Part shown: positions 1 through 64,000 of the stretch, in pieces
How positions within the stretch are numbered: position 1 is the stretch's first letter
Layout: the number at the start of each line of letters is the position of its first letter
Origin: a virus
Strand: one strand, 5' to 3'
DNA length: 64,000 bases
IMG/VR virus record: IMGVR_UViG_3300025687_000022
Position numbers and translations under genes: made by a program
The notes under the pieces: generated by a model
The model's database searches: none
What the model saw: the letters and a program-made list of their open reading frames with translations, nothing else
Told to the model about the DNA's origin: nothing

Positions 1-2816
1 TCGTAAGCGGGGTGTTTAATGAAAATATCAAATTTATTTCCAGAACTATCAAAGAAAATTTCAAAGTCCACAATATTTGCTAGAATCTTTGCGATCTCTT
101 CATTAATAACAGGAATTTTATTTTTAATAATGTCATACGAGATTCCGTTAGTATGCATACAGCGCATAAACAAATCGTAAGCCGTGAACTCACGTTGCAA
201 GCGCAAATAAGATTCTTTGTCTTTTATAATGTTTTTAAGCGCTTCTTCACAAGAACCAACTTGTTTATAAAGTTGCAAAGTATCTCGCTCGCATCTTGAA
301 AGCTTGTTTTTTTCATTTGATAAATCTTTTTCAATTTTTGATTTGTCTTGGATTAGTCGCTGAAGATTTTCGATTACTTCTTTGTTTTCTTCATAATAAG
401 AAATTCGCTTTTCGATTTCTATCAACTCACTTTCAAATCTAGCTACACTTGTTTTGTTGCGCTCTCTTTCTAACTTGGCTGTAGAAATCTCAGCCTGCAA
501 ACTACGAGTAAGATTTACAATATTTTCGTATTGTTCAATTCGTTTGTTAATTGTACCAAGATCGTAGTTTGCAAATCTTAAGTTTGTTTGTTGTAATTCA
601 GATTCAACAGAACCAGAAGACGCAACAGCAACGTGAGCATCTTTAATAAATCTACAAGTAGGAAAAGAATTACCACAAGGTATGCTGTTTAATAGTTTTT
701 TCTTTTTATCGATATCTTGCAAATCACTCATTAAAGAATTTATTTTATCTTTTAATTTATTTGCTTCTTCTTTTTCGACGTGGATCGAGCTAATGTCGAT
801 CATCGAAACTAAAGCATTTGCTTTGGCTAGCTTTTCTTCTTTAAGTCCAATAGCACTTGACGCTTCTGTAATCTTTTCATTTACGCAAGACAAAAGGTAT
901 TTTGTTTCATTTTGCTTATTGACAAGTTGGGCAACATCGATAAAATCTGTTGGAGCAGATGCTATTTGATTTTTTAAATTGTTCAACTTTTCGTTAAGAA
1001 CAGAAATTTTAATTTTCAACTCTTCGCACTTTGATTGATTTACCTCAGAGTCTTGCTTTGCCTTAGCTAACCTTTCTTCTGTTTCAGAAATCTCAACATC
1101 AAAATCTCTATCAGAGCATTTGTTAAGAAGAACTTTTGTATCACGCGAATCTTCTTTTGCTAATTTGAACTTTTGATCAAAAAACTCAAGATCCAAAAAC
1201 TTTGCAATAATCTCTTTGCGCTTTGTTGAACCTTCATCGACAAAAGAAAATGCGCCGTGCTGAGAGGCAAGAGAAGACATAGAAAAATCTTCTATGGTGC
1301 CAAAGTGCTTGCGAATATTTGCGTCGGTTTGAGCCCGCGTGGTGCCGTTGAGAGAGGTAGTTTCTCCTGTGGTCTTGTCGTGCTCTTCAAAGTTTAGCTC
1401 AGTCTTTGCTTCTGTTATTTCTTCTTTCTTAACGCGACGAGTGTACTTAACAGATTGTCTGGTAATATAATAAACTTTATCTCCGATCTCAATCTCTAGT
1501 TCTCCGCGCCCATAGTCTCTATTTTGATTAATAACATTTAAATTCTTGCGCTCATTTTTCGAAGTCGTGTTGAAAAGTGTATAAAGCGCTGCGTCAATAA
1601 CAGAACTTTTGCCACTAAAGTTCTTGCCAAAAATTCCGATAATCCCAGAGAGACTGTCAAAATTAATGTTGTTATCTTCTCCATAATTAAAAAGATTGTC
1701 CCATTTAAAGTTGTTGATTTTCCAGTTGACATTTCTTGAAACCTCTTCGTTGTCTTCTACAATTTTATTATACTTACGATTTAGTTCGTAAATAGACTCA
1801 AGAGTATCTTCATCGATCTGATAATCCTTAAGGTACTCTGAAATAAGTTCTTCTTGTACGTTTATGTCGCGTAGGTTCTCGCAATACAAATCTCCAGCAA
1901 TTTCTTCAACGGAACCACGAGAACCAGCAGCACGGTTGAGAAAAGTAACACTTTCAGGCTTGTATTTATGTTTTGCAACATCAAGCGCTTTACGCATAAC
2001 GTCGAGAGGCAAATTATTTTCACTTACCAAACGCAAACGAGCGCCACTTGGGACGCTTGTTTTTCTTGGTATCTTGCCAGTTGGAGTTAGCGTAATAGTA
2101 AAAAATGGCTTTGGATTATTAAAAACAATATGATCAACATTCCAATCATTTTTAGATTTTATGTTCCAAAGCAACAAGCCTTTATCGTTGCTCTCTCCGT
2201 GATTTTGCTGAACGGTAGAGCCAGCATACCAAACTCGTTTTGTTTTATCCAGCGCCTGACAACGATGAATGTCGCCAAGCATAGCAAAATCAAAATCGTT
2301 AAAAATAGATATATCGTCTTCGCCGTTTACCATTTCCCAATCAGCATCGGTTTTACAACCGCTGATAGAGCCATGATAAAGCGCTATGTTGATTTTTGAT
2401 GAATCTGTTGGTTGCGTCCAATTATCTCTATCAAAAACAGAAAGTACATTTAAACATAAATCATTATTTAAATGTACTTCACCGGAGTTTTTAAGCAAAT
2501 GAAGATGAGGAAGATTTAATGCCTCAACGATTGGAGTAATCGCATCTTGGCGGTTACTGTTCTTAAGATTGCCATCGTGGTTACCAAGAATAATATAAGT
2601 TGGCGCAATTAAAGAAAGATTGCGAAAAAAATCAGAGCACATATCAACAAACTCAGGAGAAATTTGAGTTTTAGTATGTGCGATATCTCCACAGTGAACA
2701 ATATAATCTACTTTATTTTCTCTAAGAGAATCGTAAATTTGTTCAAATATTTCTTTGTATTCTTGATGGTATTTTAAATTTTTAATATGAGTATCAGCAA
2801 TATGAGCGATCTTCAT
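1..2816 (-). CDS. Mre11/SbcD nuclease - Rad50/SbcC ATPase single-chain fusion (3' end beyond window)
   Basis: Hand translation from ATG 2816: MKIAHIADTH, CGDIAH, LGNHD, LYHG and LGDIH (metallophosphoesterase motifs). The frame continues without a stop into NWKINNFKWDNLFNYG, Walker A GKNFSGKSS, coiled coil and PCGNSFPTC. Absent from the ORF track because there is no stop inside the window. Confidence 0.93.
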   Translation of the reverse strand, partial: MKIAHIADTHIKNLKYHQEYKEIFEQIYDSLRENKVDYIVHCGDIAHTKTQISPEFVDMCSDFFRNLSLIAPTYIILGNHDGNLKNSNRQDAITPIVEALNLPHLHLLKNSGEVHLNNDLCLNVLSVFDRDNWTQPTDSSKINIALYHGSISGCKTDADWEMVNGEDDISIFNDFDFAMLGDIHRCQALDKTKRVWYAGSTVQQNHGESNDKGLLLWNIKSKNDWNVDHIVFNNPKPFFTITLTPTGKIPRKTSVPSGARLRLVSENNLPLDVMRKALDVAKHKYKPESVTFLNRAAGSRGSVEEIAGDLYCENLRDINVQEELISEYLKDYQIDEDTLESIYELNRKYNKIVEDNEEVSRNVNWKINNFKWDNLFNYGEDNNINFDSLSGIIGIFGKNFSGKSSVIDAALYTLFNTTSKNERKNLNVINQNRDYGRGELEIEIGDKVYYITRQSVKYTRRVKKEEITEAKTELNFEEHDKTTGETTSLNGTTRAQTDANIRKHFGTIEDFSMSSLASQHGAFSFVDEGSTKRKEIIAKFLDLEFFDQKFKLAKEDSRDTKVLLNKCSDRDFDVEISETEERLAKAKQDSEVNQSKCEELKIKISVLNEKLNNLKNQIASAPTDFIDVAQLVNKQNETKYLLSCVNEKITEASSAIGLKEEKLAKANALVSMIDISSIHVEKEEANKLKDKINSLMSDLQDIDKKKKLLNSIPCGNSFPTCRFIKDAHVAVASSGSVESELQQTNLRFANYDLGTINKRIEQYENIVNLTRSLQAEISTAKLERERNKTSVARFESELIEIEKRISYYEENKEVIENLQRLIQDKSKIEKDLSNEKNKLSRCERDTLQLYKQVGSCEEALKNIIKDKESYLRLQREFTAYDLFMRCMHTNGISYDIIKNKIPVINEEIAKILANIVDFEIFFDSSGNKFDIFIKHPAY

Positions 2817-3076
2817 TCAGCACCCTGGACATTATCTCCGATAAGCTTCTGGTTTAAATAGTCAGCATTGTTTTCAACCAGCATCTCTACATAAGCATCA
2901 TATGTTTCTTCTTCTATATCCTGTAGAGGGACCGAAATAACATTTGGCTTAACGCTTTCAATACGCGAACGCTCGTATACAATATCAAAAACTAATCCAG
3001 CAGCCGCATGTCCCATGAAAAAAGAGATAACAACAACAGCAAAATAAAACACTCTATCAAAAAGAAGACTTTTCAT
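2813..3076 (-). CDS. hypothetical membrane-anchored protein
   Basis: N-terminal hydrophobic helix, strong SD (GGAGGT), ATGA overlap with the downstream gene. Confidence 0.7.
   Translation of the reverse strand: MKSLLFDRVFYFAVVVISFFMGHAAAGLVFDIVYERSRIESVKPNVISVPLQDIEEETYDAYVEMLVENNADYLNQKLIGDNVQGAE
2855..2862 (-). promoter_or_regulatory. putative phage late-promoter motif ACTATTTA
   Basis: Exact motif about 39 nt upstream of the ATG at 2816; the motif recurs upstream of other starts. Confidence 0.45.
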
Positions 3077-3093
3077 CTCTTACCTCCATAAAT

Positions 3094-3122
3094 AATATAA
3101 CTTATTATTGAGGCGATGTCAA
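3094..3122 (-). promoter_or_regulatory. sigma70-type promoter
   Basis: TTGACA-17 nt-TATATT upstream of SD and ATG 3076. Confidence 0.75.
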
Positions 3123-4328
3123 GGAGTCTATCTTTTGAATTCCTGCTCCGTAAAGGATTTTATTCAAAATTTTAAGCAGCTGTTCTTCGCTTTCAACACC
3201 ATTAGCTATTAGTGTTGCTTCTGGCTGTCTTTGATAATCGGACACAACTTTATTTATACCATCTTCAACAATTTCTTGATATAAATTGTATGCAACTGAC
3301 CATTCTAGAGCAATTACTTGTGCTTGAAGATCTTCATCGCCCCCAGGAAGGTCAGCATAGCGCATTTCAATATCGCCGCTATTAGATGGCCATTTTCCAG
3401 TATCTCCGAATACAAAATCTCTTAGATCTGAAATATTTTTGACATCATTTTTCAAAATATTTTCAATAACCCACTCCTTATACTGCTCTTTAGTGTCAAA
3501 AGAATTTGGCATAACAAGGTTATCTGGTATTTGATCGTAATCTATATATGCAATGCCGCCTGGAGCTTGTGTAGTGACATGCGCTCTTCTGTAATTTAAC
3601 CGACCAGAGTCAACTAATTGATCAATATGATTCCATAGAACTTCTACAGTTTCATCATTTGTTAAGTCGTCAAAAGCTTCAGCATTTATATTTCCATAGA
3701 AATCGTAGGCTTGGACTTGTGAAAGGTCAGGTGGTCCATCAGAAACTGCAAACGTCATACGCGGCTTCGAATCAGTTGCCATCATTTCTATTGCACTTTC
3801 TGGATCATCGGCAATAACGTTTATGTGATTAAAAATATCAGTACCTTGAGATAATGCTGACGCCAGCAACCCAGCTATAATTGCTTTTGTACCTCTTGTT
3901 TCTCTTCCGATTCTGTCTTTGATTTTTTGTATCGTTGCTCTCGCAAGATTTTCTTTTGACTCACCAGTTTCTTCAGAGTCGATACGATCAGCGAGTTTGG
4001 AAAAAAATCTTTTGACCATGTTAACATCTGGTTGCTCTGATTCGGAAAGTGTATTTAAAAAGTCCACAAGTTCATCTGCAATTTTAGATGATGGATCGGA
4101 TGATGGACCACCTGATGGATCACCCATTCCATGCACTTCAACTACTTGTTCTTTATCTGGAACTTGAAGAACTTTCGGTGGAGAAGCTAATCTTAAAAAT
4201 TCAGCAGTTTCTTTGGGAGATAATGTGTTGATTTCCGAAGAAAAAGAGCCGTTTTGTTCTTTCAAAAAAGCATTCACTTCTTCTTTAATAATTTGTTTTA
4301 ATCTTGTTTTTGTTATTAACATTTTCAT
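3105..4328 (-). CDS. hypothetical protein with 'ITKTRLKQIIKEE...FLKE' leader; possible internal head/ejection protein
   Basis: 407-aa acidic ORF with an amphipathic leader ending in LKE and one hydrophobic segment (AIIAGLLASAL). Confidence 0.6.
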   Translation of the reverse strand: MKMLITKTRLKQIIKEEVNAFLKEQNGSFSSEINTLSPKETAEFLRLASPPKVLQVPDKEQVVEVHGMGDPSGGPSSDPSSKIADELVDFLNTLSESEQPDVNMVKRFFSKLADRIDSEETGESKENLARATIQKIKDRIGRETRGTKAIIAGLLASALSQGTDIFNHINVIADDPESAIEMMATDSKPRMTFAVSDGPPDLSQVQAYDFYGNINAEAFDDLTNDETVEVLWNHIDQLVDSGRLNYRRAHVTTQAPGGIAYIDYDQIPDNLVMPNSFDTKEQYKEWVIENILKNDVKNISDLRDFVFGDTGKWPSNSGDIEMRYADLPGGDEDLQAQVIALEWSVAYNLYQEIVEDGINKVVSDYQRQPEATLIANGVESEEQLLKILNKILYGAGIQKIDSLTSPQ

Positions 4329-4855
4329 GCTCCTTGCAAATATTTATCTTCTATAAGTTTTTTTAAGTAATACCGAACCCATACATTTTCAAAAGTGTTG
4401 ATAGTTGGATCAAAAAAATCTTTTAGAGGATATGTGTCATCCTCGTTTGTACCATCTGGGTGAACAAAAGAACCGTTCATGGGCGCCGAGAGCGATTCAA
4501 TAAGCGATAAATATGCAGGAATAAAACTTTCTATATCTTCTTTTGTTTGTATTTCTGATGCTTTTTTGCGAAGTTCTTTTATTTGTTTTATTTTTTCAGG
4601 CGTTTCATCACGAAATACATTTCCCCAATCAGGGTCTTCATCTGTGGTCAACAATTCAAAAAAAGATCGCTTTAAGTCTTTAACGGCAAGATTTTCTGCT
4701 TCGGCGTAAATGTCTTCAATGGCTAAAGGCGCAAGTTCGTATCCTTGCTCTACAGTATCTGGATCATCATTTGTTATTAGTTTATAAACTTGTTGTGCGT
4801 ATGGATCGGCAGCTTCTTTTAAAAACTTGCGCCAATTTTCAAATAGTAATTTCAT
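4325..4855 (-). CDS. hypothetical protein with MKLLFENWRKFLKE leader
   Basis: 176-aa ORF whose leader nearly matches that of 58748..59317. Confidence 0.65.
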   Translation of the reverse strand: MKLLFENWRKFLKEAADPYAQQVYKLITNDDPDTVEQGYELAPLAIEDIYAEAENLAVKDLKRSFFELLTTDEDPDWGNVFRDETPEKIKQIKELRKKASEIQTKEDIESFIPAYLSLIESLSAPMNGSFVHPDGTNEDDTYPLKDFFDPTINTFENVWVRYYLKKLIEDKYLQGA

Positions 4856-4866
4856 TTATAGTCCCT

Positions 4867-5802
4867 TTATATTGCTAATAACAAGTTTCTCAATAAATAG
4901 TCGTCATTATCAATAAAAGTAGCTTGTTTTTTACGTTGGTTAAAAACCTCTCTTGGCATCTCACCAACGTCTTCATAGCCTGTAGTATCTATTTTATATA
5001 GTTCAATATCATATTGAAGAAGCGTCTTAATAATCTTTTGCTCTTTTTTGCTTGCATCAGCATCGAGCGCCAGATAGACGGGCGTGTCGTTAAGAACGAT
5101 CTTTCGTACAAGTTTGGAGTTTGCTTGGATTGTTGAACCCAATAAAGGTATAGCGTTTCCTGCGATAATAGCATCAAATACTCCTTCGGTTATTGTTAGG
5201 TCTTTGTTCCAGTTTACATATAGTTCATTAAAAATAATGTTTTTAGATGCTCTTGGGTTTTTATATCGATAAGAAGAGTTATTGTAAGTTCTACCAACAA
5301 AATAGTTAATATCCCCATCATTATCAAATGACGGAATAATAATTCTTTTGTAGTATTCTCCAGTATTGCAATAGCCAATCTTCCAGCGCAAAATATCTGC
5401 ATCCGATACACCACGCTTGCGAAGATAATTGTACGCCGGATAAGCAACTGTAGGCAGTTTTTTACTAGCTAATGTGTCGAACTCTGGTGGTAACATTAGC
5501 TTTTGTTTTACTTCCGGCTCTGGCTCGCTAAACAAATCCGAAAAGCGATCAAGATCTATACGATTAGTAATTTGATCCCATTTCTGTAGTAAAGTAAATG
5601 AGCCAAATCTACGTATAATACGACGGATGTTACGACCACGGTAATCGCAAATCCAGCATTTAAAAAAGTTTTTGTCTATATTGATAGACAGTTTATTTTT
5701 ATGGTGGTTGCACACCGGGCATCCAAAAAGATATTCCGCTCCGTTCTGCTGATAATATCCTAATGTTTGGTGCAGTATGCTGATAGCTTCTGTTTTATTC
5801 AC
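4867..5802 (-). CDS. DNA primase (Zn-finger + TOPRIM)
   Basis: CPVCNHH...CWIC zinc finger, RIIIP, TEGVFDA and LALDADA TOPRIM motifs; GTG start. Confidence 0.9.
   Translation of the reverse strand: MNKTEAISILHQTLGYYQQNGAEYLFGCPVCNHHKNKLSINIDKNFFKCWICDYRGRNIRRIIRRFGSFTLLQKWDQITNRIDLDRFSDLFSEPEPEVKQKLMLPPEFDTLASKKLPTVAYPAYNYLRKRGVSDADILRWKIGYCNTGEYYKRIIIPSFDNDGDINYFVGRTYNNSSYRYKNPRASKNIIFNELYVNWNKDLTITEGVFDAIIAGNAIPLLGSTIQANSKLVRKIVLNDTPVYLALDADASKKEQKIIKTLLQYDIELYKIDTTGYEDVGEMPREVFNQRKKQATFIDNDDYLLRNLLLAI
4894..4901 (-). promoter_or_regulatory. putative late-promoter motif ACTATTTA
   Basis: Inside the 3' end of the primase gene, about 39 nt upstream of ATG 4855. Confidence 0.55.
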
Positions 5803-5808
5803 AAATAC

Positions 5809-5837
5809 AAGATAACATGACGTAAGCTATTAATCAA
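5809..5837 (-). promoter_or_regulatory. sigma70-type promoter (extended -10), probably giving leaderless primase mRNA
   Basis: TTGATT-17 nt-TATCTT with TGn extension; only 6 nt separate the -10 from the GTG; no SD. Confidence 0.5.
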
Positions 5838-6267
5838 CCCTCTTTTGCAAAGTTCCAGACAGTAAATCCATTATTGGTAAGACAACCCCCCAACTTTTAT
5901 TTTGGTTTCTCATGTGGTGATTCCAGTGCCACCAAAAAACTTTTTTAGCTACTGCTGGATATCTATGGACAAAGTTGTGAATTAAAATAAATAAAACACC
6001 GTAAGTAACAAGAGCAGAATAAAAGAAAGGACTGAAAAAAGCAATTGGCAGATGAGCAAGCAAAATAAATGGTATACCAATCATTTCGACTTTTGATATT
6101 TTAGAATCAAAAAAATCGTTATGTCTTGCAGTCAAGTGGTGCTCTCGCAAGTGAAATGAAAATAATGAATCTTTCTTTTTGCCAAATTCGTGAAATAAAT
6201 AACGATGAACTGCATACTCAAATGTGTTAGCATACAAGATGCCAAGAGCAAAAAGAACTATTTCCAT
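5830..6267 (-). CDS. fatty acid hydroxylase / sterol desaturase family membrane protein
   Basis: His boxes HRYLFH, HLREHH, HNFVH and HWNHH with hydrophobic helices. Confidence 0.8.
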   Translation of the reverse strand: MEIVLFALGILYANTFEYAVHRYLFHEFGKKKDSLFSFHLREHHLTARHNDFFDSKISKVEMIGIPFILLAHLPIAFFSPFFYSALVTYGVLFILIHNFVHRYPAVAKKVFWWHWNHHMRNQNKSWGVVLPIMDLLSGTLQKRVD

Positions 6268-6277
6268 TATTTATCTC

Positions 6278-6793
6278 CTATTGTTTGGTTAGCTCGTACC
6301 CTGCCTTAGCAATTACGATTGCATCTGCTCTGTCAAATGATTCTGGTTTTGGATTACCAGATTTAGTGTATTCAACACTAAAAGACTCTTCTGTTTCTAA
6401 AAGATGCTCTAAAACAACTAATTTTGCTTTTTCGCCTTTTGGAACTTTAATGTCGCAAAGTTTCCGTGCTTGACTCGCACCTATATATTCAGGCTGCATT
6501 TCAAAAATCTCATACACCATCCAAGATACGATACCGTTGAATCTTTGTAATGATGCCATTGTTTTTGCAGATGAGCCTCCAGAATTAAAAAATGTAAAAG
6601 GTTGCTCGATGTAGATTCTATCAAATTTATCATATTGTTCGTAAATGTCAAGAATTTTACTTTTTATATGAATTGACTTAGCAAAAACATCTTTGTATTT
6701 ACGCAGATCTATTGAGTCATAACTGATTAGCTTACCGTTATTTACAATCGCAAAACCAGTTATGCTTGTGCTTATATCTATACCCAAAATCAT
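6278..6793 (-). CDS. RuvC-like Holliday junction resolvase
   Basis: ILGIDIS, IYIEQ and DRADAIVIA acidic RNase-H-fold motifs. Confidence 0.85.
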   Translation of the reverse strand: MILGIDISTSITGFAIVNNGKLISYDSIDLRKYKDVFAKSIHIKSKILDIYEQYDKFDRIYIEQPFTFFNSGGSSAKTMASLQRFNGIVSWMVYEIFEMQPEYIGASQARKLCDIKVPKGEKAKLVVLEHLLETEESFSVEYTKSGNPKPESFDRADAIVIAKAGYELTKQ

Positions 6794-8004
6794 ATATCTA
6801 ACTTTAATTTAAATGTCAAGTCTTCGTCTTCTTTTTTGCGAACAGGATTAGACAAAGTTGCTACGCCAATAAGATTTTGTTTGTCGTCGTAGATAGCTAC
6901 GCGAGAAACATAAACTTGTCGCTCAAAAGAAGCGCTGTAATCAGTATAACTTGAAGACGCAAAATTGTATATTCTTCTTGAATTGTTTTCTAAATAAATC
7001 TGAGAAGAAGTTTGTTCGACTAAACTTTGATTATACTCGATGTAAGTTGGGTTATTGGAATAATTGACTTCTCCGCGTCTAGCATGCGCGAACATCGTCA
7101 TAACTTGAATGTCGTTAGTGCCTTCGAAAGATAAGCGAGAAGAAGCAGTTAAATAAGAAGCACCAGCAGTAGATGTGCTAACATTATCATGCGCTCCTGC
7201 TCCCCAATAAATCCAAGATGGATTTTTTGGTCCCGCGCCAGCTTCCAAAGAGATTGTCTGCGAACTTAATGCCCAAGAGCCAGTTAGCAATATAAATCCT
7301 TCGTTATATAAAACAACACCAGCTACTGAACCAGAGCCAGTAGAACCAACAGGACCAGTTTGTATTAACTCTCCATTTTGTTTTGTATCTTCTAATGTTC
7401 CAATTAGCGAGCCAGTAAAATACCAGTCTAACCTAACAGACCCTGGATTTATTTTCTGTCCGTAGAAAATAGAAGGAATCGATGTTAAATTTATAGTTTG
7501 GTTTGCTTTATCTCCATAAGAAGAAGAAACTTTATAATGCTCGCTGATAGCGCCATAAAAATTTAATCTATTCTTCAGAGCATAAAAATGCGGATAAACA
7601 GGGGTAGTTTGAAAAGTCAATCCTGTGTCTGGATTAGTAGCAGTATTTCTTTGCCCTGCTGTTGCCATGAACTCGCGAGTAATAGACGCAGATAAAGGAT
7701 AGCTGCCAGAAATCACAGTGCCGTAAGCATCTGTTGCTTTTGAACCGCTTAAAGCAAATCCAGAACTTTGTTTATAAGTAAAAGGATAAATAAATGGATT
7801 TGTCCCATCGGCGCGATCAGTATTAATTTCATGCAAACTAATGTGACCAGATGGAACATTATCCGCTTGGGCACTAAACGCGCCAGACTGCGAAGGCTTA
7901 TCGTTGTAGTAGATATTGCTATCAAAAATGAAGAACTCACTTTTTGGGTAAGTTCTCATTGTGTTTAGTATGATGTCATTTTCACCAAACTTTTTAAGGG
8001 ACAT
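6790..8004 (-). CDS. virion (baseplate/tail) structural protein
   Basis: In the tail module; C-terminal VAIYDDKQNLIGVATLSNPVRK is paralogous to 8006..9046; rich in SGS/TGS/SAS. Confidence 0.65.
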   Translation of the reverse strand: MSLKKFGENDIILNTMRTYPKSEFFIFDSNIYYNDKPSQSGAFSAQADNVPSGHISLHEINTDRADGTNPFIYPFTYKQSSGFALSGSKATDAYGTVISGSYPLSASITREFMATAGQRNTATNPDTGLTFQTTPVYPHFYALKNRLNFYGAISEHYKVSSSYGDKANQTINLTSIPSIFYGQKINPGSVRLDWYFTGSLIGTLEDTKQNGELIQTGPVGSTGSGSVAGVVLYNEGFILLTGSWALSSQTISLEAGAGPKNPSWIYWGAGAHDNVSTSTAGASYLTASSRLSFEGTNDIQVMTMFAHARRGEVNYSNNPTYIEYNQSLVEQTSSQIYLENNSRRIYNFASSSYTDYSASFERQVYVSRVAIYDDKQNLIGVATLSNPVRKKEDEDLTFKLKLDI

Positions 8005-8005
8005 T

Positions 8006-9046
8006 TTAGTAGTCCAATCTAACTCGTAGTGTTATCTCGTTTGTTGGGTCTTTGCGTAGCGGTTCTGAAAGTTTAGCAACTGCTAGTAATTCGTTTTGAG
8101 AGCTATAAAGACCGATTGTTGTAATATAAGCAACTGGAGTATCAGTAGCAACGTTTTTAACTCTGATTGTGCTAGCCGATAAATAAGTTGGGTTTGACGA
8201 GTGGTTATATTTATTATGCGGAACGCGGCAGAAATAAATAGTTGAGTTGATTTCTGTTGTGTTGTTAAAGCTAATGTTTTGAACTCTGTGGCGAAGGGCA
8301 TCGCAAGCACCCGTAATTGAAGACGAAACAAAAACCTGAGCAACTGATTTGGTTCCTGCGGACTCTGATAAGAAATCTGTCATAACATCAAACGAAGATG
8401 TAGAAAGAACCGCAATACCTGCCTGATAAAAGACTAGTCCACGAACAACGTTATCAGAAGAATAAAGAAGACCATAATCTCCACCAAACGTATTAGTAGT
8501 TCCACCAGTATCGGAAGCAGAAACATCGGTAAGGACTTTAGTGCCAGCAAAAGGAGTTGCCCAAGAACCAGTGCCCAATGTAATGCTAACGGAACCTTTC
8601 TTAATTTGATCTTTGGTAATTAAGCGAGAGAAGTTGAGGAAGAAAGATTCCTGCATCGCTCCAACTTCATCAAGTGCTAAATCAAGCTCAAATTTACGGA
8701 CAGTGTTGGTCGAGCCAGTATAACCTAAAAGAACCTGAGAGAACTGGTTATACATGTTAATCTTTTTGGCTTCCAAAGTAACACCAGGAGATCCAGAAAG
8801 AGGAGAAGCTTCATCGTATCCAATAGAAATATCAAAAATGTGGTTTGCAGAAGAAGATAAATAAGGATAGTCATAAACAGATTGGAACTGCCCATGAGTA
8901 TAGTTTTTAATGTTATCTTCACTTGGGAATGTTCCATAAGTACCGCTAATAATCGTTCCTGTTAGTGGGATCGACTCGTGAAGTAGCGTTCTTGTTGTCG
9001 TAACGTCTTGAGTGAGATCTAAGATCTCATAGTTTGTAACTGCCAT
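8006..9046 (-). CDS. virion (baseplate/tail) structural protein
   Basis: C-terminal ITTIGLYSSQNELLAVAKLSEPLRK resembles the tail-collar/fibre attachment domain. Confidence 0.65.
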   Translation of the reverse strand: MAVTNYEILDLTQDVTTTRTLLHESIPLTGTIISGTYGTFPSEDNIKNYTHGQFQSVYDYPYLSSSANHIFDISIGYDEASPLSGSPGVTLEAKKINMYNQFSQVLLGYTGSTNTVRKFELDLALDEVGAMQESFFLNFSRLITKDQIKKGSVSITLGTGSWATPFAGTKVLTDVSASDTGGTTNTFGGDYGLLYSSDNVVRGLVFYQAGIAVLSTSSFDVMTDFLSESAGTKSVAQVFVSSSITGACDALRHRVQNISFNNTTEINSTIYFCRVPHNKYNHSSNPTYLSASTIRVKNVATDTPVAYITTIGLYSSQNELLAVAKLSEPLRKDPTNEITLRVRLDY

Positions 9047-9064
9047 TTATATTCTCCAATTCCT

Positions 9065-10072
9065 TTATGATATTCTGGCTATTCTAACGGGGATCTGAAT
9101 TTGTGCTCCAGTGGTTCCGCCCTGCACATACACTGTTGTATCAATATAATCAATCGTATTGCTTCCAAAACTTTGGTTTACTGAACCGTAAAGAGTATAT
9201 TCTGGGTCTAATCCGGCTTTGACCGTAAAAGCAACAGCACCAGCAACTCCTCGTGGTCCCCCAATTGCAGAATATGTTTCTTCTGTATTGTTGGAATCTG
9301 AAGTGTAGACGACACCATTTGGAATAACGTTAACTCTAGCTGCCGCATAGTTTTCTAAACCGATAGAAATAGAAGTAGCTGGAGCGGAATCAAGAGTAAA
9401 AGAAATATTTAAACCATTGTTATCGGCAGTATTGTTAAAAACATTATCCACGCCAGAAGAGCCAAGTACAGAACCTATAAAACGACTATCATAAAATACG
9501 TAGAAAAATCTATCAATTAAATTATTGTTTGTTAAATAACTTGTTCTATTCGTAGATGAGCCAACAGGTACATTGCCGAATCCAGTATCTAATCCAGTCT
9601 CCAGAAGAACATATCTACCAGTAGAAGTTCCATTAAGGTTATCAGTCGATCCGCTAGCTCTCAATACAGAGCCGATATTTAAACTTGTTGTATCTTTACT
9701 TGTGTCTGTTAGATAAAATAAGCTTGAAGCAGGGGAAGAACCCTTTCTAGCAATACCAGTACCAATACCAGCTAATTCATTGGTCTTCATTGTTGGAAGG
9801 TAAAGTAAGTCTGTAGCTGTATTTGGTAGTAGTCCGTAGTTAATTCCAGCGTTAACTTGCGTAAACGCTTCAAAAATTGGCGTCTGCAAAATCGTAAGGT
9901 CATAATATGCAGAGCCAGAAGGATGAGTTTTATCGTATAGTGAATAATCAATCTCATCGTCGCCTAGTGCGAACTTGGTAACTCTAAAGTCACCCTGCGC
10001 CATACGACGGCGACCTGTCTCAGTTAAGACAGCATCTAAAATAATGTCGCCAGAATTATCTAAAAAAGCCAT
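9065..10072 (-). CDS. virion (baseplate/tail) structural protein
   Basis: N-terminal AVLTETGRRRMAQGDFRVTKFALGDD resembles a tail-fibre N-terminal attachment segment; paralogous to 16623..17627. Confidence 0.65.
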   Translation of the reverse strand: MAFLDNSGDIILDAVLTETGRRRMAQGDFRVTKFALGDDEIDYSLYDKTHPSGSAYYDLTILQTPIFEAFTQVNAGINYGLLPNTATDLLYLPTMKTNELAGIGTGIARKGSSPASSLFYLTDTSKDTTSLNIGSVLRASGSTDNLNGTSTGRYVLLETGLDTGFGNVPVGSSTNRTSYLTNNNLIDRFFYVFYDSRFIGSVLGSSGVDNVFNNTADNNGLNISFTLDSAPATSISIGLENYAAARVNVIPNGVVYTSDSNNTEETYSAIGGPRGVAGAVAFTVKAGLDPEYTLYGSVNQSFGSNTIDYIDTTVYVQGGTTGAQIQIPVRIARIS

Positions 10073-10090
10073 AAGTGTTCCTCTTTTTAT

Positions 10091-10098
10091 TAAATAGT
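10091..10098 (-). promoter_or_regulatory. putative late-promoter motif ACTATTTA
   Basis: Intergenic, directly upstream of SD (AAGAGG) and ATG 10072. Confidence 0.65.
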
Positions 10099-10112
10099 TT
10101 TGCTTTTCTTTA

Positions 10113-12698
10113 TTAACTGTTCAATCTATAAGTAATGTTTAAATCGATTTTTCGTCCAGTCTTTTTAGATGTTAAACGAATTTTAAATGTTTTATCCCAG
10201 ATTAAATCATCAGCAGTTCCAATAATCAAATTTGCTTTTTGATTTTGTGCTTCATCGCTAAAGTCTATGTTTGTTGTGTCTAAAGCAACTTGGCTTAAGT
10301 TTGGTTGTAGTTGGAATACTTTTTTGAATTCTTTTGATGGGTTATTAAATATTTTTTGATCTAACTCTGATTCAAAAATAATATTATATACAGCAAAGTA
10401 ATAACCACCATCATTAATTAGTTCTGCTTCGTAAATATCTGTTGTATGAGAAAGCACTCTTTGTTCGTTTAAAACTCTAAACAAATAATAGTATTTTTTA
10501 TTTGTTTTAACTGTATCCTCAAAAAAATCTTTTGTGTAAGTTGCATCTTGATTTTCGATTTTTAAGTCTAAAGTTGCAATTAAATTTTGATCAAAATCTG
10601 TTATCGCCATTGGTCTGTCTTCAAGACGATAAATTTCTATGTATCTTGGTTTTGAAATACTTTGTTTTCTGATAATAGACGTTTCTAGTATATCATTTGC
10701 ATTTAGATAATTTTGTTTATAAGTATTATCATCGTTGCTAATCGTAGATGGAAAATGACGATTATTAAATACACCATAAGTAAAATCAAATCCAAGTTTT
10801 TGAGATTGATTGATATTTTGGAATGGGACAACATCCAACTCATTACCTGGGTGTTCTAATACTCGTAGTGTTTTAGAATAAACTGGAATCTCAATAATCT
10901 TCATTACTGGCTGGTAAGATAAATTAAAATCTGCGACGTATTTAAAATCTGAGTATATTTGAGCATTGGTGCCATAGCCTCCCCCCGCTTGTTTATCAAA
11001 TGAATCATTATTGTCACTATCATAAAGTTCGTCTGTTGCTTCATCGGTGCTTGGAGTGTACATTTCTAAGGCATACTGATCAGAAGAATTAGTAAATCCC
11101 AAATCTCGACTTAATAGTAAGTTTGAATATTGGTATTCGATTCCAAATGATAATACATAATAATATACGTTGTATGTGTAATCAGTGTTGTATTTAATTT
11201 GGTTATCAATAAATTCAAATGTTTCTTTTAAATCAGAATTTATAAACCAATAATTTTGTAAAGTGTTTTGAGTATTAGCATCGCCAGAACCGGCACCACC
11301 TATTTTCTCTACTCTATAGGCTATGACTTCTGTATGTCTTTCGGTATCGGAATACAAATCACTAAAATCATTTATGTCGATGTTTGCTGGATTTTTAAGA
11401 AAATCTAATCCACCTTTAAGAGTTTTTGACGATACAATCGTGTTAATGTGTCGGTAAATTCCGCCAGATTCATTTGCGGAAGCTCTGTATGGGTCACTAC
11501 CACCAACAAATAAACATCCAATATCATTACTTTCAAAATTTCTGTAAGCGTAAGTTAGCATCGAAATGTAGTCTATTTCTCTTAAAGTTGTTGTTACCGC
11601 TTCGCTTGCCTTGCTGATACCATCACTAAGCGAGCCAGTATAATATTCTTTATTGAGGACAAACGAAGATTGCTGTGGAGTCAAGCCTTCTATTTCGCCA
11701 GAAAAAGATTTATAAAGCAATTTTATTAATTTAGAAGAAAACTTATTATTTTCTATTTCTTGACCTATTTCGCCCTTTGGTTTACCAGGAAATGAGATCT
11801 TAACATAATAAGGTAGCTTGCTTTCTTGTACTCCAAGATTGTTTAGATTTGTGTTTGCATTATGATCAAACAATACATTTCTTAATTTGTCTTCTGTCCA
11901 AGAAATTGTTGAACTAGACAAAGGAGCACTAAAAACAGCAGATTGCAAATAATCAACAGATAAATTGGTGTTCTTGCTGATTAATGTTTGATTTGTTTCT
12001 TGCTCTGCTTTCGGAATATCTTCTGGTAAGTTCTTGGCATTAAAAACAAATAGCTCATTTATAGCGGGATATGTATTTTCTCTTGAAATGTAATTGATCA
12101 ATTCTTCAGGATATATTGCAGAAATGTCTTCTTGTTTTTCCCACCTTGAAAGATCTTTCATTATTGTATAACTTGGCATCTGAAGTTCAGATGTGTATTG
12201 ACCAACAGTATCTTGATAAAATGGAGAGTATTGTTGATAGCTGTATCCTATTTCTATTACGTCTGTAGCATAGTCGCTTGTTAGCTTGGTTTCTTCTATT
12301 TTAGAATAAGGCATCGATATACTAAGATTCATATTTCTTAAAATAACTTCATTATAAACTGGTGTATAAGTTTTTTTACCGTATGTCCCGCCAAGCCAGA
12401 TAGCTTTCCAATCATCATCATTACGAACTCTTTCATCGTCACCAGTTACACGAACAGCAAAAACTTTATTTGGGTTCAATACAGATTCATTTAAAGTTAC
12501 AGAACCCGACACAACATCAGAAAATACTTTATTAAATGGAGGGTATCTTAAATTTTCTGAACTTAGCGAATCAAATTTTAAAACAGTGCCCTCATCGGAT
12601 GCAACAGATGTCCAGTTACCACCATTGAGTGTTCTAAAAGCGTCAGAAGAGCCAGAAAGTAAGTCGCTACTGATGATTTTAGTTTCAATAGAATTCAT
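10113..12698 (-). CDS. large hypothetical virion protein
   Basis: 861-aa ORF in the structural operon; FN3-like segments (FIDNQIKYNTDYTYNV, EDTVKTNKKYYYLFR). Confidence 0.6.
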   Translation of the reverse strand: MNSIETKIISSDLLSGSSDAFRTLNGGNWTSVASDEGTVLKFDSLSSENLRYPPFNKVFSDVVSGSVTLNESVLNPNKVFAVRVTGDDERVRNDDDWKAIWLGGTYGKKTYTPVYNEVILRNMNLSISMPYSKIEETKLTSDYATDVIEIGYSYQQYSPFYQDTVGQYTSELQMPSYTIMKDLSRWEKQEDISAIYPEELINYISRENTYPAINELFVFNAKNLPEDIPKAEQETNQTLISKNTNLSVDYLQSAVFSAPLSSSTISWTEDKLRNVLFDHNANTNLNNLGVQESKLPYYVKISFPGKPKGEIGQEIENNKFSSKLIKLLYKSFSGEIEGLTPQQSSFVLNKEYYTGSLSDGISKASEAVTTTLREIDYISMLTYAYRNFESNDIGCLFVGGSDPYRASANESGGIYRHINTIVSSKTLKGGLDFLKNPANIDINDFSDLYSDTERHTEVIAYRVEKIGGAGSGDANTQNTLQNYWFINSDLKETFEFIDNQIKYNTDYTYNVYYYVLSFGIEYQYSNLLLSRDLGFTNSSDQYALEMYTPSTDEATDELYDSDNNDSFDKQAGGGYGTNAQIYSDFKYVADFNLSYQPVMKIIEIPVYSKTLRVLEHPGNELDVVPFQNINQSQKLGFDFTYGVFNNRHFPSTISNDDNTYKQNYLNANDILETSIIRKQSISKPRYIEIYRLEDRPMAITDFDQNLIATLDLKIENQDATYTKDFFEDTVKTNKKYYYLFRVLNEQRVLSHTTDIYEAELINDGGYYFAVYNIIFESELDQKIFNNPSKEFKKVFQLQPNLSQVALDTTNIDFSDEAQNQKANLIIGTADDLIWDKTFKIRLTSKKTGRKIDLNITYRLNS

Positions 12699-13639
12699 TA
12701 ATAAGTTCCTGTTGAGGTGCTGGTCGTAGGTGATACACTAACCGAAGTTGATGTTGAAACAGTTGTGGTCGTTGTAGCGGCTTGTCCAGCTAAAGCAGAC
12801 TGCGTTTTTTCTTTCATTGGCGTTGTTTTGTTAAATCTAAAAGTTACTTCTTCTGAAGTTGGAGAAAAATTGTACATCTCGTTAGTATAAGTATCTATAA
12901 AGTTAGTAAAGTTTTCTTCAAAAGTTTCATTTGCCCACTTATTTTGTATGGCTGTAGTTTCTGCTTCAGAGTATTGCACGTCGAAACCAACAAGCATGTC
13001 AAAGATATCATTTGGGTCACTTACGTTTGGCTCTGTATTTTCGTTTGCGAATGTTGGTCTAGCAGTACCACCGTTTTCTGCTGACAGATAATAATAACCG
13101 TCTTCAACTATGCTTGTTATTCCAAATATTCCTTGTTGAAAAGTGACTTTAACTAAATAAGAGCCAACATCTGATGTGTTTCCAGATACTAAATTATAAT
13201 CAATATTTGTATTATTGGAATTCATTTGTAAAACTACAGTCCCAGATGATGATGTTTTTGCTTCGTCGGCACTATCATATGTACCATATGCAATTAACGA
13301 ATTATATGCAAAGCTAAAATTATTTCCATCTATCAAATTAGAATCTGCTATAGAGCCGTTAATATAGGCAACTTTCCAAACTTGATAAAAGCTATTAACT
13401 ATGTCAGCCGTATCTGACGTTGCTAAATTGCCAATTTTTATTTTCGAATTGCCTGATTCTATTTCACTGGTGGCAGTTTGAGTGGTGCTTCTGGTGGCAG
13501 TTTGAGTGGTGCTTCTGGTGGCAGTTTGAGTGGTGCTTCTGGTGGCAGTTTGAGTGGTGCTTCTGGTGGCAGTTTGAGTGGTGCTTGTAGATTGTTCTTT
13601 CAAAGCTTCAGTGGCTGCGGTAGATGGAACTATCGGCAT
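12698..13639 (-). CDS. Thr/Ser-rich putative virion protein with STTQTATR repeats
   Basis: 313 aa with low-complexity Thr-rich N- and C-termini. Confidence 0.65.
   Translation of the reverse strand: MPIVPSTAATEALKEQSTSTTQTATRSTTQTATRSTTQTATRSTTQTATRSTTQTATSEIESGNSKIKIGNLATSDTADIVNSFYQVWKVAYINGSIADSNLIDGNNFSFAYNSLIAYGTYDSADEAKTSSSGTVVLQMNSNNTNIDYNLVSGNTSDVGSYLVKVTFQQGIFGITSIVEDGYYYLSAENGGTARPTFANENTEPNVSDPNDIFDMLVGFDVQYSEAETTAIQNKWANETFEENFTNFIDTYTNEMYNFSPTSEEVTFRFNKTTPMKEKTQSALAGQAATTTTTVSTSTSVSVSPTTSTSTGTY
13467..13586. repeat. perfect 24-bp tandem repeat x5 (ctggtggcagtttgagtggtgctt)
   Basis: Five identical adjacent copies read directly; encodes STTQTAT[R/S] on the minus strand. Confidence 0.97.
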
Positions 13640-13640
13640 T

Positions 13641-14303
13641 TTAATAACTCCTCACAACTGTTTGGGTAGCAATAGCCATTTGGCTTGTAACTGTTTGAGT
13701 CGTAGTCGCACTAGTGGTGCCAGCTATCGCGCTCGTAGTTCCAATATCTGTAAATTGTTTTAAACTAGAGCTACTGCTTGAGTTTAAAGTTGCAATATCA
13801 GAAGCTGTTGATAACAGTTTGGTTCCTGTCTCTAACTTACTTTGGTTTAATCTTTCGGTTAGTTTATCTTTTGACTCTGTTGTGTCAGCTGATGTTTCAA
13901 AAATGGGATCATCTGAGAAAGTAAAAGATTTTGAAACAGATAGCCCAGCATTGCCTCCTATTCTAACAGATAATGCAGAACTACTATCAATATTTGGATT
14001 GTTTATTTTTGTGTTATTCGTTTGATCAGAAACTAAAGAATAATCTTTTCCTTGGTCTTTCGAAACAACAGCACCGAGAGCTTCAAAAAACAAAATAGAC
14101 TGCAAAGAAGAATTATCCGATTGTGAGCCATCTGCAAATAATTTTTGAGATGTTTTTGCTATTTTCGCCTCACTACTTCCTCTTTCATATTCTACACCGT
14201 TTACTGTTATTGTCTTTTGGCGGAAAGCAGTGCTTTCTAAAGATACTGTCTGATCTATAGATTCAGGATTTAATACATTTGATAAATTAGCGGTTATTGG
14301 CAT
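13641..14303 (-). CDS. Ser/Thr-rich hypothetical virion protein
   Basis: 220 aa with a Thr-rich C-tail; MPI start and terminal Tyr like its neighbour. Confidence 0.6.
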   Translation of the reverse strand: MPITANLSNVLNPESIDQTVSLESTAFRQKTITVNGVEYERGSSEAKIAKTSQKLFADGSQSDNSSLQSILFFEALGAVVSKDQGKDYSLVSDQTNNTKINNPNIDSSSALSVRIGGNAGLSVSKSFTFSDDPIFETSADTTESKDKLTERLNQSKLETGTKLLSTASDIATLNSSSSSSLKQFTDIGTTSAIAGTTSATTTQTVTSQMAIATQTVVRSY

Positions 14304-14304
14304 T

Positions 14305-16635
14305 TTATTCAGTTGTCCTTTCTGCTGTTTTCTCCGTTGATGTTAATTCTGACTCTGACTCTGACTCTGGCGGAACAAAAGTGGTAGTAAGTTGGAACCC
14401 ATTCCTTAAAATTGTTTTATCTTCAGTGATTGCCGCGTTGAAAAGCGCCACTACAAATTCAAAATTATTTACTACAGTTGAAAATTTATCTTGAAATGAT
14501 TCAATCGCTTCAAGATTTCCGTTGATTGGATTTATTGTTTGTGAAATTTGAAGTGCTTTTTCAGTAACTTTCTCTATATCATTATCAAATAAGTTGTAGT
14601 ATAAATCAAGAATCATACAATACATAAATGGGGCGGTGTACCACGGAGCAGAACTTGGCTTATCTTGATATTGTGCCGAAGCTGATTCTCTAAAAAATCT
14701 GTTAAATTTTCCAAGATTTTCGTTAAATGCACCATTATCGCTTGCATAATCATAATATTGTTGTAATTCCTCTGATGTATCTTGGAGTTTTTGTAGTATT
14801 GTGTTTGCAATTGTTGCTGTGCGATCTTTTATAACAACTTGGAAAGATAGAATAGGAGTATCATTTATGTTTTTTGCGTAATCAAGAATCTCAAACGACA
14901 TTAGACGATAGTTTTTAATCGCTAAATCATCTACTCCGTTTAAACTTGGATCTAAATACTGACGGTATATAACGCTACTTGCGTACCCAAAAAGATATCC
15001 ATACGTACCAGGATAATCAGAAATTGTTGTTGTTCCATCAGAATTAACTATTTCAACTGTTCCTTGTAATTCTTCATCCGAATAATAATAAGGAGTTCCA
15101 GAATAATTTGTATCGCTCGTAAACTGCTTTAGATAATACGATATTGCTTGCTGTGTGGAGTCGTCTTGATTTAACTGATCTCTAGCATAAATCTTTTCTG
15201 ATATAGGATAAGCTGAGCCAGTTGCGAAAGAAGAACCGTAAATTGCTTTTAAAGAAGAATCCGAATCGTTAGTTTCGTATCGATAAACCCAACAAGACTC
15301 AACAAAAAATGTATTGAAATCTATTTCAATGCCATAGTTTTTTAGTTTATTTACATTTAAAATTTTTGAGATATTTGAAGTTCTTTGCAGCGCTTTTTCA
15401 TAGTCAAAATATATTCTTCCAAAAATAACGTGCGAGGGAACGTCGTAAGATGTATCAGCACATTCATACATTGACAACTGAGAATCGGTATAAATGTAAG
15501 TGTCTGTTAAGTCTGTGTCGTGAATATTATTAGGTTCTGCTTCCGATGTATCACCTATTTCTCTTAAGTCACTTATTTTAGAATCATAAAGAACTTGTTT
15601 TATTAATTTAGCATTCTGTTGAACTGAATTGTTTGATAATACCAGTCTTTTTCTATAGTTTTTATAAAACTTGCCGATTGGCTTTGCGGGGGACTTATCT
15701 GGATAAACTCTTGCGATTTGATTTAGCTGAATTAATAAATCCGCACTCTCACCGTATGTTGCGAGAACAGACGAAACATTATCCATAATATCTTTTAGTT
15801 TTGAATAGCGCTCGCCTTGTTCGTAAAAAGATTGATATTCATCAAGTAGATTTTGAAATTTATCAACAACTTGTTGGTGTGTAATAGTTTCAGTTTTATA
15901 AGCAGAGCCGTTTAAAGAAATCAAAGGTGTTTCGCTGTAAAGATTACCTTCTGCATCCAAGTATTCCGCTTTGGCTCCGCTGGACAACCCACTATCATTA
16001 AAAATGGACTCATACGATACTTCACTTGTTTGAAAATCAAGAAGCTGTAAATTATCCATTTGTTCTGGAAATGTGTCTTCGCTATATTCATACACACTGC
16101 TAAAAGCAATAATCTGTAAAGAAGCGACATTGCTCCAACCGTCTAATTTTATATACATTTGTTTGTCAAGATTAATTGATTGAGAAAAATCATATTTTCT
16201 GATTTCATTCCCCGATTCGTCATACGCGATATTAGAATCACTTGAAATTTCAATTTGTGTTAGAAAAATAGGAGTTGGTGCGTCGGCAGATCCAGAAGAG
16301 TAATAAACCATAAAAGGATTTATTTCTTTGCTTATTACTGATTGATATAAACTATCGCCGTTTGAGCCAGTTTGGCTAATTCTTCCATCGACTGACGACA
16401 TAAAAACCGCAACATAATAGTACAAAGAATCATTCAGAATACTGGCAATCGAATCTTTATCTTGCTTAATTTCGCCATCATCATAAAAATACGCATCGTC
16501 ATAATTGCTAATAAAAATAGAACCGTTTATCGTAAGCGAAAGATCGTCTTGTAGTTCCATTTTTTCAATATAAGGTGCTGGAAGGTATTTTCCAGTATTA
16601 TTAATGATGTCGCCCGTTAGCGTTAAGTCTGACAT
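14305..16635 (-). CDS. large hypothetical virion protein
   Basis: 776-aa acidic ORF within the structural operon. Confidence 0.6.
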   Translation of the reverse strand: MSDLTLTGDIINNTGKYLPAPYIEKMELQDDLSLTINGSIFISNYDDAYFYDDGEIKQDKDSIASILNDSLYYYVAVFMSSVDGRISQTGSNGDSLYQSVISKEINPFMVYYSSGSADAPTPIFLTQIEISSDSNIAYDESGNEIRKYDFSQSINLDKQMYIKLDGWSNVASLQIIAFSSVYEYSEDTFPEQMDNLQLLDFQTSEVSYESIFNDSGLSSGAKAEYLDAEGNLYSETPLISLNGSAYKTETITHQQVVDKFQNLLDEYQSFYEQGERYSKLKDIMDNVSSVLATYGESADLLIQLNQIARVYPDKSPAKPIGKFYKNYRKRLVLSNNSVQQNAKLIKQVLYDSKISDLREIGDTSEAEPNNIHDTDLTDTYIYTDSQLSMYECADTSYDVPSHVIFGRIYFDYEKALQRTSNISKILNVNKLKNYGIEIDFNTFFVESCWVYRYETNDSDSSLKAIYGSSFATGSAYPISEKIYARDQLNQDDSTQQAISYYLKQFTSDTNYSGTPYYYSDEELQGTVEIVNSDGTTTISDYPGTYGYLFGYASSVIYRQYLDPSLNGVDDLAIKNYRLMSFEILDYAKNINDTPILSFQVVIKDRTATIANTILQKLQDTSEELQQYYDYASDNGAFNENLGKFNRFFRESASAQYQDKPSSAPWYTAPFMYCMILDLYYNLFDNDIEKVTEKALQISQTINPINGNLEAIESFQDKFSTVVNNFEFVVALFNAAITEDKTILRNGFQLTTTFVPPESESESELTSTEKTAERTTE

Positions 16636-17627
16636 ATCTCAGGCTCCGTTCTCGATCCGTAAATATCGTAAAATGCTTCTTCTTGAGCTTGCTGGTCGCA
16701 GTCAAAATCTAAATCAATATAATAGCTTTCTTTATTAAAGATTTCTGCTCCTTTGCAAGCAAGTCTTTGTTCAACTTCACTATCTAAGAGAGTGTCAAAA
16801 TAATACTCAACGCTATCAGTTGTTATTTCATCAACTGGTAAAACTTGGGCAACTTCTGACATTAGAAAGCCGTTTTGTATTTGTGGTATTTCTTTTCTGA
16901 AAAACTTACGCTCCAGTTGTTCTCTTGAGCCAGCAGCCGAAGATGATAATATTAAAAATACTTCAATATCAAAATTTTGTGTAAGGTTTTCTGTGTTTAG
17001 CTCTTCAATATAAAACAAAGGATCATCAGATACAAGTTTTAAAACTTTTTGATCTATAAATTGATTTGAATAAGAGTTCAATTCTCGTAGTTCTCGTGCG
17101 CGTAAATTAAAGATAGGTTCCGATACTTGTATTGAATAATTTGCATCTATGTTTAATTGCGGAATCTTTGTGTCGTTTACAGTATCACTCTGCGTTGAAG
17201 AAGAAATCTGATTTTGTAAAGCAACGATCTTCCAAGCAGGAGTATAGTTTGTTTCTCCATCTAAAAAGGCGTCACCAATCTGAGAATCAAACTTAAAAAT
17301 ATCAGACGCTGGAACTTTAGATCTTGAAGACGGAGTTAGTTTGTCGTTTGGACTTGGCTCCTCGCCAACTGACGTTTTTAATGTTTCTTCAACGTCTCTA
17401 AAGAGCACAAGAGATTCAATATACTGCGTTTCATTTTTTATACGAGCATGTACATCATTTTGTTTTTCTGACGCGCTAGAATAGGCATAGCGACGGTCAT
17501 AAAGCACATTATCGTCATAGAAAGCATAATGAGTTGGCTTAAACTTGCCAACTGATAGAAGATAGTGCCCATAGGAGGTAAGTTTTAAATCAAAAACCTG
17601 TTCTTTTTTGTTTACAAACTTCGCCAT
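16623..17627 (-). CDS. virion structural protein, paralogue of 9065..10072
   Basis: DLKLTSYGHYLLSVGKFKPTHYAFYDDNVLYD aligns by eye with DAVLTETGRRRMAQGDFRVTKFALGDDEIDY. Confidence 0.6.
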   Translation of the reverse strand: MAKFVNKKEQVFDLKLTSYGHYLLSVGKFKPTHYAFYDDNVLYDRRYAYSSASEKQNDVHARIKNETQYIESLVLFRDVEETLKTSVGEEPSPNDKLTPSSRSKVPASDIFKFDSQIGDAFLDGETNYTPAWKIVALQNQISSSTQSDTVNDTKIPQLNIDANYSIQVSEPIFNLRARELRELNSYSNQFIDQKVLKLVSDDPLFYIEELNTENLTQNFDIEVFLILSSSAAGSREQLERKFFRKEIPQIQNGFLMSEVAQVLPVDEITTDSVEYYFDTLLDSEVEQRLACKGAEIFNKESYYIDLDFDCDQQAQEEAFYDIYGSRTEPEICQT

Positions 17628-17630
17628 TTA

Positions 17631-20600
17631 CTATCCTTGATCATCTTCTTTATACAGTACATCAGCGCTGATTTTAATTGTCTCTACAAAAGATACATAG
17701 TCATAAGGCCAATTGTACTCTAACTTGTAAGTGTCTTTTGACAAATCATCTTTGTTTTTCTGAGTTTCATTTTTAGCTGCGTTTGTCTGAGAAGACGGAG
17801 TAGAGGAGCCAGCCTGAGATGGTATTAAATCTGCATATTTTGCTTGGCTTCTTTGTTTTACTTTAAAAACCATCCATCGAGTGTTTGAATTATTTATATC
17901 GTCAGCAGTTAGTAATTCATTGTCACCAAGAGTATGAGCAGTAGAAGAAACTGTTTTTGTTATCTTCTTATAGTTTCTTGGTGCCAAGTTCTGCCAAATG
18001 TAATTTAAATCATCTTTATCAAACTTGTATTCAAACTCAAAGAAATACATTACCATTGGATCTGCATCTGGATTATTTAAGAAATCAAATTGAGGTGGTA
18101 GAATGTATTGTTGCATTGCTTCAACTTGTCTTCTGATGGACTCGCCCGCGTAATCAAGGGAGTCTCCCTCTGACGATCCTATTGCGCTTTGCAAGCTAGC
18201 TTCGATTCTTGCTTGATCAATCTCAAAGAATGTTTTTGTTGCGCCACTAGATTCTTCTTGGTAAGGAACTGCAACAATAGCTTCTTTAATTGTTTTGCTT
18301 TCAGCTAACTGACCAAGCTTAACTGAAACATTTTCTTCTGTAAAGTTTATAACGTCAGTAAGCGGCTTCATTGTCTGGAACATATTGTTTCCGTTTCCAG
18401 CAGCATCATTTTTATTGTAGATACTGTTGTTGTCAATAACGTCATAATGCCCGCGTAGCCAATCAGAAGGAATATCGCCAATTTCTAAGAAGATTCCTTT
18501 TGTCTCATCTGGTTCCACCACACCAAACTGATGCCAAATGCCTCGTGGAGCCGAATGAGATGCATAAGTTGGAACCGAGAAAGTTGAATTTGCATCTGTA
18601 ATTGGTCTAACACCTTTGTTGTTGAAGTTAGGCATTGGAGTTTCCATTTTTGGCTGGATAACCCAACGCGAGCCAACATACTCGTCTTCAGATAGTACTT
18701 CGTTGCCAAAGTTATCGGTTCTAACTTTCTGGATTCTTTCAACGCCAAATGATGCAATACTTGCGCTTAATTGCATCGCGTTAGCATTAACGTTTTTGCC
18801 GTCGTAAATTAAATCACCGTATGTTGCAGAGCTACCAGAGAAAGCTATGTTTCCGCTAAGGGTTCCAATCAACTGCGTACCTGTCCAGTTAGTGATGTTT
18901 GGTCCACTTGGGACAGAAGAAGCTGATGGACCTGGATCACATCTCCAATACTTTGTTTTTGCTTCTGAAAGAATCTTTTCAAGATCGTAAGATTCGCCAG
19001 CATTTGGCTCGAAAACAATATCAAGCCAAGCTTCACCGTTGTAATAAGGGGGCGTATAGGACCAGTTAAATCCGTTTAGCGAATCTATTGGGTGAGATGC
19101 TGTAATATAAGATCCAGAAGCTTCTCCTAAATCTGGTCTACCTGCTATCGGAGGACCGAAAGCGCTTGGACGACTGTAAAGAGTGAACGACTCTTGGAAT
19201 TCATCGGCAGAAAGCTGTCTTGGATCCTGTGGTAGTGGATATGTTCTTCTATTAACAAATGTGTTGGCACCTGAGTCATAGAATCTCGCACCGTAAGTGC
19301 TGTACGCAGAGTTGTTGCCTGCCGCGCCAGATTCGCTCGTATAAATTCTACTACCGCTAACAGACCTTCTTAGTTTTAGTCTTGCACCGTAAATGCTCCC
19401 AGATTCAAATCTTAAATCATTTGAAACAACATCAGATTGCAATCTTGTGTATTGAGAATCCTTCAAGAAAAAGTTAGCCATTTCACCAAAGTAGTTAGAA
19501 GCCATTCTGGTGTAAAGATCATCAATCTCGTTTACAGTAAACGAAGCCGTTGCATCTAGCGATGCAGATGGGTGAGGTTCCATATCAAGGAAAGTCAAAC
19601 CAGCAATATGTTTTTCTGGTCGAATAATAGCTTCAAATGGGATTCGTTTCTGCCAAACAGAGCCACCTTGATAATCTGTTGGTCCAGAGCCAGTAATAGT
19701 TGTTAACATCCACTGTGCAGTATCGTCTGTGCTACTAACAGTTCCAAAATGATTTTTGGAAAGTTTGGTTAAAGTTGAGCCGATAGGGTAATCAACAGCC
19801 ATACCAGATTTAATGGTGTTGTAAAGAATGCCTGGGGCGAACAAAGGCTGGACCAATGGTCTAACACCGCCGTCTGTGCCATTGGCAATATTTGCACTAT
19901 TGTTGAAAGCTTGGATTGATTTTCCATAAGAATTTTTAAACTGCTCAACAAGATCAGCGCTTCTTTGTGCAGGATAAAAACCCTTGTAAGGCATTAGTCT
20001 AATCGACGCGCTACAAGCTAATCTAATTTCTTTTGGTGCCAAGCCTGTCTTGTTAGAAATGTTAGCAAATCCTTCCATAAACTCGGCATTTGAATAATCA
20101 TTATAAAAGTTTGTTTGAGAACTATCAATGCCAGTTCCAACGACCTCAAAAGTATCTTTTGTTCTGCCAAGTCCAAATTTTCTATAATCAGAAATGTGTT
20201 CGCTTAATCTAAACTCTGGAACAACAGCGTAACCTTTGCTGACCAAAGAAAGTTCTTCTTTATAAGAATCATAATCATCAAACCACGGTTCAGAAGGATA
20301 AGAAACAAACTCATTTGTTGAACCGCTCTTTTGTATAATGCCCGCATTTGCTGGAGCATCCCAGAAAGCTTCACCAGCAAAACGATCATAGTTATTAAAC
20401 TGAGCAGAAACGCTACCCTTGACAATAGATCCTGTTTCTGGGATTGGAATGCCAGAAGGTGAAACAACAGAACCTGGGGCACCAAGAAGATGCTTTCTTG
20501 AATAAAGGGCGCTTATTGCCCTGTTTCTGATCTTTGTTTGTGTGTTTAAAGACGCTGTTGTGTAGTGGGCGTGTAGATACTCATTTTGCAACTCACCGGC

Positions 20601-23600
20601 AGAGTTAGAAGAAATTAAAGCATCAAATATTCCATCAGTTGGAATAGACGATATTCCGCTTAATGTTCTCGTCAAAAAGTCAGAAGGAGCGTCAAGTACC
20701 CAAGCAGATTGAGTCACCAAAACGCCATACGAATTTGTTTGAACTGAAGAAGTATGTAAGTCTATTCTTTCTTGCTGTGTCGCTCGCCAGTATAGGTTGT
20801 CGTACCCAACTCTTGTTGAAGAAGCTGTGGTTAGTTCTAACTTTCTAGTCGGGAAAAGCGCTTCAGAATACATAACCCAATTTAAAGTATAAGCATTTGG
20901 GTTATTTTGTGGAAGTTGAAGCAACTGATCGAACAACAACGTTTTATTTTGAATCTTTCCAGCGAAGACTTTTTGATTTAAATCTTTATCGCTGAAATAT
21001 AGATTTTCATTATTATAAGTTGTTTTTAGTGTTATATTGCTTCCATTAGCATCCATGTTAATATAAACTGGTGCGTTACGGCTACTGAATGGCTTGGTTG
21101 AGTATCTAGAAATAGAAGCACCATCATAAATCGTTAAAGTATTTTCTCTGGCATGCTTTCTTAAAACAGGGTGGGAAGCAGGACCAGTATAAGGCGTGCG
21201 TCGATAACCAAAGTTGTATTTACGCTTTGAGAAAGTTAAGTTAACAAAGTCTGCATTGCCATTTAAGTCTGACAACAAGCCAGGAATTGTATCGATTAAA
21301 TCTGTATTATAATAATTTTGTGAAGGCGTGCCAGTGCCATAGCCCATAACATTGTTGCTTGCAGAATCAACTGGTTCAGCAATGTAAATGTTGAGATCTA
21401 ATGTTGGCTGGTAAAGTGAGGCTGTGCCTGACGCACCAAGAACATCTGAAGCAGATACAAACGGGAAATAAGCTTCATAACGTAAACCGCTGCTGCTACT
21501 GTATTGATAGTAGCCAGTTTGAGGTCCAGATGTTGGAGCATAGCCATAGTATCTAATGTCTCCGTTATGCGCCTGAGAGGCGAGCGAAGCAGTAATCCAA
21601 GCGTATTGTCTATCTGCTCTTGGAATCTGATGTTGAACAAAGAAATTATCAAACTGAGATGAAGAAATAAAAGCACCAGAAGAATCTTGTTTGATAACAC
21701 GCAAAGTATTGCGGTTCATTTTATTTAATGTTGGTGCTTGGGAATAAGACGCACCAGGGTTGGTGACTAAATCTGGGTGCCTACCGAATCTACCAGCATG
21801 AGTAGCAAGATTTTTGATTAAACCAAAGTCTTGACTATTAATGTCGGAAACTCTGATGCCTGTTGTACCTGCACCAACAGTTTCGGAAACAGTTCCAGAT
21901 ATATTTTGGAACGGTCTACGAACAGTTAAATTGCGGTAGTTGATAGCATTGTAAGCAGAATATTCATTTGCTCTTATGTCGCCATAGCCTTGACCGATTG
22001 ATTCAATACCACCAGGAGAAGAGAATCTACTGCGAATAATGCTTTTATTATTAGCGTTGCTGTGCAAATAGTTCACAGCATAATCAGGAACAAATTCAGT
22101 ATGAGACTCATCTGTTCTGCGAATATCAAGGATAGATCGAGCCTGCGAAGCCGAAGGTGTTTGAGTTATTTCAACTGGTAAAGTTGGAGGATTATCAACA
22201 AATGCTCTTGGATTGGCATATCCACCAACGCTACTAACAACTTCATAGTTTTTATAGTAGTTTCCAAGAATAGTGGAGCCTGTTGTTGTATTAATATTGC
22301 GAATATTAACAGGACGCTTTGCCGTAAAATCTCTGTAATAAACTGCTTTTTGAGAAGCTGTCATTGGGTAAGGAGTTTCACCAACTTCATTTGCTTCTGG
22401 ATATGGATAATCTGCACCAACCATACCAATCGCGCCAGTAAAATCAGCAGTTGAGCGGCAAGAAGGATCGTTTAGAGTGCCAAGTAATAATTTCCAAGCT
22501 TCTGGGCGATTAGTATAATCGTCAGAGCCTTGATTTATTTTAACGTGTCGGGACTGGTGACCACCAACTGCATAATCTGTGAACGGACCTTGCATTGGTC
22601 GTTCCATGTCAGAGCCGTAAACGTCGTTGTGCAAGTTAACAATCTCAACGTTTCCAGTAACTTTCTCGACAACTTGTTTGTTGTATCCAGTAGTAACATC
22701 AGATTTAACAACATTGAATGGGAATATTCTAGAAGACTTTAAGTTGTAATAACCAAGACCATCTTCCCATTGTCTACCATATTGAACTTTAAAGTTTCTT
22801 TTGATTTTGACACTTGGAGCAGATCCAGTTTCGCTGTTTTCTGGTAGCGCGCCAATGTCCTCTGCTTTTGCAAGAAGAACGTTTGTTGGAACAAAAACCC
22901 CACCATCTGTATTGACTGGTCCTGCTGGATAAAGAGCGGCGTAGGTTAAGCCAAGATCTTTATTGTTATTAAAGTTTGTTCCGCCCTTCACAACATGACG
23001 AGTTGCCATTGTTAGTTTGTAAGGCTTTGCGCGAGTTCGTAAAACATCAACAGAACCTTGATACTCAACCGCCCCATTTGTACTTAAAGTTGGAGCAGAT
23101 TGATCGTTTGCAATATCTATTGTTTCACGAATTGTTTCTCTTTGAGCATTTACGGTTGTATCGCCAGATGTTATTGTGGTATTAACATCGCGTTGTGCTC
23201 TTTCTTTCCACCAAAGAGTATTTTGATCTTGCGAACCACCGATAGGAGCATGATTAATTTTCCAGTTATAAAGTAACTTATTGATACCAAGAATAGGGAA
23301 CTTTGGTTCTGGAACAGTTTCTTTGATAATTGGTAGCGGAGTTTTATATTTGTTTCTTTCTAAAACGTGGCTTTCAATGATATTGTAAGCATCTTCAACA
23401 ACTGGCGAAGATGCCGGTAACAATTGTGCGACAACAGAAGCCAACGCATCGTCTATCCATTTATAATACTCAATAAACTTTTCAACGTTAGAAACAGTTG
23501 AGACTTTTCTAAAGAAGTTTTCTCTTAGTTTCTCAAGTTTCTTGTAGCGACCGCGATAACGCTGAACTGGCTCGCCAATAACATTATGAAAATCAACAAC

Positions 23601-26600
23601 ACCAGCAAAGAAATCAAGCATTTCTTGAGATACCGCAGAGTACATGCTTTTTTCAATCGTGTGGAAATACTTTGGTCTAACCTCGCTGACACCAAATAAA
23701 TTTTGTGAATCAGAAAGAACTTTGATCATATTAGAAGAAATAGCTGTTTCTGGCTCAAGAAGCCTCATTGCATTAACAAGGTTATTTTTGACAACATCAG
23801 TTGAAGATGTAGCAAAACCATATCCATAACCAGTATGCTGATAACCGCCAATCGCGCCGATCCATCCGTAGTTATCTCTTATTTCTGATGAACCAGAGCT
23901 ATTATCAGTTACATAATAAAAGTTACCGCTTGAATCTGAACCTGTTATGTTGGAGAATGTCCAATGTAGCGCTAGCGAGTTTGCGTTTTTTACATCTACT
24001 TGTTTTAAATTAGAATCAAGGGCAGATAAATTTTTATAAGACCCAGAGATGCCGCCGTTATTTAAATCAAATGCGTGATGTTGTAAGTCAGAATCTTCAA
24101 GATACTTTGTCCAGTATTTAACGTTTGAGATAAGAACATCAGATCTTGTATCTAATGCTCCAGTTATGTTAGTACGACGAGCGCCAGCGTAAATTCTTTT
24201 TGCGCTTTTTAAGAAATCTTGACCTGTTGTTTTAGAGAGCGAGCCAGTTAGCGTGAAAGTATTTTCAATAGTTCCATTGACTGAATTGATTCCGCTAAAT
24301 TCAAGATCGTAGGTGTATCCACTGGAGCCAGAAACCAAATCTGCATACGGATAGTTTGACGGTTTTAGACGAACAGCAAAAGACCAATCATCATTATCGT
24401 AAGTTCCGAGGAAGAAACTACTGGTTAACTCTGGGAATGGATTTGGAGAAATTGAGGAAGTTAACTTAAAATAAACTCCCTTTGACCATTGCTTGTCTCT
24501 AATCGCATAAACTTGGAAGTTTACAGGATCAGTAGACGCCCAAGTGGTATCAGATGCAGAAGCAGTATTCGCCAAAGCCATACCGAATAGTGACACATCA
24601 GTATAGTTTCTGTTGACTGTTTCGTCAATACGTTCAAATGCCGGGAAGGTTGTTTTTACTTCCAGCGTAAAGCCGTATCTTGCTTCTTTGTCGGTCGAGT
24701 AGGAACCAGAAATATAATCAAGAGATTCAGCGTTAGTTGGATCTGCTTTCTGATAAACAACACCAGCAAGATTATTGTTGTCGTTAAAATTAACTTGAGA
24801 GTTTGGCTCTAGATTAATTTGTAAATTAGATTCTAAATCATAAATCTCACGATCTGAATATGTTTTGAACTTAATAACTCTATCGTCAAAATTGAAACAT
24901 CTAAAAGCATTTCTGATTGCTTTTTCTGTTCCTTTCGCTTTGTAGATTCCCGCAAGACTGTTGTAAAGGTTAAGATAAATTAAATTTTTTGCATCGTTTA
25001 AATCAGATTCCATGAATTGATCATCAGAACGATTTAAAAACTTCTCCATAACCGTGGAATCTACAAAGATCTCTGGCATATAAAGACCAAGAGATTGAGG
25101 TAAATGTTGTGCAAATGGCACTGGCTTTGCAGATGCCGATGTGTGTTGTAGAAACTTTAACGATGGAATAGATTGAATTTGTAAAGTTAGTTTATCAAGA
25201 TAAGCACCAACAATATGCGAAACCATACGAAGATCTGATGTATCCTCTTCTGCTTCTTCGATAACCCAGGAAGGCATCATGTTTACAAACATGGAGTTAT
25301 TGTTTCTATCGTGGAAAGAACCTTTATTTAATAGATCAGTCTTCAAAGAAGCAACATCTGGGTGATCAGAATAAATTATTGGATCTAAATATTCGCTTGT
25401 TGCGTTTGTAGAAAGCACCATCGCGGAGCTTGTTGAGCGAGAATTGGAGCCATAGCCTGTCCATGTTCCGTTACCGATTCGCCCAGAATAGTCAAGGACA
25501 CTACTATCTGTTGTTGTATTCCCAACAATACCTTCGTTAAACTTATAATACAAGCCAAGAGTTGTGTTGCTAACATCTGTATTCGCGCCACCTCTAACTT
25601 GAGATTTCCAATATCTTGCAATATCTCTTGCAGATCGGGTAGCATTCCAAAATCTAAATTCGTCTAACGAACCACTTAATTTACCAGCGCCAGCAGATGC
25701 AGTTGAGCCAGACGGACTTGTGATTAGGGCACCGATGCGACCTTGCATGTTTTTTGAGTTTAGTTCGCTAAGCGCCCCAGCAGTCGTATTCTCGTCATTT
25801 AAAACCCCATCTACATAAAGCTTTGTGATCAAGTTTGTTCCAGAGTTATAGAACACAAAAGCATAGTGAGCGTAGCTCCCAAGAGATGCAGTTGTTAAAG
25901 AAGCACCAATTGATTGTTGGTAAATGCCAGATGTTCCAGCTTGCGCTGTAATAAGAAACGGACTACCACTAGAAGAGCCAGTTAGTTCAATTGTTAAGCG
26001 ACCGTAATCAGCGCTGGAAGATAAGTTATTGTTCCAGATGTCAAGAACAACTTCTTTTTCTGTCAAACTTGTTGAGAAAGCGTCTTTCTTTAGCCAGAAC
26101 TCAACAGTAACACCATTATCAAAATTAGATTTTAAATTTGATTCTCTCGTGCCTACACCATAATCAGAAGGCAATCCAGCAGTTGTGTATAAATCATCGT
26201 CGTAGATGTTTGAAAACTGGAACTTGCTGTTTTTGTCTGTTGGAAAAGCTTCTGATAGTTTGGTAAAACTAGTTTTGTTAGGTCCACCGTCAAAAGAAAT
26301 ATATTCTAACGTCGCTGGTAGACCATAACCATCAGCAGTAGAAGACAAAGAACCCCAACCATCAGCGGAAAAGTTAGCTAAACCGTTTGTTCTTGGGTAT
26401 AGGTTATTGAAAATGTATTTTTCAATATCTAGTAATTTGTTGTAGTATTCTGTTATTTCCGCATCAGATCCATCGTATGGATAATAATCATGAACTTGTT
26501 TGATTGCGGAATCATAATACAAGTAAGCAGAACCATAGCGAGAAAAGTTTTCTGGCTCAGAGTAATCAATCTGTGGAATAAACTCTTGTTGCTTTGTAGA

Positions 26601-26714
26601 TAAAGCACGAAGATTTCGATCTGATTCAACTGACTCAAAAGCTTCTTTTTGATCTGTTTTAGAAAGATAGTTTCTTGTCTTGTTTGACGAATCAAAAAGT
26701 TTTTTAATACTCAT
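17631..26714 (-). CDS. giant baseplate/tail protein with LamG (concanavalin-like) domains
   Basis: 3027 aa; TVEFWLK, HYAFVF, KLYVDG and SGSLDEFRFWN LamG signature; IYKAKGTEKAIR wedge-like motif. Confidence 0.75.
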   Translation of the reverse strand: MSIKKLFDSSNKTRNYLSKTDQKEAFESVESDRNLRALSTKQQEFIPQIDYSEPENFSRYGSAYLYYDSAIKQVHDYYPYDGSDAEITEYYNKLLDIEKYIFNNLYPRTNGLANFSADGWGSLSSTADGYGLPATLEYISFDGGPNKTSFTKLSEAFPTDKNSKFQFSNIYDDDLYTTAGLPSDYGVGTRESNLKSNFDNGVTVEFWLKKDAFSTSLTEKEVVLDIWNNNLSSSADYGRLTIELTGSSSGSPFLITAQAGTSGIYQQSIGASLTTASLGSYAHYAFVFYNSGTNLITKLYVDGVLNDENTTAGALSELNSKNMQGRIGALITSPSGSTASAGAGKLSGSLDEFRFWNATRSARDIARYWKSQVRGGANTDVSNTTLGLYYKFNEGIVGNTTTDSSVLDYSGRIGNGTWTGYGSNSRSTSSAMVLSTNATSEYLDPIIYSDHPDVASLKTDLLNKGSFHDRNNNSMFVNMMPSWVIEEAEEDTSDLRMVSHIVGAYLDKLTLQIQSIPSLKFLQHTSASAKPVPFAQHLPQSLGLYMPEIFVDSTVMEKFLNRSDDQFMESDLNDAKNLIYLNLYNSLAGIYKAKGTEKAIRNAFRCFNFDDRVIKFKTYSDREIYDLESNLQINLEPNSQVNFNDNNNLAGVVYQKADPTNAESLDYISGSYSTDKEARYGFTLEVKTTFPAFERIDETVNRNYTDVSLFGMALANTASASDTTWASTDPVNFQVYAIRDKQWSKGVYFKLTSSISPNPFPELTSSFFLGTYDNDDWSFAVRLKPSNYPYADLVSGSSGYTYDLEFSGINSVNGTIENTFTLTGSLSKTTGQDFLKSAKRIYAGARRTNITGALDTRSDVLISNVKYWTKYLEDSDLQHHAFDLNNGGISGSYKNLSALDSNLKQVDVKNANSLALHWTFSNITGSDSSGNFYYVTDNSSGSSEIRDNYGWIGAIGGYQHTGYGYGFATSSTDVVKNNLVNAMRLLEPETAISSNMIKVLSDSQNLFGVSEVRPKYFHTIEKSMYSAVSQEMLDFFAGVVDFHNVIGEPVQRYRGRYKKLEKLRENFFRKVSTVSNVEKFIEYYKWIDDALASVVAQLLPASSPVVEDAYNIIESHVLERNKYKTPLPIIKETVPEPKFPILGINKLLYNWKINHAPIGGSQDQNTLWWKERAQRDVNTTITSGDTTVNAQRETIRETIDIANDQSAPTLSTNGAVEYQGSVDVLRTRAKPYKLTMATRHVVKGGTNFNNNKDLGLTYAALYPAGPVNTDGGVFVPTNVLLAKAEDIGALPENSETGSAPSVKIKRNFKVQYGRQWEDGLGYYNLKSSRIFPFNVVKSDVTTGYNKQVVEKVTGNVEIVNLHNDVYGSDMERPMQGPFTDYAVGGHQSRHVKINQGSDDYTNRPEAWKLLLGTLNDPSCRSTADFTGAIGMVGADYPYPEANEVGETPYPMTASQKAVYYRDFTAKRPVNIRNINTTTGSTILGNYYKNYEVVSSVGGYANPRAFVDNPPTLPVEITQTPSASQARSILDIRRTDESHTEFVPDYAVNYLHSNANNKSIIRSRFSSPGGIESIGQGYGDIRANEYSAYNAINYRNLTVRRPFQNISGTVSETVGAGTTGIRVSDINSQDFGLIKNLATHAGRFGRHPDLVTNPGASYSQAPTLNKMNRNTLRVIKQDSSGAFISSSQFDNFFVQHQIPRADRQYAWITASLASQAHNGDIRYYGYAPTSGPQTGYYQYSSSSGLRYEAYFPFVSASDVLGASGTASLYQPTLDLNIYIAEPVDSASNNVMGYGTGTPSQNYYNTDLIDTIPGLLSDLNGNADFVNLTFSKRKYNFGYRRTPYTGPASHPVLRKHARENTLTIYDGASISRYSTKPFSSRNAPVYINMDANGSNITLKTTYNNENLYFSDKDLNQKVFAGKIQNKTLLFDQLLQLPQNNPNAYTLNWVMYSEALFPTRKLELTTASSTRVGYDNLYWRATQQERIDLHTSSVQTNSYGVLVTQSAWVLDAPSDFLTRTLSGISSIPTDGIFDALISSNSAGELQNEYLHAHYTTASLNTQTKIRNRAISALYSRKHLLGAPGSVVSPSGIPIPETGSIVKGSVSAQFNNYDRFAGEAFWDAPANAGIIQKSGSTNEFVSYPSEPWFDDYDSYKEELSLVSKGYAVVPEFRLSEHISDYRKFGLGRTKDTFEVVGTGIDSSQTNFYNDYSNAEFMEGFANISNKTGLAPKEIRLACSASIRLMPYKGFYPAQRSADLVEQFKNSYGKSIQAFNNSANIANGTDGGVRPLVQPLFAPGILYNTIKSGMAVDYPIGSTLTKLSKNHFGTVSSTDDTAQWMLTTITGSGPTDYQGGSVWQKRIPFEAIIRPEKHIAGLTFLDMEPHPSASLDATASFTVNEIDDLYTRMASNYFGEMANFFLKDSQYTRLQSDVVSNDLRFESGSIYGARLKLRRSVSGSRIYTSESGAAGNNSAYSTYGARFYDSGANTFVNRRTYPLPQDPRQLSADEFQESFTLYSRPSAFGPPIAGRPDLGEASGSYITASHPIDSLNGFNWSYTPPYYNGEAWLDIVFEPNAGESYDLEKILSEAKTKYWRCDPGPSASSVPSGPNITNWTGTQLIGTLSGNIAFSGSSATYGDLIYDGKNVNANAMQLSASIASFGVERIQKVRTDNFGNEVLSEDEYVGSRWVIQPKMETPMPNFNNKGVRPITDANSTFSVPTYASHSAPRGIWHQFGVVEPDETKGIFLEIGDIPSDWLRGHYDVIDNNSIYNKNDAAGNGNNMFQTMKPLTDVINFTEENVSVKLGQLAESKTIKEAIVAVPYQEESSGATKTFFEIDQARIEASLQSAIGSSEGDSLDYAGESIRRQVEAMQQYILPPQFDFLNNPDADPMVMYFFEFEYKFDKDDLNYIWQNLAPRNYKKITKTVSSTAHTLGDNELLTADDINNSNTRWMVFKVKQRSQAKYADLIPSQAGSSTPSSQTNAAKNETQKNKDDLSKDTYKLEYNWPYDYVSFVETIKISADVLYKEDDQG

Positions 26715-28221
26715 AGTCTTCTACTCTAAATTTAAATGTCTGTGGTTGTTCAATCCAAGATGATAATTCTGGATCATAGAAAGAGAACTTAAACGCATAA
26801 CCATACCCAGGCTCAAGAACTGACATATCAAAGTCGAAATAAGAACCTGAAATATCATAAGATAAAACAGTATGCGCGTCAGAACCAGTTCCGTATTCAA
26901 TAGCCTCATATGCGTCCAAAAGTCGATAAACTCTGTACGAAGCGCTTTGAATAATCGTGGAAGGAGGGTCTGTTCTTGACACAGTATAAATACTTGGACT
27001 CCAGTTTTTATTGCGAACATAAAGGTTGAAACGTGGAGCTTCTGAAGTATTGTATTTGCTCTTCAAGTTTGTGATATTTATGTAATAAGAAAGTTTTGTT
27101 GCTGTCTGGGAAGCATACTGAACTACTGGCTTGATTGTGCCTGTAAAATATTGTGTTGAGCCTGAATACCAAACATCAAATAAAGTTGTTATTGGTGTTG
27201 AAGCAGCAGTAATGCTGACAGAACAAGAGTAAATACCAGTCGAAACATACCCGCCAGTAGCAGGAGTGCTAACTGATTGATTCAAGGCGGAACCAGAAGG
27301 TCCGCTATTGTTAGCAGAACCAGAATAAAGATCAACGTAAATAGCACCCGTGCCAATATCTGGAATATTGCGTAGCCTACCGCGAACATAATTGTATAAA
27401 TATAATGTGTTTAAGTTGTCCTCTGCTGGTGCGAGAGAAGAACTGTAATAAAAGTTACCCCTATCATCACGAGTAGAAGAATCCCAACGAGCCTCAATAA
27501 TCGGTCTTTTAAAGAAATATTGAGAGCCGCGAGCAAAAAAACGTTTCGTATAATAAGATGTAGTAGCACCACCAGTATTATGAATAATACCACCATCGTC
27601 TAATCCTGTTGAACTTGAGTAATAAGCTTCTTGAGAAGAAGTTAAATGAACACCAACGCCATAGTTTTCTTGCGTTCCATCGATCCAGTTTTCAACTAGT
27701 GATGTAATATCAACTTCAAGATCTTCTAATCCAGTTTCAAAACTTTGAGAAAATAAATAACCTGAACCTGTTAGGTAATCTCCACCCACGTTAGTCCAAG
27801 CAGCAGTATTGGAAGCAGACATCCAATTGGAGCCCTCGTTTCCTTTGGTATCATCTTGGTAAGTTTCCAAATCTAATCCGACGCCTTCTTGCCAAGATTG
27901 AGAAACAGCCGAAACTAAAAGCGTAAAACTTTCTGGAACTGTTTTGGAGTGCTGCGCGTTATAAAGCTTAAGATAAAAAGACACAGAACCAGATGCCGGA
28001 ATCGTTCCTGCTGTCCTATCAGTTGAAATACTGGAAACAGGAAACTTAACTAAGATTCTAGAAAGTTCTTGCGAACCGCTTGCTTCCCTACCGTAAATTG
28101 AATAAACTTCCATTACGTCAGCATAGCCAGCGTTAGAGCCAGTAGCTCTTAACTTAAATCCTGGTTTAAAAGTATTTACTATCGTGTTATCGGCATCTGC
28201 TTTATATCTTTTAAAAGCCAT
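26704..28221 (-). CDS. virion protein with DNRLRE-like beta-sandwich domain
   Basis: SRILVKF, LKLYNA, SWQEG, GGDY and DITSLVENWIDGTQENYG pattern. Confidence 0.6.
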   Translation of the reverse strand: MAFKRYKADADNTIVNTFKPGFKLRATGSNAGYADVMEVYSIYGREASGSQELSRILVKFPVSSISTDRTAGTIPASGSVSFYLKLYNAQHSKTVPESFTLLVSAVSQSWQEGVGLDLETYQDDTKGNEGSNWMSASNTAAWTNVGGDYLTGSGYLFSQSFETGLEDLEVDITSLVENWIDGTQENYGVGVHLTSSQEAYYSSSTGLDDGGIIHNTGGATTSYYTKRFFARGSQYFFKRPIIEARWDSSTRDDRGNFYYSSSLAPAEDNLNTLYLYNYVRGRLRNIPDIGTGAIYVDLYSGSANNSGPSGSALNQSVSTPATGGYVSTGIYSCSVSITAASTPITTLFDVWYSGSTQYFTGTIKPVVQYASQTATKLSYYINITNLKSKYNTSEAPRFNLYVRNKNWSPSIYTVSRTDPPSTIIQSASYRVYRLLDAYEAIEYGTGSDAHTVLSYDISGSYFDFDMSVLEPGYGYAFKFSFYDPELSSWIEQPQTFKFRVEDYEY

Positions 28222-30017
28222 TATCTAACTTTTCCTTTGATATCAACTTCTGAAAATTTAATTTCTGCAACAGCATTCTTTGGAATTATTAGCTGTGTGC
28301 CGTCAGGCGATAGGTTTTTGTTGATGTTAAAATCGACATTTGAGTAATTTCCGCCTTTCTTATTAATTAGTTTAACAGAAGAAACATCAAGCACTCCTGA
28401 TACCTTATTTAGCTCATTATAAATATCAGCTATGTTAACAGGTTCTCCAATATAATACTGTGTTTTAAATTTATTTCTTAACTGTGTCACACAAGCTTCC
28501 AGTAAATCAAACTTATCAACATTAGCCTTTGGTTTAACAATAAAATCAATACCAAAGTTAATAATGTAAGTATCTAAAATGTCGATTGTATCTGAAAGCA
28601 TTCTATACTGGTTTAACCAAGTTTTTAAATTATTTTTAATTGTTATATTTGATGTCGTTAGTTTTCCAAAGCGGTCTTCCGAAATAACGTACATGTTTAA
28701 GTTTCTTTTTCTCGCACTTGGATCTCTTTGAACAGAGCAGCGTTTGATGGATCCAAACTTTGCTGGCATTCTATAAGCAAGATTCTCGTAGTCTGCTTGA
28801 GTTACCGCACGGTTCTGTGTTGGGAAAGTATCGTAAATTCTTCTTTTAATCTCTGATGTAGTTGCATTGGTGACATTACCAACGATTGGCTCTTCATTAC
28901 TAACTTCAATAGAGTTTCTAATTGTTGTTAAAACTGAAGAATCTAGGTTTTGTGGATTTGCAAACTCCAAGTTTGCAGAACTAACGGCATTCAAAGATCC
29001 AACAGCTATGTTTGAGTTAACGGGTTGAATGACTCTATAAGACACATTTAGCGTTGTATTGGTTGGCACTACACCAAAGCTATCATTTTCAGATAATCTT
29101 GAAGGATCGAACGTTGTACTTGATATATATTCTTTTCCAAACAAACTCATAGCAACATTTGATGGATCAGCAATAACATCAGTCTGCCCTTCTTTGCCGC
29201 TACCAAACTGTAAAATTGTTCTGTTGCGCAATCTTTCAACCACGAACTTGCGAGAAACAAGGAAAGGCTTAAGAATAGAAGGAACATTATCATTTCTGAA
29301 ATTATTGTTTGTTGCTTCTTTGAAAATCATGTCTTGAGACAAATAATCAACTTCATAGTATTCATTACCTTGCGAATCTCTTACAGAGATAATTTCTGCT
29401 ATGTTGTTATCGCCAATACTAACTGCTTTAAATCTCTCATACGCGCCGACTTCAACTTGTGTGCGACTAAAAAATCCAGAAACAACATTACCATAAGCTT
29501 TAATTGCATAATAAGTCGGAGCACCAGTTGTTGTATCCGTTCTCGCAACAACGATTGGGTTTTCTGGAGATCCAAAATCTACGTTCTCTGTGAGCACAAA
29601 GTTAATACCAGTATCTGAAGTAAAGCGCGAGCCTCGTTTTATTGTTGGAATGTAACTTGAATCTGGTCCGATACCTGTTGAGCTAGCTGGCACAAGCACA
29701 TAAATTGCCACCTTACCATATGTTGATGGTCTTCCAGTATATTTATAGCCAAGAGTGCGACCATGACGGATAACATTATCGTATTGGTAAGCGGTATCTA
29801 AAAATGCCTCGTTAACGTTATAATCAAGATAAAAAGACATCTGGTCACCGATGTAAGCAACAGCGTCCACCATCATCGCACCGAAAGAACCTTGACTGAA
29901 ATCTTGAAAGCTATCAGGATAAAGACGTTCTGCAATACCTAACAAGTCTCTTCTGATGCCTTCAAATTCTCTATTCGTATAATTGATAGGCACTATCTTT
30001 TTTTGTTCATCTGACAT
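28221..30017 (-). CDS. baseplate wedge subunit (T4 gp6-like)
   Basis: DQMSFYLD..VNEAFLDTA, RTLGYK, LQFGSG and QNRAVTQADYE motifs. Confidence 0.85.
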   Translation of the reverse strand: MSDEQKKIVPINYTNREFEGIRRDLLGIAERLYPDSFQDFSQGSFGAMMVDAVAYIGDQMSFYLDYNVNEAFLDTAYQYDNVIRHGRTLGYKYTGRPSTYGKVAIYVLVPASSTGIGPDSSYIPTIKRGSRFTSDTGINFVLTENVDFGSPENPIVVARTDTTTGAPTYYAIKAYGNVVSGFFSRTQVEVGAYERFKAVSIGDNNIAEIISVRDSQGNEYYEVDYLSQDMIFKEATNNNFRNDNVPSILKPFLVSRKFVVERLRNRTILQFGSGKEGQTDVIADPSNVAMSLFGKEYISSTTFDPSRLSENDSFGVVPTNTTLNVSYRVIQPVNSNIAVGSLNAVSSANLEFANPQNLDSSVLTTIRNSIEVSNEEPIVGNVTNATTSEIKRRIYDTFPTQNRAVTQADYENLAYRMPAKFGSIKRCSVQRDPSARKRNLNMYVISEDRFGKLTTSNITIKNNLKTWLNQYRMLSDTIDILDTYIINFGIDFIVKPKANVDKFDLLEACVTQLRNKFKTQYYIGEPVNIADIYNELNKVSGVLDVSSVKLINKKGGNYSNVDFNINKNLSPDGTQLIIPKNAVAEIKFSEVDIKGKVR

Positions 30018-30029
30018 TTAAAGTCCTCT

Positions 30030-30407
30030 CTATAAACCAGAAATCGTAAATTCTAAAATATTACGTATGTTCAAGCCAGTATAACTATAACTAATTCTAA
30101 TTCCAAGTTGACCTTGATCGATATTAACTGTATTAAAACCAATATCATTTATGGTCAAACCTCTCATGTAAACGGAAGCTTGTTCTCTTATTTTACTATC
30201 GATTCTTGCATAAACAGTTTGATCGAAGTTTTCAAATAAAAACTGTCTCATTCCCACGCCATAATTAGGATCCATTACTCTTTCACCTGGGTTTGTAAGA
30301 AGCAACATTTTTAAATTTTGTTTTATAAGTTGATTGAAGTTCTTAATGTTGGCAAAGCCATCAGCAGAATTTCTAATAAGTGGCAAACTAGGAGCTAATC
30401 CAGACAT
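30030..30407 (-). CDS. baseplate wedge/sheath initiator (gp25/GPW-like)
   Basis: QNLKMLLLTNPGERVMDPNYGVG motif. Confidence 0.9.
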   Translation of the reverse strand: MSGLAPSLPLIRNSADGFANIKNFNQLIKQNLKMLLLTNPGERVMDPNYGVGMRQFLFENFDQTVYARIDSKIREQASVYMRGLTINDIGFNTVNIDQGQLGIRISYSYTGLNIRNILEFTISGL

Positions 30408-30427
30408 ATAATGTTTCCCTCATCAAC

Positions 30428-30436
30428 TATAAATAC
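30428..30436 (-). promoter_or_regulatory. variant late-promoter motif GTATTTATA
   Basis: Intergenic, upstream of SD (GAGG) of the gp25-like gene that heads the baseplate operon. Confidence 0.5.
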
Positions 30437-30451
30437 AACCTCGTTTGCTTT

Positions 30452-33400
30452 TTAGTCGCAAAGATTTCCATTAGCATCAAATGGATTAGTTCTTAATTTA
30501 CGACGCTTCCACCACGGCAACAGTCTTTTGCCAGGAGCAGGGCGTAAAGCTTCTCTTAGTTTTTTAAACTCTATTTGTGCTGGCGAGCTTTGGTTTCCAA
30601 ACTCTGCGTTATCAAAGTCGCGAGAATTGTAATAATTTTTGAACAGCTTTTTGATTCTATAAGTTGAATTCTTAAGCAATTCTTGATCCCAATTATCCCA
30701 CTCAAGAACCCCTACCCCGCCAAACAACCCAGGGGCTCGATCTTTATAAGACGCCCATGCACCATCGGGAGCAGTTGCTTCGTATTCCGTTATATTTCCA
30801 AATATATCTTGAGTTTGTGTTGGCTCTCCAAATTTTTCAATTTCAATTCCATTAACTTCTGTCGTTGTTATTTGAACCCCCGGCTTTCCACCAAAATCAA
30901 AGTCTAATGATCGTTTAAATGTTTGACCTTTTTCAACGGTTACCTCGCCAATAGAAGGCAGCATTGCCACATCGTTGTAAATGGCAGCTATTGCCACAAG
31001 CTTATTGAAACCAAAAACATACTGACTAGCAAGAATATAATCTTTATCTTTCTTTAAATGGTTTATTAAACAAAGTAAATTTAAACTATCGCCAGTTAGA
31101 TTTTTGAAATCAGATAACGGAAGATCAAGTGCATCAATTTCAACAGAAGTTATTTCTCTGTAAATACCATTATAATACGTCCCAAAAGCTAAACCGTATC
31201 TAACTCCAAGCTTACCTTTGATACCAACAGCATTTCCACTTTCGTCCTCTATTAACCTCATGTCGCCAGGATAAACTTCGGAGATTAATAAATCAAGATT
31301 TTCATTTGAAGTTATTTCTGATGAAGCTTCTGTTGGGCTATACCTCTCTCCATTGATTGAAATATATTTTTGTAATGCGAAAGGCTGTGCCTGATCGTAA
31401 CTAAATCCGCTACCGTACTCTGGAACGTCACCAACTTTAACTTCTACAATATTCGCAAATGGAGTTAATATATCTTGTGATGCTTCTTCGTCATGATATT
31501 CCCCAGCCATGTAAATTGGAAGACCAGTCGTTGAATCGATGTGAACATGATAATAGCCAATATATTCTTGTCCAACTGTTCTAGTTCCTTCATTTGATTC
31601 TGAAACAGTTAGTTGTGCTCCGTTTGTGTAATAAGGCTCCTCAACTTCCTCGTTTTCTTCGTAAGGAATCGTTGGCAAGTCTCCATTAGTCGCGGAGTAA
31701 GTCCCATCAACATTTAATGATTCGTTAAGTGTTAGTGTCGAACCTTGACACATTTTTTCAAAAATATAATAATCTAAATCAAGGATGTCTGGCTCAAGAT
31801 TAATACGTTTTAAATTAACCATAAAGTTCTTGCCCATCTCATTTAATTGCTGGACAACGAAATCTGTTAATATTAGTTTTGCATCTTCTTCTGTGTCCCT
31901 AACAGCTTCAAGATTTTTCTTTTGTCTGTAATTTTTAAGGTTAGTTAAGCGGTTAATTTCACCAATCTCAACTGCTTCTTTTCTTTCTTCTTTGTAGGGA
32001 TACTCGTACTCTTCTTGGAGGTCGTTTAACCTAAAGAGCGCATCTAAAACTTCAGGTGGAGCTTCGATTTTTCCAATATCTACAAGATAAGCATAAGTCT
32101 GAACTGACTGCTCTAAGAAAGAATACCAGAATTCATCGTCGCTGAAAAGGTTGAAGATCTCCCACGGAGGGTTTTTAACATCTCTAAATGACTTTTCCAT
32201 GTTCTCAACAATAAAAGAAGCATAAACAGAGCTAAATATCTGCGGGAACTTTGGAGCAAAACGAGAAAATGTTGGGAGAGTCTTAATCATGCTCGCGCTA
32301 ATAAAGATGCGTGTTGCTGCCATAATAAGCCCTTGCATACTGGCTTTGGCAGCACGAGTCATAACTCTGTTATACGGAAGCTCAACTATGCAATCTTCGT
32401 CGTATTTTAATCGCTCATCTTCTGGGATGTTGGGATAAATTTCGTCTATCATATCTTGAATAGATTCAAAATTAACAACATCTGCAATTTGTGGCTTGCA
32501 CGCACTTAACTCAGGAAAGAATACATCCACCACACCCATCCAACCTTCAGGCGTTTGTGGCTTGATGTATAGTGGTGGACTAACATAATTTCCACCGTAC
32601 TTTGCAGGATCAAGATAAAAGATTCTAGTTTTATCTGGCGTTTCAGCAATATCATTTTTGTATTGATCATAGCTGATACCCAAGATCATGTCTCTATTTG
32701 AATATCCAGTATCAGCATACGGAACCCATTCACCGTCTTGGTTGATACCATATGCCGTATCTTCTTCTGTTAAGTTCTCAAACTGCGCACCATAATTCCA
32801 AGCACTTTGGTCGCTTTCATAATCCGAGATTGTAGTAAAAACAGTTTTTGAGAATTGTTTTATTACTTGCGCACGTAGTTTATTGACATCTGAAATTGTA
32901 ATAGAATCATCGTTTTTCATTTCCAGCATTTCTTTGAATAAAGTTGATTGAGGCGGGCTTGCTGGCTTGTCGCCGCCGAACTGACCTATAAAACTTGGGT
33001 AGTTATCATTTAAATATAACTCCATACTATCGCCATTAGGAGCAATTCTCGTTAAAGTATTATCAACGCCAATAAATTCGTATTTTAAATCTGTGATAAT
33101 TGAAGGATCTTTCTTCTCGGCTGTTGAAGTTGCTGCATCTGAGCTTATTTCGTCGCCTTCTCCTTCAAATACTGGAGGAATAAAATCACTATTAATTTCG
33201 TTTACTTTTGCATTTTGGTTGTTGTAGTCGTAAATTCTAATGCGTACATTATCGCTAAAGATGTTTTCTACAGATCCAGATTCATTTAAAGCTAAATCCC
33301 CAAAGAAGCTTTGAAGCTCGAAGCCCCAACTAAAATCTGATTCATCAGTAGCTTTTAATCCTTTTGCATTATCATAATAAGTAAAAGATAAATCAGGTTC

Positions 33401-36400
33401 AGCTTTTCTTGGTAAATAAGTAAACTGAACTTCTTCTATTTTACCATCAGATTCTATTGGCTGAACATCTACATTATATCCAAGGTCAGGTATACCAAGA
33501 AGATCGACACTTCCAAATATACCATCCATGCCAAGTTCCTTCAGTGATAAAGACCATTGCTCTTCTTCTGAAACTTCGTTGTTTATATTTGTTGTGATTG
33601 AACTCCCTATGTTATTCATTTCTTCTTGAAGATACGCAGCAACTTTTGTTGGGAAAGCTCCTCTTTGGAAATCAGCAATAAACGGAGTAAGTGCAAGACC
33701 AAGGAGCGGATTTGTTAAAAAGATTGCAGCCATTTGAGCATCAGTAGGTGAAAATGTTCCGTACCCATCAACGTAATTTGGTCTTAAAATTGCTCTTCTT
33801 GTATGCGCGGTAAGGGGAATGCCCATAGTGTCAGACAACATCATGTTGATTAAACCCCAATTATCTTCACCAGGACCGTTGCCAATCATGTCTTTTGAAT
33901 AATCAACTTGTAACTGTTCAAAATCTCCACCAATCGCGAACGTTGTTGATTGTGATGCAACTTCGGACTCGTAAGGAATAATGCCGTTATTACAACCAGG
34001 ATCTGAAACTAACGGCGGCATTTGCTGCTGTAAATAACAAGCAATACCATCAGGCTTTGAAATACAATCCAAAACATTTGCAAAATCACCTAAATCCTCA
34101 AGACCTCTTGAGTTATCGCACATTTGAGAGATTTGTTCTGGTGATGCTCTGCCTTCTAATATTGAGAATCTTGTTTCACAAAAGTTTTCCACTAAAGCTG
34201 GATCCAAACAGATGCTTGGGTTTGCTGGACTATCATCTAAAATGTTGCCCAAAGATTGACCTAAAGAATCTCTAAAATCGGCTGGCATAAGCTTGCCCAT
34301 ATTGCCAAAAAAACTTCCAATTGCTTGTCTGTTTGGAATCGTAGATCTATAATCTGGATACTCATATTCAATAAGAGAATCAATTATTGAAAGAGTTTCG
34401 TCTGTTGCTTGCCCGAGGATTAACTGCGTTAACTCTGCTTGTGTTAGTGATGAACTAACATCTTCAGCAAATTGCAAAGTTTGTTCTGTATTTGCAAGAG
34501 CAGCAGAACCAACTCCGAGAGAAGCAACCATATCTATAATTGTATTATCAACGTCTTCGCTTGCTGCATTCTCTCCGCAAATAGACTCTCTAATTAAGTT
34601 TACTAAATTTTGTCTTCCAGTTGAAAGCTGGGGGCTGTTCGACAAAATATCCCCTGCTAATTCTAGTCTATTACAAGTTGCGTTTCCAAGTGTTTGGCAA
34701 ATCTTAACAATTAATTTAATTAAGATCTTCATTATTGTAACTTGAATTGTGCATCGAATAGCTGCGAAAAGGGATGCGGTCAAATCAAATCTAAGAGGCA
34801 ACCAAACAAATGGATTTTGAAAATTTGGAAATGTTAGATCATCTATGTTCTCACAAAAAGGTAAATCAATTTCTTTAATAAAATCAATTATGCTTGGCTC
34901 GAAAAGAGGTGGCACTGGACAATCCACCAAAGCAATAATATTTGAAATTAAACGTGCGCCTGGGAATCGATTTAATTCATCTACTAATTCTAATAAGTTG
35001 TTTCCATAGACCTCAAGCATTGCTTGGATATAAGCTTCCAATACGATACTAGAACTCAATTTATTTGCCGCAGATGCCGGATCTAGCTGACTAGCAAGTG
35101 TTCTTTTTTCTTGTTGCGTTTGTTGGTTACTGGAATTTGCTCCCGTCGTGTCATTTAAGCTTTCTGAACCAGCATCATTATCTTCCCACGGAGGTAAAGC
35201 AGAAATATTTCCAGCAGCTATTGCATCAGAAATTTCTTGATTTGTTGAGCCTTCTTTAAAAATATCGCCACTTTCTAGCTTTTGCTTTACAAGGGCGTCT
35301 AGTTCTGCTTGTTTGTCTGGGGGCAAGCCTACAAATAAATCTCCAAAATTGGTTATTGACATTCCACGTAGAGCAGATTCAGTAATTTTAGAAAGTGATT
35401 CTTCAAGTGTCAGACCGCTCATCAAACAATTAATAACATCAATTAGCGCATCATAAAGACCACATAATTTAATATCGTCTAACCCAAGCTCCCACAATTG
35501 ATTAATGTCAAAATCGGTACTACTGCCAGTTGAACCGCCAGCAAAACAAGAAATAAAATTAATTTTGTCTAACGAACTAGATCCTCCAATAAGAATCGTG
35601 TCACATAAATTTAAAAATGGTTGTTTGCCTTGTTCAAGCTCGGCGTAAGCTTGCTCTAAAGCCATCGCTTTCATATTTTGTTCAGCTTCGTCAAGATTTC
35701 CAACAGCCACAAGGGTTCTAACTTCTAACGAAAAATCTAGGTCGGCTGTAAACCTGTTTTCTCTTTTTGCTTCGCTTACAGACTTACACAGCGATTCGTG
35801 GAACTTATAAGCAATAGCATCACCAATACCAAATACATCATCTAAAATATCTTGACCGAGTTGCTTTCCTTCTTCTGCAAGCGCACTTGCAATACAACTT
35901 CCGGCAGACAAATTAGCTGTTAAGTTATCGCCACCAGCGGAATAGACTTCTGGAAATGTATGTTTAATAACAAAATCAAGCCAAGGTAAGGGCTCTCTTG
36001 CTGTTAAGTCAGTTTCCATCTCTTTCATGCGAGAGAAATAATAAACTGCTGTTTGATCTTTCCACGCTTGCTTGCTGTTTAAATCGTTACACCTTTTCTG
36101 TCCCCAAACAATAGGCTTAGAACCACACGCTTCATAAAAAAACTCTATTTTCTTGACAACATACCGACTAAGATTTTGATTAAAAGTAATAGTAAATGTA
36201 GCTTCTGTAACTACATTTCTGCCTTTTAAGAATAGTCCATCTGTGCCTGGGATTGAATAATTGTATTTTGAAAAGAAAGCTCCAAGGTCGTCTATTAAAG
36301 ACTTCATGCTTGAGTTGCCAAACCCAAAATCACCATAGTTGCCTAAGTTGAAAACACGATCATCGTCTAAAAATCGAAGACTTTCTTCTTGAGTGAACTG

Positions 36401-37000
36401 ATATGCTTTATAATAGCGGTTATAAAGACTAAGACCTTTACGAATTTTAAGTGCTAAAATGGCGATCTCATCACCAGAATAGGTAAATTCAATATCTCCA
36501 GCTTCTGTTTCTGATTCTTCTTCTGAATCTGATTCTCCAATAGCGTCCAGAACTTCAATTGGGACAGAGTAAAGTAATTTTAATTTAGAGAATTGTCGTG
36601 GATCAAGATAATAATCAGTATACTCAAGATTTTCTTTTATAAAAGAGCGAGTTCCTTCTGTGTCGTTTTTATTGTAAGACAACAAAAGAAACTCAATTGC
36701 TTGATCAGAATAAGCATCATAAATATTATTTAAAGCGCTTTGAGCTTCACTATCTGACATTCCATCTGTATAGCCAGTATTTGATTCTGTTGTAGTAATA
36801 GTAATTTGGTATTGGCATTCTCGACCATTAAAATACGGCTCGTATTCCGTCAAGTTGTACCAAATAGGAATTATCGCATTTGGATCTGGAGTGCAAGTGG
36901 GACATTCTTTAACGTCTTCTATTCTTACTTCTTCTTTACAAGAATCGTTAAACCCATCACCATCAACATCTTGGAATGGTAAAAACTTTGATTCAGCCAT
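30452..37000 (-). CDS. giant acidic hypothetical protein, probably virion-associated
   Basis: 2182 aa between the gp5-like and gp25-like genes; N-terminal DVDGDGFND motif; many Cys. Confidence 0.6.
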   Translation of the reverse strand: MAESKFLPFQDVDGDGFNDSCKEEVRIEDVKECPTCTPDPNAIIPIWYNLTEYEPYFNGRECQYQITITTTESNTGYTDGMSDSEAQSALNNIYDAYSDQAIEFLLLSYNKNDTEGTRSFIKENLEYTDYYLDPRQFSKLKLLYSVPIEVLDAIGESDSEEESETEAGDIEFTYSGDEIAILALKIRKGLSLYNRYYKAYQFTQEESLRFLDDDRVFNLGNYGDFGFGNSSMKSLIDDLGAFFSKYNYSIPGTDGLFLKGRNVVTEATFTITFNQNLSRYVVKKIEFFYEACGSKPIVWGQKRCNDLNSKQAWKDQTAVYYFSRMKEMETDLTAREPLPWLDFVIKHTFPEVYSAGGDNLTANLSAGSCIASALAEEGKQLGQDILDDVFGIGDAIAYKFHESLCKSVSEAKRENRFTADLDFSLEVRTLVAVGNLDEAEQNMKAMALEQAYAELEQGKQPFLNLCDTILIGGSSSLDKINFISCFAGGSTGSSTDFDINQLWELGLDDIKLCGLYDALIDVINCLMSGLTLEESLSKITESALRGMSITNFGDLFVGLPPDKQAELDALVKQKLESGDIFKEGSTNQEISDAIAAGNISALPPWEDNDAGSESLNDTTGANSSNQQTQQEKRTLASQLDPASAANKLSSSIVLEAYIQAMLEVYGNNLLELVDELNRFPGARLISNIIALVDCPVPPLFEPSIIDFIKEIDLPFCENIDDLTFPNFQNPFVWLPLRFDLTASLFAAIRCTIQVTIMKILIKLIVKICQTLGNATCNRLELAGDILSNSPQLSTGRQNLVNLIRESICGENAASEDVDNTIIDMVASLGVGSAALANTEQTLQFAEDVSSSLTQAELTQLILGQATDETLSIIDSLIEYEYPDYRSTIPNRQAIGSFFGNMGKLMPADFRDSLGQSLGNILDDSPANPSICLDPALVENFCETRFSILEGRASPEQISQMCDNSRGLEDLGDFANVLDCISKPDGIACYLQQQMPPLVSDPGCNNGIIPYESEVASQSTTFAIGGDFEQLQVDYSKDMIGNGPGEDNWGLINMMLSDTMGIPLTAHTRRAILRPNYVDGYGTFSPTDAQMAAIFLTNPLLGLALTPFIADFQRGAFPTKVAAYLQEEMNNIGSSITTNINNEVSEEEQWSLSLKELGMDGIFGSVDLLGIPDLGYNVDVQPIESDGKIEEVQFTYLPRKAEPDLSFTYYDNAKGLKATDESDFSWGFELQSFFGDLALNESGSVENIFSDNVRIRIYDYNNQNAKVNEINSDFIPPVFEGEGDEISSDAATSTAEKKDPSIITDLKYEFIGVDNTLTRIAPNGDSMELYLNDNYPSFIGQFGGDKPASPPQSTLFKEMLEMKNDDSITISDVNKLRAQVIKQFSKTVFTTISDYESDQSAWNYGAQFENLTEEDTAYGINQDGEWVPYADTGYSNRDMILGISYDQYKNDIAETPDKTRIFYLDPAKYGGNYVSPPLYIKPQTPEGWMGVVDVFFPELSACKPQIADVVNFESIQDMIDEIYPNIPEDERLKYDEDCIVELPYNRVMTRAAKASMQGLIMAATRIFISASMIKTLPTFSRFAPKFPQIFSSVYASFIVENMEKSFRDVKNPPWEIFNLFSDDEFWYSFLEQSVQTYAYLVDIGKIEAPPEVLDALFRLNDLQEEYEYPYKEERKEAVEIGEINRLTNLKNYRQKKNLEAVRDTEEDAKLILTDFVVQQLNEMGKNFMVNLKRINLEPDILDLDYYIFEKMCQGSTLTLNESLNVDGTYSATNGDLPTIPYEENEEVEEPYYTNGAQLTVSESNEGTRTVGQEYIGYYHVHIDSTTGLPIYMAGEYHDEEASQDILTPFANIVEVKVGDVPEYGSGFSYDQAQPFALQKYISINGERYSPTEASSEITSNENLDLLISEVYPGDMRLIEDESGNAVGIKGKLGVRYGLAFGTYYNGIYREITSVEIDALDLPLSDFKNLTGDSLNLLCLINHLKKDKDYILASQYVFGFNKLVAIAAIYNDVAMLPSIGEVTVEKGQTFKRSLDFDFGGKPGVQITTTEVNGIEIEKFGEPTQTQDIFGNITEYEATAPDGAWASYKDRAPGLFGGVGVLEWDNWDQELLKNSTYRIKKLFKNYYNSRDFDNAEFGNQSSPAQIEFKKLREALRPAPGKRLLPWWKRRKLRTNPFDANGNLCD

Positions 37001-37024
37001 ATAATTTACCTTTGTGTACAGTAG

Positions 37025-37999
37025 TTAGTTTGTTTTAACGTTTTTAGATACGATGTAGCGATCAGCGGTAGCTCCAATATATCTATTTTTCCAAAGTGTT
37101 GAATTGACTCTTGTTTGGTACAAAGAAGTTAAAACTTTAGATGCATACTGGCTGTTTCCATAAGCAACAGCAGGAGCCTGCCACGGCAAAGGACTAACAC
37201 CAAGAGGAATATTAACACCTATTTGTATTAATGTCATATTAAATACTGCACTCCAAAGTTCGCCTATAATGTCGTTTAACTCTGAAATACAAAGCTCTGT
37301 TCTTTTTCCTAAAGCCACGCCTTGAACTTGGTCAAATGCATCTTTGCTATTGAATTTTAAGCTATAGTTATTGCCTGCGACCAATTCAATTTTTGGAGCT
37401 TTTGATTCTAAAACACCACCAAGAGAATTTGTTTCACCTTTAGGTCCAAGTTTGCCACCACGCATTTTGCCAGTAGTAATCTTGACTCCTTCGCGCCCGA
37501 TAATACGCACACCATCTGCTTTAATGCCAATACCAGAACGCGCTATTAATCCTCGTCCTTCTTTTTTTGTTGGCGAAGATTCTAATCCAAAGATCTGATC
37601 AATGTCGCAGAGCCTTGAAATATAAATTCTTGCTGCATCTGCTGAAAAGTTATTATCAATAACAGAACCTTCTTTCGGTCCTTTTCCACCATAAGTCGAA
37701 GAATGGCGACCTACAACCAAATCGATTGAAGAAGCTGGAATACCTTTGGCACCATATCCGCTTGTTTTACCGGAAGGAGGAACTTGACCAAATACAATAT
37801 AAGCACCTTTATTTTCAAGTTGGGAAGCGCCAGCGGGAGTATCGTAAGTAAAAGGAGTGCCGTATAAAGGCGTGTTAAATAATCCAGTTCCAGTAGGTAC
37901 TGAGTTTATTTGTGCTCCAGAATCAATAATCTCTTGTGCGGTTAGAGTTGGATCTTCTGAATTGCCTTTGACTAAATCTGATAATTTCTTTTTTGCCAT
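37025..37999 (-). CDS. putative baseplate hub/spike (gp5/VgrG-like) protein
   Basis: Gly-rich beta repeats (DAARIYIS, SGIGIKADGVRIIGREGVKITT) and position in the baseplate module. Confidence 0.5.
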   Translation of the reverse strand: MAKKKLSDLVKGNSEDPTLTAQEIIDSGAQINSVPTGTGLFNTPLYGTPFTYDTPAGASQLENKGAYIVFGQVPPSGKTSGYGAKGIPASSIDLVVGRHSSTYGGKGPKEGSVIDNNFSADAARIYISRLCDIDQIFGLESSPTKKEGRGLIARSGIGIKADGVRIIGREGVKITTGKMRGGKLGPKGETNSLGGVLESKAPKIELVAGNNYSLKFNSKDAFDQVQGVALGKRTELCISELNDIIGELWSAVFNMTLIQIGVNIPLGVSPLPWQAPAVAYGNSQYASKVLTSLYQTRVNSTLWKNRYIGATADRYIVSKNVKTN

Positions 38000-38002
38000 T
38001 TT

Positions 38003-39127
38003 TTATCTACCGTCTATGCTCCAGTGCCAGGGTTCTTCCCTATAATTTTTAAAACCATCTGTCTTTTTCTCTAAATCCAGCATGTAGTTGTAAGTTTTTG
38101 AATTTTTAGCTGAATCAGTACCTAGAATGCCAGAAAAGTCTATCGCAAGACCAAATAAATGTCGAGAACCATCTTCTGGCGATTTAGTTGGGATAGGAGC
38201 AGCAGGAGGTTCAAAATTGCCATCGCCAGAACTTATTGTCAAAAGTTGTTCATAGGTAAAATCGTTTCCTGCTTTTATAGAATTAGTTATTCTTAGTGAC
38301 ATTTGCGTCTCCACGCTTCTAAGTCCACCTCCAGCGTCGAATTTTTCACCAAACCCTTGTGCTTTAACGTTCTCGTAAACTTCTTTTACTTTATCCCAAA
38401 AAACGGGGTGTAAAGTTACATTCTTTGTTCCTATCTTGCCTGTCTTACAAAGCACTATGTCATAGCCGCCTATGCCGCCACAATGTCCCTCTGGAGGAAA
38501 CAATTTTGCTGCGTTAGGGTACTGGCTTGTCCAGTAGTCATAAAGCTTTTGTGTATTTTCTATATTACCTGGATTTTCACCATTCCTAAGTTCTGCTAAA
38601 GAAAAAACTGGAGATGTGTCAAAAGCATCTTTTAAACTTTCACAAGGTGCGCCGCCCTCTGGTGATTTTTGGAATATTTCTGATATTCTGGATAATTCTA
38701 TTGTTTGTAAGTCAAAATCTCCAACATCAGATGCGCGACATTCACCCACGATCTCATCACCAATTTGTAGATTGCCAACGTCAGGGCTGATTTTTGTACT
38801 AGCTATTATTCTTGTATGCAAACTACCAAGAACATTTTGTTTGTAAGGATCAGAAGCGACAGAAAGATCACAAATGTCAGGCAAGTAACTTTCATGAGCC
38901 ATATTGTTTTGTAATATTCTTCCCATAAAAATAAACTTAGTTTCGGCTCTTCCATCTTCTGTCTCCTTCTCCTCGGTATCACCACTTGAAGTTTGAGGTC
39001 CAGAAAATCTTGTTGGCTTACTAATCACCCTAATCTTAAAGGAGTTTTCGTTTTTAAACGCATTTGTTCCATCGTCAAGTGTTTTAACAAAAAGAATCTC
39101 TGCTAGCTCCCTTAATGAAAGAGACAT
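38003..39127 (-). CDS. protein with C-terminal M15-family (VanY-like/L,D-peptidase) peptidoglycan peptidase
   Basis: LRSVETQ, SRHLFGLAIDF (SxHxxGxAxD) and EPWHW (ExWH). Confidence 0.8.
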   Translation of the reverse strand: MSLSLRELAEILFVKTLDDGTNAFKNENSFKIRVISKPTRFSGPQTSSGDTEEKETEDGRAETKFIFMGRILQNNMAHESYLPDICDLSVASDPYKQNVLGSLHTRIIASTKISPDVGNLQIGDEIVGECRASDVGDFDLQTIELSRISEIFQKSPEGGAPCESLKDAFDTSPVFSLAELRNGENPGNIENTQKLYDYWTSQYPNAAKLFPPEGHCGGIGGYDIVLCKTGKIGTKNVTLHPVFWDKVKEVYENVKAQGFGEKFDAGGGLRSVETQMSLRITNSIKAGNDFTYEQLLTISSGDGNFEPPAAPIPTKSPEDGSRHLFGLAIDFSGILGTDSAKNSKTYNYMLDLEKKTDGFKNYREEPWHWSIDGR

Positions 39128-39129
39128 GA

Positions 39130-39426
39130 TTATGACTCCTGATTACTATCTTGGAGCATATCAAAGATGTCATTTTTATCGTCGTCTGTAAGCTCAAAAG
39201 ATTGAATTTTTGCTTTTTGACGTAAACCGATAATTTTAACTAACTGCTCGTTTGAACGTTGCATGGTTTCTATATGTTTTGCAGCTACAGGTGAAAGATA
39301 TTTATTATTTTCTGCATTAACCGCGATTTGGTTTGCGATCTCATTTAAAAACTCACGAGCTATCTTGCGATCATCTCGTATGTTGTCTAATGCTTCGCTA
39401 ATTAATGAATCAATATCTTTGCTCAT
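39130..39426 (-). CDS. hypothetical helical protein
   Basis: ATGA overlap with the sigma gene stop suggests a start at 39426 (track start 39444). Confidence 0.6.
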   Translation of the reverse strand: MSKDIDSLISEALDNIRDDRKIAREFLNEIANQIAVNAENNKYLSPVAAKHIETMQRSNEQLVKIIGLRQKAKIQSFELTDDDKNDIFDMLQDSNQES

Positions 39427-40118
39427 ATTAAACCATTTTCCCAATCTTCTTTAAATGATGAATACTGCTTTCTAAACTTCTTTAAAGAATTAACTATTTG
39501 TTTAGTGTTTAAATCAGTAATCTCGCGAAGATATAAGTAAATAGCTTTCTTGTTAAAAATTTCAATGTCTTCTTTGGACTCAAAGAGAATCAAAATAGCT
39601 TTATAAACTTTTAAATCGTTTTCTTTCATGGACTCTGTATTCCAATCTTTTATTTCCTCGTAAAAAGATTGCCAGAACTCTTTCTGTAAACGATTTACTT
39701 CATAAGCATTTTGGGTTGATAAATATTGTTCTTCATATTTTTTAGAGATGTTGTCTAAATCAATCTCTCTTGTATTTTTCTTTTTCTGTTGTTTTACCTT
39801 ATGAATAAACCAGTTCTTTGAGACAACAGAAAAATAAGAAAATGCCTTTGCTTTTTCTGGACTATATTTATCGAGAACTGTAACTAACCATATTTTGCAT
39901 TCTTCTCGCAAATCATCACAGTTTGGTAAGGTTGTAAATTTGTAAGTAAAAACTATTTTATCAACCATTTCAGAAAAAGCAGGTTGTATAAAGTTTTCAT
40001 AAAGGTATGTCTTTTCTTTTAAATCATCACTATTGACATACCCTATAATTGCATCTTCATGAACTTGAGTAAAATAATGATTTGGTTCTCTACTCGACCT
40101 GCGTTGCCTGTTCTTCAT
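39423..40118 (-). CDS. phage late sigma factor (T4 gp55-like)
   Basis: HYFT N-terminal motif and region-2-like LDKYSPEKAKAFSYFSVVSKNWFI. Confidence 0.75.
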   Translation of the reverse strand: MKNRQRRSSREPNHYFTQVHEDAIIGYVNSDDLKEKTYLYENFIQPAFSEMVDKIVFTYKFTTLPNCDDLREECKIWLVTVLDKYSPEKAKAFSYFSVVSKNWFIHKVKQQKKKNTREIDLDNISKKYEEQYLSTQNAYEVNRLQKEFWQSFYEEIKDWNTESMKENDLKVYKAILILFESKEDIEIFNKKAIYLYLREITDLNTKQIVNSLKKFRKQYSSFKEDWENGLI

Positions 40119-40434
40119 CTATTGTTTCCTTTAACTGCGTTTGCTCTTCTTCGGCAGTTAAAGAATAGATATATTCAAAAGTTGTTAACTGCTCGCTAAA
40201 AGACGAGGCATGATCTAATAAAAACTTCAAAGTATTATCGCCATAATACATTTCTAATTCGTAAATTGACTGTACGTGTGCCGCAAACGATTCTACCATG
40301 CTTTGTAGATCGCCAAGCTCTTCAGAGATAGATAATAATCTTATAATCGCTGAACGAGCATAAATAAGCATGCCAACATTAAATACAAGAGAAACCAACA
40401 AAATCGCTGATAAAATAATTTCAAGTCGGCTCAT
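40090..40434 (-). CDS. hypothetical membrane-anchored coiled-coil protein
   Basis: N-terminal TM helix followed by an amphipathic helix. Confidence 0.6.
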   Translation of the reverse strand: MSRLEIILSAILLVSLVFNVGMLIYARSAIIRLLSISEELGDLQSMVESFAAHVQSIYELEMYYGDNTLKFLLDHASSFSEQLTTFEYIYSLTAEEEQTQLKETIDEEQATQVE

Positions 40435-40681
40435 AAGTTTGTTTCCTTGCTTTCTGTTGCTCTTCTTTTAGAAGCTTTCTGTTATCTTCTATATATTGCT
40501 TTGTTAGTTTTCCAACTTGTGCATTTGATTCTATCACTTCTTTTTTCAATGAAGGGGAAGTCAAGCCACGCACAAGTTGTGACTCACAAACATCGCAAAT
40601 AACAATAGGCGACTCAGAGTACAAATGAAAAACCATTTTCTCTGAATCGCAATCTTGGCATGAGTATTTATATCTCGGCAT
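40421..40681 (-). CDS. FmdB-family zinc-ribbon protein
   Basis: MPRYKYSCQDC...ICDVC. Confidence 0.8.
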   Translation of the reverse strand: MPRYKYSCQDCDSEKMVFHLYSESPIVICDVCESQLVRGLTSPSLKKEVIESNAQVGKLTKQYIEDNRKLLKEEQQKARKQTYEPT

Positions 40682-40890
40682 TAGCTTACTGTGCTGTTTA
40701 GATCATCTTCTGAAATCTGCTCACCAGTAATGCGAACTGTTGGAGGGTTCATTACAACTAGCCCCTCTTCTGAAAGGTTTAGCTCAAAGCCCTTTAAAAT
40801 AGGCACAATATCTAGCTGATGTAGTAGCGACTCTTGCAAAGCCATCATAATAGCACCAAGCGCTTGGTTTGATAATCTCATGTTTTCCAT
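40681..40890 (-). CDS. small hypothetical protein
   Basis: SD GGAG before ATG 40890 (track start 40950). Confidence 0.6.
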   Translation of the reverse strand: MENMRLSNQALGAIMMALQESLLHQLDIVPILKGFELNLSEEGLVVMNPPTVRITGEQISEDDLNSTVS

Positions 40891-40891
40891 A

Positions 40892-41251
40892 TTAATCTCC
40901 TTTTTGAATTCTATAACTATCTGAATCAAAATGTTGAGTTGAAAACTCAAACAATTCAGTGTCTTCTAACGCTATCATTTGGTGTCTAAGCCCACGATAT
41001 ACATGGAAATTGTCGCCCGATCCAAGTATTATTTCCTGTGCTTTTTCAATATCATCTGTGTCTGAAAAAAGAACTTTTATTTTTCCAGATTGGATATAAA
41101 AAACTTCATCTTTTAGTTCATGATAATGCCAAGAGCATTTTTTGTCTTTGACAAAATAGAGAAGCTTTCCGCAATACTCTTCGCAGTTAACGATCCATTT
41201 TTCAAATCCCCAGCCTTTGGGGACAAATTTAATTTCCAAAGAAGTCTTCAT
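40892..41251 (-). CDS. cupin (sugar-phosphate isomerase-like)
   Basis: VPKGWGFE, SWHYHELKDEVFYIQSG and LRHQM cupin motifs. Confidence 0.8.
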   Translation of the reverse strand: MKTSLEIKFVPKGWGFEKWIVNCEEYCGKLLYFVKDKKCSWHYHELKDEVFYIQSGKIKVLFSDTDDIEKAQEIILGSGDNFHVYRGLRHQMIALEDTELFEFSTQHFDSDSYRIQKGD

Positions 41252-41549
41252 CTTTCATTCCTTTGTCATCAATATAAAAATCACCAGATGGTTTGCCTAA
41301 AAACAAACGATGATATTTAACACCCCATTCTTTTAGTTGTGATTTTGTTAAAACCTCAAAAGCCTCATAAGCAAAAGCAATAGAATTTCCGCTTCTGCCC
41401 ATACCTCTTGCTGTTAAAAAATAAATGGTATGTCCTTGGTCATATAACTTATTTACAGTGTCTATTCTGTCTTGTAGAGGCTCTGCTCTTGAATATTTTC
41501 CATTAGTATTGGTGCAAATTGTACCATCTATATCAAAAACATATGTCAT
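41229..41549 (-). CDS. HAD-family phosphatase (capsule-biosynthesis type)
   Basis: FDIDGT, LTARG, GKP and YIDDK HAD motifs. Confidence 0.85.
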   Translation of the reverse strand: MTYVFDIDGTICTNTNGKYSRAEPLQDRIDTVNKLYDQGHTIYFLTARGMGRSGNSIAFAYEAFEVLTKSQLKEWGVKYHRLFLGKPSGDFYIDDKGMKDEDFFGN

Positions 41550-41938
41550 TGTAAACCTACCAATATATTTGTTGTTGAGTATCCTTCTATTCTATCAAAA
41601 AATTTTACTTCCTGCACATGTCTGGAGCCGATCACTCTTTTATCTTTGTAATCGGAACCTACCACCATTATTTCAGCACGACTTAAAAGAATCTGTGTAT
41701 CAAGCTCATCATCGTGGTTAAACACTCTTATTTCGTCAATGTACTTAATTGATTCAAGTAACATAACCCTATCTTCTATAGTGTTAAAAGGGCGCGACTC
41801 TCCCTTAGCGGCTCTAACTCTCTGGTCAGTATCAATTCCGACCACCAACCAATCACCAAGAGACTTAGCATATTTAAATAATTCTATATGTCCTCGATGT
41901 AAAACGTCAAAACAACCGTTTGTCCATATAACTTTCAT
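41546..41938 (-). CDS. hldC: heptose-1-phosphate nucleotidyltransferase (HldC/RfaE2-like)
   Basis: TNGCFDVLHRGH, KGESRPFN, VGSDY and YSTT; start refined to the ATGA overlap at 41938. Confidence 0.85.
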   Translation of the reverse strand: MKVIWTNGCFDVLHRGHIELFKYAKSLGDWLVVGIDTDQRVRAAKGESRPFNTIEDRVMLLESIKYIDEIRVFNHDDELDTQILLSRAEIMVVGSDYKDKRVIGSRHVQEVKFFDRIEGYSTTNILVGLQ

Positions 41939-42666
41939 ACTATAGTAACGCCTTTTTTCTGTACCACAATTGTAGCACATGTATTACCGAATTTTATAGA
42001 TTTATGAATATTTTTAGATTTTACATATTCGGCAACCATAGCAGCAATAAAAGTATCACCAGCACCCGATGTGTCTTTGATTTCTACTTTTGGTACTGGA
42101 TAAATCATATTATTATACTTTGCCCCATCTGATCCCATTGTTACTATTAGGGTGTTTAATATTTCTTCATCTAATATGTGTTTTGTTTTTTCATATTCAT
42201 CAAGGTTAATCTTAATATAATTTATGCTTTTACACCACGAGCCTAAAATCTTTTTTGTATCTAAAAATACACAATCATGATTTTCTCCAATAAACTTTAT
42301 ATCTTCTTCCGTAAGAAAACCTTTGTTATAATCAGAAATTAGAATAACCGCATACTGAGAAAAATCTATTTTCTTAATATCACATTTATCATAAGAATTA
42401 TCATTTTTATCAAGTCTCATAAACATATGATTTGTCTTTTCATCAATAAATCTAGTTTTTGTAATATTTTTAAAATTATTGTTTGTGTGTAGAGTGCATT
42501 CAACTTCTAGAGATTGTAGATTTTGATAAACATTATAAGCCATTCCTCCATTTTCAATTTTATACAAAGGATTAAAAACAGGTACGGGGGCTTCAGGACA
42601 CAACCTTTTACATTCTCCGTACATAAATATATCTAAACAACTCTCTCCTATAACAAGAACTGTCAT
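41935..42666 (-). CDS. hldA: heptose-7-phosphate kinase (HldA/RfaE1-like, PfkB family)
   Basis: RLCPEAPVPV, GGMAYNV, ISDYNKG and DTSGAGDTF. Confidence 0.85.
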   Translation of the reverse strand: MTVLVIGESCLDIFMYGECKRLCPEAPVPVFNPLYKIENGGMAYNVYQNLQSLEVECTLHTNNNFKNITKTRFIDEKTNHMFMRLDKNDNSYDKCDIKKIDFSQYAVILISDYNKGFLTEEDIKFIGENHDCVFLDTKKILGSWCKSINYIKINLDEYEKTKHILDEEILNTLIVTMGSDGAKYNNMIYPVPKVEIKDTSGAGDTFIAAMVAEYVKSKNIHKSIKFGNTCATIVVQKKGVTIV

Positions 42667-43829
42667 TATATATCCTTTATAACGTTGCAAATAAATTCTA
42701 TCTCTTCTTCGGTCAATTCGGGGTAATTAGGCACAAAAAATCCTCTAGAATGAATTGCATCGCTTTGAAAATCAGCGAATTCATTATACAAATCAATCCA
42801 AAATGGATGTCTTCCTAAATTTCCAGCACTAAAAATTCTTGTCTCGATACCGTTTTCAACCAAACGACTTACTATTTCTTTTCTATGTTGCGTACTGTTA
42901 GCTAAGGCACCAAAAGAAATAGATACCGGGTACTCAACTCCCCAATCTTGAAACTCAACATAGCCTTGAAGCTTTTTAGCATACAGTAAATGATTTCTAT
43001 TTCTGTTTTTAGATGCCCACTCTGCTTTTTTGATTTGTCTAATTCCCAAAAAAGCCTGCAAGTCTGTTGACCTTAAATTGTATCCGGGTACAAAAAATGT
43101 AAAAGGAGAATGAAAATCGTCAATATTCCTTTCTTTCATCATGTCACTATAAGTTTCCTCATCCAGATCTTTAGCCCAACCGTGACTACGCAACATTAAA
43201 AGCATATCATAAAGTTTCTTATCATTGACGTTTACCATACCACCTTCAATTGTGGAAAGCTGATGTCCAAAATAAAATGAAAAAGAAGACATATCACCGA
43301 TAGTACCAACCATTGTGCCATCACTATATCTAGCCCCAAGTGCTGCACAAGCGTCCTCTAGAAGTACAAAACCATATTTTTCTTTCAGTTTCAACAACCT
43401 TTCTTTATGATGAGGAACACCCAATACTTGTACAAATATAACAGCATCAGGTCTTTCGGTTTCACAAATTTGCTCCAACTGATCCAGATCAATACCAAAA
43501 GTTTTTGGGTCCGCACCACACATAATTGGGTGTAATCCTAGCTGAATAGCTGGTGAAATCGTTGTAACCCATCCAACCGATGGAACAACTATTTTCTTAT
43601 TTGGTATTAGACCACATTGAACTGCTGTGGCTATCATTAAAAGATTAGCCGAAGACCCAGAATTATTGAATACTGAATATTTTGTACCGATATATTCAGC
43701 CCAATCTTTTTCTACCTGTAAAGTCAAATCTCCTTTTGTTAGTCTAGGATAACTTTTTAGCCAATTGCACAGCGCATCGACATCTTCATCATTAATTGTT
43801 TCTTTAGCCAACGGATATCTTATTTTCAT
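42666..43829 (-). CDS. PLP-dependent NDP-4-keto-6-deoxyhexose 3-dehydratase (ColD/RfbH-like, DegT family)
   Basis: NSGSSANLL, EDAC and GYNLR; SFYFGHQLSTIEGG has His at the position of the usual Schiff-base Lys. Confidence 0.8.
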   Translation of the reverse strand: MKIRYPLAKETINDEDVDALCNWLKSYPRLTKGDLTLQVEKDWAEYIGTKYSVFNNSGSSANLLMIATAVQCGLIPNKKIVVPSVGWVTTISPAIQLGLHPIMCGADPKTFGIDLDQLEQICETERPDAVIFVQVLGVPHHKERLLKLKEKYGFVLLEDACAALGARYSDGTMVGTIGDMSSFSFYFGHQLSTIEGGMVNVNDKKLYDMLLMLRSHGWAKDLDEETYSDMMKERNIDDFHSPFTFFVPGYNLRSTDLQAFLGIRQIKKAEWASKNRNRNHLLYAKKLQGYVEFQDWGVEYPVSISFGALANSTQHRKEIVSRLVENGIETRIFSAGNLGRHPFWIDLYNEFADFQSDAIHSRGFFVPNYPELTEEEIEFICNVIKDI

Positions 43830-44353
43830 TTAATCTCCTTTAAAAATTTAGATTTTTTGTCTCGTTCTGATAAAACCGGCAATGCCTTTATTAAAGGCCA
43901 TTTAATGTCTAATATTGGTTCGTCCCATCTTAGAGAAAATTGGTTTTCTGGAGAAACATAGTTTTCTGACCATTTATAATAGAACAAGCAATCTTCAGTT
44001 AAACAGTAGTGTCCATTCAAGAAATTTTTAGGAATAAAAACAGCAAAATTGCTATCTTCGTCCATCTCTATCTCAAATTTTTGTAAATATTGTTCACTTT
44101 GTTTATCATAATTTACAATAGCTAAATATATTTTTCCTTTAAGGCAGTATATCAATTTATCATTTATTGAATCTCCGTGCAAGCCCCTTAATACATTTTT
44201 TTTTGATTTTGTCAATTTATCAATTTTAAAATCTGGAAATTGGTTTACATCAAATAAATTTGTGATATTTCCTCTATTGTCTGAGAAGTTTTCTAAATAT
44301 ATTTTATACACTCCATTTAATGGAAGCTCTTCTTTTACAAACAACATTTTCAT
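43826..44353 (-). CDS. rmlC: NDP-4-keto-6-deoxysugar 3,5-epimerase (RmlC-like)
   Basis: DNRG, NVLRGLH, NGHYCL, WDEP..DIKWP and LSERD. Confidence 0.85.
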   Translation of the reverse strand: MKMLFVKEELPLNGVYKIYLENFSDNRGNITNLFDVNQFPDFKIDKLTKSKKNVLRGLHGDSINDKLIYCLKGKIYLAIVNYDKQSEQYLQKFEIEMDEDSNFAVFIPKNFLNGHYCLTEDCLFYYKWSENYVSPENQFSLRWDEPILDIKWPLIKALPVLSERDKKSKFLKEIK

Positions 44354-44378
44354 ACAATATTGTACTCCACAAATCAGT

Positions 44379-45167
44379 TCATTTGTTATTATTTTGCATA
44401 TTATTATATGCTTTTATCATTCGATCTGCAACTATATTTAAATATAGATTTTTGGCTTGTTGCGCGACTAAATCATAATAGTACAAATTTTCAGGGTTTT
44501 TCATACCATCCATTTCCATATTGTTATAAGATCCCCCAAATCCTGATGCTCCATCGGTGGGATTCCGACTGAAAAAATCGGGGACTGTTCTCCACAAATC
44601 TATCCCGTAAGACTCATACATTAAGATATGCAATAATGTTTTCCAATTATCTCCATTACATTGCCAACCGTAATTTTGTAAAACTTCAATACATCTTACT
44701 GAAAAGCATGGCAAACTAACACCTTCATTGTGTTTCCATACTTCCATGATTTGCGGTTCTCTCCAGCGACCTTTATAAAGCTCTACTCTTGGACGGCGGG
44801 GACCAACAAAACAATATTCATCTTTTATTGATAAGATATCATCAATAAAACCTTTTTTTATAAATGTGAAATCATCAGCACAAAGTAGAACAAATGTTGA
44901 TTTTTGGTTTCTTTGTGAAAACAAATAAAAATGATCTAAATGAAAACCATGACGACCTTCGCCTCTTGACCAAACAAAAGTTTTAACACTAAAAGGAAAT
45001 TTATTAAAATATTCTTGAGGAGGGCGTAAATCATCATCAGAATCATATTTTATCAAAACCTCACAATTTTCCGCATTTCCTCCACATTGCTGTAAACTTG
45101 TCAGTAGTTGATCTATATTGCTATCTTTATTACCTTTTACTCTTGAAGTCAATATCAATGTTAACAC
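44379..45167 (-). CDS. putative GT-A fold glycosyltransferase
   Basis: TLILTSR start strand, EVLIKYDSDD and VLLCADDF (DxD-like); inside the sugar cassette. Confidence 0.55.
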   Translation of the reverse strand: MLTLILTSRVKGNKDSNIDQLLTSLQQCGGNAENCEVLIKYDSDDDLRPPQEYFNKFPFSVKTFVWSRGEGRHGFHLDHFYLFSQRNQKSTFVLLCADDFTFIKKGFIDDILSIKDEYCFVGPRRPRVELYKGRWREPQIMEVWKHNEGVSLPCFSVRCIEVLQNYGWQCNGDNWKTLLHILMYESYGIDLWRTVPDFFSRNPTDGASGFGGSYNNMEMDGMKNPENLYYYDLVAQQAKNLYLNIVADRMIKAYNNMQNNNK

Positions 45168-45177
45168 AAAATACCTC

Positions 45178-45948
45178 TCAAATTTCTAAATAAAATTTCT
45201 TCATATCTTCTAGATTATCAAAAACACTGTTTTTGTCATAGTAGTTGTTATTCAAATTACCAACCAGATTGTATAGAACAATCATATCGTAAACATCATA
45301 AGTTGTTTTAGCGTTTCTCCCAGCCCAATCCCACAAAGTAATTTCTCTGCATTCTATTGTTGGTTCCCCCATGTGACCAAGATAAATTGACATATAGTTG
45401 TCTGCTACATGGTGTAGGAAATGAGGATGAAATATTTTTTCTCCAAACAACTCATAAGTTTTTCTGTCCATTGTTGGGAATTTCATAATATAATTTCTAT
45501 TATGTTTTCTTTCGGCTTTGGTTATTGGGTGTATTACACTTGGCGGAACTAATTCGGCTGGTAATTTATAGTAATGCCCGTTATTTTTAACCGTAACTGA
45601 TAAGCTAGTAACTTTATATATTCTATCATAATATAAAGGAGATTGTAAGAAATTAATAACAGAAAACAAATTTTTTGACGGCAAATAATCATCTACCAAA
45701 ACACAAAGATAATCTCCATTTGCCTGAGAAGCAAGAAAATTAATTGGGCGTATTGATCCTTCGTTGTCAGTATCTTTAAAATATTTAATATTTTTACTAT
45801 CAATACCAGAATTGGTAGAAGAAACTAAAATTTCATAATCAAAACCCAAGCTGTCCATACGATTAATAGTTAATATTGTTTTATCTAAATATTTTTCGTG
45901 TGACCTGTTGGTTGGTATCAAAAAAGAAATATCTTTTTTACTTTTCAT
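45178..45948 (-). CDS. putative GT2-like glycosyltransferase
   Basis: ISFLIPTNR, YEILV and ANGDYLCVLVDD. Confidence 0.6.
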   Translation of the reverse strand: MKSKKDISFLIPTNRSHEKYLDKTILTINRMDSLGFDYEILVSSTNSGIDSKNIKYFKDTDNEGSIRPINFLASQANGDYLCVLVDDYLPSKNLFSVINFLQSPLYYDRIYKVTSLSVTVKNNGHYYKLPAELVPPSVIHPITKAERKHNRNYIMKFPTMDRKTYELFGEKIFHPHFLHHVADNYMSIYLGHMGEPTIECREITLWDWAGRNAKTTYDVYDMIVLYNLVGNLNNNYYDKNSVFDNLEDMKKFYLEI

Positions 45949-46477
45949 TATAATAATCACCCCACTCAACTAAAATGGTACTTTTTCCATCTGTCCTGTG
46001 ATATGCTTTATGATATGCTGGAAAAATATCTTCTGGCTCATCTAGTCTTATAACTTCTACTGTTGTCAACATATTTCTAAATGCATCGGTAAAGTCTCCA
46101 GTGTGTTGTATTTGCGGATTTAAAGGATTTTCAGACCCAATGCCAACCCGAATAATTGCTTTTGGAGCATATTCTCCGTGTGTATAAATTGAGTATTTGT
46201 CCAAATGATTAACCAATTGATTTACTGCTAAAAGAAGAAAATTCCAACGCGGGTATATACTAATCGGAACAGTTCCAGCTATGCTTAAGCCATTTGTGAT
46301 TCCCATTTGCATTTCTTCATTAACAGGCATTTCCAACAATTTATTTCTTGGAACTTCTTTCAAAGTATTTGTCATTGCCGTTCCTTTATATTCAACCGCT
46401 TGACCCAAAAATAAAGTATTATTTTGTTCTCCCAAATAAGACATAGCACGGCTTAATTCATCAAAATATTTTCCCAT
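45938..46477 (-). CDS. ThDP-dependent enzyme beta subunit (E1-beta/transketolase pyrimidine-binding domain only)
   Basis: LLEMPVNEEMQMG, AVNQLVN and QHT; lacks the transketolase C-terminal domain. Confidence 0.8.
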   Translation of the reverse strand: MGKYFDELSRAMSYLGEQNNTLFLGQAVEYKGTAMTNTLKEVPRNKLLEMPVNEEMQMGITNGLSIAGTVPISIYPRWNFLLLAVNQLVNHLDKYSIYTHGEYAPKAIIRVGIGSENPLNPQIQHTGDFTDAFRNMLTTVEVIRLDEPEDIFPAYHKAYHRTDGKSTILVEWGDYYNEK

Positions 46478-46489
46478 ATTGTTTTCTCC

Positions 46490-47101
46490 TTAAAATTGAA
46501 CTCTGATTCCAGCACCAGCATGAGGATATTTGTCTAATTTATATTTATAATAAGTAACATAATCGTCATTAATACCTTCATAAGTTAGCTTTTCCATATT
46601 CCATGTTGCTCTTGTGTCGGTGCAAACTGATTTTCCATTATCTTCAATTATAAAGTGTATCGGCAATTTGTGATTACGAGCATATTTTATACACTCATGG
46701 GCAGCGCCAGTCTCGGAAGTCATTTCTCCCATAAAACAATATACTTTATTTTTTCCGCCTCGACGTTTAATATCAATGGCTATGCCTAATGAAACAGACA
46801 ATTGTCCAGTTACAATTCCAGAACAAAGAATTTTGTGTTCTTTAAAACTTAAAGATATCGATCTCCCTTCTAAGATCGCTTCCTTCAATTGTTTTGGTGG
46901 AACACCTTTTAAAAGACACTGATAATGGCTTCTCCAAGAACATAAAACCCAATCTTCTTTTCCTATTTTATGTTTTTTAAAAACATCAATTATTTGTTCT
47001 TCATTACCATTATATAAATGAACAGGAGCTTTAATCATGGCTGAATTAAAACAATCTGCTATATCATTTTCGAATTCTATCAATTCTTCTTTTGTTAACA
47101 T
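46490..47101 (-). CDS. ThDP-dependent enzyme alpha subunit (E1-alpha-like)
   Basis: PVHLYNGNEE, WRSHY, GIVTGQ and a GE-x(n)-EDN variant of the GDG...NN motif. Confidence 0.8.
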   Translation of the reverse strand: MLTKEELIEFENDIADCFNSAMIKAPVHLYNGNEEQIIDVFKKHKIGKEDWVLCSWRSHYQCLLKGVPPKQLKEAILEGRSISLSFKEHKILCSGIVTGQLSVSLGIAIDIKRRGGKNKVYCFMGEMTSETGAAHECIKYARNHKLPIHFIIEDNGKSVCTDTRATWNMEKLTYEGINDDYVTYYKYKLDKYPHAGAGIRVQF

Positions 47102-48616
47102 TTAATCACCTAATATTTTCCTCTTTAATTTATGTTCGCACATTTTCACAATTCCATCGTGGGTTTCTTGACCGAATTTTTGCTTAATGTAACTTAGGTA
47201 TTTTGGATTTTGATAATACTCGTTAAAAGCATTATCTCTAAATTTTACTACTTCTGAAGAAGTAATATATTTTGTACTTAAAGGAAGTATATCATAGGAA
47301 TGCTGTGAATATCCACTATAAGTTTCTGGTAAGGGTAAATTATTTTTGATAGCATCCAAATATAGTCGTGAACCGGGGTATGCCATAGAACAATAAAAAT
47401 TGGCAAATTCACAATTTAAGTCTTTTGCTAGTTCTAAAGTTTCTCTCATTGTGCTGTGATCATCTTCCGGTAGACCAAAAATAAAATTCCCTATTACATT
47501 AATTCCAGAATCTTGTATTTCTTTAACTAAATCAGAAATCTTTACATCTGTAAACTTTCCTTTAACAACATCTTTTCTAACTACACCGTTACCAGACTCG
47601 ATACCAAGAGCTAACCATTCTATACCAGCTTTCTTTAGAGTGTCTAGGTAAGATTTTTTAACTGTATCAATTCTAGCATATGCCCAAATATTAAAATCAT
47701 ATTTTCTGTCTATTATTAGATTACACAATTTTAAAAAATGATCTTGATTTAAAACAAACATTTCGTCAGCAATTTTGATATTTCTAATCCCCATTTGATG
47801 TATCTTATCAAATTCATTTATAGCATATTCTGGATTCCAAAATCTAAATTTGTTTCTTTCATAATTCCAGTTCTCAACATTATTATTTCCAAACGGGGCG
47901 TTAATGCAACAAAAACTACATCTAAATGGACAACCCAAACTAGTATAAAGAGAGGCAAAAGGCATTGTTTGATTTTTGTTAGACATCCCATGCCAATTTG
48001 AAGTTCTATATTTTTCCATTGGCAACAAATCCCAAGCCATACCCGGAAGTTCTGTTTGCATCTCTTCTTGTGTTATTAATGGGGCAGGTTTAGTAAAACA
48101 AATTTTATCTCCATCCCTATACCATAAACCGGGAACCTTACTTAGCTGATAAGGATCCGATAAATTATCAACTTCCATTAATGCTGTTAATGTTCTGGGT
48201 CCTTCTCCCTGACAAACAAAATCAGTTTTTTCGTCTTGCATTGTTTTTCTAGAAACAGCAGACGGATAAAGTCCTGTTATTAGTACTTTTCTTTCTGGAT
48301 TGTTTTGTTTTAATATTTCTAAGCAATTGTGGACACCTAGCATATTCTGAGCCGATGCTGATGGCTGCTGTCCATAGACAACAAACACTACTAACTTTGG
48401 ATCAAAATCTTCTATTTTTAAATAACTTTCGACTGGACTTAGCTGCTCAGCCTCACAATCTAATATGGCTACATTTTCATATCCTTTCGAGCGGACATGA
48501 TTTGCCAACAAAGCAGCCCATATTGGTGGCTCTATAGCTGAGTATTTTTTACTCAGACTCTGATAAATTTGTTTTGAAGCATTCGGATGCACAAATAGAA
48601 TGTCCAATTTATTCAT
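47102..48616 (-). CDS. cobalamin-binding radical SAM enzyme
   Basis: N-terminal B12-binding-like domain (EPPIW, GEGP), GCPFRCSFC, LGIESG and FIFGLP; start refined to 48616. Confidence 0.88.
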   Translation of the reverse strand: MNKLDILFVHPNASKQIYQSLSKKYSAIEPPIWAALLANHVRSKGYENVAILDCEAEQLSPVESYLKIEDFDPKLVVFVVYGQQPSASAQNMLGVHNCLEILKQNNPERKVLITGLYPSAVSRKTMQDEKTDFVCQGEGPRTLTALMEVDNLSDPYQLSKVPGLWYRDGDKICFTKPAPLITQEEMQTELPGMAWDLLPMEKYRTSNWHGMSNKNQTMPFASLYTSLGCPFRCSFCCINAPFGNNNVENWNYERNKFRFWNPEYAINEFDKIHQMGIRNIKIADEMFVLNQDHFLKLCNLIIDRKYDFNIWAYARIDTVKKSYLDTLKKAGIEWLALGIESGNGVVRKDVVKGKFTDVKISDLVKEIQDSGINVIGNFIFGLPEDDHSTMRETLELAKDLNCEFANFYCSMAYPGSRLYLDAIKNNLPLPETYSGYSQHSYDILPLSTKYITSSEVVKFRDNAFNEYYQNPKYLSYIKQKFGQETHDGIVKMCEHKLKRKILGD

Positions 48617-48627
48617 TTTTTTATTCC

Positions 48628-49563
48628 TTAATAATTCGCATACCACGGTGATTCTATAATAGAATAAGCTTTTATCAATTGTATAATACCATCATCCAAA
48701 TCATATTTGCAGTCAAATCCTTTATTATAAATCTTCTGACTACTAACTTCATAATCACGAACATCTGGATCAGTATTTATTTCCGCTTTTATAATTTGTA
48801 AAGGTATGTGCTCTTGAATTTTTTTAGCTAGCTGTAGCTTATTCATATTTATTCCATCGTGACCCACATTATATGTCTCATTTTTACAATTATCCCAATT
48901 ATCAATTACAAATTTAAAAGATCTACATGCATCTTGTAAGTGCAAATAATTTCTCATAAATTCACATTCGTATAAAACTAATACGCCTTCTCTCAGTGCC
49001 TTAAGAACAAAATTATTTACCAATAGATCTGTTCTCATTCTAGAACCGGGTCCGAATACAGTTGCAAATCTAAAAGTGACATGATTTTCTATTTCTCGAT
49101 AAGCCTTTTCTGCCTGAACTTTTGTTGTTCCATATAGAGAAACTGGATTAAGAGGAGATTCTTCTGTACACATGGAGCCATCTTTGGAGGTTCCATAACC
49201 AGAATTAGTGCAAGGATAAATCACCATTTGATCTTTTGATTTGTTATCGGCAATCCATTGATTTACCTCATAATTTATTTCTCTTGCTCCTCGTTTGTCT
49301 TTTTCGCACAACGGGAAGCCGACTAAAGCTGCCAAGGGTATAATAACATCTGCTTGTGCCATATGCTTTCGTAAAAAATTTATATTTCTTACATCCCCTT
49401 TTTCAAAATTAAAATTTGAATCAACTGTATATCTTAACAGAGACGTAGCATCATACATAAGATTATCTATACAAGTAACTTGATGACCGTCTCTTAGTAA
49501 ATGTCCCGTCAATTCGCTACCGATATATCCAGCGCCACCTGTAATCAATATTTTTTTACTCAT
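48628..49563 (-). CDS. NAD-dependent NDP-sugar epimerase/dehydratase/reductase (extended SDR)
   Basis: ITGGAGYIG, YGTTK (YxxxK) and RFATVFG. Confidence 0.9.
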   Translation of the reverse strand: MSKKILITGGAGYIGSELTGHLLRDGHQVTCIDNLMYDATSLLRYTVDSNFNFEKGDVRNINFLRKHMAQADVIIPLAALVGFPLCEKDKRGAREINYEVNQWIADNKSKDQMVIYPCTNSGYGTSKDGSMCTEESPLNPVSLYGTTKVQAEKAYREIENHVTFRFATVFGPGSRMRTDLLVNNFVLKALREGVLVLYECEFMRNYLHLQDACRSFKFVIDNWDNCKNETYNVGHDGINMNKLQLAKKIQEHIPLQIIKAEINTDPDVRDYEVSSQKIYNKGFDCKYDLDDGIIQLIKAYSIIESPWYANY

Positions 49564-49865
49564 TAAAACTCCAATCTTCCAATTAAAATGTCTTTAAACA
49601 TAATCCAATCACACAATTTTGCTTTTATGGGGTGACTAAACGCGGCTGGTTTATTTTTTTCAAAAAAGTAATGCCCAGACCAAGCAAAAGGGTATACTAC
49701 AAAAGGTGCTAAAAACAACAATAACCAAAGTTTAAGGTATACAACCATAGCAATAAATATTATTGTTGCAATCTGTCCTAGTATGTGTGTTCTTCTGGTC
49801 CATCTATTTTGATGTAAGGTTAGATAATATTCATAATATTCACTAAGACTCATATCTTTATTCAT
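49563..49865 (-). CDS. DUF962 / Mpo1-like membrane protein
   Basis: YLTLHQ...RRTHILG and AWSGHYFFEKNKPA; start refined to 49865. Confidence 0.8.
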   Translation of the reverse strand: MNKDMSLSEYYEYYLTLHQNRWTRRTHILGQIATIIFIAMVVYLKLWLLLFLAPFVVYPFAWSGHYFFEKNKPAAFSHPIKAKLCDWIMFKDILIGRLEF

Positions 49866-50283
49866 TCCAACTAATCTCCCAATCTTTGAATTCTGCTGCC
49901 AGACAATCGATTTTATAATCTTTCCTGCCACCTACAATTTCTTGAATTTTATTTTTAGCAGTATTTCGAATTCCATTTAATCCGTGCGTCAACTCTAGAT
50001 TGTTGCCGTCTTTAATACCTTTACGGTAATTCGACTCGTTATGCCAAATGTGTAAATTCATTTGTGAAAGTACTACGATAGCTCTAATCGTTTTGGCATC
50101 AACTACCATATGTCCTTCTGAAGATTGTTTTTCTTCTAAAATCATCTGGATATCATACAAGATATCTGAAATTTCTTGTGCGTATTCATCTTTATGCTCT
50201 GAAATAAAGACTTCTTTTAACTGTGCGATACTAAGTCTGTCAACTAGTTCCGACAGTGTTGGGAGATATTTCCTATTTGTCAT
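49858..50283 (-). CDS. hypothetical helical protein, first gene under the cassette promoter
   Basis: ELVDRLSI...NLHIWHNE...NGIRN..KNKI pattern reminiscent of DUF4254/DUF6165-type proteins. Confidence 0.55.
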   Translation of the reverse strand: MTNRKYLPTLSELVDRLSIAQLKEVFISEHKDEYAQEISDILYDIQMILEEKQSSEGHMVVDAKTIRAIVVLSQMNLHIWHNESNYRKGIKDGNNLELTHGLNGIRNTAKNKIQEIVGGRKDYKIDCLAAEFKDWEISWNE

Positions 50284-50314
50284 TTGGGTGTTCCTTTTTT
50301 AATAGAATAAACAT

Positions 50315-50343
50315 ATTATAGCGCATATTAAACTGCATTTCAA
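50315..50343 (-). promoter_or_regulatory. sigma70-type promoter for the sugar-biosynthesis genes
   Basis: TTGAAA-17 nt-TATAAT in an intergenic gap, followed by SD AAGGA. Confidence 0.75.
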
Positions 50344-50372
50344 TATAATAATCATTATTCTTGTTATCACAT

Positions 50373-52004
50373 TTATTTTGTATTTAAAAATTGTGAAAAA
50401 TAGTTTTTATAAAGTTCATAGTTTTTTCCAAAAATATGACCATTTTTAAAAAATATCTGCGCTTCTTCTTTACGTTGCTCCAGATTATTTTGCGATTGCG
50501 ATCTGCCGCCTTCCATATATAAACCAACAACTTGTTCAACTTTAGAGAATATGCAGTTCTCGTTAACAGCACGAAGCCATAAATCCCAATCATCTGAAAA
50601 ATCTAGATTTACTTCATCAAAAAAACCAACTTTTTCATGAAGTCTTTTCCTCCACATTGGCATTGGCCCCGGTAAACATTTTATCATATTTTCTTTTGAA
50701 AATGGTAAAATGGAATGTTCAGATAATTTTGTTGATTTGGTGTTTTCTACTGTTTCGTTTTTTTTGTCCGTAACTAAGCAATCCCCATACACCAACTCTA
50801 TTTTATCACTGGATGTTAATCTATTATATAGAATTTCTATACCATCAATACTTTTTCTATCATCTATCATAGCCCAAACAACAAAAGGGCAATTACTCTT
50901 CATGATTGCTATATTGTGTCCAATTGTGGGCTTAAAATTTTTACTATATTGATAATAATGTATATTATTAAATTTTTTCATGTATTTTTTAACTATTTCT
51001 TTTTCTCTGCCGGGTGAAGCAGAATCAACTAGAATTAGTTCACACTGATCGAAAATTGTTTGTTTGGTTATGTTATCTAAATAATCTTCTATGTATTCTT
51101 CTGCTTTATGAAATGTTGTTATAATGCTAATCTTTTTATCAGTTTTTGTGATTCTAGGTTTATCTATTTCCTCTAATACTAAATTTAATATATAATCTCT
51201 TCTATCGTTCATATAATCTATTAATTTTTCGCCTTTTAGCTTAAACCACGGTTCATGACTAGCACCAACCATTTGATTTAAAATAACACCGACTCCCATC
51301 ATTCTAGCTTCACACACAATTCTAGATAATGTTTCCGGTGATTTAGGGAAAAAAATCAATTTTTTGTTATTACTAAGTTTATGTAAAAAATTGATATAAT
51401 TTGAGTCTTCTATTAAATCATATTCTAAATTATTTTTATTACAATAATCAATAGCACCTACTGTGTTTTTATGGGGTATTTGACTTTTCAAAATAGAAAC
51501 TCTATCTTTTTTTTGGTTTTGAGATAAAGCTTTCAATTTAGTTAATACTTCCAAAGACCACAAATTTCCATTTACGGATAAAACATTGTCTAACTCAAGA
51601 TTTTTTGTGATTATATTTTTGTGATAATTTGTTTGGCAAAAGACTTTTTTAGCATTTTTGTAAAAGAAATAATTTCTAAAATTATCATTTGAAGCTTTGA
51701 AGTCTTTAAAAAATATTGGATTTCTTGTATTTAAATATTTATGATCATGTTCGTATATTATGTATTCGCACTCATAGGTAATTTTTTCTCTAACATCATA
51801 TGAAAGATTACAAAAATTAGATATTATATAAAAACAATCCAGATTGTTTTGAATTATTTTCTTAGTAACCAAATGAGATTGAAAACATTCAACTTTCCTA
51901 CCACTATGTCTTAGAAGTTTAATTAATTCATGGTCGTTTAATTCGCCACCACCAACAATGTGGTTTACGAAAAAATCAGCTATATAAATTATTTTTCTAT
52001 TCAT
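50373..52004 (-). CDS. two-domain glycosyltransferase (GT-B/GT4-like N-terminus + GT2 C-terminus)
   Basis: GGGE and PETLSRIVCEARMMG (GT4 EX7E); then ISIITTF, ILVDSAS, IDD and DDWDLWLR (GT2). Confidence 0.85.
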   Translation of the reverse strand: MNRKIIYIADFFVNHIVGGGELNDHELIKLLRHSGRKVECFQSHLVTKKIIQNNLDCFYIISNFCNLSYDVREKITYECEYIIYEHDHKYLNTRNPIFFKDFKASNDNFRNYFFYKNAKKVFCQTNYHKNIITKNLELDNVLSVNGNLWSLEVLTKLKALSQNQKKDRVSILKSQIPHKNTVGAIDYCNKNNLEYDLIEDSNYINFLHKLSNNKKLIFFPKSPETLSRIVCEARMMGVGVILNQMVGASHEPWFKLKGEKLIDYMNDRRDYILNLVLEEIDKPRITKTDKKISIITTFHKAEEYIEDYLDNITKQTIFDQCELILVDSASPGREKEIVKKYMKKFNNIHYYQYSKNFKPTIGHNIAIMKSNCPFVVWAMIDDRKSIDGIEILYNRLTSSDKIELVYGDCLVTDKKNETVENTKSTKLSEHSILPFSKENMIKCLPGPMPMWRKRLHEKVGFFDEVNLDFSDDWDLWLRAVNENCIFSKVEQVVGLYMEGGRSQSQNNLEQRKEEAQIFFKNGHIFGKNYELYKNYFSQFLNTK

Positions 52005-53259
52005 ATTCTTTTATAATATCCGATATTTCATTAAACCAATCATTGACATTTTCTTGATTATTATAAAATAAAATAATAAACCTCTCATACATCTTTTCGG
52101 CAGAGAAAGTCTCGTGTAGGCGCTTTACATTTTGCTCCAAAGCAATCATTTGTGTACCACGAGTCTCTTCGTTAGTCATTTGTTCATAACAAAGTCTCAT
52201 TTGTTGCTTTGCAGACTGCTCACGCGGATAAGCCCACATAGAGTCTTTGATCAAAACATTCTCCCAAACAACCTCCTGCTGAATTGGCTGTAAGTCAAAT
52301 GCGACGTTATAAAAATGTTGCTTACCTTGCTCATCAACCAAAAAATCTAACTGCCCTGACCAGCCTGTAGCGACCACAGGAAGCCCAGAATAGGCTGCTT
52401 CAAAGATTGGAAGACCAAAACCCTCACCATGAGGTAAAGCAAGGAAAGCATCTACAGAAGAATCTTTATAAAGCGCATGCATTTCTTTATCGGTCATATC
52501 GCCATGAAGAAGATAAACTTTGCATTTGTGTTCTGGAAGGTTTGCTAAAAACGATTTAAGATCTTTAAGAATCTTGTTTCTATCCATTAAGCTATTTTTA
52601 ACAATGTTGGTCTTAAGAATTAAGCCAACGTCTTCGTTATCTGCGAATTCCTCAACAAACCACTTAAGAGTATTTGGAAGGTTTTTGCGAGGTCCAAACT
52701 GAGCAACAGATAGAAAATTAAAGCTGGTGGAAAGATTTAGATTTAAATCTGGAAGGTTTTCAAAAACTTTAACTGGATAATTCACAGCCTCAACTGGAGT
52801 TTGAAGTCTGTACTGAAATTCTTGCTGACCGTTGGTTGCAATAGCCACAGTGTCTTCAAAGATATTTTTAGAATGGTTAGAGACAACAATAATTTTATCT
52901 ACAACCTCATTTCCTTTTTGAAGCCAGACGGGAGCCACTTTAGTTGTTTCAATTCCAGCCGTGTAGCCAATATTGATAGGAGCCAGTTTTTCCCATTCGT
53001 TTGGAATCGTAACTTGAACTGACATATCAAAAGTGCCACCGCTTTGAATATAAGCAATGGTCTTTTCAATCGTCATATCGATCCATACTCGCTCTTCATC
53101 CATGTCAGTCAGCCAAGACGTGGCACCCCATTGAAGAGGCTGAATGAAAACTTCAAATAAGTCCTCTCTTGAGCGAAGAGAGCGTAGCGCAAATCTTGCT
53201 TGCTCTCCATAGCCAGAACGAGTTAGTAGTGGTCCTTTTAGTAAAACCTTTTTTCTCAC
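51997..53259 (-). CDS. GT4-family glycosyltransferase
   Basis: RSGYG, PRKN and HGEGFGLPIFEAAYSGLPVV; GTG start after GGAGG. Confidence 0.9.
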   Translation of the reverse strand: MRKKVLLKGPLLTRSGYGEQARFALRSLRSREDLFEVFIQPLQWGATSWLTDMDEERVWIDMTIEKTIAYIQSGGTFDMSVQVTIPNEWEKLAPINIGYTAGIETTKVAPVWLQKGNEVVDKIIVVSNHSKNIFEDTVAIATNGQQEFQYRLQTPVEAVNYPVKVFENLPDLNLNLSTSFNFLSVAQFGPRKNLPNTLKWFVEEFADNEDVGLILKTNIVKNSLMDRNKILKDLKSFLANLPEHKCKVYLLHGDMTDKEMHALYKDSSVDAFLALPHGEGFGLPIFEAAYSGLPVVATGWSGQLDFLVDEQGKQHFYNVAFDLQPIQQEVVWENVLIKDSMWAYPREQSAKQQMRLCYEQMTNEETRGTQMIALEQNVKRLHETFSAEKMYERFIILFYNNQENVNDWFNEISDIIKEYE

Positions 53260-54542
53260 GCTACCTCCAGTAAGTGCCAAGTTTGATAGTTCTTTCTATT
53301 TTCCCAAGAACCATGCTTCTCGATTATTTCATCCATTATCCGTACCCATTCGCTTTCATAGTTATCAAAGTTGTAATTTTCACGAACATGCATCTGACCA
53401 GAAATAGACATTTTCTTATAAGCACGGTCGCTTGTATACATAGCTTCGCTTAAAGCATTGATAAAGTCTTGTTTGGCGATTCTATCCTCGTAAATATAAG
53501 GAACGCTTAAAGAACCAATAATAGACTTAGATGCAGGCTCTATGCCGATACCAAACCAATCTTTACCATTTGTAACTTGCTCTTGCAATCCACCAGTCAT
53601 GTTAACAATAATTGGAGTTCCACAAGACAGCGATTCAAGCGTAGATAACCCAAAGCCTTCTGCATCTGAAATATTAATCGTAAAATCGGCTGCATTATAA
53701 ATATTCGCAAGGTCTTCTGGTGCTACCTTATTTGTTGAAATAAGAACCTGACCATCATCAAGACCAAGATGCTCAATAATGTGTGGCAGATCTTGACCAT
53801 GTGGGTCACGAGGATCAGTGTGCATTAGTAACATCGCTTTATCATGACCAACATAATCTAGAAAGCTTTTAAACCACCAGATAAGTGTACCGCTTTGTTT
53901 ACGACGGGCATTTCTGTTATTCCAAAAGAAAATAGTTTTTTCTTTATTTTTGAACTTTCTACTTGATTCAACAGTTAGTTTGGTTCTTGTATCTTTTACT
54001 TGTTGCTTTAGTTCATCAGTTTTATACTTATAAAAAACATTGGAATTTACAGCATGTGGAAGATAACGCGAGCTTACATCTGGTGAAACTTCCTTAACAA
54101 TGTCATGGGTCACTTTTGAGATGCAAACAACCTCATCGGTTGAGTTATAAAACTCAGCGTTGTAGTGAGGAGCAGGAAAGTTATCCCATACATGATAATA
54201 AACCATAGGAACACAAGCCCTAATCTCATTTTCAATTTCCCAAAGCCAAGTATAAAAACGAGGATCAGTCATAAACCAAAGAACATCGGGGCGCTCTTTC
54301 TGCAGAATTGACCGAATAATCTCGTGATTACCATAACCATCAACTGGAAAGATTCGCCAATCATCACCATAAGGTTCGACTTTCTGCGGCTGATAGCTCT
54401 GATGCTTCATAGCCCCGCCCAAGCAAACGAAAGAATATCGTCCAGTCTTGAGCAGGGCTTCAATCATATATTTTGTTTGCGTACCAACACCAGACGGTGT
54501 TAGTGGATGGTCCGATAAGACCAAAATCTTTTTCTTTTGCAT
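53256..54542 (-). CDS. GT4-family glycosyltransferase
   Basis: PSGVG, NRNARRK and AEGFGLSTLESLSCGTPII. Confidence 0.9.
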   Translation of the reverse strand: MQKKKILVLSDHPLTPSGVGTQTKYMIEALLKTGRYSFVCLGGAMKHQSYQPQKVEPYGDDWRIFPVDGYGNHEIIRSILQKERPDVLWFMTDPRFYTWLWEIENEIRACVPMVYYHVWDNFPAPHYNAEFYNSTDEVVCISKVTHDIVKEVSPDVSSRYLPHAVNSNVFYKYKTDELKQQVKDTRTKLTVESSRKFKNKEKTIFFWNNRNARRKQSGTLIWWFKSFLDYVGHDKAMLLMHTDPRDPHGQDLPHIIEHLGLDDGQVLISTNKVAPEDLANIYNAADFTINISDAEGFGLSTLESLSCGTPIIVNMTGGLQEQVTNGKDWFGIGIEPASKSIIGSLSVPYIYEDRIAKQDFINALSEAMYTSDRAYKKMSISGQMHVRENYNFDNYESEWVRIMDEIIEKHGSWENRKNYQTWHLLEVA

Positions 54543-54549
54543 TTATACC

Positions 54550-55308
54550 TCATGGGCACTGCTCCGAGTGCCGAAATACACATTTTTTACAAGACAAGCG
54601 ATTTTTAATGTATCGCTGACTTTTAATATTATACAATGCCTTTTCTAAAAGTTTAAGGGCATTTTGAGTTTTTCTTGGACCACTAGTGACTCTAAAAAAT
54701 TCAACTCGATCCTTCTTGGCAGTACGCTTAAGTAGTGCAAAGTGAGTTTCAATCTTTTTAGGGTCAATATTCATTTTAACAGAATAGAAATACTTGTATA
54801 GGGTTAGCTGATAAGTTGTGATAGCATCAGACCGCTTTTGAGCGTCCCAGCCCCATGAACAAGTCTTCCAATCAAAGATGTGGTACTTGCCGTCAGGTGT
54901 CTTGACAATAGCATCAATATATCCGTTGAACTGATAATCTTCGTGATTATCAATCGGCTCACCAAGCTCTTGCTCAATAGCAACAACCTCGTATTCACCG
55001 AAATAATCATCAAGCGCATCTTTAATCTCAGGGATAATCTGATTACCTTGAGTACGCATATCATTTACAAGGTCTTCTCTAATTTCAACATCAGATAGAC
55101 TTTCAATGTTCTTAGAAAACTCTTGAATAAAATAAGACTCGTCAATATCCTCGTTTAGTAGAATTTTTTCACAAGCGCTGTGGATTGTAGTTCCAAAAGC
55201 CGTAAACTCATTACCAGTAAAGCCGTCGATCTTGTCAATACGAGTAAGCTTGTGGTAAAAAGCACAAAAAACCCAATCCTTCAAGCTAGAATAAGAAATA
55301 TGTGCCAT
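54550..55308 (-). CDS. PD-(D/E)XK Cas4/RecB-like exonuclease
   Basis: GTTIH, GYID, DWKT and QLTLY; one N-terminal Cys plus CKKC...C (Fe-S staple pattern). Confidence 0.85.
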   Translation of the reverse strand: MAHISYSSLKDWVFCAFYHKLTRIDKIDGFTGNEFTAFGTTIHSACEKILLNEDIDESYFIQEFSKNIESLSDVEIREDLVNDMRTQGNQIIPEIKDALDDYFGEYEVVAIEQELGEPIDNHEDYQFNGYIDAIVKTPDGKYHIFDWKTCSWGWDAQKRSDAITTYQLTLYKYFYSVKMNIDPKKIETHFALLKRTAKKDRVEFFRVTSGPRKTQNALKLLEKALYNIKSQRYIKNRLSCKKCVFRHSEQCP

Positions 55309-55328
55309 CTTTTCTCCTTTGTCATAAT

Positions 55329-55357
55329 AATATAACCTTTGGAGATCAGATCGTCAA
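55329..55357 (-). promoter_or_regulatory. sigma70-type promoter
   Basis: TTGACG-17 nt-TATATT, then SD AAAGGAG and ATG 55308. Confidence 0.75.
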
Positions 55358-56040
55358 GTTTGATCTTTCATTTTATTTATTTTATCTATCTTAGAGTATA
55401 GAATAGGGCAAGTCATTTTCAACCAAACGAGGTCTTCGTTTAAATAATAATAAGTAAATCCTGTTGCAAAATATTCTCTTAATGAAGTAGCAGCATAAGC
55501 ACTAATAAAAATACCAAGAGCGACCATTGATAATTTATTATAGCCAACTTTGTTTAATAGGTAATCATCAAACTCAGCATCATATTCTGGATCTAAAAAG
55601 AAACTTTTTGGTGTTTTGTAACCATGAGCCCAAAGCTCATCATAAAGACGAATTCTTTTTTGCAAGAACTCTTCTTCAAGTTGTTTGTCTCCGTATATTT
55701 CATATCCATAAGATTCTTCTAAAGAATGTGACATTTCATGAATTAAATCATCAATAAGATCTGCCTCATTATCTTGTTCATTTGAAATGTAAAGGCAACC
55801 ATCACTATAGAATGCATTTATTTTTCTTTCTTCAAACTCTTTGAAGTGTCCGATTGCAACCATTTCAACTTCAGAAAATAAATGTGGCGGCAAAACACTT
55901 TCTAATTTTGAAATTACTACTTCGGGGTTAACTCCGTTTGAAACAGGATCTTTAACGTAAACGTGTAGACCGTTTGAAGTATAAAAATCGTTCACGCTAT
56001 TCAGATTCCGCTGATAGGACTCTTTCAAGTAATTGAGCAT
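55354..56040 (-). CDS. putative zinc metallopeptidase (HExxH)
   Basis: LIHEMSH with downstream YAATSLREYFA. Confidence 0.6.
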   Translation of the reverse strand: MLNYLKESYQRNLNSVNDFYTSNGLHVYVKDPVSNGVNPEVVISKLESVLPPHLFSEVEMVAIGHFKEFEERKINAFYSDGCLYISNEQDNEADLIDDLIHEMSHSLEESYGYEIYGDKQLEEEFLQKRIRLYDELWAHGYKTPKSFFLDPEYDAEFDDYLLNKVGYNKLSMVALGIFISAYAATSLREYFATGFTYYYLNEDLVWLKMTCPILYSKIDKINKMKDQT

Positions 56041-56275
56041 CTTCTAAACCCTCTTGGTATCCTCTTAAGAAATTTTCTTCGGCTACTGCATAAAGAAATT
56101 CTGGAAACTCAGAAGCAATAACCTCGACAATCATATTCACAGAAACTTCTTCAGAATTAAATTTCGTCCCAGCATACTCAACCAAATATTTTTTCAAATC
56201 AGAATCAGGCTGGACAACCAGCCCTAAATCTGGGTTTGTATGAACTTCTTCTTCTGTCAATACTTTCTCATTCAT
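55997..56275 (-). CDS. hypothetical protein
   Basis: 92-aa ORF translationally coupled to phoH. Confidence 0.6.
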   Translation of the reverse strand: MNEKVLTEEEVHTNPDLGLVVQPDSDLKKYLVEYAGTKFNSEEVSVNMIVEVIASEFPEFLYAVAEENFLRGYQEGLEDAQLLERVLSAESE

Positions 56276-57612
56276 TATAACACCTTTGACGCTAATGTAG
56301 CAAGGTCAGAACGCTCGCCTTTCTTAAAAGTAACGTGCCCAGCAATCTTATAATTCTTAAACGATTCAACCGCATGAGCTAACCCATTTGATGTTTCGTT
56401 TACATAAGCATTGTCAATCTGTTCAACGTCACCAGTTAGAATGATTTTTGCATTCTCACCTATTCTTGTAATTATAGTCTTAATTTCGTGTTTTGTTAAG
56501 TTCTGTGCCTCATCAATTACGACAAAAGCATCTGATATACTTCTTCCGCGAATGTAAGTTAGTGCTTCAATTTCGATTTTGCCTTTATCAACATAAATCT
56601 GCATTGAAGTACCATCGCCCATAAGAAACTTTAAGTTATCTTGAATAGGCATAAGCCACGGAAGCATCTTTTCTTCCATCGTACCGGGAAGGAAGCCGAT
56701 ATCTTTGCCAAGAGGCTGAACAGGTCTAGAAACAATAAGACGAGAATAATGATTACTGTTTCCTCTTAATCCTATTGTTTGTTGCAGCCCTGCTGCTATC
56801 GCACATAAAGTTTTACCTGAGCCTGCTCTACCAACAAGAGAAACCAACCTAACATCAGGATCCATTAGCAAATCAATTGCAAAGGCTTGCTCTTTGTTTC
56901 TTGAGTTAATTTTCCAATCAGGTATCTTGTCATGATATATTTTTTTCAAAGGCGTCTGATGGTCCACAAAGCGTGCTATGCATGTTTTCTTTGGGTTCGC
57001 GTTAGAGATCAACAAAAGATATTGGTTTGGGTACAGCTTTTGATTAATTTCTTCTTTGTTTATAAATAAATGATTTCCATCGTAAAACTGTTCGATAAAA
57101 GCATCATCAACAAGAATCTCAGTAAAACCTTGGTAAAGCTCGTCTGAGGATTTTACAGCTTTTTCAGAATCATAATCTTCTGCAACGATACCTATAGAGT
57201 CACAGATAACTCGCATGTTAATGTCACGAGAAACTACAACTACTTTTCTTTTTGGATTTGTATTTTCAATTGCTTTGGCTGTTGCAATGATCTGATGATC
57301 TGGAACTGATAAGTTTAAATCAGATGGAAAGTTTGCATGCTCTAAAGCATCATAAGACATTACTTTTAATATGCCTTTGCCTTTATCGAGTCGGACGCCT
57401 TTCTGAAGACAACCCTTCGCTCTTAGTTCGTCTAAAAAGCGAATAATCTTTCTTGCGTTAACACCGACTGAATCTTGTCTTTTCTTGTGCTTGTCTATTT
57501 CTTCAAGCACTTTTAGAGGCAAAAATAAATCATGATTTTCAAATTTATAAATTGCTTCTGCGTCTGTTAGGCAAACGCTTGTATCTAATAAATAATTCTT
57601 CTTTACAGCCAT
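56275..57612 (-). CDS. phoH: PhoH2-type protein (PIN domain + PhoH ATPase)
   Basis: LLDTSV, VLEEID and SRDINMR (PIN); GRAGSGKT, IGFLPG, YIRGRS, IDEAQN and GDVEQID (PhoH). Confidence 0.95.
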   Translation of the reverse strand: MAVKKNYLLDTSVCLTDAEAIYKFENHDLFLPLKVLEEIDKHKKRQDSVGVNARKIIRFLDELRAKGCLQKGVRLDKGKGILKVMSYDALEHANFPSDLNLSVPDHQIIATAKAIENTNPKRKVVVVSRDINMRVICDSIGIVAEDYDSEKAVKSSDELYQGFTEILVDDAFIEQFYDGNHLFINKEEINQKLYPNQYLLLISNANPKKTCIARFVDHQTPLKKIYHDKIPDWKINSRNKEQAFAIDLLMDPDVRLVSLVGRAGSGKTLCAIAAGLQQTIGLRGNSNHYSRLIVSRPVQPLGKDIGFLPGTMEEKMLPWLMPIQDNLKFLMGDGTSMQIYVDKGKIEIEALTYIRGRSISDAFVVIDEAQNLTKHEIKTIITRIGENAKIILTGDVEQIDNAYVNETSNGLAHAVESFKNYKIAGHVTFKKGERSDLATLASKVL

Positions 57613-57662
57613 AAAAAACCCCTTATTGGCAAAAGATAAATAGTTCTCAACACTAATAAGGG
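57613..57662 (-). terminator. hairpin + U6 between tRNA-Pro and phoH (possible terminator or SD-sequestering stem)
   Basis: Inverted repeat CCCTTATT/AATAAGGG (57655-57662 and 57620-57627) followed by TTTTTT just before the ATG; large loop. Confidence 0.45.
57637..57644 (-). promoter_or_regulatory. putative late-promoter motif ACTATTTA inside the hairpin loop
   Basis: Exact motif about 25 nt upstream of the phoH ATG. Confidence 0.6.
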
Positions 57663-57672
57663 CAATTAAAAG

Positions 57673-57745
57673 TCTGAGTGGTAGGACTTGAACCTACAAC
57701 CCCCGCACCCCAAATGCGGTGCGCTACCAATTGCGCTACACCCAG
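57673..57745 (-). tRNA. tRNA-Pro(UGG)
   Basis: Cloverleaf: acceptor CTGGGTG/CACTCAG, anticodon arm CCGCA-TTTGGGG-TGCGG, GGTTCAAGTCC T-arm; CCA not encoded. Confidence 0.93.
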
Positions 57746-57756
57746 AAATAAGATAA

Positions 57757-57829
57757 TGGAGATAAAGAGATTCGAACTCTTGACCTTCTGCGTGCAAAGC
57801 AGATGCTCTCCCAACTGAGCTATACCCCC
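57757..57829 (-). tRNA. tRNA-Ala(UGC)
   Basis: GGGGGTA/TATCTCC acceptor with G3:U70, anticodon arm TCTGC-TTTGCAC-GCAGA, GTTCGAATC; CCA not encoded. Confidence 0.95.
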
Positions 57830-57836
57830 ATAATCC

Positions 57837-58031
57837 TTATCCGACTTTTTCAGTTAGATACTGAACATCGGAAGCAACATCGCTTTTAAAGCGCTTGAGT
57901 TCGTTTCGAAGAATATTAACTTCATCATTTAAAGCGCTGATTCTACCAAGAGCGTGAACAAGTCTTTTATTCTGCTCTTGAAGTCTGCTCTCAAAATAAT
58001 TTCTATCGAATACATCTACGGTATCGGGCAT
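57837..58031 (-). CDS. small coiled-coil protein
   Basis: SD GGAG before ATG 58031 (track start 58085); heptad pattern. Confidence 0.6.
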   Translation of the reverse strand: MPDTVDVFDRNYFESRLQEQNKRLVHALGRISALNDEVNILRNELKRFKSDVASDVQYLTEKVG

Positions 58032-58075
58032 CTTCACTCCTTTTTTAAAAATTGAAAACCAAATTTGCTTTATTC

Positions 58076-58104
58076 TTAATAACATTTTACACCATTCACG
58101 TCAA
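58076..58104 (-). promoter_or_regulatory. sigma70-type promoter for the coiled-coil gene and tRNAs
   Basis: TTGACG-17 nt-TATTAA; an overlapping alternative is TTTACA-16-TAAAAT. Confidence 0.55.
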
Positions 58105-58117
58105 ATGTAAAGTTATT

Positions 58118-58612
58118 TTACCACAAATAATTCTTCCAGATATCATTTATTTGAGAATTACTAACATATCTAAGAGAAGAATATCTTGGTGGTGCTGGAG
58201 TTCTTAGCAAATCCATGCCACTTTCTTTTGGCGTTCTATTACTTTTCTTTTGGTTGCATTTTCTGCAAGCAGCAACAAGATTGTTCCAAGAGTTATTGCC
58301 ACCACGAGATTTAGGCAAAACATGATCTAATGTCAGTTCTTTATCTGGAAATCTGTTTCCGCAGTATTGACAAATATTATCATCTCTACAAAGAATGTGC
58401 TTTCTAGTTGGAGATACAATAGCTGTCCTATACTTTACCAATCGATTTAAAACAATAACTGCTGGAAGCTCAAAAGTTTGGCTTGTTGAATTTATTTTTT
58501 GTGTGTAATTTTCAATTGCCTTTGCTTTGCCAATAATACAAAGAACTAAAGCCTCTAAAGAATCTATAACTTCGATTGGTCGAAAAGTAGAATCTAATTT
58601 TAAAGTTTTCAT
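58118..58612 (-). CDS. HNH endonuclease (McrA/HNH_5-like)
   Basis: RDDNICQYCG, TLDHVLPKSRGG and NLVAACRKCNQKK. Confidence 0.92.
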   Translation of the reverse strand: MKTLKLDSTFRPIEVIDSLEALVLCIIGKAKAIENYTQKINSTSQTFELPAVIVLNRLVKYRTAIVSPTRKHILCRDDNICQYCGNRFPDKELTLDHVLPKSRGGNNSWNNLVAACRKCNQKKSNRTPKESGMDLLRTPAPPRYSSLRYVSNSQINDIWKNYLW

Positions 58613-58740
58613 TATTCTTCTTCGTATTCTTCTTCACGCTCGTCATAACAAGAAAGACAAATTATCTCTCCATCTTCAGTAATTTCATAACCTGAATTAT
58701 AAATGCAGGTATCGCAGAAATCACAAACTTTAGCAGTCAT
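58612..58740 (-). CDS. 42-aa zinc-finger microprotein (not in ORF track)
   Basis: MTAKVCDFCDTCIYNSGYEITEDGEIICLSCYDEREEEYEEE; TAATG-coupled to the HNH gene. Confidence 0.7.
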   Translation of the reverse strand: MTAKVCDFCDTCIYNSGYEITEDGEIICLSCYDEREEEYEEE

Positions 58741-58747
58741 TTATTTT

Positions 58748-59317
58748 TTAATCTCCGTAAAAGTCCACATCAAGTGGAGTAGCTGGTAAAGGTTGCCAAA
58801 TGGCAACAATAACTTGGTTTGGATCTTTACTTTGGGGATAAATAAAGCCTTTAAAGCCATATTCTCTTTCACCTAAAGTTGCCACTCTTTCAAAAACGTT
58901 TGTTGGGTAATATCTTGGAGTACCAAACTCTTTTTCTCTTATTTCTTTATATTCATCAACACGTCTGGATAATCCAAGAGGATCTTTCATAACAGGATAC
59001 AAATCATGTTTATTAACTGTAACAGTGTAAGCAGAGCCTTGAATTCTTCCAATGCCAGTATCTTCTTGCCCAAGACGAGTAAAATAAAACACTCTTGGAC
59101 GATCCCAAGCTCGATATTCAGCTTGACTATACGTTTTTCTACCAGCAGCAGCAATTTGAGGATCTAAAACTTCAATATCTGGAGTCGAAGAAACATGATA
59201 AAGCTGAACTTGGTCAGGAAGATCTAAAGGATAAGCATTATCTAACTTTGCAAGCTGCTCATCATCCATTATTTCTTCAGTTAAATATTTGTTCCAGTTT
59301 TCAAAAAGTTTTTTCAT
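58748..59317 (-). CDS. protein with MKKLFENWNKYLTE leader; possible ADP-ribosyltransferase-like fold
   Basis: LYHVSS, RVFYFT and GFKGFIY resemble ART-fold strands. Confidence 0.5.
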   Translation of the reverse strand: MKKLFENWNKYLTEEIMDDEQLAKLDNAYPLDLPDQVQLYHVSSTPDIEVLDPQIAAAGRKTYSQAEYRAWDRPRVFYFTRLGQEDTGIGRIQGSAYTVTVNKHDLYPVMKDPLGLSRRVDEYKEIREKEFGTPRYYPTNVFERVATLGEREYGFKGFIYPQSKDPNQVIVAIWQPLPATPLDVDFYGD

Positions 59318-59318
59318 T

Positions 59319-59666
59319 TTAAGTGTTTCCTGTATCTTCTTCTATAAAGAAATTATCTATATCGTACTTATCATATTGTGCTGAAAACTCACTATAAGTC
59401 AACCCTAAAAATCTTGCAGCATCTATTTTTGATTTAGAAGTTGAAATAGCAAATTTTAAAAGTGCTTCTTTCACAATATAATCCGATCTTCTCCAAATGT
59501 CAAGTCCATATAACCTGTATTTTAAATTAGCACATGCTAGTTCTAACTTTATAGCAATTAGATCTTCTAAAGTTAAATTAGAAATTAACACTAACAGATC
59601 ATTGCTGATCAAATTATTATATGTTAATTTATTAATTATACTTTTATTCTTTAATTTGCTAATCAT
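59319..59666 (-). CDS. Fis-like HTH DNA-binding protein
   Basis: C-terminal ALLKFAISTSKSKIDAARFLGLTYSEF..QYDKY resembles the Fis/NtrC HTH. Confidence 0.55.
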   Translation of the reverse strand: MISKLKNKSIINKLTYNNLISNDLLVLISNLTLEDLIAIKLELACANLKYRLYGLDIWRRSDYIVKEALLKFAISTSKSKIDAARFLGLTYSEFSAQYDKYDIDNFFIEEDTGNT

Positions 59667-59696
59667 TTGCTAATCACTACTGATCAATTCTTTAAT

Positions 59697-59725
59697 AATG
59701 TAATTTGATTTCAATAATCTGTCAA
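59697..59725 (-). promoter_or_regulatory. sigma70-type promoter
   Basis: TTGACA-17 nt-TACATT with an A-rich upstream element. Confidence 0.7.
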
Positions 59726-59743
59726 GGGACTTTTTTGTAATTT

Positions 59744-60517
59744 TTAATCTAAACCAAGATCAATCTCATCTTCTGTAGGTTGCTCCAGATCTTGTTTAGC
59801 CATATCATAAGCTTGGTTAGAAGGCTCTTCAATACTTGGATCTAATTCTTTTTCAAACTTATCAAAATAAAGCTTTACATTTGTAATCAAGTAATCGTAG
59901 AATAATTCTTGATCTTCAGCATTAGATAACAACTCATAAGCATCAATTATGTTTGTTTCGATCTTTTTAAAACACGAATAAGCAATGTTTCTTCCAGTCT
60001 CGTCCTGACCTTCAATACCAAATTCTTTTCTTGGATCTTCAGGTTCTTCTTCTTCCGCTTTTTCAGCATCAGAGCGAATATCAATAAACTTGTCAGATTC
60101 TGGATTAGCTTCATCGTCTTCAATTTCAATACTAATCTCTTCTTCTAAATCTTCTTCAGAGTTGCCTGCTTTTGTATTCATTTCAACAGGAGTTAAAGTA
60201 TTAATGATAGCTTGGATAACGTGAGCACGGAAAGACTTACGTTGTTCTGGGTCGGTTGTCATAATTTTGTAATCTGCTTCTAAAACAGGAACAATCTTCT
60301 TTAATAGATCTTCCAGAATGTTAATTCCAGTAGACTTATTTGGGGTTGGATTTGTATCAGAAACCTGAGCTTCCAAGATCAATAAATCGCGAATAATAGA
60401 ACGTAGTTTTTGCTCTTCTATTTCAATTGCTTTTTGTTCTTGCAATCTTTTTCTTTTAGTGACTCTGATCATTTCTCTAATGTCTTGTCTCAGTTGTTTC
60501 TCTTCTTTTGTAATCAT
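59744..60517 (-). CDS. acidic hypothetical protein with a repeated 'EEQKLRSIIR' leader; possible head/scaffold-associated
   Basis: 257 aa; two copies of E-E-x-x-L-R-x-x-I-R and several L/I-x-E sites. Confidence 0.55.
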   Translation of the reverse strand: MITKEEKQLRQDIREMIRVTKRKRLQEQKAIEIEEQKLRSIIRDLLILEAQVSDTNPTPNKSTGINILEDLLKKIVPVLEADYKIMTTDPEQRKSFRAHVIQAIINTLTPVEMNTKAGNSEEDLEEEISIEIEDDEANPESDKFIDIRSDAEKAEEEEPEDPRKEFGIEGQDETGRNIAYSCFKKIETNIIDAYELLSNAEDQELFYDYLITNVKLYFDKFEKELDPSIEEPSNQAYDMAKQDLEQPTEDEIDLGLD

Positions 60518-61305
60518 TTTAAAATGCCTCTTTTAAGGAAAATGTTATAAATTTGTTCGCTTATGCAGCCGCAGTCTTCGTCTCTCTTTCCAACAAATGG
60601 TTTAGAATACCCAGCAACTGCTCCAGCACCCATAGCTGAAATCTCTTCAATTGGCTCTGAGGACGCCGGTACAATACCTAGAATGTCCAGAAATTTTTTT
60701 GCCATAGCGTCATCTAAAACAAAATCTCGAAGGAGTTCTACAGCCTCTGGGGAGGTCGAAGCTTTACCTAAAAGATAGCGCATATCTGATGCATGAAATA
60801 AACTAAAGTCTTTATTTGTAATAATACTTGGCATGGATTCCTTAAAATCAGAACTCATTACTGATTGTATGTATTCTGGGCTATGAACTTCTGGCTGTAC
60901 TGCTGTTGTTTGTGGATTAAGAAGCATTACGCCTTTTTTCACATATCTATCGGCATCTTTCCAACGCTGAACATCAGTTCCTTTGTTGCTTGCTCCAAGG
61001 GTAATAAAGTCGCCTTCTTGCAAATCACCTTCAGGTCCAATATAATTATAAGATGCACCAACGGGAGAAGCTGATGGTGAAACTTGTATTTCCACATTTG
61101 AAAGTCCTGAAGTTAGTTCGTCCCACATGTCTATTGCGTTTTGGGCAGTAATAACAGTGCCATCTTCAAGAGCGCGTTGATTTTTTAACGGATTTGAAAT
61201 TAATATAATAACTTTATCGTTATTTTGTGAATACTGCTCTACCATAGCAAGATGCCCCCTGTGCGGAGGCTTAAAAGAACCAGGAACAATTGCAATCTTA
61301 GCCAT
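60514..61305 (-). CDS. HIGH-motif nucleotidyltransferase (cytidylyltransferase-like)
   Basis: PGSFKPPHRGH and HASDMR; C-terminal EEISAMGAGAVAGY extension. Confidence 0.75.
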   Translation of the reverse strand: MAKIAIVPGSFKPPHRGHLAMVEQYSQNNDKVIILISNPLKNQRALEDGTVITAQNAIDMWDELTSGLSNVEIQVSPSASPVGASYNYIGPEGDLQEGDFITLGASNKGTDVQRWKDADRYVKKGVMLLNPQTTAVQPEVHSPEYIQSVMSSDFKESMPSIITNKDFSLFHASDMRYLLGKASTSPEAVELLRDFVLDDAMAKKFLDILGIVPASSEPIEEISAMGAGAVAGYSKPFVGKRDEDCGCISEQIYNIFLKRGILK

Positions 61306-61564
61306 CTAAAATTTCTCCATCTGATAGATTGTGCTCTAATATGTTTATTTTTGCTTCCAATAAATCATTTTTGGTTTCTAATCTTTTGGCTAATTTTCTA
61401 ACTTCTTTTAAATATTCTTTTGCTGTTTCAATTTGTTGTTTCTCTCCAAAAGTTTTAGGACGCATTTGTCCAACGAACTCTTGAAGAGAACCAATATAAT
61501 CAAAAATGTCTTTTTCAACATTTTGATTGTTTAAAAAATCTTTCCAGCTTTTTTCCACCGACAT
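61298..61564 (-). CDS. small coiled-coil protein
   Basis: 88 aa with a SWKDFL N-terminus. Confidence 0.6.
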   Translation of the reverse strand: MSVEKSWKDFLNNQNVEKDIFDYIGSLQEFVGQMRPKTFGEKQQIETAKEYLKEVRKLAKRLETKNDLLEAKINILEHNLSDGEILDG

Positions 61565-61568
61565 AGCC

Positions 61569-61847
61569 TTATCTTTTAACGATTGACTTTTTTAAAGCTT
61601 CACGAACAGCGCGACGAAGTTTTGCTTCACTAAGACTCGGAGGAGCACCAAATTGGTCTTTTTCTTTGTCACCTTCTTCTGCTTGTTCTGCTGCTTGTTT
61701 CATCGGCTCTTCTTTATCACCGTCTTTATCAAGATCAAGATAATCAGGCTTTGCTTCTTCGTTTAAGTTATCAAAATTCATATTAAAGCCCCAGCTTTCA
61801 GCTAAAAGGCTGTTAAGTTCTTTGTTTTTCCATTTTTTGTTAGACAT
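61569..61847 (-). CDS. putative nested in-frame 92-aa protein (internal start MSNKKW)
   Basis: ACTATTTA (61879-61886), SD AAAAGGAG (61856-61863) and an in-frame ATG at 61847. Confidence 0.55.
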   Translation of the reverse strand: MSNKKWKNKELNSLLAESWGFNMNFDNLNEEAKPDYLDLDKDGDKEEPMKQAAEQAEEGDKEKDQFGAPPSLSEAKLRRAVREALKKSIVKR

Positions 61848-62264
61848 ATTGTTTGCTCCTTTTTGCAAATGTTCAAAATAAATAGTATGCTTAATGCTGT
61901 CTTCCCAATCGCGAAAACATAAATTTCCTTGTTCGTAAGCTTCTCTTTCCATTTCTCTTAAATGTTCATCGTTTTGTGCGTATCCGTCGCCCATCTGACC
62001 TACTTGATCAAATTTGCCATTACAATTTTGAGTATGATGAACCAATTCATGAGAAAGTGAACGCATAACATCTTTAGGATGTCTTCCAGTAATGTAAAGA
62101 GTCACGCTTTTTTGTTCTGGATCGTAATACGCTGTTTTGCCAAGAGGGTTTTGAGCGTTTGTTTGATCTCTTTTCAAGAATAATCTTGGAGGAGATTCAA
62201 ATCCCATACGCTCTTTTGCAAATGGCATAAATTGCTTTATCATTGGCTTAAGAACATCAATCAT
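61569..62264 (-). CDS. HExxH metallopeptidase-like protein with a C-terminal EF-hand-like segment
   Basis: RSLSHELVHHTQ, EMEREAY and DYLDLDKDGDKEE. Confidence 0.7.
   Translation of the reverse strand: MIDVLKPMIKQFMPFAKERMGFESPPRLFLKRDQTNAQNPLGKTAYYDPEQKSVTLYITGRHPKDVMRSLSHELVHHTQNCNGKFDQVGQMGDGYAQNDEHLREMEREAYEQGNLCFRDWEDSIKHTIYFEHLQKGANNMSNKKWKNKELNSLLAESWGFNMNFDNLNEEAKPDYLDLDKDGDKEEPMKQAAEQAEEGDKEKDQFGAPPSLSEAKLRRAVREALKKSIVKR
61879..61886 (-). promoter_or_regulatory. putative internal late-promoter motif ACTATTTA
   Basis: About 32 nt upstream of an internal SD/ATG. Confidence 0.55.
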
Positions 62265-62595
62265 CTAAAAATACCTTTTTTTGTTTATCTGAATACCAAA
62301 TATATTCTAAATAGTTGTTAAATGGGTCTTTTACATAAGCACCTGTAGTTCCATCACGATGTTCTACAATTTCTGCGTTTTCTGGGAAGTCTTTTTTACT
62401 ATCTATAAGTATTCCAATATGTGCATATGGATACCATTTTTTATCAATAAGAGCAATATTTGTGTTTTCTACTTTTAATCTTATGTATTTTTGATCTCGA
62501 AAAGTTACTTCGCCCTTTAAATGGCTTACATACCATTCTTCCGCGACTTGCAAATCATCAACTAATAAGGCTATGTGATCAATTACTGATTTCAT
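62257..62595 (-). CDS. VOC/glyoxalase family protein
   Basis: IDHIALLVDDL..AEEWY, HIGI and YVKDPFNNYLE. Confidence 0.85.
   Translation of the reverse strand: MKSVIDHIALLVDDLQVAEEWYVSHLKGEVTFRDQKYIRLKVENTNIALIDKKWYPYAHIGILIDSKKDFPENAEIVEHRDGTTGAYVKDPFNNYLEYIWYSDKQKKVFLDD
62308..62315 (-). promoter_or_regulatory. putative late-promoter motif ACTATTTA
   Basis: About 44 nt upstream of ATG 62264. Confidence 0.45.
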
Positions 62596-62860
62596 TTTGT
62601 TTGCTCTCCGACGCTTTTGAGATTATTCGCAGATTAAAAGTAAATAGTTCTATCTCGCCTCTAACGGGCTCTTTCATCGGAATAACAGTACAAACAGAAA
62701 CAAGTCTATTAGATTTGATTTTATTGCTAATATTTGTTATTAAACCATAGTTTAATTTCCAACTTTTGTCGATAGGACACCACTTAGACCACTCTACAAT
62801 ATCGCCAATACAAAAATCATCAGAGATTAGCTTGCCGAATGGACTATCGCTTGGTTCCAT
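62579..62860 (-). CDS. small hypothetical protein (SH3/KOW-like)
   Basis: FCIGDIVEW...YGLITNI beta-rich pattern. Confidence 0.5.
   Translation of the reverse strand: MEPSDSPFGKLISDDFCIGDIVEWSKWCPIDKSWKLNYGLITNISNKIKSNRLVSVCTVIPMKEPVRGEIELFTFNLRIISKASESKQNEISN
62641..62648 (-). promoter_or_regulatory. putative late-promoter motif ACTATTTA
   Basis: About 46 nt upstream of ATG 62595. Confidence 0.45.
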
Positions 62861-62866
62861 TAATAT

Positions 62867-63004
62867 TTACCTTTCTTTTAAAATTGATGCTATTAAAGCC
62901 AATAAAGTTAAAGCAACAAATTCAAAACCCCAAAGAGCATAACAAATCCAAGTAACAACAAGAAAAATTATAACCCTCCAGAACACACCAAATTCAAATA
63001 ACAT
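62867..63004 (-). CDS. 45-aa hydrophobic membrane microprotein (not in ORF track)
   Basis: MLFEFGVFWRVIIFLVVTWICYALWGFEFVALTLLALIASILKER; TAATG-coupled to the upstream gene. Confidence 0.65.
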   Translation of the reverse strand: MLFEFGVFWRVIIFLVVTWICYALWGFEFVALTLLALIASILKER

Positions 63005-63297
63005 TAGTTGTAGCCCACATAAAATATTTCTTTTCTGTCTATCATGACTACGTTGTTTGAAGAAACATAAACCATAACTCTATTTCTTGAATCTAAAGTT
63101 TCGTCTATCATAAAACAAGTAGTGCCTCTCGCAACCTTAATAAAGCTACGAGAAGTTATATCATAACACATTATGTAACCGCTTGAACCTCTTATTATCA
63201 TTTCTGGAAGAAGTTCTTTATTTTTATCTGGTATTCCAGCTAACTGATTTAAAACTCTTTGAAGTTTTTTTGTTATAACTGTATCTTCTAACTTCAT
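63004..63297 (-). CDS. hypothetical protein
   Basis: 97-aa ORF directly preceded by CTATTTATT (63300-63308). Confidence 0.6.
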   Translation of the reverse strand: MKLEDTVITKKLQRVLNQLAGIPDKNKELLPEMIIRGSSGYIMCYDITSRSFIKVARGTTCFMIDETLDSRNRVMVYVSSNNVVMIDRKEIFYVGYN

Positions 63298-63317
63298 ACA
63301 ATAAATAGAAGCTTAAA

Positions 63318-63554
63318 TTAACTTTCTTTATACTTTTTTAAAGCATCAAGTACAACACGAGCAATCTTGCGACTATCAGCCGCTGAAGGCGAAGTTGAAG
63401 AAGTTGGATCGTAAGCTGCCAGCCAGTCCCCCACTTCTGAAAGAGGAACAAGAACCGGAATAATAATACATTCTTCTGAAATGCTACTTCCGTCCGTGTC
63501 TTCAGTAGAAATGGTTCCTTCTACAACTTGAGAATAATCTGCGTTCATGTGCAT
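63318..63554 (-). CDS. small hypothetical protein
   Basis: 78-aa ORF packed against the upstream gene. Confidence 0.55.
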   Translation of the reverse strand: MHMNADYSQVVEGTISTEDTDGSSISEECIIIPVLVPLSEVGDWLAAYDPTSSTSPSAADSRKIARVVLDALKKYKES

Positions 63555-63556
63555 TT

Positions 63557-64000
63557 TTAAGCTCCTGCTGCAATAGTTGTTGAGACATGGCTCAACTTAA
63601 ATTTAGTTTGATCGCCTGCGGTGATTGTCACATTGTTCGCCCCAATGCCTAAACCAACCATTAACTGCACGTCTGTAGGGACAGGAAGACCTGTAGTGTA
63701 AACGCCAGCAGAGCGAGCGGCGGCTTGGAGGTTCGCGTCGGTGTTGTCGAAAATCATAAATTCACCACCACCAAGCCCGTCGCCACCGCGTATCGTAGTA
63801 CAAACGCCATAGATCCCGTTATTCGGACCGTTTGAAGATTCTGTGTGTCGTGTAAATACACCATAAAGGGGATTGGTCACTGTCGAAAAACGCCCCATCG
63901 TACCGCCAGTCCCACACATCAAGCCGGTGTCCGTTGATGCAGCATCAAGGGCTGCACCGAAAACACCTTTCCATCTGAACGGGCATACGTCAGGGGAGCC
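63557..64000 (-). CDS. C-terminal part of a Gly/Thr-rich protein (possible fibre/decoration); start beyond window
   Basis: The frame stays open from 63922 to 64000 (GSPDVCPFRWKGVFGAALDAASTDTGL...); locally GC-richer. Confidence 0.55.
   Translation of the reverse strand, partial: GSPDVCPFRWKGVFGAALDAASTDTGLMCGTGGTMGRFSTVTNPLYGVFTRHTESSNGPNNGIYGVCTTIRGGDGLGGGEFMIFDNTDANLQAAARSAGVYTTGLPVPTDVQLMVGLGIGANNVTITAGDQTKFKLSHVSTTIAAGA

Follow-up and report, generated by a model that had tools for sequence, protein, structure and literature searches.

The tripeptide [ST][GA]S is strongly enriched in virion proteins of an uncultured marine T4-like phage, and the enrichment follows the presence of two adjacent genes for family-4 glycosyltransferases, GT4-A and GT4-B. 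Because the excess appears only in phages that carry this pair, the motif is probably the attachment place of a phage-made sugar coat. Virion O-glycosylation, with the motif occurrences as putative acceptor sites, is the leading explanation of motif and enzyme pair together, and a somewhat likely one. This interpretation had been put forward in an initial annotation of the same DNA. It is partly supported here, in that none of its computational refutation tests went against it. The DNA studied is the whole 64,000-nt stretch, here called the window, taken from IMG/VR record IMGVR_UViG_3300025687_000022. It is best explained as the tail/baseplate module, with a sugar island beside it, of an uncultured marine myovirus that is probably a relative of the Far-T4 phages, a group in which the capsid, portal, and terminase genes cluster with those of RM378 and the Far-T4 contigs and apart from T4 and the cyanophages (Roux et al., 2015, PMC4360716). 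In BLAST, the core proteins of the relative G1 match immuto, Mel-JY01, and LR756508 with better E-values than they match T4 or the cyanophages.

The following virion genes of the window were compared.

6790..8004, minus strand: p404, a baseplate or fibre-module protein (404 aa) with 9 [ST][GA]S sites
8006..9046, minus strand: p346, a paralog-like neighbour of p404 (346 aa) with 5 sites, absent from the earlier list
17631..26714, minus strand: p3027, a giant baseplate/tail protein (3027 aa) with 38 sites
26704..28221, minus strand: p505, a chain of beta-sandwich domains (CBM-like and FN3/Ig-like by AF2 model and Foldseek matches) with 11 sites
28221..30017, minus strand: gp6-like baseplate wedge (phrog_219 and phrog_6), the internal control, with 0 motifs
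30452..37000, minus strand: p2182, a giant neighbour (2182 aa) used as contrast control, unenriched

Composition-preserving shuffles gave expectations of 1.5-1.6 sites for p404, 2.2 for p505, and 8.1-8.2 for p3027 (p ≤ 0.0005 for each), and 1.2 for p346 (p = 0.006). The density in these enriched, presumably outward-facing tail/baseplate proteins is about 4-6 times chance. The persistence of the enrichment after correction for composition had been set beforehand as a test. The excess remains, also when local composition is corrected for by confining the shuffling to windows of 20, 40, or 80 residues. Every enzyme in the window has 0-1 motifs, which is the chance level, and the wedge would be expected to have 0.9. 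The near-absence reported earlier for the wedge and the enzymes was therefore correct. The earlier hand counts for p404 and p505 were exact, and the count of more than 30 for p3027 became 38. The figure of about 2 for p2182 was too low, as 4 are present, though with 2.8 expected the protein is at chance.

The motif is narrowly defined. The order of residues matters, with 22 occurrences of SGS against 6 of GSS and 8 of SSG, and 15 of TGS against 1-7 for its permutations. Serine is greatly preferred over threonine at the third position (SGS 22 and SGT 4; SAS 15 and SAT 1). A fuller form, which describes the motif better, is hydrophobic-[ST]-[GA]-S-hydrophobic. In protein sets from five lineages that were picked by the motif itself, it recurs with flanks of the same hydrophobic, uncharged character, and the near-variants SGT, SGN, GGS, NGS, and SDS mostly occur at about the chance rate. 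DNA repeats do not account for the sites, as had been noted from their differing codons, because the 63 sites are encoded by 46 different 9-mers that use both serine codon families. The motif was also considered as a domain signature. This was ruled out because the flanks share no similarity (-25.7 at motif sites and -26.0 ± 0.45 in control windows, no more alike than controls) and a search of p3027 found no internal repeats.

Selection acts on the density of the motif rather than on each position. The 79 homologs of p505 have a mean of 11.6 ± 1.8 motifs, with 2.0 expected. Their sites use 51 alignment columns, and 4 of these columns are filled in at least 90% of sequences. Within this family, conservation is higher at the motif residues than at the remaining S/T/G/A residues (p = 2e-4). 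In 39 homologs of p404, the mean is 6.9 motifs with 1.3 expected, and the sites are spread over 52 alignment columns, of which only one is occupied in at least 90% of sequences. In both families, selection keeps the motif density while individual positions turn over. The C-terminal part of p404 is common to p346 and several Mel-JY01 paralogs. Homologs of p346 occur in Mel-JY01, immuto, RM378, and LR756508, and its ortholog in G1 has 9 motifs (1.4 expected). Orthologs of p3027 have 34 (8.9 expected) and 37 (8.3 expected). The sites in p3027 are distributed along residues 1-2750, and residues 199-366 are a ConA-like lectin domain (Laminin_G_3 match, E=1.7e-11). Two orthologs of p2182, a protein with no significant Pfam or PHROG family, have 0 motifs each (2.1 and 3.7 expected).

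The motif was expected in surface loops, and its placement in predicted structures is compatible with this. In two AF2 models of moderate confidence, the sites are at strand ends, turns, and loops; about 12 of 20 are at strand-loop junctions and none are inside a regular element. The sites modelled in p404, a protein with no fold match in the PDB, include a hairpin turn (197), positions before (224) and after (241) a strand, and a strand start (286).

The sheath and the major capsid protein (MCP) are also marked by the motif in the complete relatives, in parts that are presumably exposed. All sheath sites fall within residues 155-629, almost entirely on the N-terminal side of the conserved core, and all MCP sites are at 115-279, between two HK97-core matches. 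The terminase has 0 motifs. The motif is confined to virion proteins, where it occupies the variable parts outside the core, and the ratio for the remaining proteome is 1.04-1.09. A focal excess was found in all five proteomes with the GT4 pair, namely G1, G2, and the cultured phages Mel-JY01, immuto, and RM378. Six proteomes without the pair were compared. T4, Ma-LMM01, and LR756508 have no protein at P<0.01, and S-PM2, HTVC008M, and P-SSM2 are marginal with one or two proteins each. These include isolated enriched proteins despite the lack of the pair, of 597 aa in P-SSM2 (20 sites, 5.3 expected) and 567 aa in S-PM2 (8 sites, 1.6 expected). In an unbiased scan of all tripeptides, SGS or TGS ranks 1-7 in every proteome with the pair, and about 1600-1900 in T4 and Ma-LMM01.

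Matched orthologs give the same co-distribution. The sheath has 32 sites with 10.7 expected on the side with the excess and 11 with 8.6 expected on the side without it, and the MCP likewise has 17 (6.0 expected) and 4 (3.8 expected). The sheath and MCP orthologs in T4, the cyanophages, and LR756508 show no motif excess. The single natural contrast is LR756508, a relative that carries only GT4-A of the pair. It has no focal excess, and two of its baseplate proteins retain a weak one (3 sites with 0.7 expected; 4 with 1.3 expected). RM378 has the pair, yet its sheath is unenriched (1 site, 1.1 expected) and its rest-of-proteome ratio is 1.6. Relatives that keep the motif without the pair had been named as refuting evidence; none were found, and all 10 long relatives have the pair. 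The predicted co-occurrence of enrichment and pair was seen, and it is confounded by ancestry because all phages with the pair, which share structural homologs, may belong to one deep clade.

The enzymes of the sugar island and the genes adjoining them are as follows.

53256..54542, minus strand: GT4-A, a soluble family-4 glycosyltransferase and core gene of the clade (PF00534, 46.4 bits)
51997..53280, minus strand: GT4-B, a second soluble GT4 that always adjoins GT4-A (PF00534, 32.1 bits)
50373..52004, minus strand: a 543-aa protein with a C-terminal GT2 (PF00535 at residues 293-438), directly downstream of GT4-B
40892..50283, minus strand: a variable NDP-sugar cassette (Pfam and NCBIfam matches)
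45178..45969: the GT2 of the cassette (Pfam)
54550..57612, minus strand: the conserved backbone adjoining the pair, with a PD-(D/E)XK nuclease, a 228-aa protein, and PIN-PhoH (Pfam)

Both GT4 proteins are above the PF00534 (Glycos_transf_1) gathering cut-off of 26.4 bits. They are distantly related to each other (21% identity over the C-terminal domain), and both keep E-x7-E in pairwise alignment, as EGFGLSTLE in GT4-A and EGFGLPIFE in GT4-B. No TM-like segments were found in the glycosyltransferases. No known protein O-glycosyltransferase family matched either GT4 protein above cut-off, and only generic GT4 models did. GT4-A is present at 56-75% identity in 10 of 10 long relatives, and also in Mel-JY01, immuto, RM378, and LR756508. 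GT4-B is likewise present in 10 of 10 long relatives and in Mel-JY01, immuto, and RM378; in LR756508, no separate gene for it was found. In some metagenomic homologs, GT4-B is fused to a GT2. The backbone is kept with the same neighbours in G1 and G2, and the gene order PD-(D/E)XK, GT4-A, GT4-B is also found in immuto and Mel-JY01. When genes encoding 120 aa or more were compared, no enzyme genes other than GT4-A and GT4-B shared the phyletic pattern of the motif, and no kinase, acyltransferase, or other modifying enzyme with that pattern was found.

The cassette encodes a cupin, a HAD protein, an HldE-like adenylyltransferase and kinase, an RfbH/DegT-like enzyme, an RmlC-like epimerase, a 262-aa protein of no assigned function, the GT2, a split ThDP enzyme, a B12-radical SAM enzyme, an SDR epimerase/dehydratase, a small Mpo1-like membrane protein, and a 141-aa protein. 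The Mpo1-like protein is the only one of these that is not soluble. The initial annotation called the cassette variable, and it does differ between relatives beside the conserved GT4 pair. G1 has counterparts of only five of its genes, and G2 of only two, both as weak matches. The 543-aa GT2 protein has a homolog in G1 (36% identical) and none in G2. Soluble glycosyltransferases and a supply of nucleotide sugars are both encoded. Five glycosyltransferase genes with six domains had been counted along with the sugar pathway; the pathway and four genes were verified with Pfam, and the fifth gene and sixth domain were not confirmed.

These genes probably form a route to a decorated virion. In the cytoplasm, soluble GT4-A and GT4-B would recognise a short strand-loop context on virion proteins, either freshly synthesised or already folded, and would move sugar from a nucleotide-sugar donor onto Ser/Thr hydroxyls. 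The strain-variable cassette may provide unusual donor sugars, and the extra GT2 enzymes may lengthen or diversify the glycan. On leaving the cell, the virion would bear a sugar coat particular to the strain, which would cover baseplate, fibres, sheath surface, and capsid insertion domains. No report of glycan staining or mass spectrometry of purified virions was found for immuto, Mel-JY01, or RM378. If this route is true, the coat could serve in shielding, adhesion, or stability.

The motif could instead be a strand cap or tight turn, Ser/Thr-Gly-Ser, of beta-sandwich decoration domains, with the GT4 pair doing an unrelated job such as remodelling of host envelope glycans. Gly and Ser are common in turns, and the placement of sites at strand ends and hairpin turns in the AF2 models fits this preference. 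Near-invariance, which a structural element would show, is seen at four sites in p505 and one in p404, and the co-occurrence with glycosyltransferases could reflect shared ancestry. This account is nevertheless unlikely, since most sites turn over while density is held, the flanks are dissimilar, and the motif occurs in contexts as different as a lectin domain, beta-sandwich chains, and the non-core regions of sheath and capsid. The sheath and MCP orthologs without an excess in T4, the cyanophages, and LR756508 also count against it, and the strict choice of Ser over Thr, Asn, and Ala at position 3 is hard to explain by turn geometry alone. Selection on a short motif leaves its reader unspecified, and the reader might not be a glycosyltransferase. 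The motif could be phosphorylated or acylated, could dock an assembly chaperone, or could present paired hydroxyls as an adhesive surface that binds host polysaccharide. The motif-rich proteins do hold lectin-like and CBM-like domains, which suggests glycan binding. A purely adhesive role leaves the missing excess in the LR756508 orthologs unexplained, however, and the phyletic pattern shared only with the GT4 pair makes another reader quite unlikely.

It is highly improbable that the pair and cassette modify phage DNA or host lipopolysaccharide or capsule and that the motif excess is an unrelated compositional quirk. Such a quirk is excluded by the local shuffles and the scan of all tripeptides. 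In the window, and in immuto and Mel-JY01 as well, the GT4 pair does adjoin a PD-(D/E)XK nuclease, and sugar clusters of marine cyanophages have reportedly been proposed, in literature on P-SSM2, to alter host surfaces. The cassette, on the other hand, has no annotated flippase, polymerase, priming transferase, or export machinery, and a pair so strictly conserved, in 10 of 10 relatives, would be unusual for an accessory, host-modifying function. DNA modification by these enzymes, also named as refuting evidence, is unlikely because no glycosylated base is reported for immuto, whose DNA digest gave three canonical nucleosides and fdPreQ1 (PMC10516641), and because a thymidylate-synthase-type hydroxymethylase (PF00303-type) is absent from four of the five pair-bearing genomes (G001, G002, Mel-JY01, and RM378). 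A system of the T4 alpha/beta-gt type was rejected on the same evidence.

Virion O-glycosylation by the GT4 pair would resemble several known systems. The Aah/TibC heptosyltransferases, which act on the autotransporters AIDA-I and TibA, are soluble cytoplasmic O-glycosyltransferases that modify many Ser/Thr residues in a beta-rich surface protein. HldE-like heptose kinase and adenylyltransferase domains are likewise encoded in the window. The present enzymes belong to GT4, however, and no Aah/TibC family match was found in Pfam and NCBIfam scans of the cassette proteins. For Aah, no sequence consensus is known, whereas the tripeptide here is sharply defined. GtfA/GtfB is a GT4-type pair that primes the serine-rich repeat adhesins of Gram-positive bacteria. 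It shares with the present pair two adjacent GT-B-fold proteins and Ser-x-Ser-type acceptors such as SAS repeats. In that system, the partner is reportedly non-catalytic and a long low-complexity repeat serves as substrate, whereas both proteins here keep E-x7-E and the sites occur singly and dispersed. In NCBIfam, neither GtfA nor GtfB was matched, and a weak generic SdgA match fell far below cut-off. Capsid glycosylation in the chlorovirus PBCV-1 also uses virus-encoded soluble glycosyltransferases and non-canonical acceptor sites, and its enzyme B736L has one of the solved sequences nearest to GT4-A (3oy2, E=3.7e-6). What the two share is the generic GT4 fold, and PBCV-1 is a eukaryotic giant virus with N-linked glycans.

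Mycobacteriophage virions are glycosylated by phage-encoded glycosyltransferases (Freeman et al., 2023, Cell Host Microbe, as cited in PMC12582341 and PMC12894461). The likeness is that phage enzymes in the cytoplasm act on the phage's own structural proteins to give a glycan-coated virion, as is proposed here. Those phages are siphoviruses of Actinobacteria with other enzymes, whereas the GT4 pair is found in marine myoviruses. To our knowledge, no short sequon has been defined for the mycobacteriophage system. In the present phages, a defined motif, known from sequence alone, extends over many baseplate, fibre, sheath, and capsid proteins.

The tripeptide [ST][GA]S occurs in clear excess in four structural proteins of the window. 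In composition-preserving shuffles, 1.5 sites were expected in the 404-aa protein, 2.2 in the 505-aa protein, and 8.1 in the 3027-aa protein, compared with 9, 11, and 38 observed. The 346-aa protein has 5 sites vs. 1.2 expected. The hand counts of the initial annotation for the first three proteins were exact, and it had also described the motif as nearly absent from the gp6-like wedge protein (0 sites) and from the enzymes (at most 1 site in each), as was found. Its figure of about 2 sites for the giant 2182-aa protein (30452..37000, minus strand) was too low; 4 were counted vs. 2.8 expected, and this protein is not enriched. The excess persists after correction for composition and is the same when residues are shuffled within 20-residue windows, and local serine and glycine richness is therefore rejected as an explanation. 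The order of the residues matters, with SGS found 22 times vs. 6 for GSS and 8 for SSG, and SAS 15 times vs. 1 for SAT. DNA repeats were also rejected, as the initial annotation had proposed from differing codons. The 63 sites are encoded by 46 distinct nine-base words that use both serine codon families, thus it is the peptide that is under selection.

Two complete relatives of the window phage (G1 and G2) were used for tests across whole proteomes. Outside of the enriched set, the observed/expected ratio is 1.09 in one relative and 1.04 in the other, compared with about 4.6 for the set itself. This set consists of the orthologs of the four window proteins together with the tail sheath, major capsid protein, head-tail adaptor, and a baseplate protein. 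All 16 sites of the sheath are at residues 155-629, essentially N-terminal to the conserved core (about 622-982), and all five sites of the capsid protein are in an insertion between two HK97-core matches. The orthologs of the giant 2182-aa protein have zero sites in both relatives. The 505-aa protein consists of CBM-like and Ig/FN3-like sandwiches in a chain, and the 3027-aa protein contains a ConA-like lectin domain. The motif thus marks virion proteins, and within these the variable parts that probably face outward.

The motif was profiled from 370 sites pooled from five phage lineages, in protein sets that were chosen by the motif itself. In these motif-selected proteins, SGS, TGS, SAS, and TAS are mostly over-represented 3-8 times, similarly in each lineage, while SGT, TGT, SGN, GGS, NGS, SNS, and SDS mostly stay close to chance. 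Immediate neighbors of the motif, also in this motif-selected set, are hydrophobic at 51-52% of sites (34% in the background) and charged at 5-8% (18% in the background). In an unbiased scan of all tripeptides across whole proteomes, SGS or TGS ranks between first and seventh in every motif-positive phage. Flanking sequences of 30 residues resemble each other no more than control windows do, and no internal repeats were found in the 3027-aa protein. The explanation that the tripeptide is merely the recognizable part of a repeated domain was therefore rejected. AlphaFold models of the 505-aa protein (pLDDT 75.5) and the 404-aa protein (pLDDT 72.5) place about 12 of 20 sites directly at strand-loop junctions or hairpin turns and the remaining sites in longer loops; none is within a regular strand or helix. 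A Foldseek search with the 404-aa model gave no match.

Among homologs of the 505-aa protein (50-68% identity), 79 of 79 are enriched, with a mean of 11.6 vs. 2.0. The site count is stable (sd 1.8), and 51 alignment columns bear the motif in some sequence. Only 4 of these columns are occupied in at least 90% of the sequences, and 41 are occupied in less than half. The 404-aa family is similar, with 6.9 vs. 1.3, 52 columns, and one that is nearly fixed. Motif residues in the 505-aa family are more conserved than other Ser/Thr/Gly/Ala residues (0.78 vs. 0.55, p=2e-4). Density that is held while positions shift is not the expectation for a fixed structural element.

Every large ORF of the window is on the minus strand. 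These were found in the following order of transcription.

Gene content of the window
Minus strand, first: PIN-PhoH, a 228-aa protein (55354-56040), and a PD-(D/E)XK nuclease
Minus strand, after the nuclease: two GT4 glycosyltransferases, GT4-A (53256..54542) and GT4-B (51997..53280), and a protein with a GT2 domain
Minus strand, sugar-nucleotide cassette: SDR epimerase/dehydratase, B12-radical SAM, split ThDP enzyme, second GT2, RmlC-like epimerase, RfbH/DegT-like enzyme, HldE-like kinase and adenylyltransferase, HAD, and cupin
Minus strand, baseplate/tail module: VanY-domain protein (38003-39127), 2182-aa protein, gp25-like and gp6-like wedge proteins, 505-aa and 3027-aa proteins, then a series of proteins without known families

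The conserved 228-aa protein, between the nuclease and PhoH, has a weak match to an anthrax lethal factor-type metalloprotease domain (E=2.8e-4, under the cut-off). The 374-aa protein that opens the baseplate module carries a VanY-type D-Ala-D-Ala carboxypeptidase domain at its C-terminus (E=3.2e-5, slightly below the Pfam cut-off), and it may be a tail-associated cell-wall hydrolase that replaces the T4 gp5 lysozyme. Most structural proteins of the window had no family match in Pfam or PHROGs, nor did the additional enriched proteins of the cultured phages. When tblastn was run against 50,697 phage records, the 505-aa protein had no match and the 404-aa protein had a single weak match. As a single-sequence query for loci the 404-aa protein found none, and an alignment of five orthologs was used as the query. 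Judged from sequence, there are almost no relatives of this phage among deposited phage genomes; hundreds are present among marine viral contigs. It has core genes in common with Rhodothermus phage RM378, Flavobacterium phage immuto, and Microcystis phage Mel-JY01, which places it near the 'Far-T4' group (PMC4360716).

GT4-A and GT4-B are adjacent in 10 of 10 long relatives examined, and their conservation matches that of the structural genes. The adjacent pair is also found next to a PD-(D/E)XK nuclease in immuto and Mel-JY01, and in a more diverged form in RM378. In a phyletic-pattern screen of G1 genes of at least 120 aa, no enzyme genes other than these two were found in every motif-positive phage and were missing from the T4, cyanophage, and pelagiphage controls.

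GT4 pair and motif-enriched proteins (P<0.01) in other phages
Mel-JY01: pair present; 13 proteins; 94 vs. 15.8 in the set
immuto: pair present; 10 proteins; 115 vs. 26.2 in the set
RM378: pair present; 6 proteins; 31 vs. 6.3 in the set
T4 and Ma-LMM01: pair absent; 0 proteins
LR756508: GT4-A-like only; 0 proteins
S-PM2, HTVC008M, and P-SSM2: pair absent; 1-2 proteins each, marginal; giant proteins at most 2.2x

Matched sheath orthologs have 32 vs. 10.7 in phages with the pair and 11 vs. 8.6 in those without, and matched capsid-protein orthologs have 17 vs. 6.0 and 4 vs. 3.8. In neither group does the terminase exceed chance. RM378 makes a weaker case, since its sheath is not enriched and its background ratio is 1.6. 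The positive phages may form one deep clade, in which case the enzymes and the motif could have been inherited together without a functional link. Searches with immuto GT4-A and GT4-B found no additional or independent cultured lineage, thus the co-occurrence as observed covers one broad clade. LR756508 serves as a natural contrast because it is a relative that shares homologs of the sheath, capsid, terminase, 404-aa, and 346-aa proteins but has only GT4-A. One of its sheath copies has 1 site and the other 0, and there are none in its adaptor.

Several other loci were noted in these phages. In LR756508, a 484-kb uncultured phage, the sheath copies are two tandem paralogs of 824 aa each (202463-208426), neither of which is motif-enriched. 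Two cyanophages without the pair each have a single strongly enriched protein, a 597-aa protein in P-SSM2 (18953-20746; 20 vs. 5.3) and a 567-aa protein in S-PM2 (179513-181216; 8 vs. 1.6), and these could reflect repeats rich in Ser or a different system. In Mel-JY01, the annotation divides GT4-A into two ORFs of 190 and 302 aa (L114:4001-5492; Mel-JY01 83441-84932), perhaps owing to a frameshift or sequencing error, or because the gene is truly split; the motif excess is strong in this phage despite it. Mel-JY01 also has five consecutive genes (172489-181435) with the C-terminal domain of the 404-aa and 346-aa proteins. Motif enrichment reaches P<0.001 in four of these, and the run looks like a baseplate or fiber protein family with a common anchor and varied N-terminal parts. 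The densest case among the proteins examined is the 1053-aa 'tail spike protein' of immuto (L183:13659-16820; immuto 97658-100819), with 53 sites vs. 12.1 expected, and it may contain repeats.

Four of the five glycosyltransferase genes in the initial annotation were verified; the fifth was not confirmed. The E-x7-E motif is intact in both GT4s, and neither has a membrane segment. No flippase, polymerase, or priming transferase is annotated in the cassette. This is more compatible with a cytoplasmic acceptor than with a lipid-linked envelope glycan. In NCBIfam, the GT4s match generic families only, and no known protein glycosyltransferase family was matched. DNA is an unlikely target. Digested immuto DNA contained three canonical nucleosides and fdPreQ1 (PMC10516641), and no hydroxymethylase was found in 4 of 5 genomes tested, which led to hmC-type DNA glycosylation being rejected.

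The cassette had been called variable, and it does differ even among close relatives while the GT4 pair is constant. Separate genes for an HldE-like heptose-7-phosphate kinase and heptose-1-phosphate adenylyltransferase, with an adjoining HAD phosphatase (41546-42690, minus strand), are present in G1 and not in G2, and their annotation suggests that the phage makes an ADP-heptose-type donor. In four metagenomic homologs (P0034, P0061, P0097, and P0118), GT4-B and a GT2 domain form one fused protein (about 660 aa), and a 702-aa open frame of this kind is found in another relative (G009:C1:156659-157864). The fusion parallels the window gene order of GT4-B then GT2, which suggests that the two act together.

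The explanation with the best support is O-glycosylation of the virion at a defined sequon, with a chance of being correct that is about even. Slightly short of even is the fuller proposal that hydrophobic-[ST]-[GA]-S-hydrophobic is a genuine sequon for O-glycosylation, the first to be defined in a tailed phage, read by the soluble GT4 pair, with a swappable cassette that leads to a strain-specific coat. In this proposal, the conserved pair would read the sequon in an abundant group of aquatic myoviruses, and the adjacent cassette would make the glycan coat on the baseplate, fibers, sheath, and capsid distinct in every strain, much like a phage serotype. If true, a short acceptor motif together with a conserved pair of enzymes would allow phage glycosylation to be predicted from sequence in myoviruses that are widespread in marine and fresh waters. 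It would account for the large sugar-synthesis islands of many aquatic phages and would be a new layer of phage surface diversity that bears on adsorption, grazing, decay in water, and host defense. Direct tests of the idea are possible, as cultures exist of three phages that bear this signature (immuto, Mel-JY01, and RM378).

A broad literature search found no phage sequon. Mycobacteriophage virions are reportedly glycosylated by phage-encoded enzymes (Freeman et al. 2023). In the glycan-shield sequons of animal viruses, density is maintained while positions move, and the motif in the 505-aa and 404-aa families is like these in retaining density with shifting positions. Aah targets a strand-loop-strand motif in the beta-rich adhesins that it glycosylates (PMC3835316), and it is a precedent for recognition of a strand-loop context like that of the phage motif.

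Follow-up and report, generated by a model that had tools for sequence, protein, structure and literature searches.

The window analysed here is a 64,000-nucleotide stretch of viral DNA, and between positions 40892 and 54542 it carries 17 genes, all on the minus strand and with intergenic gaps of −74 to +89 bases. These genes form one tightly packed operon without sign of separate units, and the set is kept across 10 related phage contigs. The unit is larger than the interval 42666–49563 singled out by a first-pass annotation, which had been made from the letters alone; every gene listed there is present on the minus strand where it had been placed, matches the proposed family and looks intact. 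The source is a large marine phage, only distantly related to the marine T4-like phages considered below; no protein of a cultured phage is more than 33% identical to its baseplate protein.

The gene at 48628–49563 encodes an extended SDR that is predicted, from its sequence and its structural model, to be a Cj1427-type C4-dehydrogenase of NDP-heptose. Cj1427 is the GDP-heptose C4-dehydrogenase of Campylobacter jejuni, and it leaves the 6-OH in place. The phage protein scores 303 bits to the Cj1427 structures (6VO6/6VO8) against 70 bits for the next SDR, and its AF2 model (pLDDT 92.7) matches the Cj1427 crystal structure with Z 44.3 and an rmsd of 1.4 Å over 305 residues at 48% identity, against Z 36.8 for the second-best structure entry. 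Residues G9, A11, G12, S121, Y144 and K148, of the Rossmann GxxGxxG and Ser/Thr...YxxxK motifs, are invariant across 27 homologues. The motif TNSGYG is the same in Cj1427 and the Asp-Glu pair of 4,6-dehydratases is absent; RmlB reads TDEVYG at the corresponding place. This protein is the only SDR in the window. An RmlC-fold cupin (43826–44353) is a candidate for epimerising a 4-keto sugar nucleotide at C3, at C5 or at both. In the PDB it matches best the 3- and 3,5-epimerases that act on GDP-D-glycero-4-keto-D-lyxo-heptose in C. jejuni (8DCL, 8DCO and 8DB5; 88 bits, above the 71 bits for RmlC), with which its His and Tyr dyad positions align.

The product of 42666–43829 is a DegT-family protein (PF01041, 221 bits) in which, as had been noted at first pass, His replaces the catalytic Lys. 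Alignment pairs this residue with His188 of ColD, the register being fixed by H188N and H188K mutant entries, and ColD (2GMS, 184 bits) is the closest PDB entry, above E1 (3BCX, 137 bits). The prediction of a ColD-type, PMP/PLP-dependent C3-dehydratase is supported by this alignment. No reductase gene of the kind that serves RfbH/E1 as E3-type partner was found in the scanned ORFs. For the SDR, the cupin and the DegT protein alike, the top structural matches come from the characterised GDP-heptose enzymes of C. jejuni or from direct relatives of these (Cj1427, the 3/3,5-epimerases and ColD).

Directly after the ColD-like gene come those for an HldA-like PfkB sugar-phosphate kinase of short form (41935–42690; 251 aa) and an HldC-like heptose-1-phosphate nucleotidyltransferase (41546–41980). 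Their best models are rfaE domain I (TIGR02198, 116 bits) and rfaE domain II (TIGR02199, 115 bits), both scores lying under the equivalog cut-offs of 345 and 181 bits. The kinase has the DTSGAGD motif and is 46–51% identical to cyanophage homologues; the nucleotidyltransferase has the HRGH and GYSTT motifs. Next to them, a small HAD phosphatase (41229–41549; EcbF/BcbF capsule phosphatase family, E 9e-10) shares 54–58% identity with cyanophage genes that carry the annotation 'phosphoheptose isomerase', and we infer a GmhB-like role for it. A small WbuC-like cupin (40892–41251; NCBIfam WbuC cupin, E 1e-4), which may serve the activation module as an isomerase or epimerase, is 65–67% identical to the cupin that cyanophages P-TIM68 and S-SM2 encode next to their HldA/HldC homologues. 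No SIS domain, the fold of the sedoheptulose-7-phosphate isomerase GmhA, was found in the scanned ORFs of the window; since GmhA is missing there, the starting heptose would be supplied by the host.

Two further genes encode a ThDP enzyme in two short subunits. The E1 alpha-like, PP-domain subunit (46490–47101; 203 aa) matches only the N-terminal half of E1_dh (49 bits, profile positions 9–180 of 300) and keeps the cofactor motif G125-E-M...E153-D-N155; it scores 81 bits to PDH_E1_alph_y against 18 bits for transketolase, and fits far better than to DXS models as well. The E1 beta-like subunit (45938–46477; 179 aa) consists of the PYR domain only, the C-terminal (transketolase-C) domain being missing. 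It scores 25.5 bits to Transket_pyr, just below the cut-off of 27, and 30 bits to PDH E1 beta, and its catalytic Glu (E54, motif PxxE...G...G) is invariant. The gene context of this mini pair was counted in 80 bacterial and archaeal loci that hold it. The top family matches, PDH E1 alpha and beta models, are what an ordinary 2-oxoacid dehydrogenase E1 carried as an auxiliary metabolic gene would give, a reading that the first-pass annotation had set against its own. We regard it as hardly credible, given that the alpha C-terminal half and the beta C-terminal domain of the full E1 architecture are missing, that no lipoyl, E2 or E3 domain occurs in the scanned window ORFs (the absence of E2/E3 had already been remarked on), and that the neighbours are consistently sugar-tailoring genes across the 80 loci.

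The earlier suggestion of a C-branched sugar fares well. Because the pair belongs with sugar-tailoring genes and is no ordinary E1, the best reading is that it would add a C-branch to a 3-deoxy-4-keto sugar, both the acceptor and the branch position being predictions. E1-type (alphaKADH2) enzymes are known to place pyruvate-derived C2 branches onto keto-sugars (PMC12247030). The actinomycete alphaKADH2 pairs, namely KbDH-alpha/beta of kibdelomycin, the aldgamycin pair, AviB1/AviB2 and Pau11/Pau12, are likewise two-subunit E1-type ThDP enzymes without E2/E3 in deoxy-sugar pathways, and form the branch at a C3 or C4 ketone (PMC12247030, PMC4753412). The phage pair differs from them in being cut to the PP and PYR domains, in its phage/surface-glycan context and in its linkage to heptose genes, and the likeness is drawn from descriptions of those enzymes.

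The gene-neighbourhood comparison proposed at first pass upheld the sugar-tailoring surroundings of the pair, but it turned up heptose-activation genes in 62 of the 80 loci and the 4,6-dehydratase GMD in 5. A DegT homologue is present in 57 loci, often directly beside the pair, and a Cj1427-like SDR in 45; of the 66 DegT homologues lying close to ThDP pairs, bacterial loci and related phage contigs taken together, 62 have His at the Lys position. Phage-type ColD homologues (50–60% identical) lie close to the pair in loci L037, L083 and L086, accompanied by the radical SAM gene in L037 and L083 and by a Cj1427-like SDR and HldC in L083. A SAR11 single-cell genome has the full set of GmhA, ThDP alpha, ThDP beta, HddA, DegT, radical SAM, RmlC, SDR and HddC/GmhB. 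The phage ThDP pair itself is sister to a bacterial group without heptose kinases and radical SAM genes, in which GMD occurs in two loci (L016 and L019) and an extra SDR in most.

Whether all of these enzymes serve one product has to be weighed against a reading as independent modules, in which ColD and RmlC would make a colitose-like sugar while the SDR, radical SAM and ThDP enzymes served another, or the ThDP pair would be a pre-activation mini-transketolase for a ketose phosphate. The ThDP fold is indeed common to transketolase, and a variable insertion site in the cluster parts the ThDP beta gene from ColD. Further, in cyanophages P-TIM68 and S-SM2 a fused ThDP enzyme (36–39% identical) is joined to HldA, HldC, HAD and cupin homologues (46–67% identical); there it goes with the kinase and nucleotidyltransferase, without ColD or radical SAM. 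This reading is nevertheless distinctly unlikely in our view, as the mostly-His DegT homologues so often flank or adjoin the pair in bacteria, the alpha subunit fits PDH E1 alpha far better than transketolase or DXS models, and the operon packing gives no hint of separate units.

A close characterised counterpart of the sugar-tailoring genes is the capsular GDP-heptose system of C. jejuni, to whose three enzyme types the phage SDR, cupin and His-DegT protein are homologous (PMC10680097, PMC10440746). Its HS:5 heptose C3-dehydratase is 62–67% identical to ColD (PMC10440746) and, mixed in vitro with Cj1427, gives GDP-D-glycero-3-deoxy-4-keto-heptose (PMC10680097); an NDP-3-deoxy-4-keto-heptose is thus both the C. 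jejuni in vitro product and the intermediate predicted for the phage. In C. jejuni, however, the C3-dehydratase naturally acts after a 4,6-dehydratase rather than after Cj1427, and the pathway closes with a C4-reductase and without a ThDP or B12 radical SAM enzyme, whereas the phage has no reductase. Activation also differs, C. jejuni using HddA/HddC (GDP, alpha) and the phage HldA/HldC types (beta/ADP-type route). GDP-alpha-heptose is the type of substrate on which Cj1427, ColD and the epimerases of C. jejuni act, which counts against a simple match with the phage activation enzymes.

A hexose, as in the first-pass version, could replace the heptose. GDP-mannose would then be converted by a host-supplied 4,6-dehydratase to GDP-4-keto-6-deoxymannose, the characterised substrate of ColD (PMC10440746), and ColD followed by the ThDP and radical SAM enzymes would give a GDP-linked analogue of yersiniose. 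This stays a live rival because in 8 of the 10 related phage contigs GMD (378 bits) stands beside the ColD-like gene, separated from it by one small methyltransferase gene; the loci that have GMD but no heptose kinases (L016 and L019), in the bacterial group sister to the phage pair, also speak for it. We nonetheless consider it unlikely. No 4,6-dehydratase, GMD or other, occurs among the scanned ORFs of the window, whose sole SDR is Cj1427-like in its TNSGYG motif, and the related phage contigs L005 and L010 keep the core although GMD is absent. The bacterial counts favour heptose activation over GMD, and HldA, HldC, the HAD phosphatase and the small cupin would be left without a role. The 3,6-dideoxy sugar proposed at first pass is not supported for this phage on much the same evidence, to which the affinity of the RmlC-type cupin for GDP-4-keto-heptose epimerases and the adjoining heptose-activation genes may be added.

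The core also includes a cobalamin-binding (class B) radical SAM enzyme (47102–48646; PF02310 47 bits, PF04055 58 bits). The cysteines of its CxxxCxxC motif (C239, C243 and C246) are invariant in 43 sequences, and orthologues 40–51% identical occur in 41 of the 80 ThDP loci. Its best NCBIfam models, BchE and HpnJ, score about 128 bits, far under their cut-offs of 481 and 578, and the top methylase model scores 89 bits, so that the models do not discriminate between reaction types. We give C-methylation about an even chance, a radical C-C cyclisation or rearrangement consuming the branch ketone a lesser though substantial one, and some other reaction a small one.

Five glycosyltransferases belong to the operon. 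Both proteins first listed as GT-A stand up: that at 44379–45167 has no Pfam family, but all top Foldseek matches of its AF2 model (pLDDT 89) are GT-A (TarS, TarP and SpsA, probability 1.0), and that at 45178–45969 has a weak GT2 match (PF00535, 23.8 bits, at the cut-off). The former family has invariant DD motifs (D42/D44/D45 and D98/D99) and 68 homologues, none of them in related loci; the latter has homologues 31–36% identical in L005 and L010. A 543-aa protein (50373–52004) combines an N-terminal half without assigned family with a GT2 domain (PF00535, 46.6 bits, residues 293–438), and no TM segment is predicted in it. Two GT4 (GT-B) enzymes complete the set, at 51997–53280 (Glycos_transf_1, 32 bits) and 53256–54542 (46 bits), with identities of 57–62% and 69–74% in most related contigs and of 47% and 55% in L010. 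An Mpo1-like/DUF962 small membrane protein (49563–49931; PF06127, 98 bits) with two hydrophobic segments is found in 8 of the 10 related phage contigs against none of the 80 bacterial loci. Beside it, a conserved 141-aa protein (49858–50283) is 70–83% identical in all related phage contigs, and a profile search gave no family above threshold. LPS-like heptose gene sets are known from marine T4-like phages, P-TIM68 and S-SM2 included, with pelagimyophage host-recognition clusters (PMC7029224) and the viral heptose enzymes of Tang et al., 2024 (via PMC11461863) as further cases, and glycosyltransferases and radical SAM cassettes have been noted there beside tail-fibre genes. Those phages differ in having Zn-ADH or FabG-type reductases instead of a ColD-like enzyme, a Cj1427-like SDR and a B12 radical SAM enzyme.

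Taken together, we favour with moderate confidence an operon that makes and transfers a modified heptose, a 3-deoxy, C-branched sugar derived from NDP-heptose that would be new to description. The enzyme families rest on tool results, while we infer the substrates and the order of steps. The HldA-like kinase, HAD phosphatase and HldC-like nucleotidyltransferase would turn a heptose phosphate into NDP-heptose, perhaps joined by the small cupin. The SDR would oxidise C4 with the 6-OH kept, and the ColD-type protein would take off the 3-OH, its PMP being regenerated from glutamate; the 2-oxoglutarate released would be the oxidant that Cj1427-type enzymes need for recycling their bound NADH. Epimerisation at C5 and/or C3 by the RmlC-fold enzyme could follow, after which the mini E1-type ThDP enzyme would decarboxylate pyruvate and place the C2 unit on the C4 ketone to give a 4-C-acetyl tertiary alcohol. 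The B12 radical SAM enzyme would then act at an unactivated carbon, by methylation or cyclisation, and the five soluble glycosyltransferases would assemble the glycan in the cytoplasm, the acceptor being virion proteins of the phage itself or else a lipid-linked intermediate of a host surface polysaccharide. The yersiniose A pathway (DdhA-D, YerE and YerF) and the erwiniose and caryophyllose routes follow the same logic of 4-keto formation, PMP-dependent C3 deoxygenation and a ThDP-dependent acyl branch at C4 (PMC9306805). YerE-like enzymes are, however, single-chain members of the decarboxylase superfamily, whereas the phage enzyme is E1-type, and the yersiniose route takes a CDP-hexose through a 4,6-dehydratase and E1/E3 before a ketoreductase completes it, features of which none was seen here. 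A yersiniose-type 4,6-dehydratase, a YerE-type ThDP enzyme and a YerF reductase were all three sought in the window and none was found.

A more specific outcome of the heptose pathway, which we hold as a minority possibility, is that the cassette yields a caryose-type carbocyclic nonose. Addition of a C2H4O unit onto C4 of the 3-deoxy-4-keto-heptose would give C9H16O7, and oxidation, deoxygenation, epimerisation and branching would between them leave caryose deoxygenated at C3 and supply its C4-C8 bond, its methyl group at C9 and its two tertiary alcohols. Only the C7-C8 bond would be lacking, and the B12 radical SAM enzyme could take H from C7 so that the radical adds to the acetyl carbonyl. 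Such a redox-neutral closure would explain the usual lack of a ketoreductase in radical SAM-bearing cassettes, including that of the phage.

The first-pass annotation had not recognised this combination of genes from any characterised phage. No GenBank phage record with the same combination and no paper describing the cassette was found, but the combination is not rare, being a widespread bacterial cassette. Its enzyme core is widespread in ocean and soil bacteria and still uncharacterised. If the caryose reading is true, a sugar with a fused cyclopentane would be a product of the phage and of many marine bacteria, and the question of how caryose is made would be answered.

The window comes from a large T4-like phage and contains a baseplate wedge protein, PhoH and giant fibre-like ORFs, and nearly all of its genes lie on the minus strand. 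All ORFs that the first-pass annotation had reported at 42666-49563 were found, and profile matches placed them in the families it had named. The functional unit exceeds that set, comprising 17 minus-strand genes (40892-54542) with gaps of -74 to +89 bases. Directly downstream of the original set, family matches identify an HldA-like PfkB kinase, an HldC-like nucleotidyltransferase, a small HAD phosphatase and a cupin. A 262-aa ORF without a Pfam match gave an AlphaFold model (pLDDT 89) whose top structural matches are all GT-A glycosyltransferases, and the DD motifs are invariant in its family. GC content is 0.28-0.34 over the sugar genes (44000-52000), with a minimum at 50-52 kb in a 543-aa GT2 gene, and 0.35-0.41 in the flanking structural genes; the low GC is consistent with an acquired island. 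Elsewhere in the window, a 374-aa protein between the fibre-like genes and the sugar cluster (38003-39127) has a C-terminal VanY-type D-Ala-D-Ala carboxypeptidase domain (weak, E 3e-5) and, on this match, may be a virion-associated cell-wall hydrolase. A 311-aa ORF (4867-5802) gave weak matches to both the DnaG zinc ribbon and the primase core, and its neighbours are unannotated and probably structural.

The SDR (48628-49563) matched PDB entries 6VO6/6VO8 (6VO6 identified as Cj1427 from its entry title) at 303 bits, whereas no other SDR scored above about 70 bits, and structure comparison of its model placed Cj1427 on top, the next entry having a Z of 36.8. With Cj1427 the 6-OH is retained, and 2-oxoglutarate serves to recycle the NADH that the enzyme binds (PMC10680097). 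The best solved relatives of the cupin are the C. jejuni GDP-D-glycero-4-keto-D-lyxo-heptose 3- and 3,5-epimerases (88 bits, versus 71 bits for RmlC). The DegT protein (42666-43829) has, as annotated, His for the catalytic Lys. ColD is its nearest match (184 bits), and this His aligns with the catalytic His188, the register being secured by the mutant chains H188N and H188K. The ORFs scanned in the window yielded no 4,6-dehydratase, and the window has no GmhA. Together, the Cj1427-like SDR, the heptose-epimerase-like cupin, the HldA/HldC neighbours and the missing 4,6-dehydratase point, from sequence comparison, to an activated heptose that would be oxidised at C4 and deoxygenated at C3, and they speak against the 3,6-dideoxy sugar originally proposed. 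Such a compound, GDP-D-glycero-3-deoxy-4-keto-heptose, has been made by Raushel's group from a mixture of Cj1427 and the HS:5 C3-dehydratase, and is counted among novel GDP-heptose modifications (PMC10680097). Activation of the HldA/HldC type (beta, ADP-type) does not obviously fit with relatives that use GDP-alpha-heptose. NDP-heptoses are known products of viral HldC-type enzymes, with CDP- and UDP-heptose also made by some family members (PMC11461863). Phage HldA-like kinases (41935-42690 in the window and the homologues in the related loci L014 and L015) are all short, about 245-251 aa compared with about 310 aa for bacterial HldA, and the window copy has a TTG start.

The ThDP enzyme consists of an alpha (46490-47101) and a beta subunit (45938-46477) with intact catalytic motifs, GEM...EDN in alpha and the PYR-domain Glu in beta. 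Since the alpha subunit is best matched by PDH E1 alpha models (81 bits, versus 18-22 bits for transketolase or DXS), its sequence points to a 2-oxoacid as the likely donor. An ordinary PDH E1 was rejected, as neither E2 nor E3 domains were detected in any scanned window ORF, in agreement with the first-pass annotation. A phosphonate pathway (Fom3 or PhpK-like) was also discarded, because no PEP mutase is present and the ThDP enzyme falls outside the PnPy decarboxylases. E1-type sugar-branching enzymes have been described so far mainly from actinomycete antibiotic pathways. The E1-type alphaKADH2 group has been shown or proposed to put pyruvate-derived C2 branches on C3 or C4 keto-sugars of these antibiotics, with in vitro characterisation available for KbDH-alpha/beta (PMC12247030, PMC4753412). 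By analogy with alphaKADH2 enzymes and YerE (PMC9306805), the ThDP step would act on the C4 ketone of a 3-deoxy-4-keto-heptose; if so, the ketone would be consumed by carboligation, which fits the absence of a C4-reductase from the cluster. The minimal version encoded here (203 + 179 aa) would be an attractive carboligase for tertiary alcohols.

Scanning a single genome from each prokaryotic species returned 140 relatives, of which 80 loci were kept, spanning many Pelagibacteraceae single-cell genomes, Herbaspirillum, Massilia, Spirulina, Verrucomicrobiota, Planctomycetota, a Streptomyces MAG and Woesearchaeota. Carriers that can be cultivated include Herbaspirillum lusitanum RL21-008-BIB-A, Massilia sp. 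2TAF26 and Spirulina sp. CCY15215. Heptose-activation genes lie no more than about 10 kb from the ThDP pair in 62 of the 80 loci; over the same distance a DegT homologue occurs in 57, a Cj1427-like SDR in 45, a B12 radical SAM gene in 41, an RmlC-fold protein in 22 and a GDP-mannose 4,6-dehydratase (GMD) in five. His occupies the Lys position in 62/66 DegT homologues near ThDP pairs, bacterial loci and related phage contigs combined. One SAR11 genome has the full row of GmhA, both ThDP subunits, HddA, DegT, radical SAM, RmlC, SDR and HddC/GmhB. A ThDP subunit was present in 4/401 sampled Burkholderiales, and no ThDP alpha subunit was found on plasmids at E < 1e-20. The phage cassette is therefore one version of a widespread heptose-tailoring cassette that has spread horizontally.

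The alpha subunit (203 aa) has thousands of relatives in metagenomes, and each of the best 120 shares at least 78% identity with it and has a length of about 203 aa. Ten IMG/VR contigs share a common order: exo, GT4, GT4, GT2, a conserved 141-aa protein, an Mpo1-like protein, SDR, radical SAM, ThDP alpha and beta, a variable stretch of 1-8 kb, ColD and HldA. The Mpo1-like/DUF962 protein (49563-49931 in the window; 98 bits, two hydrophobic segments, a one-base overlap with the SDR stop) occurs in 8/10 of these contigs and in 0/80 bacterial cassettes. Cluster DNA gave no match in 50,697 phage records, and protein searches of cultured phages found neither the radical SAM enzyme (best 24%) nor the Cj1427-like SDR (best 33%). 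The only GenBank phages with a related ThDP enzyme are the cyanophages P-TIM68 and S-SM2, in which it is fused, 36-39% identical and adjoined by HldA, HldC, cupin and HAD homologues and Zn-ADH or FabG reductases; unlike the window phage, they lack both a ColD-like and a radical SAM enzyme. The cyanophage annotations 'phosphoheptose isomerase' for the small HAD gene and 'cysteine dioxygenase' for the cupin both look wrong. A 20,609-base sequence appears with 99.99% identity as an IMG/VR 'viral' contig (L012:1-20609) and in a Candidatus Omnitrophota MAG (L078:1-20609), and one of the two labels is probably wrong.

The variable stretch bears on the hexose reading. In phage contig L001 (11138-19706; likewise L002-L004 and L006-L009) a second sugar kit lies between ThDP beta and ColD, with GMD, two further SDRs, a truncated UDP-glucose dehydrogenase-like gene, a sulfotransferase-like gene, a small methyltransferase, a GT and three paralogous 260-276 aa proteins without a Pfam family; in the window the stretch is shrunk to RmlC and two GT-A genes. 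A genuine GMD, with other sugar genes, sits beside the ColD-like gene in 8/10 related contigs. In a FastTree phylogeny of both ThDP subunits, moreover, the sister group (support 99) of the phage clade (support 98) comprises six bacterial loci without heptose kinases and radical SAM, GMD being present in two of them (L016 and L019), a Cj1427-like SDR in one (L021) and an extra SDR in most. These features make possible a 3,6-dideoxyhexose substrate, for which the window phage would draw on a host GMD; we judge this unlikely. Two observations speak against it: two of the ten phage contigs (L005 and L010) lack GMD, and in the cellular loci L037, L083 and L086 a ColD of the phage type (50-60% identity) is found near the ThDP pair, the first two also having the radical SAM gene, and L083 a Cj1427-like SDR and HldC as well.

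On the preferred heptose substrate, the B12-binding radical SAM enzyme (47102-48646) may act late. Its CxxxCxxC motif is intact, and its best models are BchE and HpnJ (about 128 bits; best methylase model 89), all far under cut-offs; a PDB sequence search retrieved AprD4 and one further entry only. Characterised class B radical SAM enzymes are mostly methyltransferases. Among 35 loci with full flanks, 12 have the radical SAM gene only, 12 an extra SDR only, seven both and four neither, a weak tendency towards mutual exclusion (Fisher p = 0.04; the loci are not independent). The presence of ADH or FabG reductases in the cyanophage versions without radical SAM hints that the enzyme may handle the branch ketone. 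Many SAR11 single-cell genomes (L035:9418-17487 and about 20 other Pelagibacteraceae loci) have the cassette in full, with its heptose, ThDP and B12 radical SAM genes. SAR11 is commonly held to use cobalamin little, against which a B12-dependent surface-sugar enzyme is notable.

As to the product, a 3-deoxy-4-keto-heptose plus a C2 unit gives C9H16O7, by formula an isomer of caryose. The proposed steps would yield its 3-deoxy position, C4-C8 bond, C9 methyl and both tertiary alcohols, and a radical C7-C8 closure would finish the skeleton without a further redox enzyme. A caryose-type product (4,8-cyclo-3,9-dideoxy-nonose) is a tentative and rather unlikely candidate. The biosynthetic route to caryose is reportedly unknown; for other cyclopentane sugars, involvement of radical SAM enzymes is suspected (PMC9092360). 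Bradyrhizose was dropped, its candidate cluster being built around a dTDP-glucose 4,6-dehydratase (PMC4743980). In Coxiella burnetii, the locus for phase I LPS includes a second HldE-like gene, CBU0678, which is reversed and indispensable for this LPS (PMC5843353, PMC13552124).

The cluster adjoins giant fibre-like genes and encodes five glycosyltransferases, none with a membrane segment; no flippase, polymerase, initiating phosphotransferase or exporter was found. In its fibre-gene neighbourhood it resembles the pelagimyophage 'host recognition cluster', whose LPS genes, rfaE and radical SAM cassettes were read as modifying the host O-chain (PMC7029224), although the window phage is not closely related to pelagimyophages. 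Candidate targets of glycosylation are the host surface, shutting out competitors, and the phage's own fibres or virion.

The genes originally reported are thus present and look intact, and of their interpretation the His-type C3-dehydratase and the non-ordinary E1 pair are supported, whereas the 3,6-dideoxyhexose is not. The best description of the pathway is a phage-borne copy of a widespread, uncharacterised cassette for a 3-deoxy, C-branched, further modified heptose. Each enzyme family is known; what is new is the combination of heptose C4-dehydrogenase, His-type C3-dehydratase, mini E1-type ThDP enzyme and B12 radical SAM, and no publication describing this combination or its product was found in the literature. 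It is common, with occurrences in SAR11, Verrucomicrobiota, Burkholderiales, cyanobacteria, DPANN archaea and one whole lineage of large marine phages. For phage biology, it would mean that a lytic T4-like phage invests in a costly B12-dependent glycosylation pathway, and the cassette probably specifies a surface sugar new to science in some of the sea's most abundant cells and viruses.
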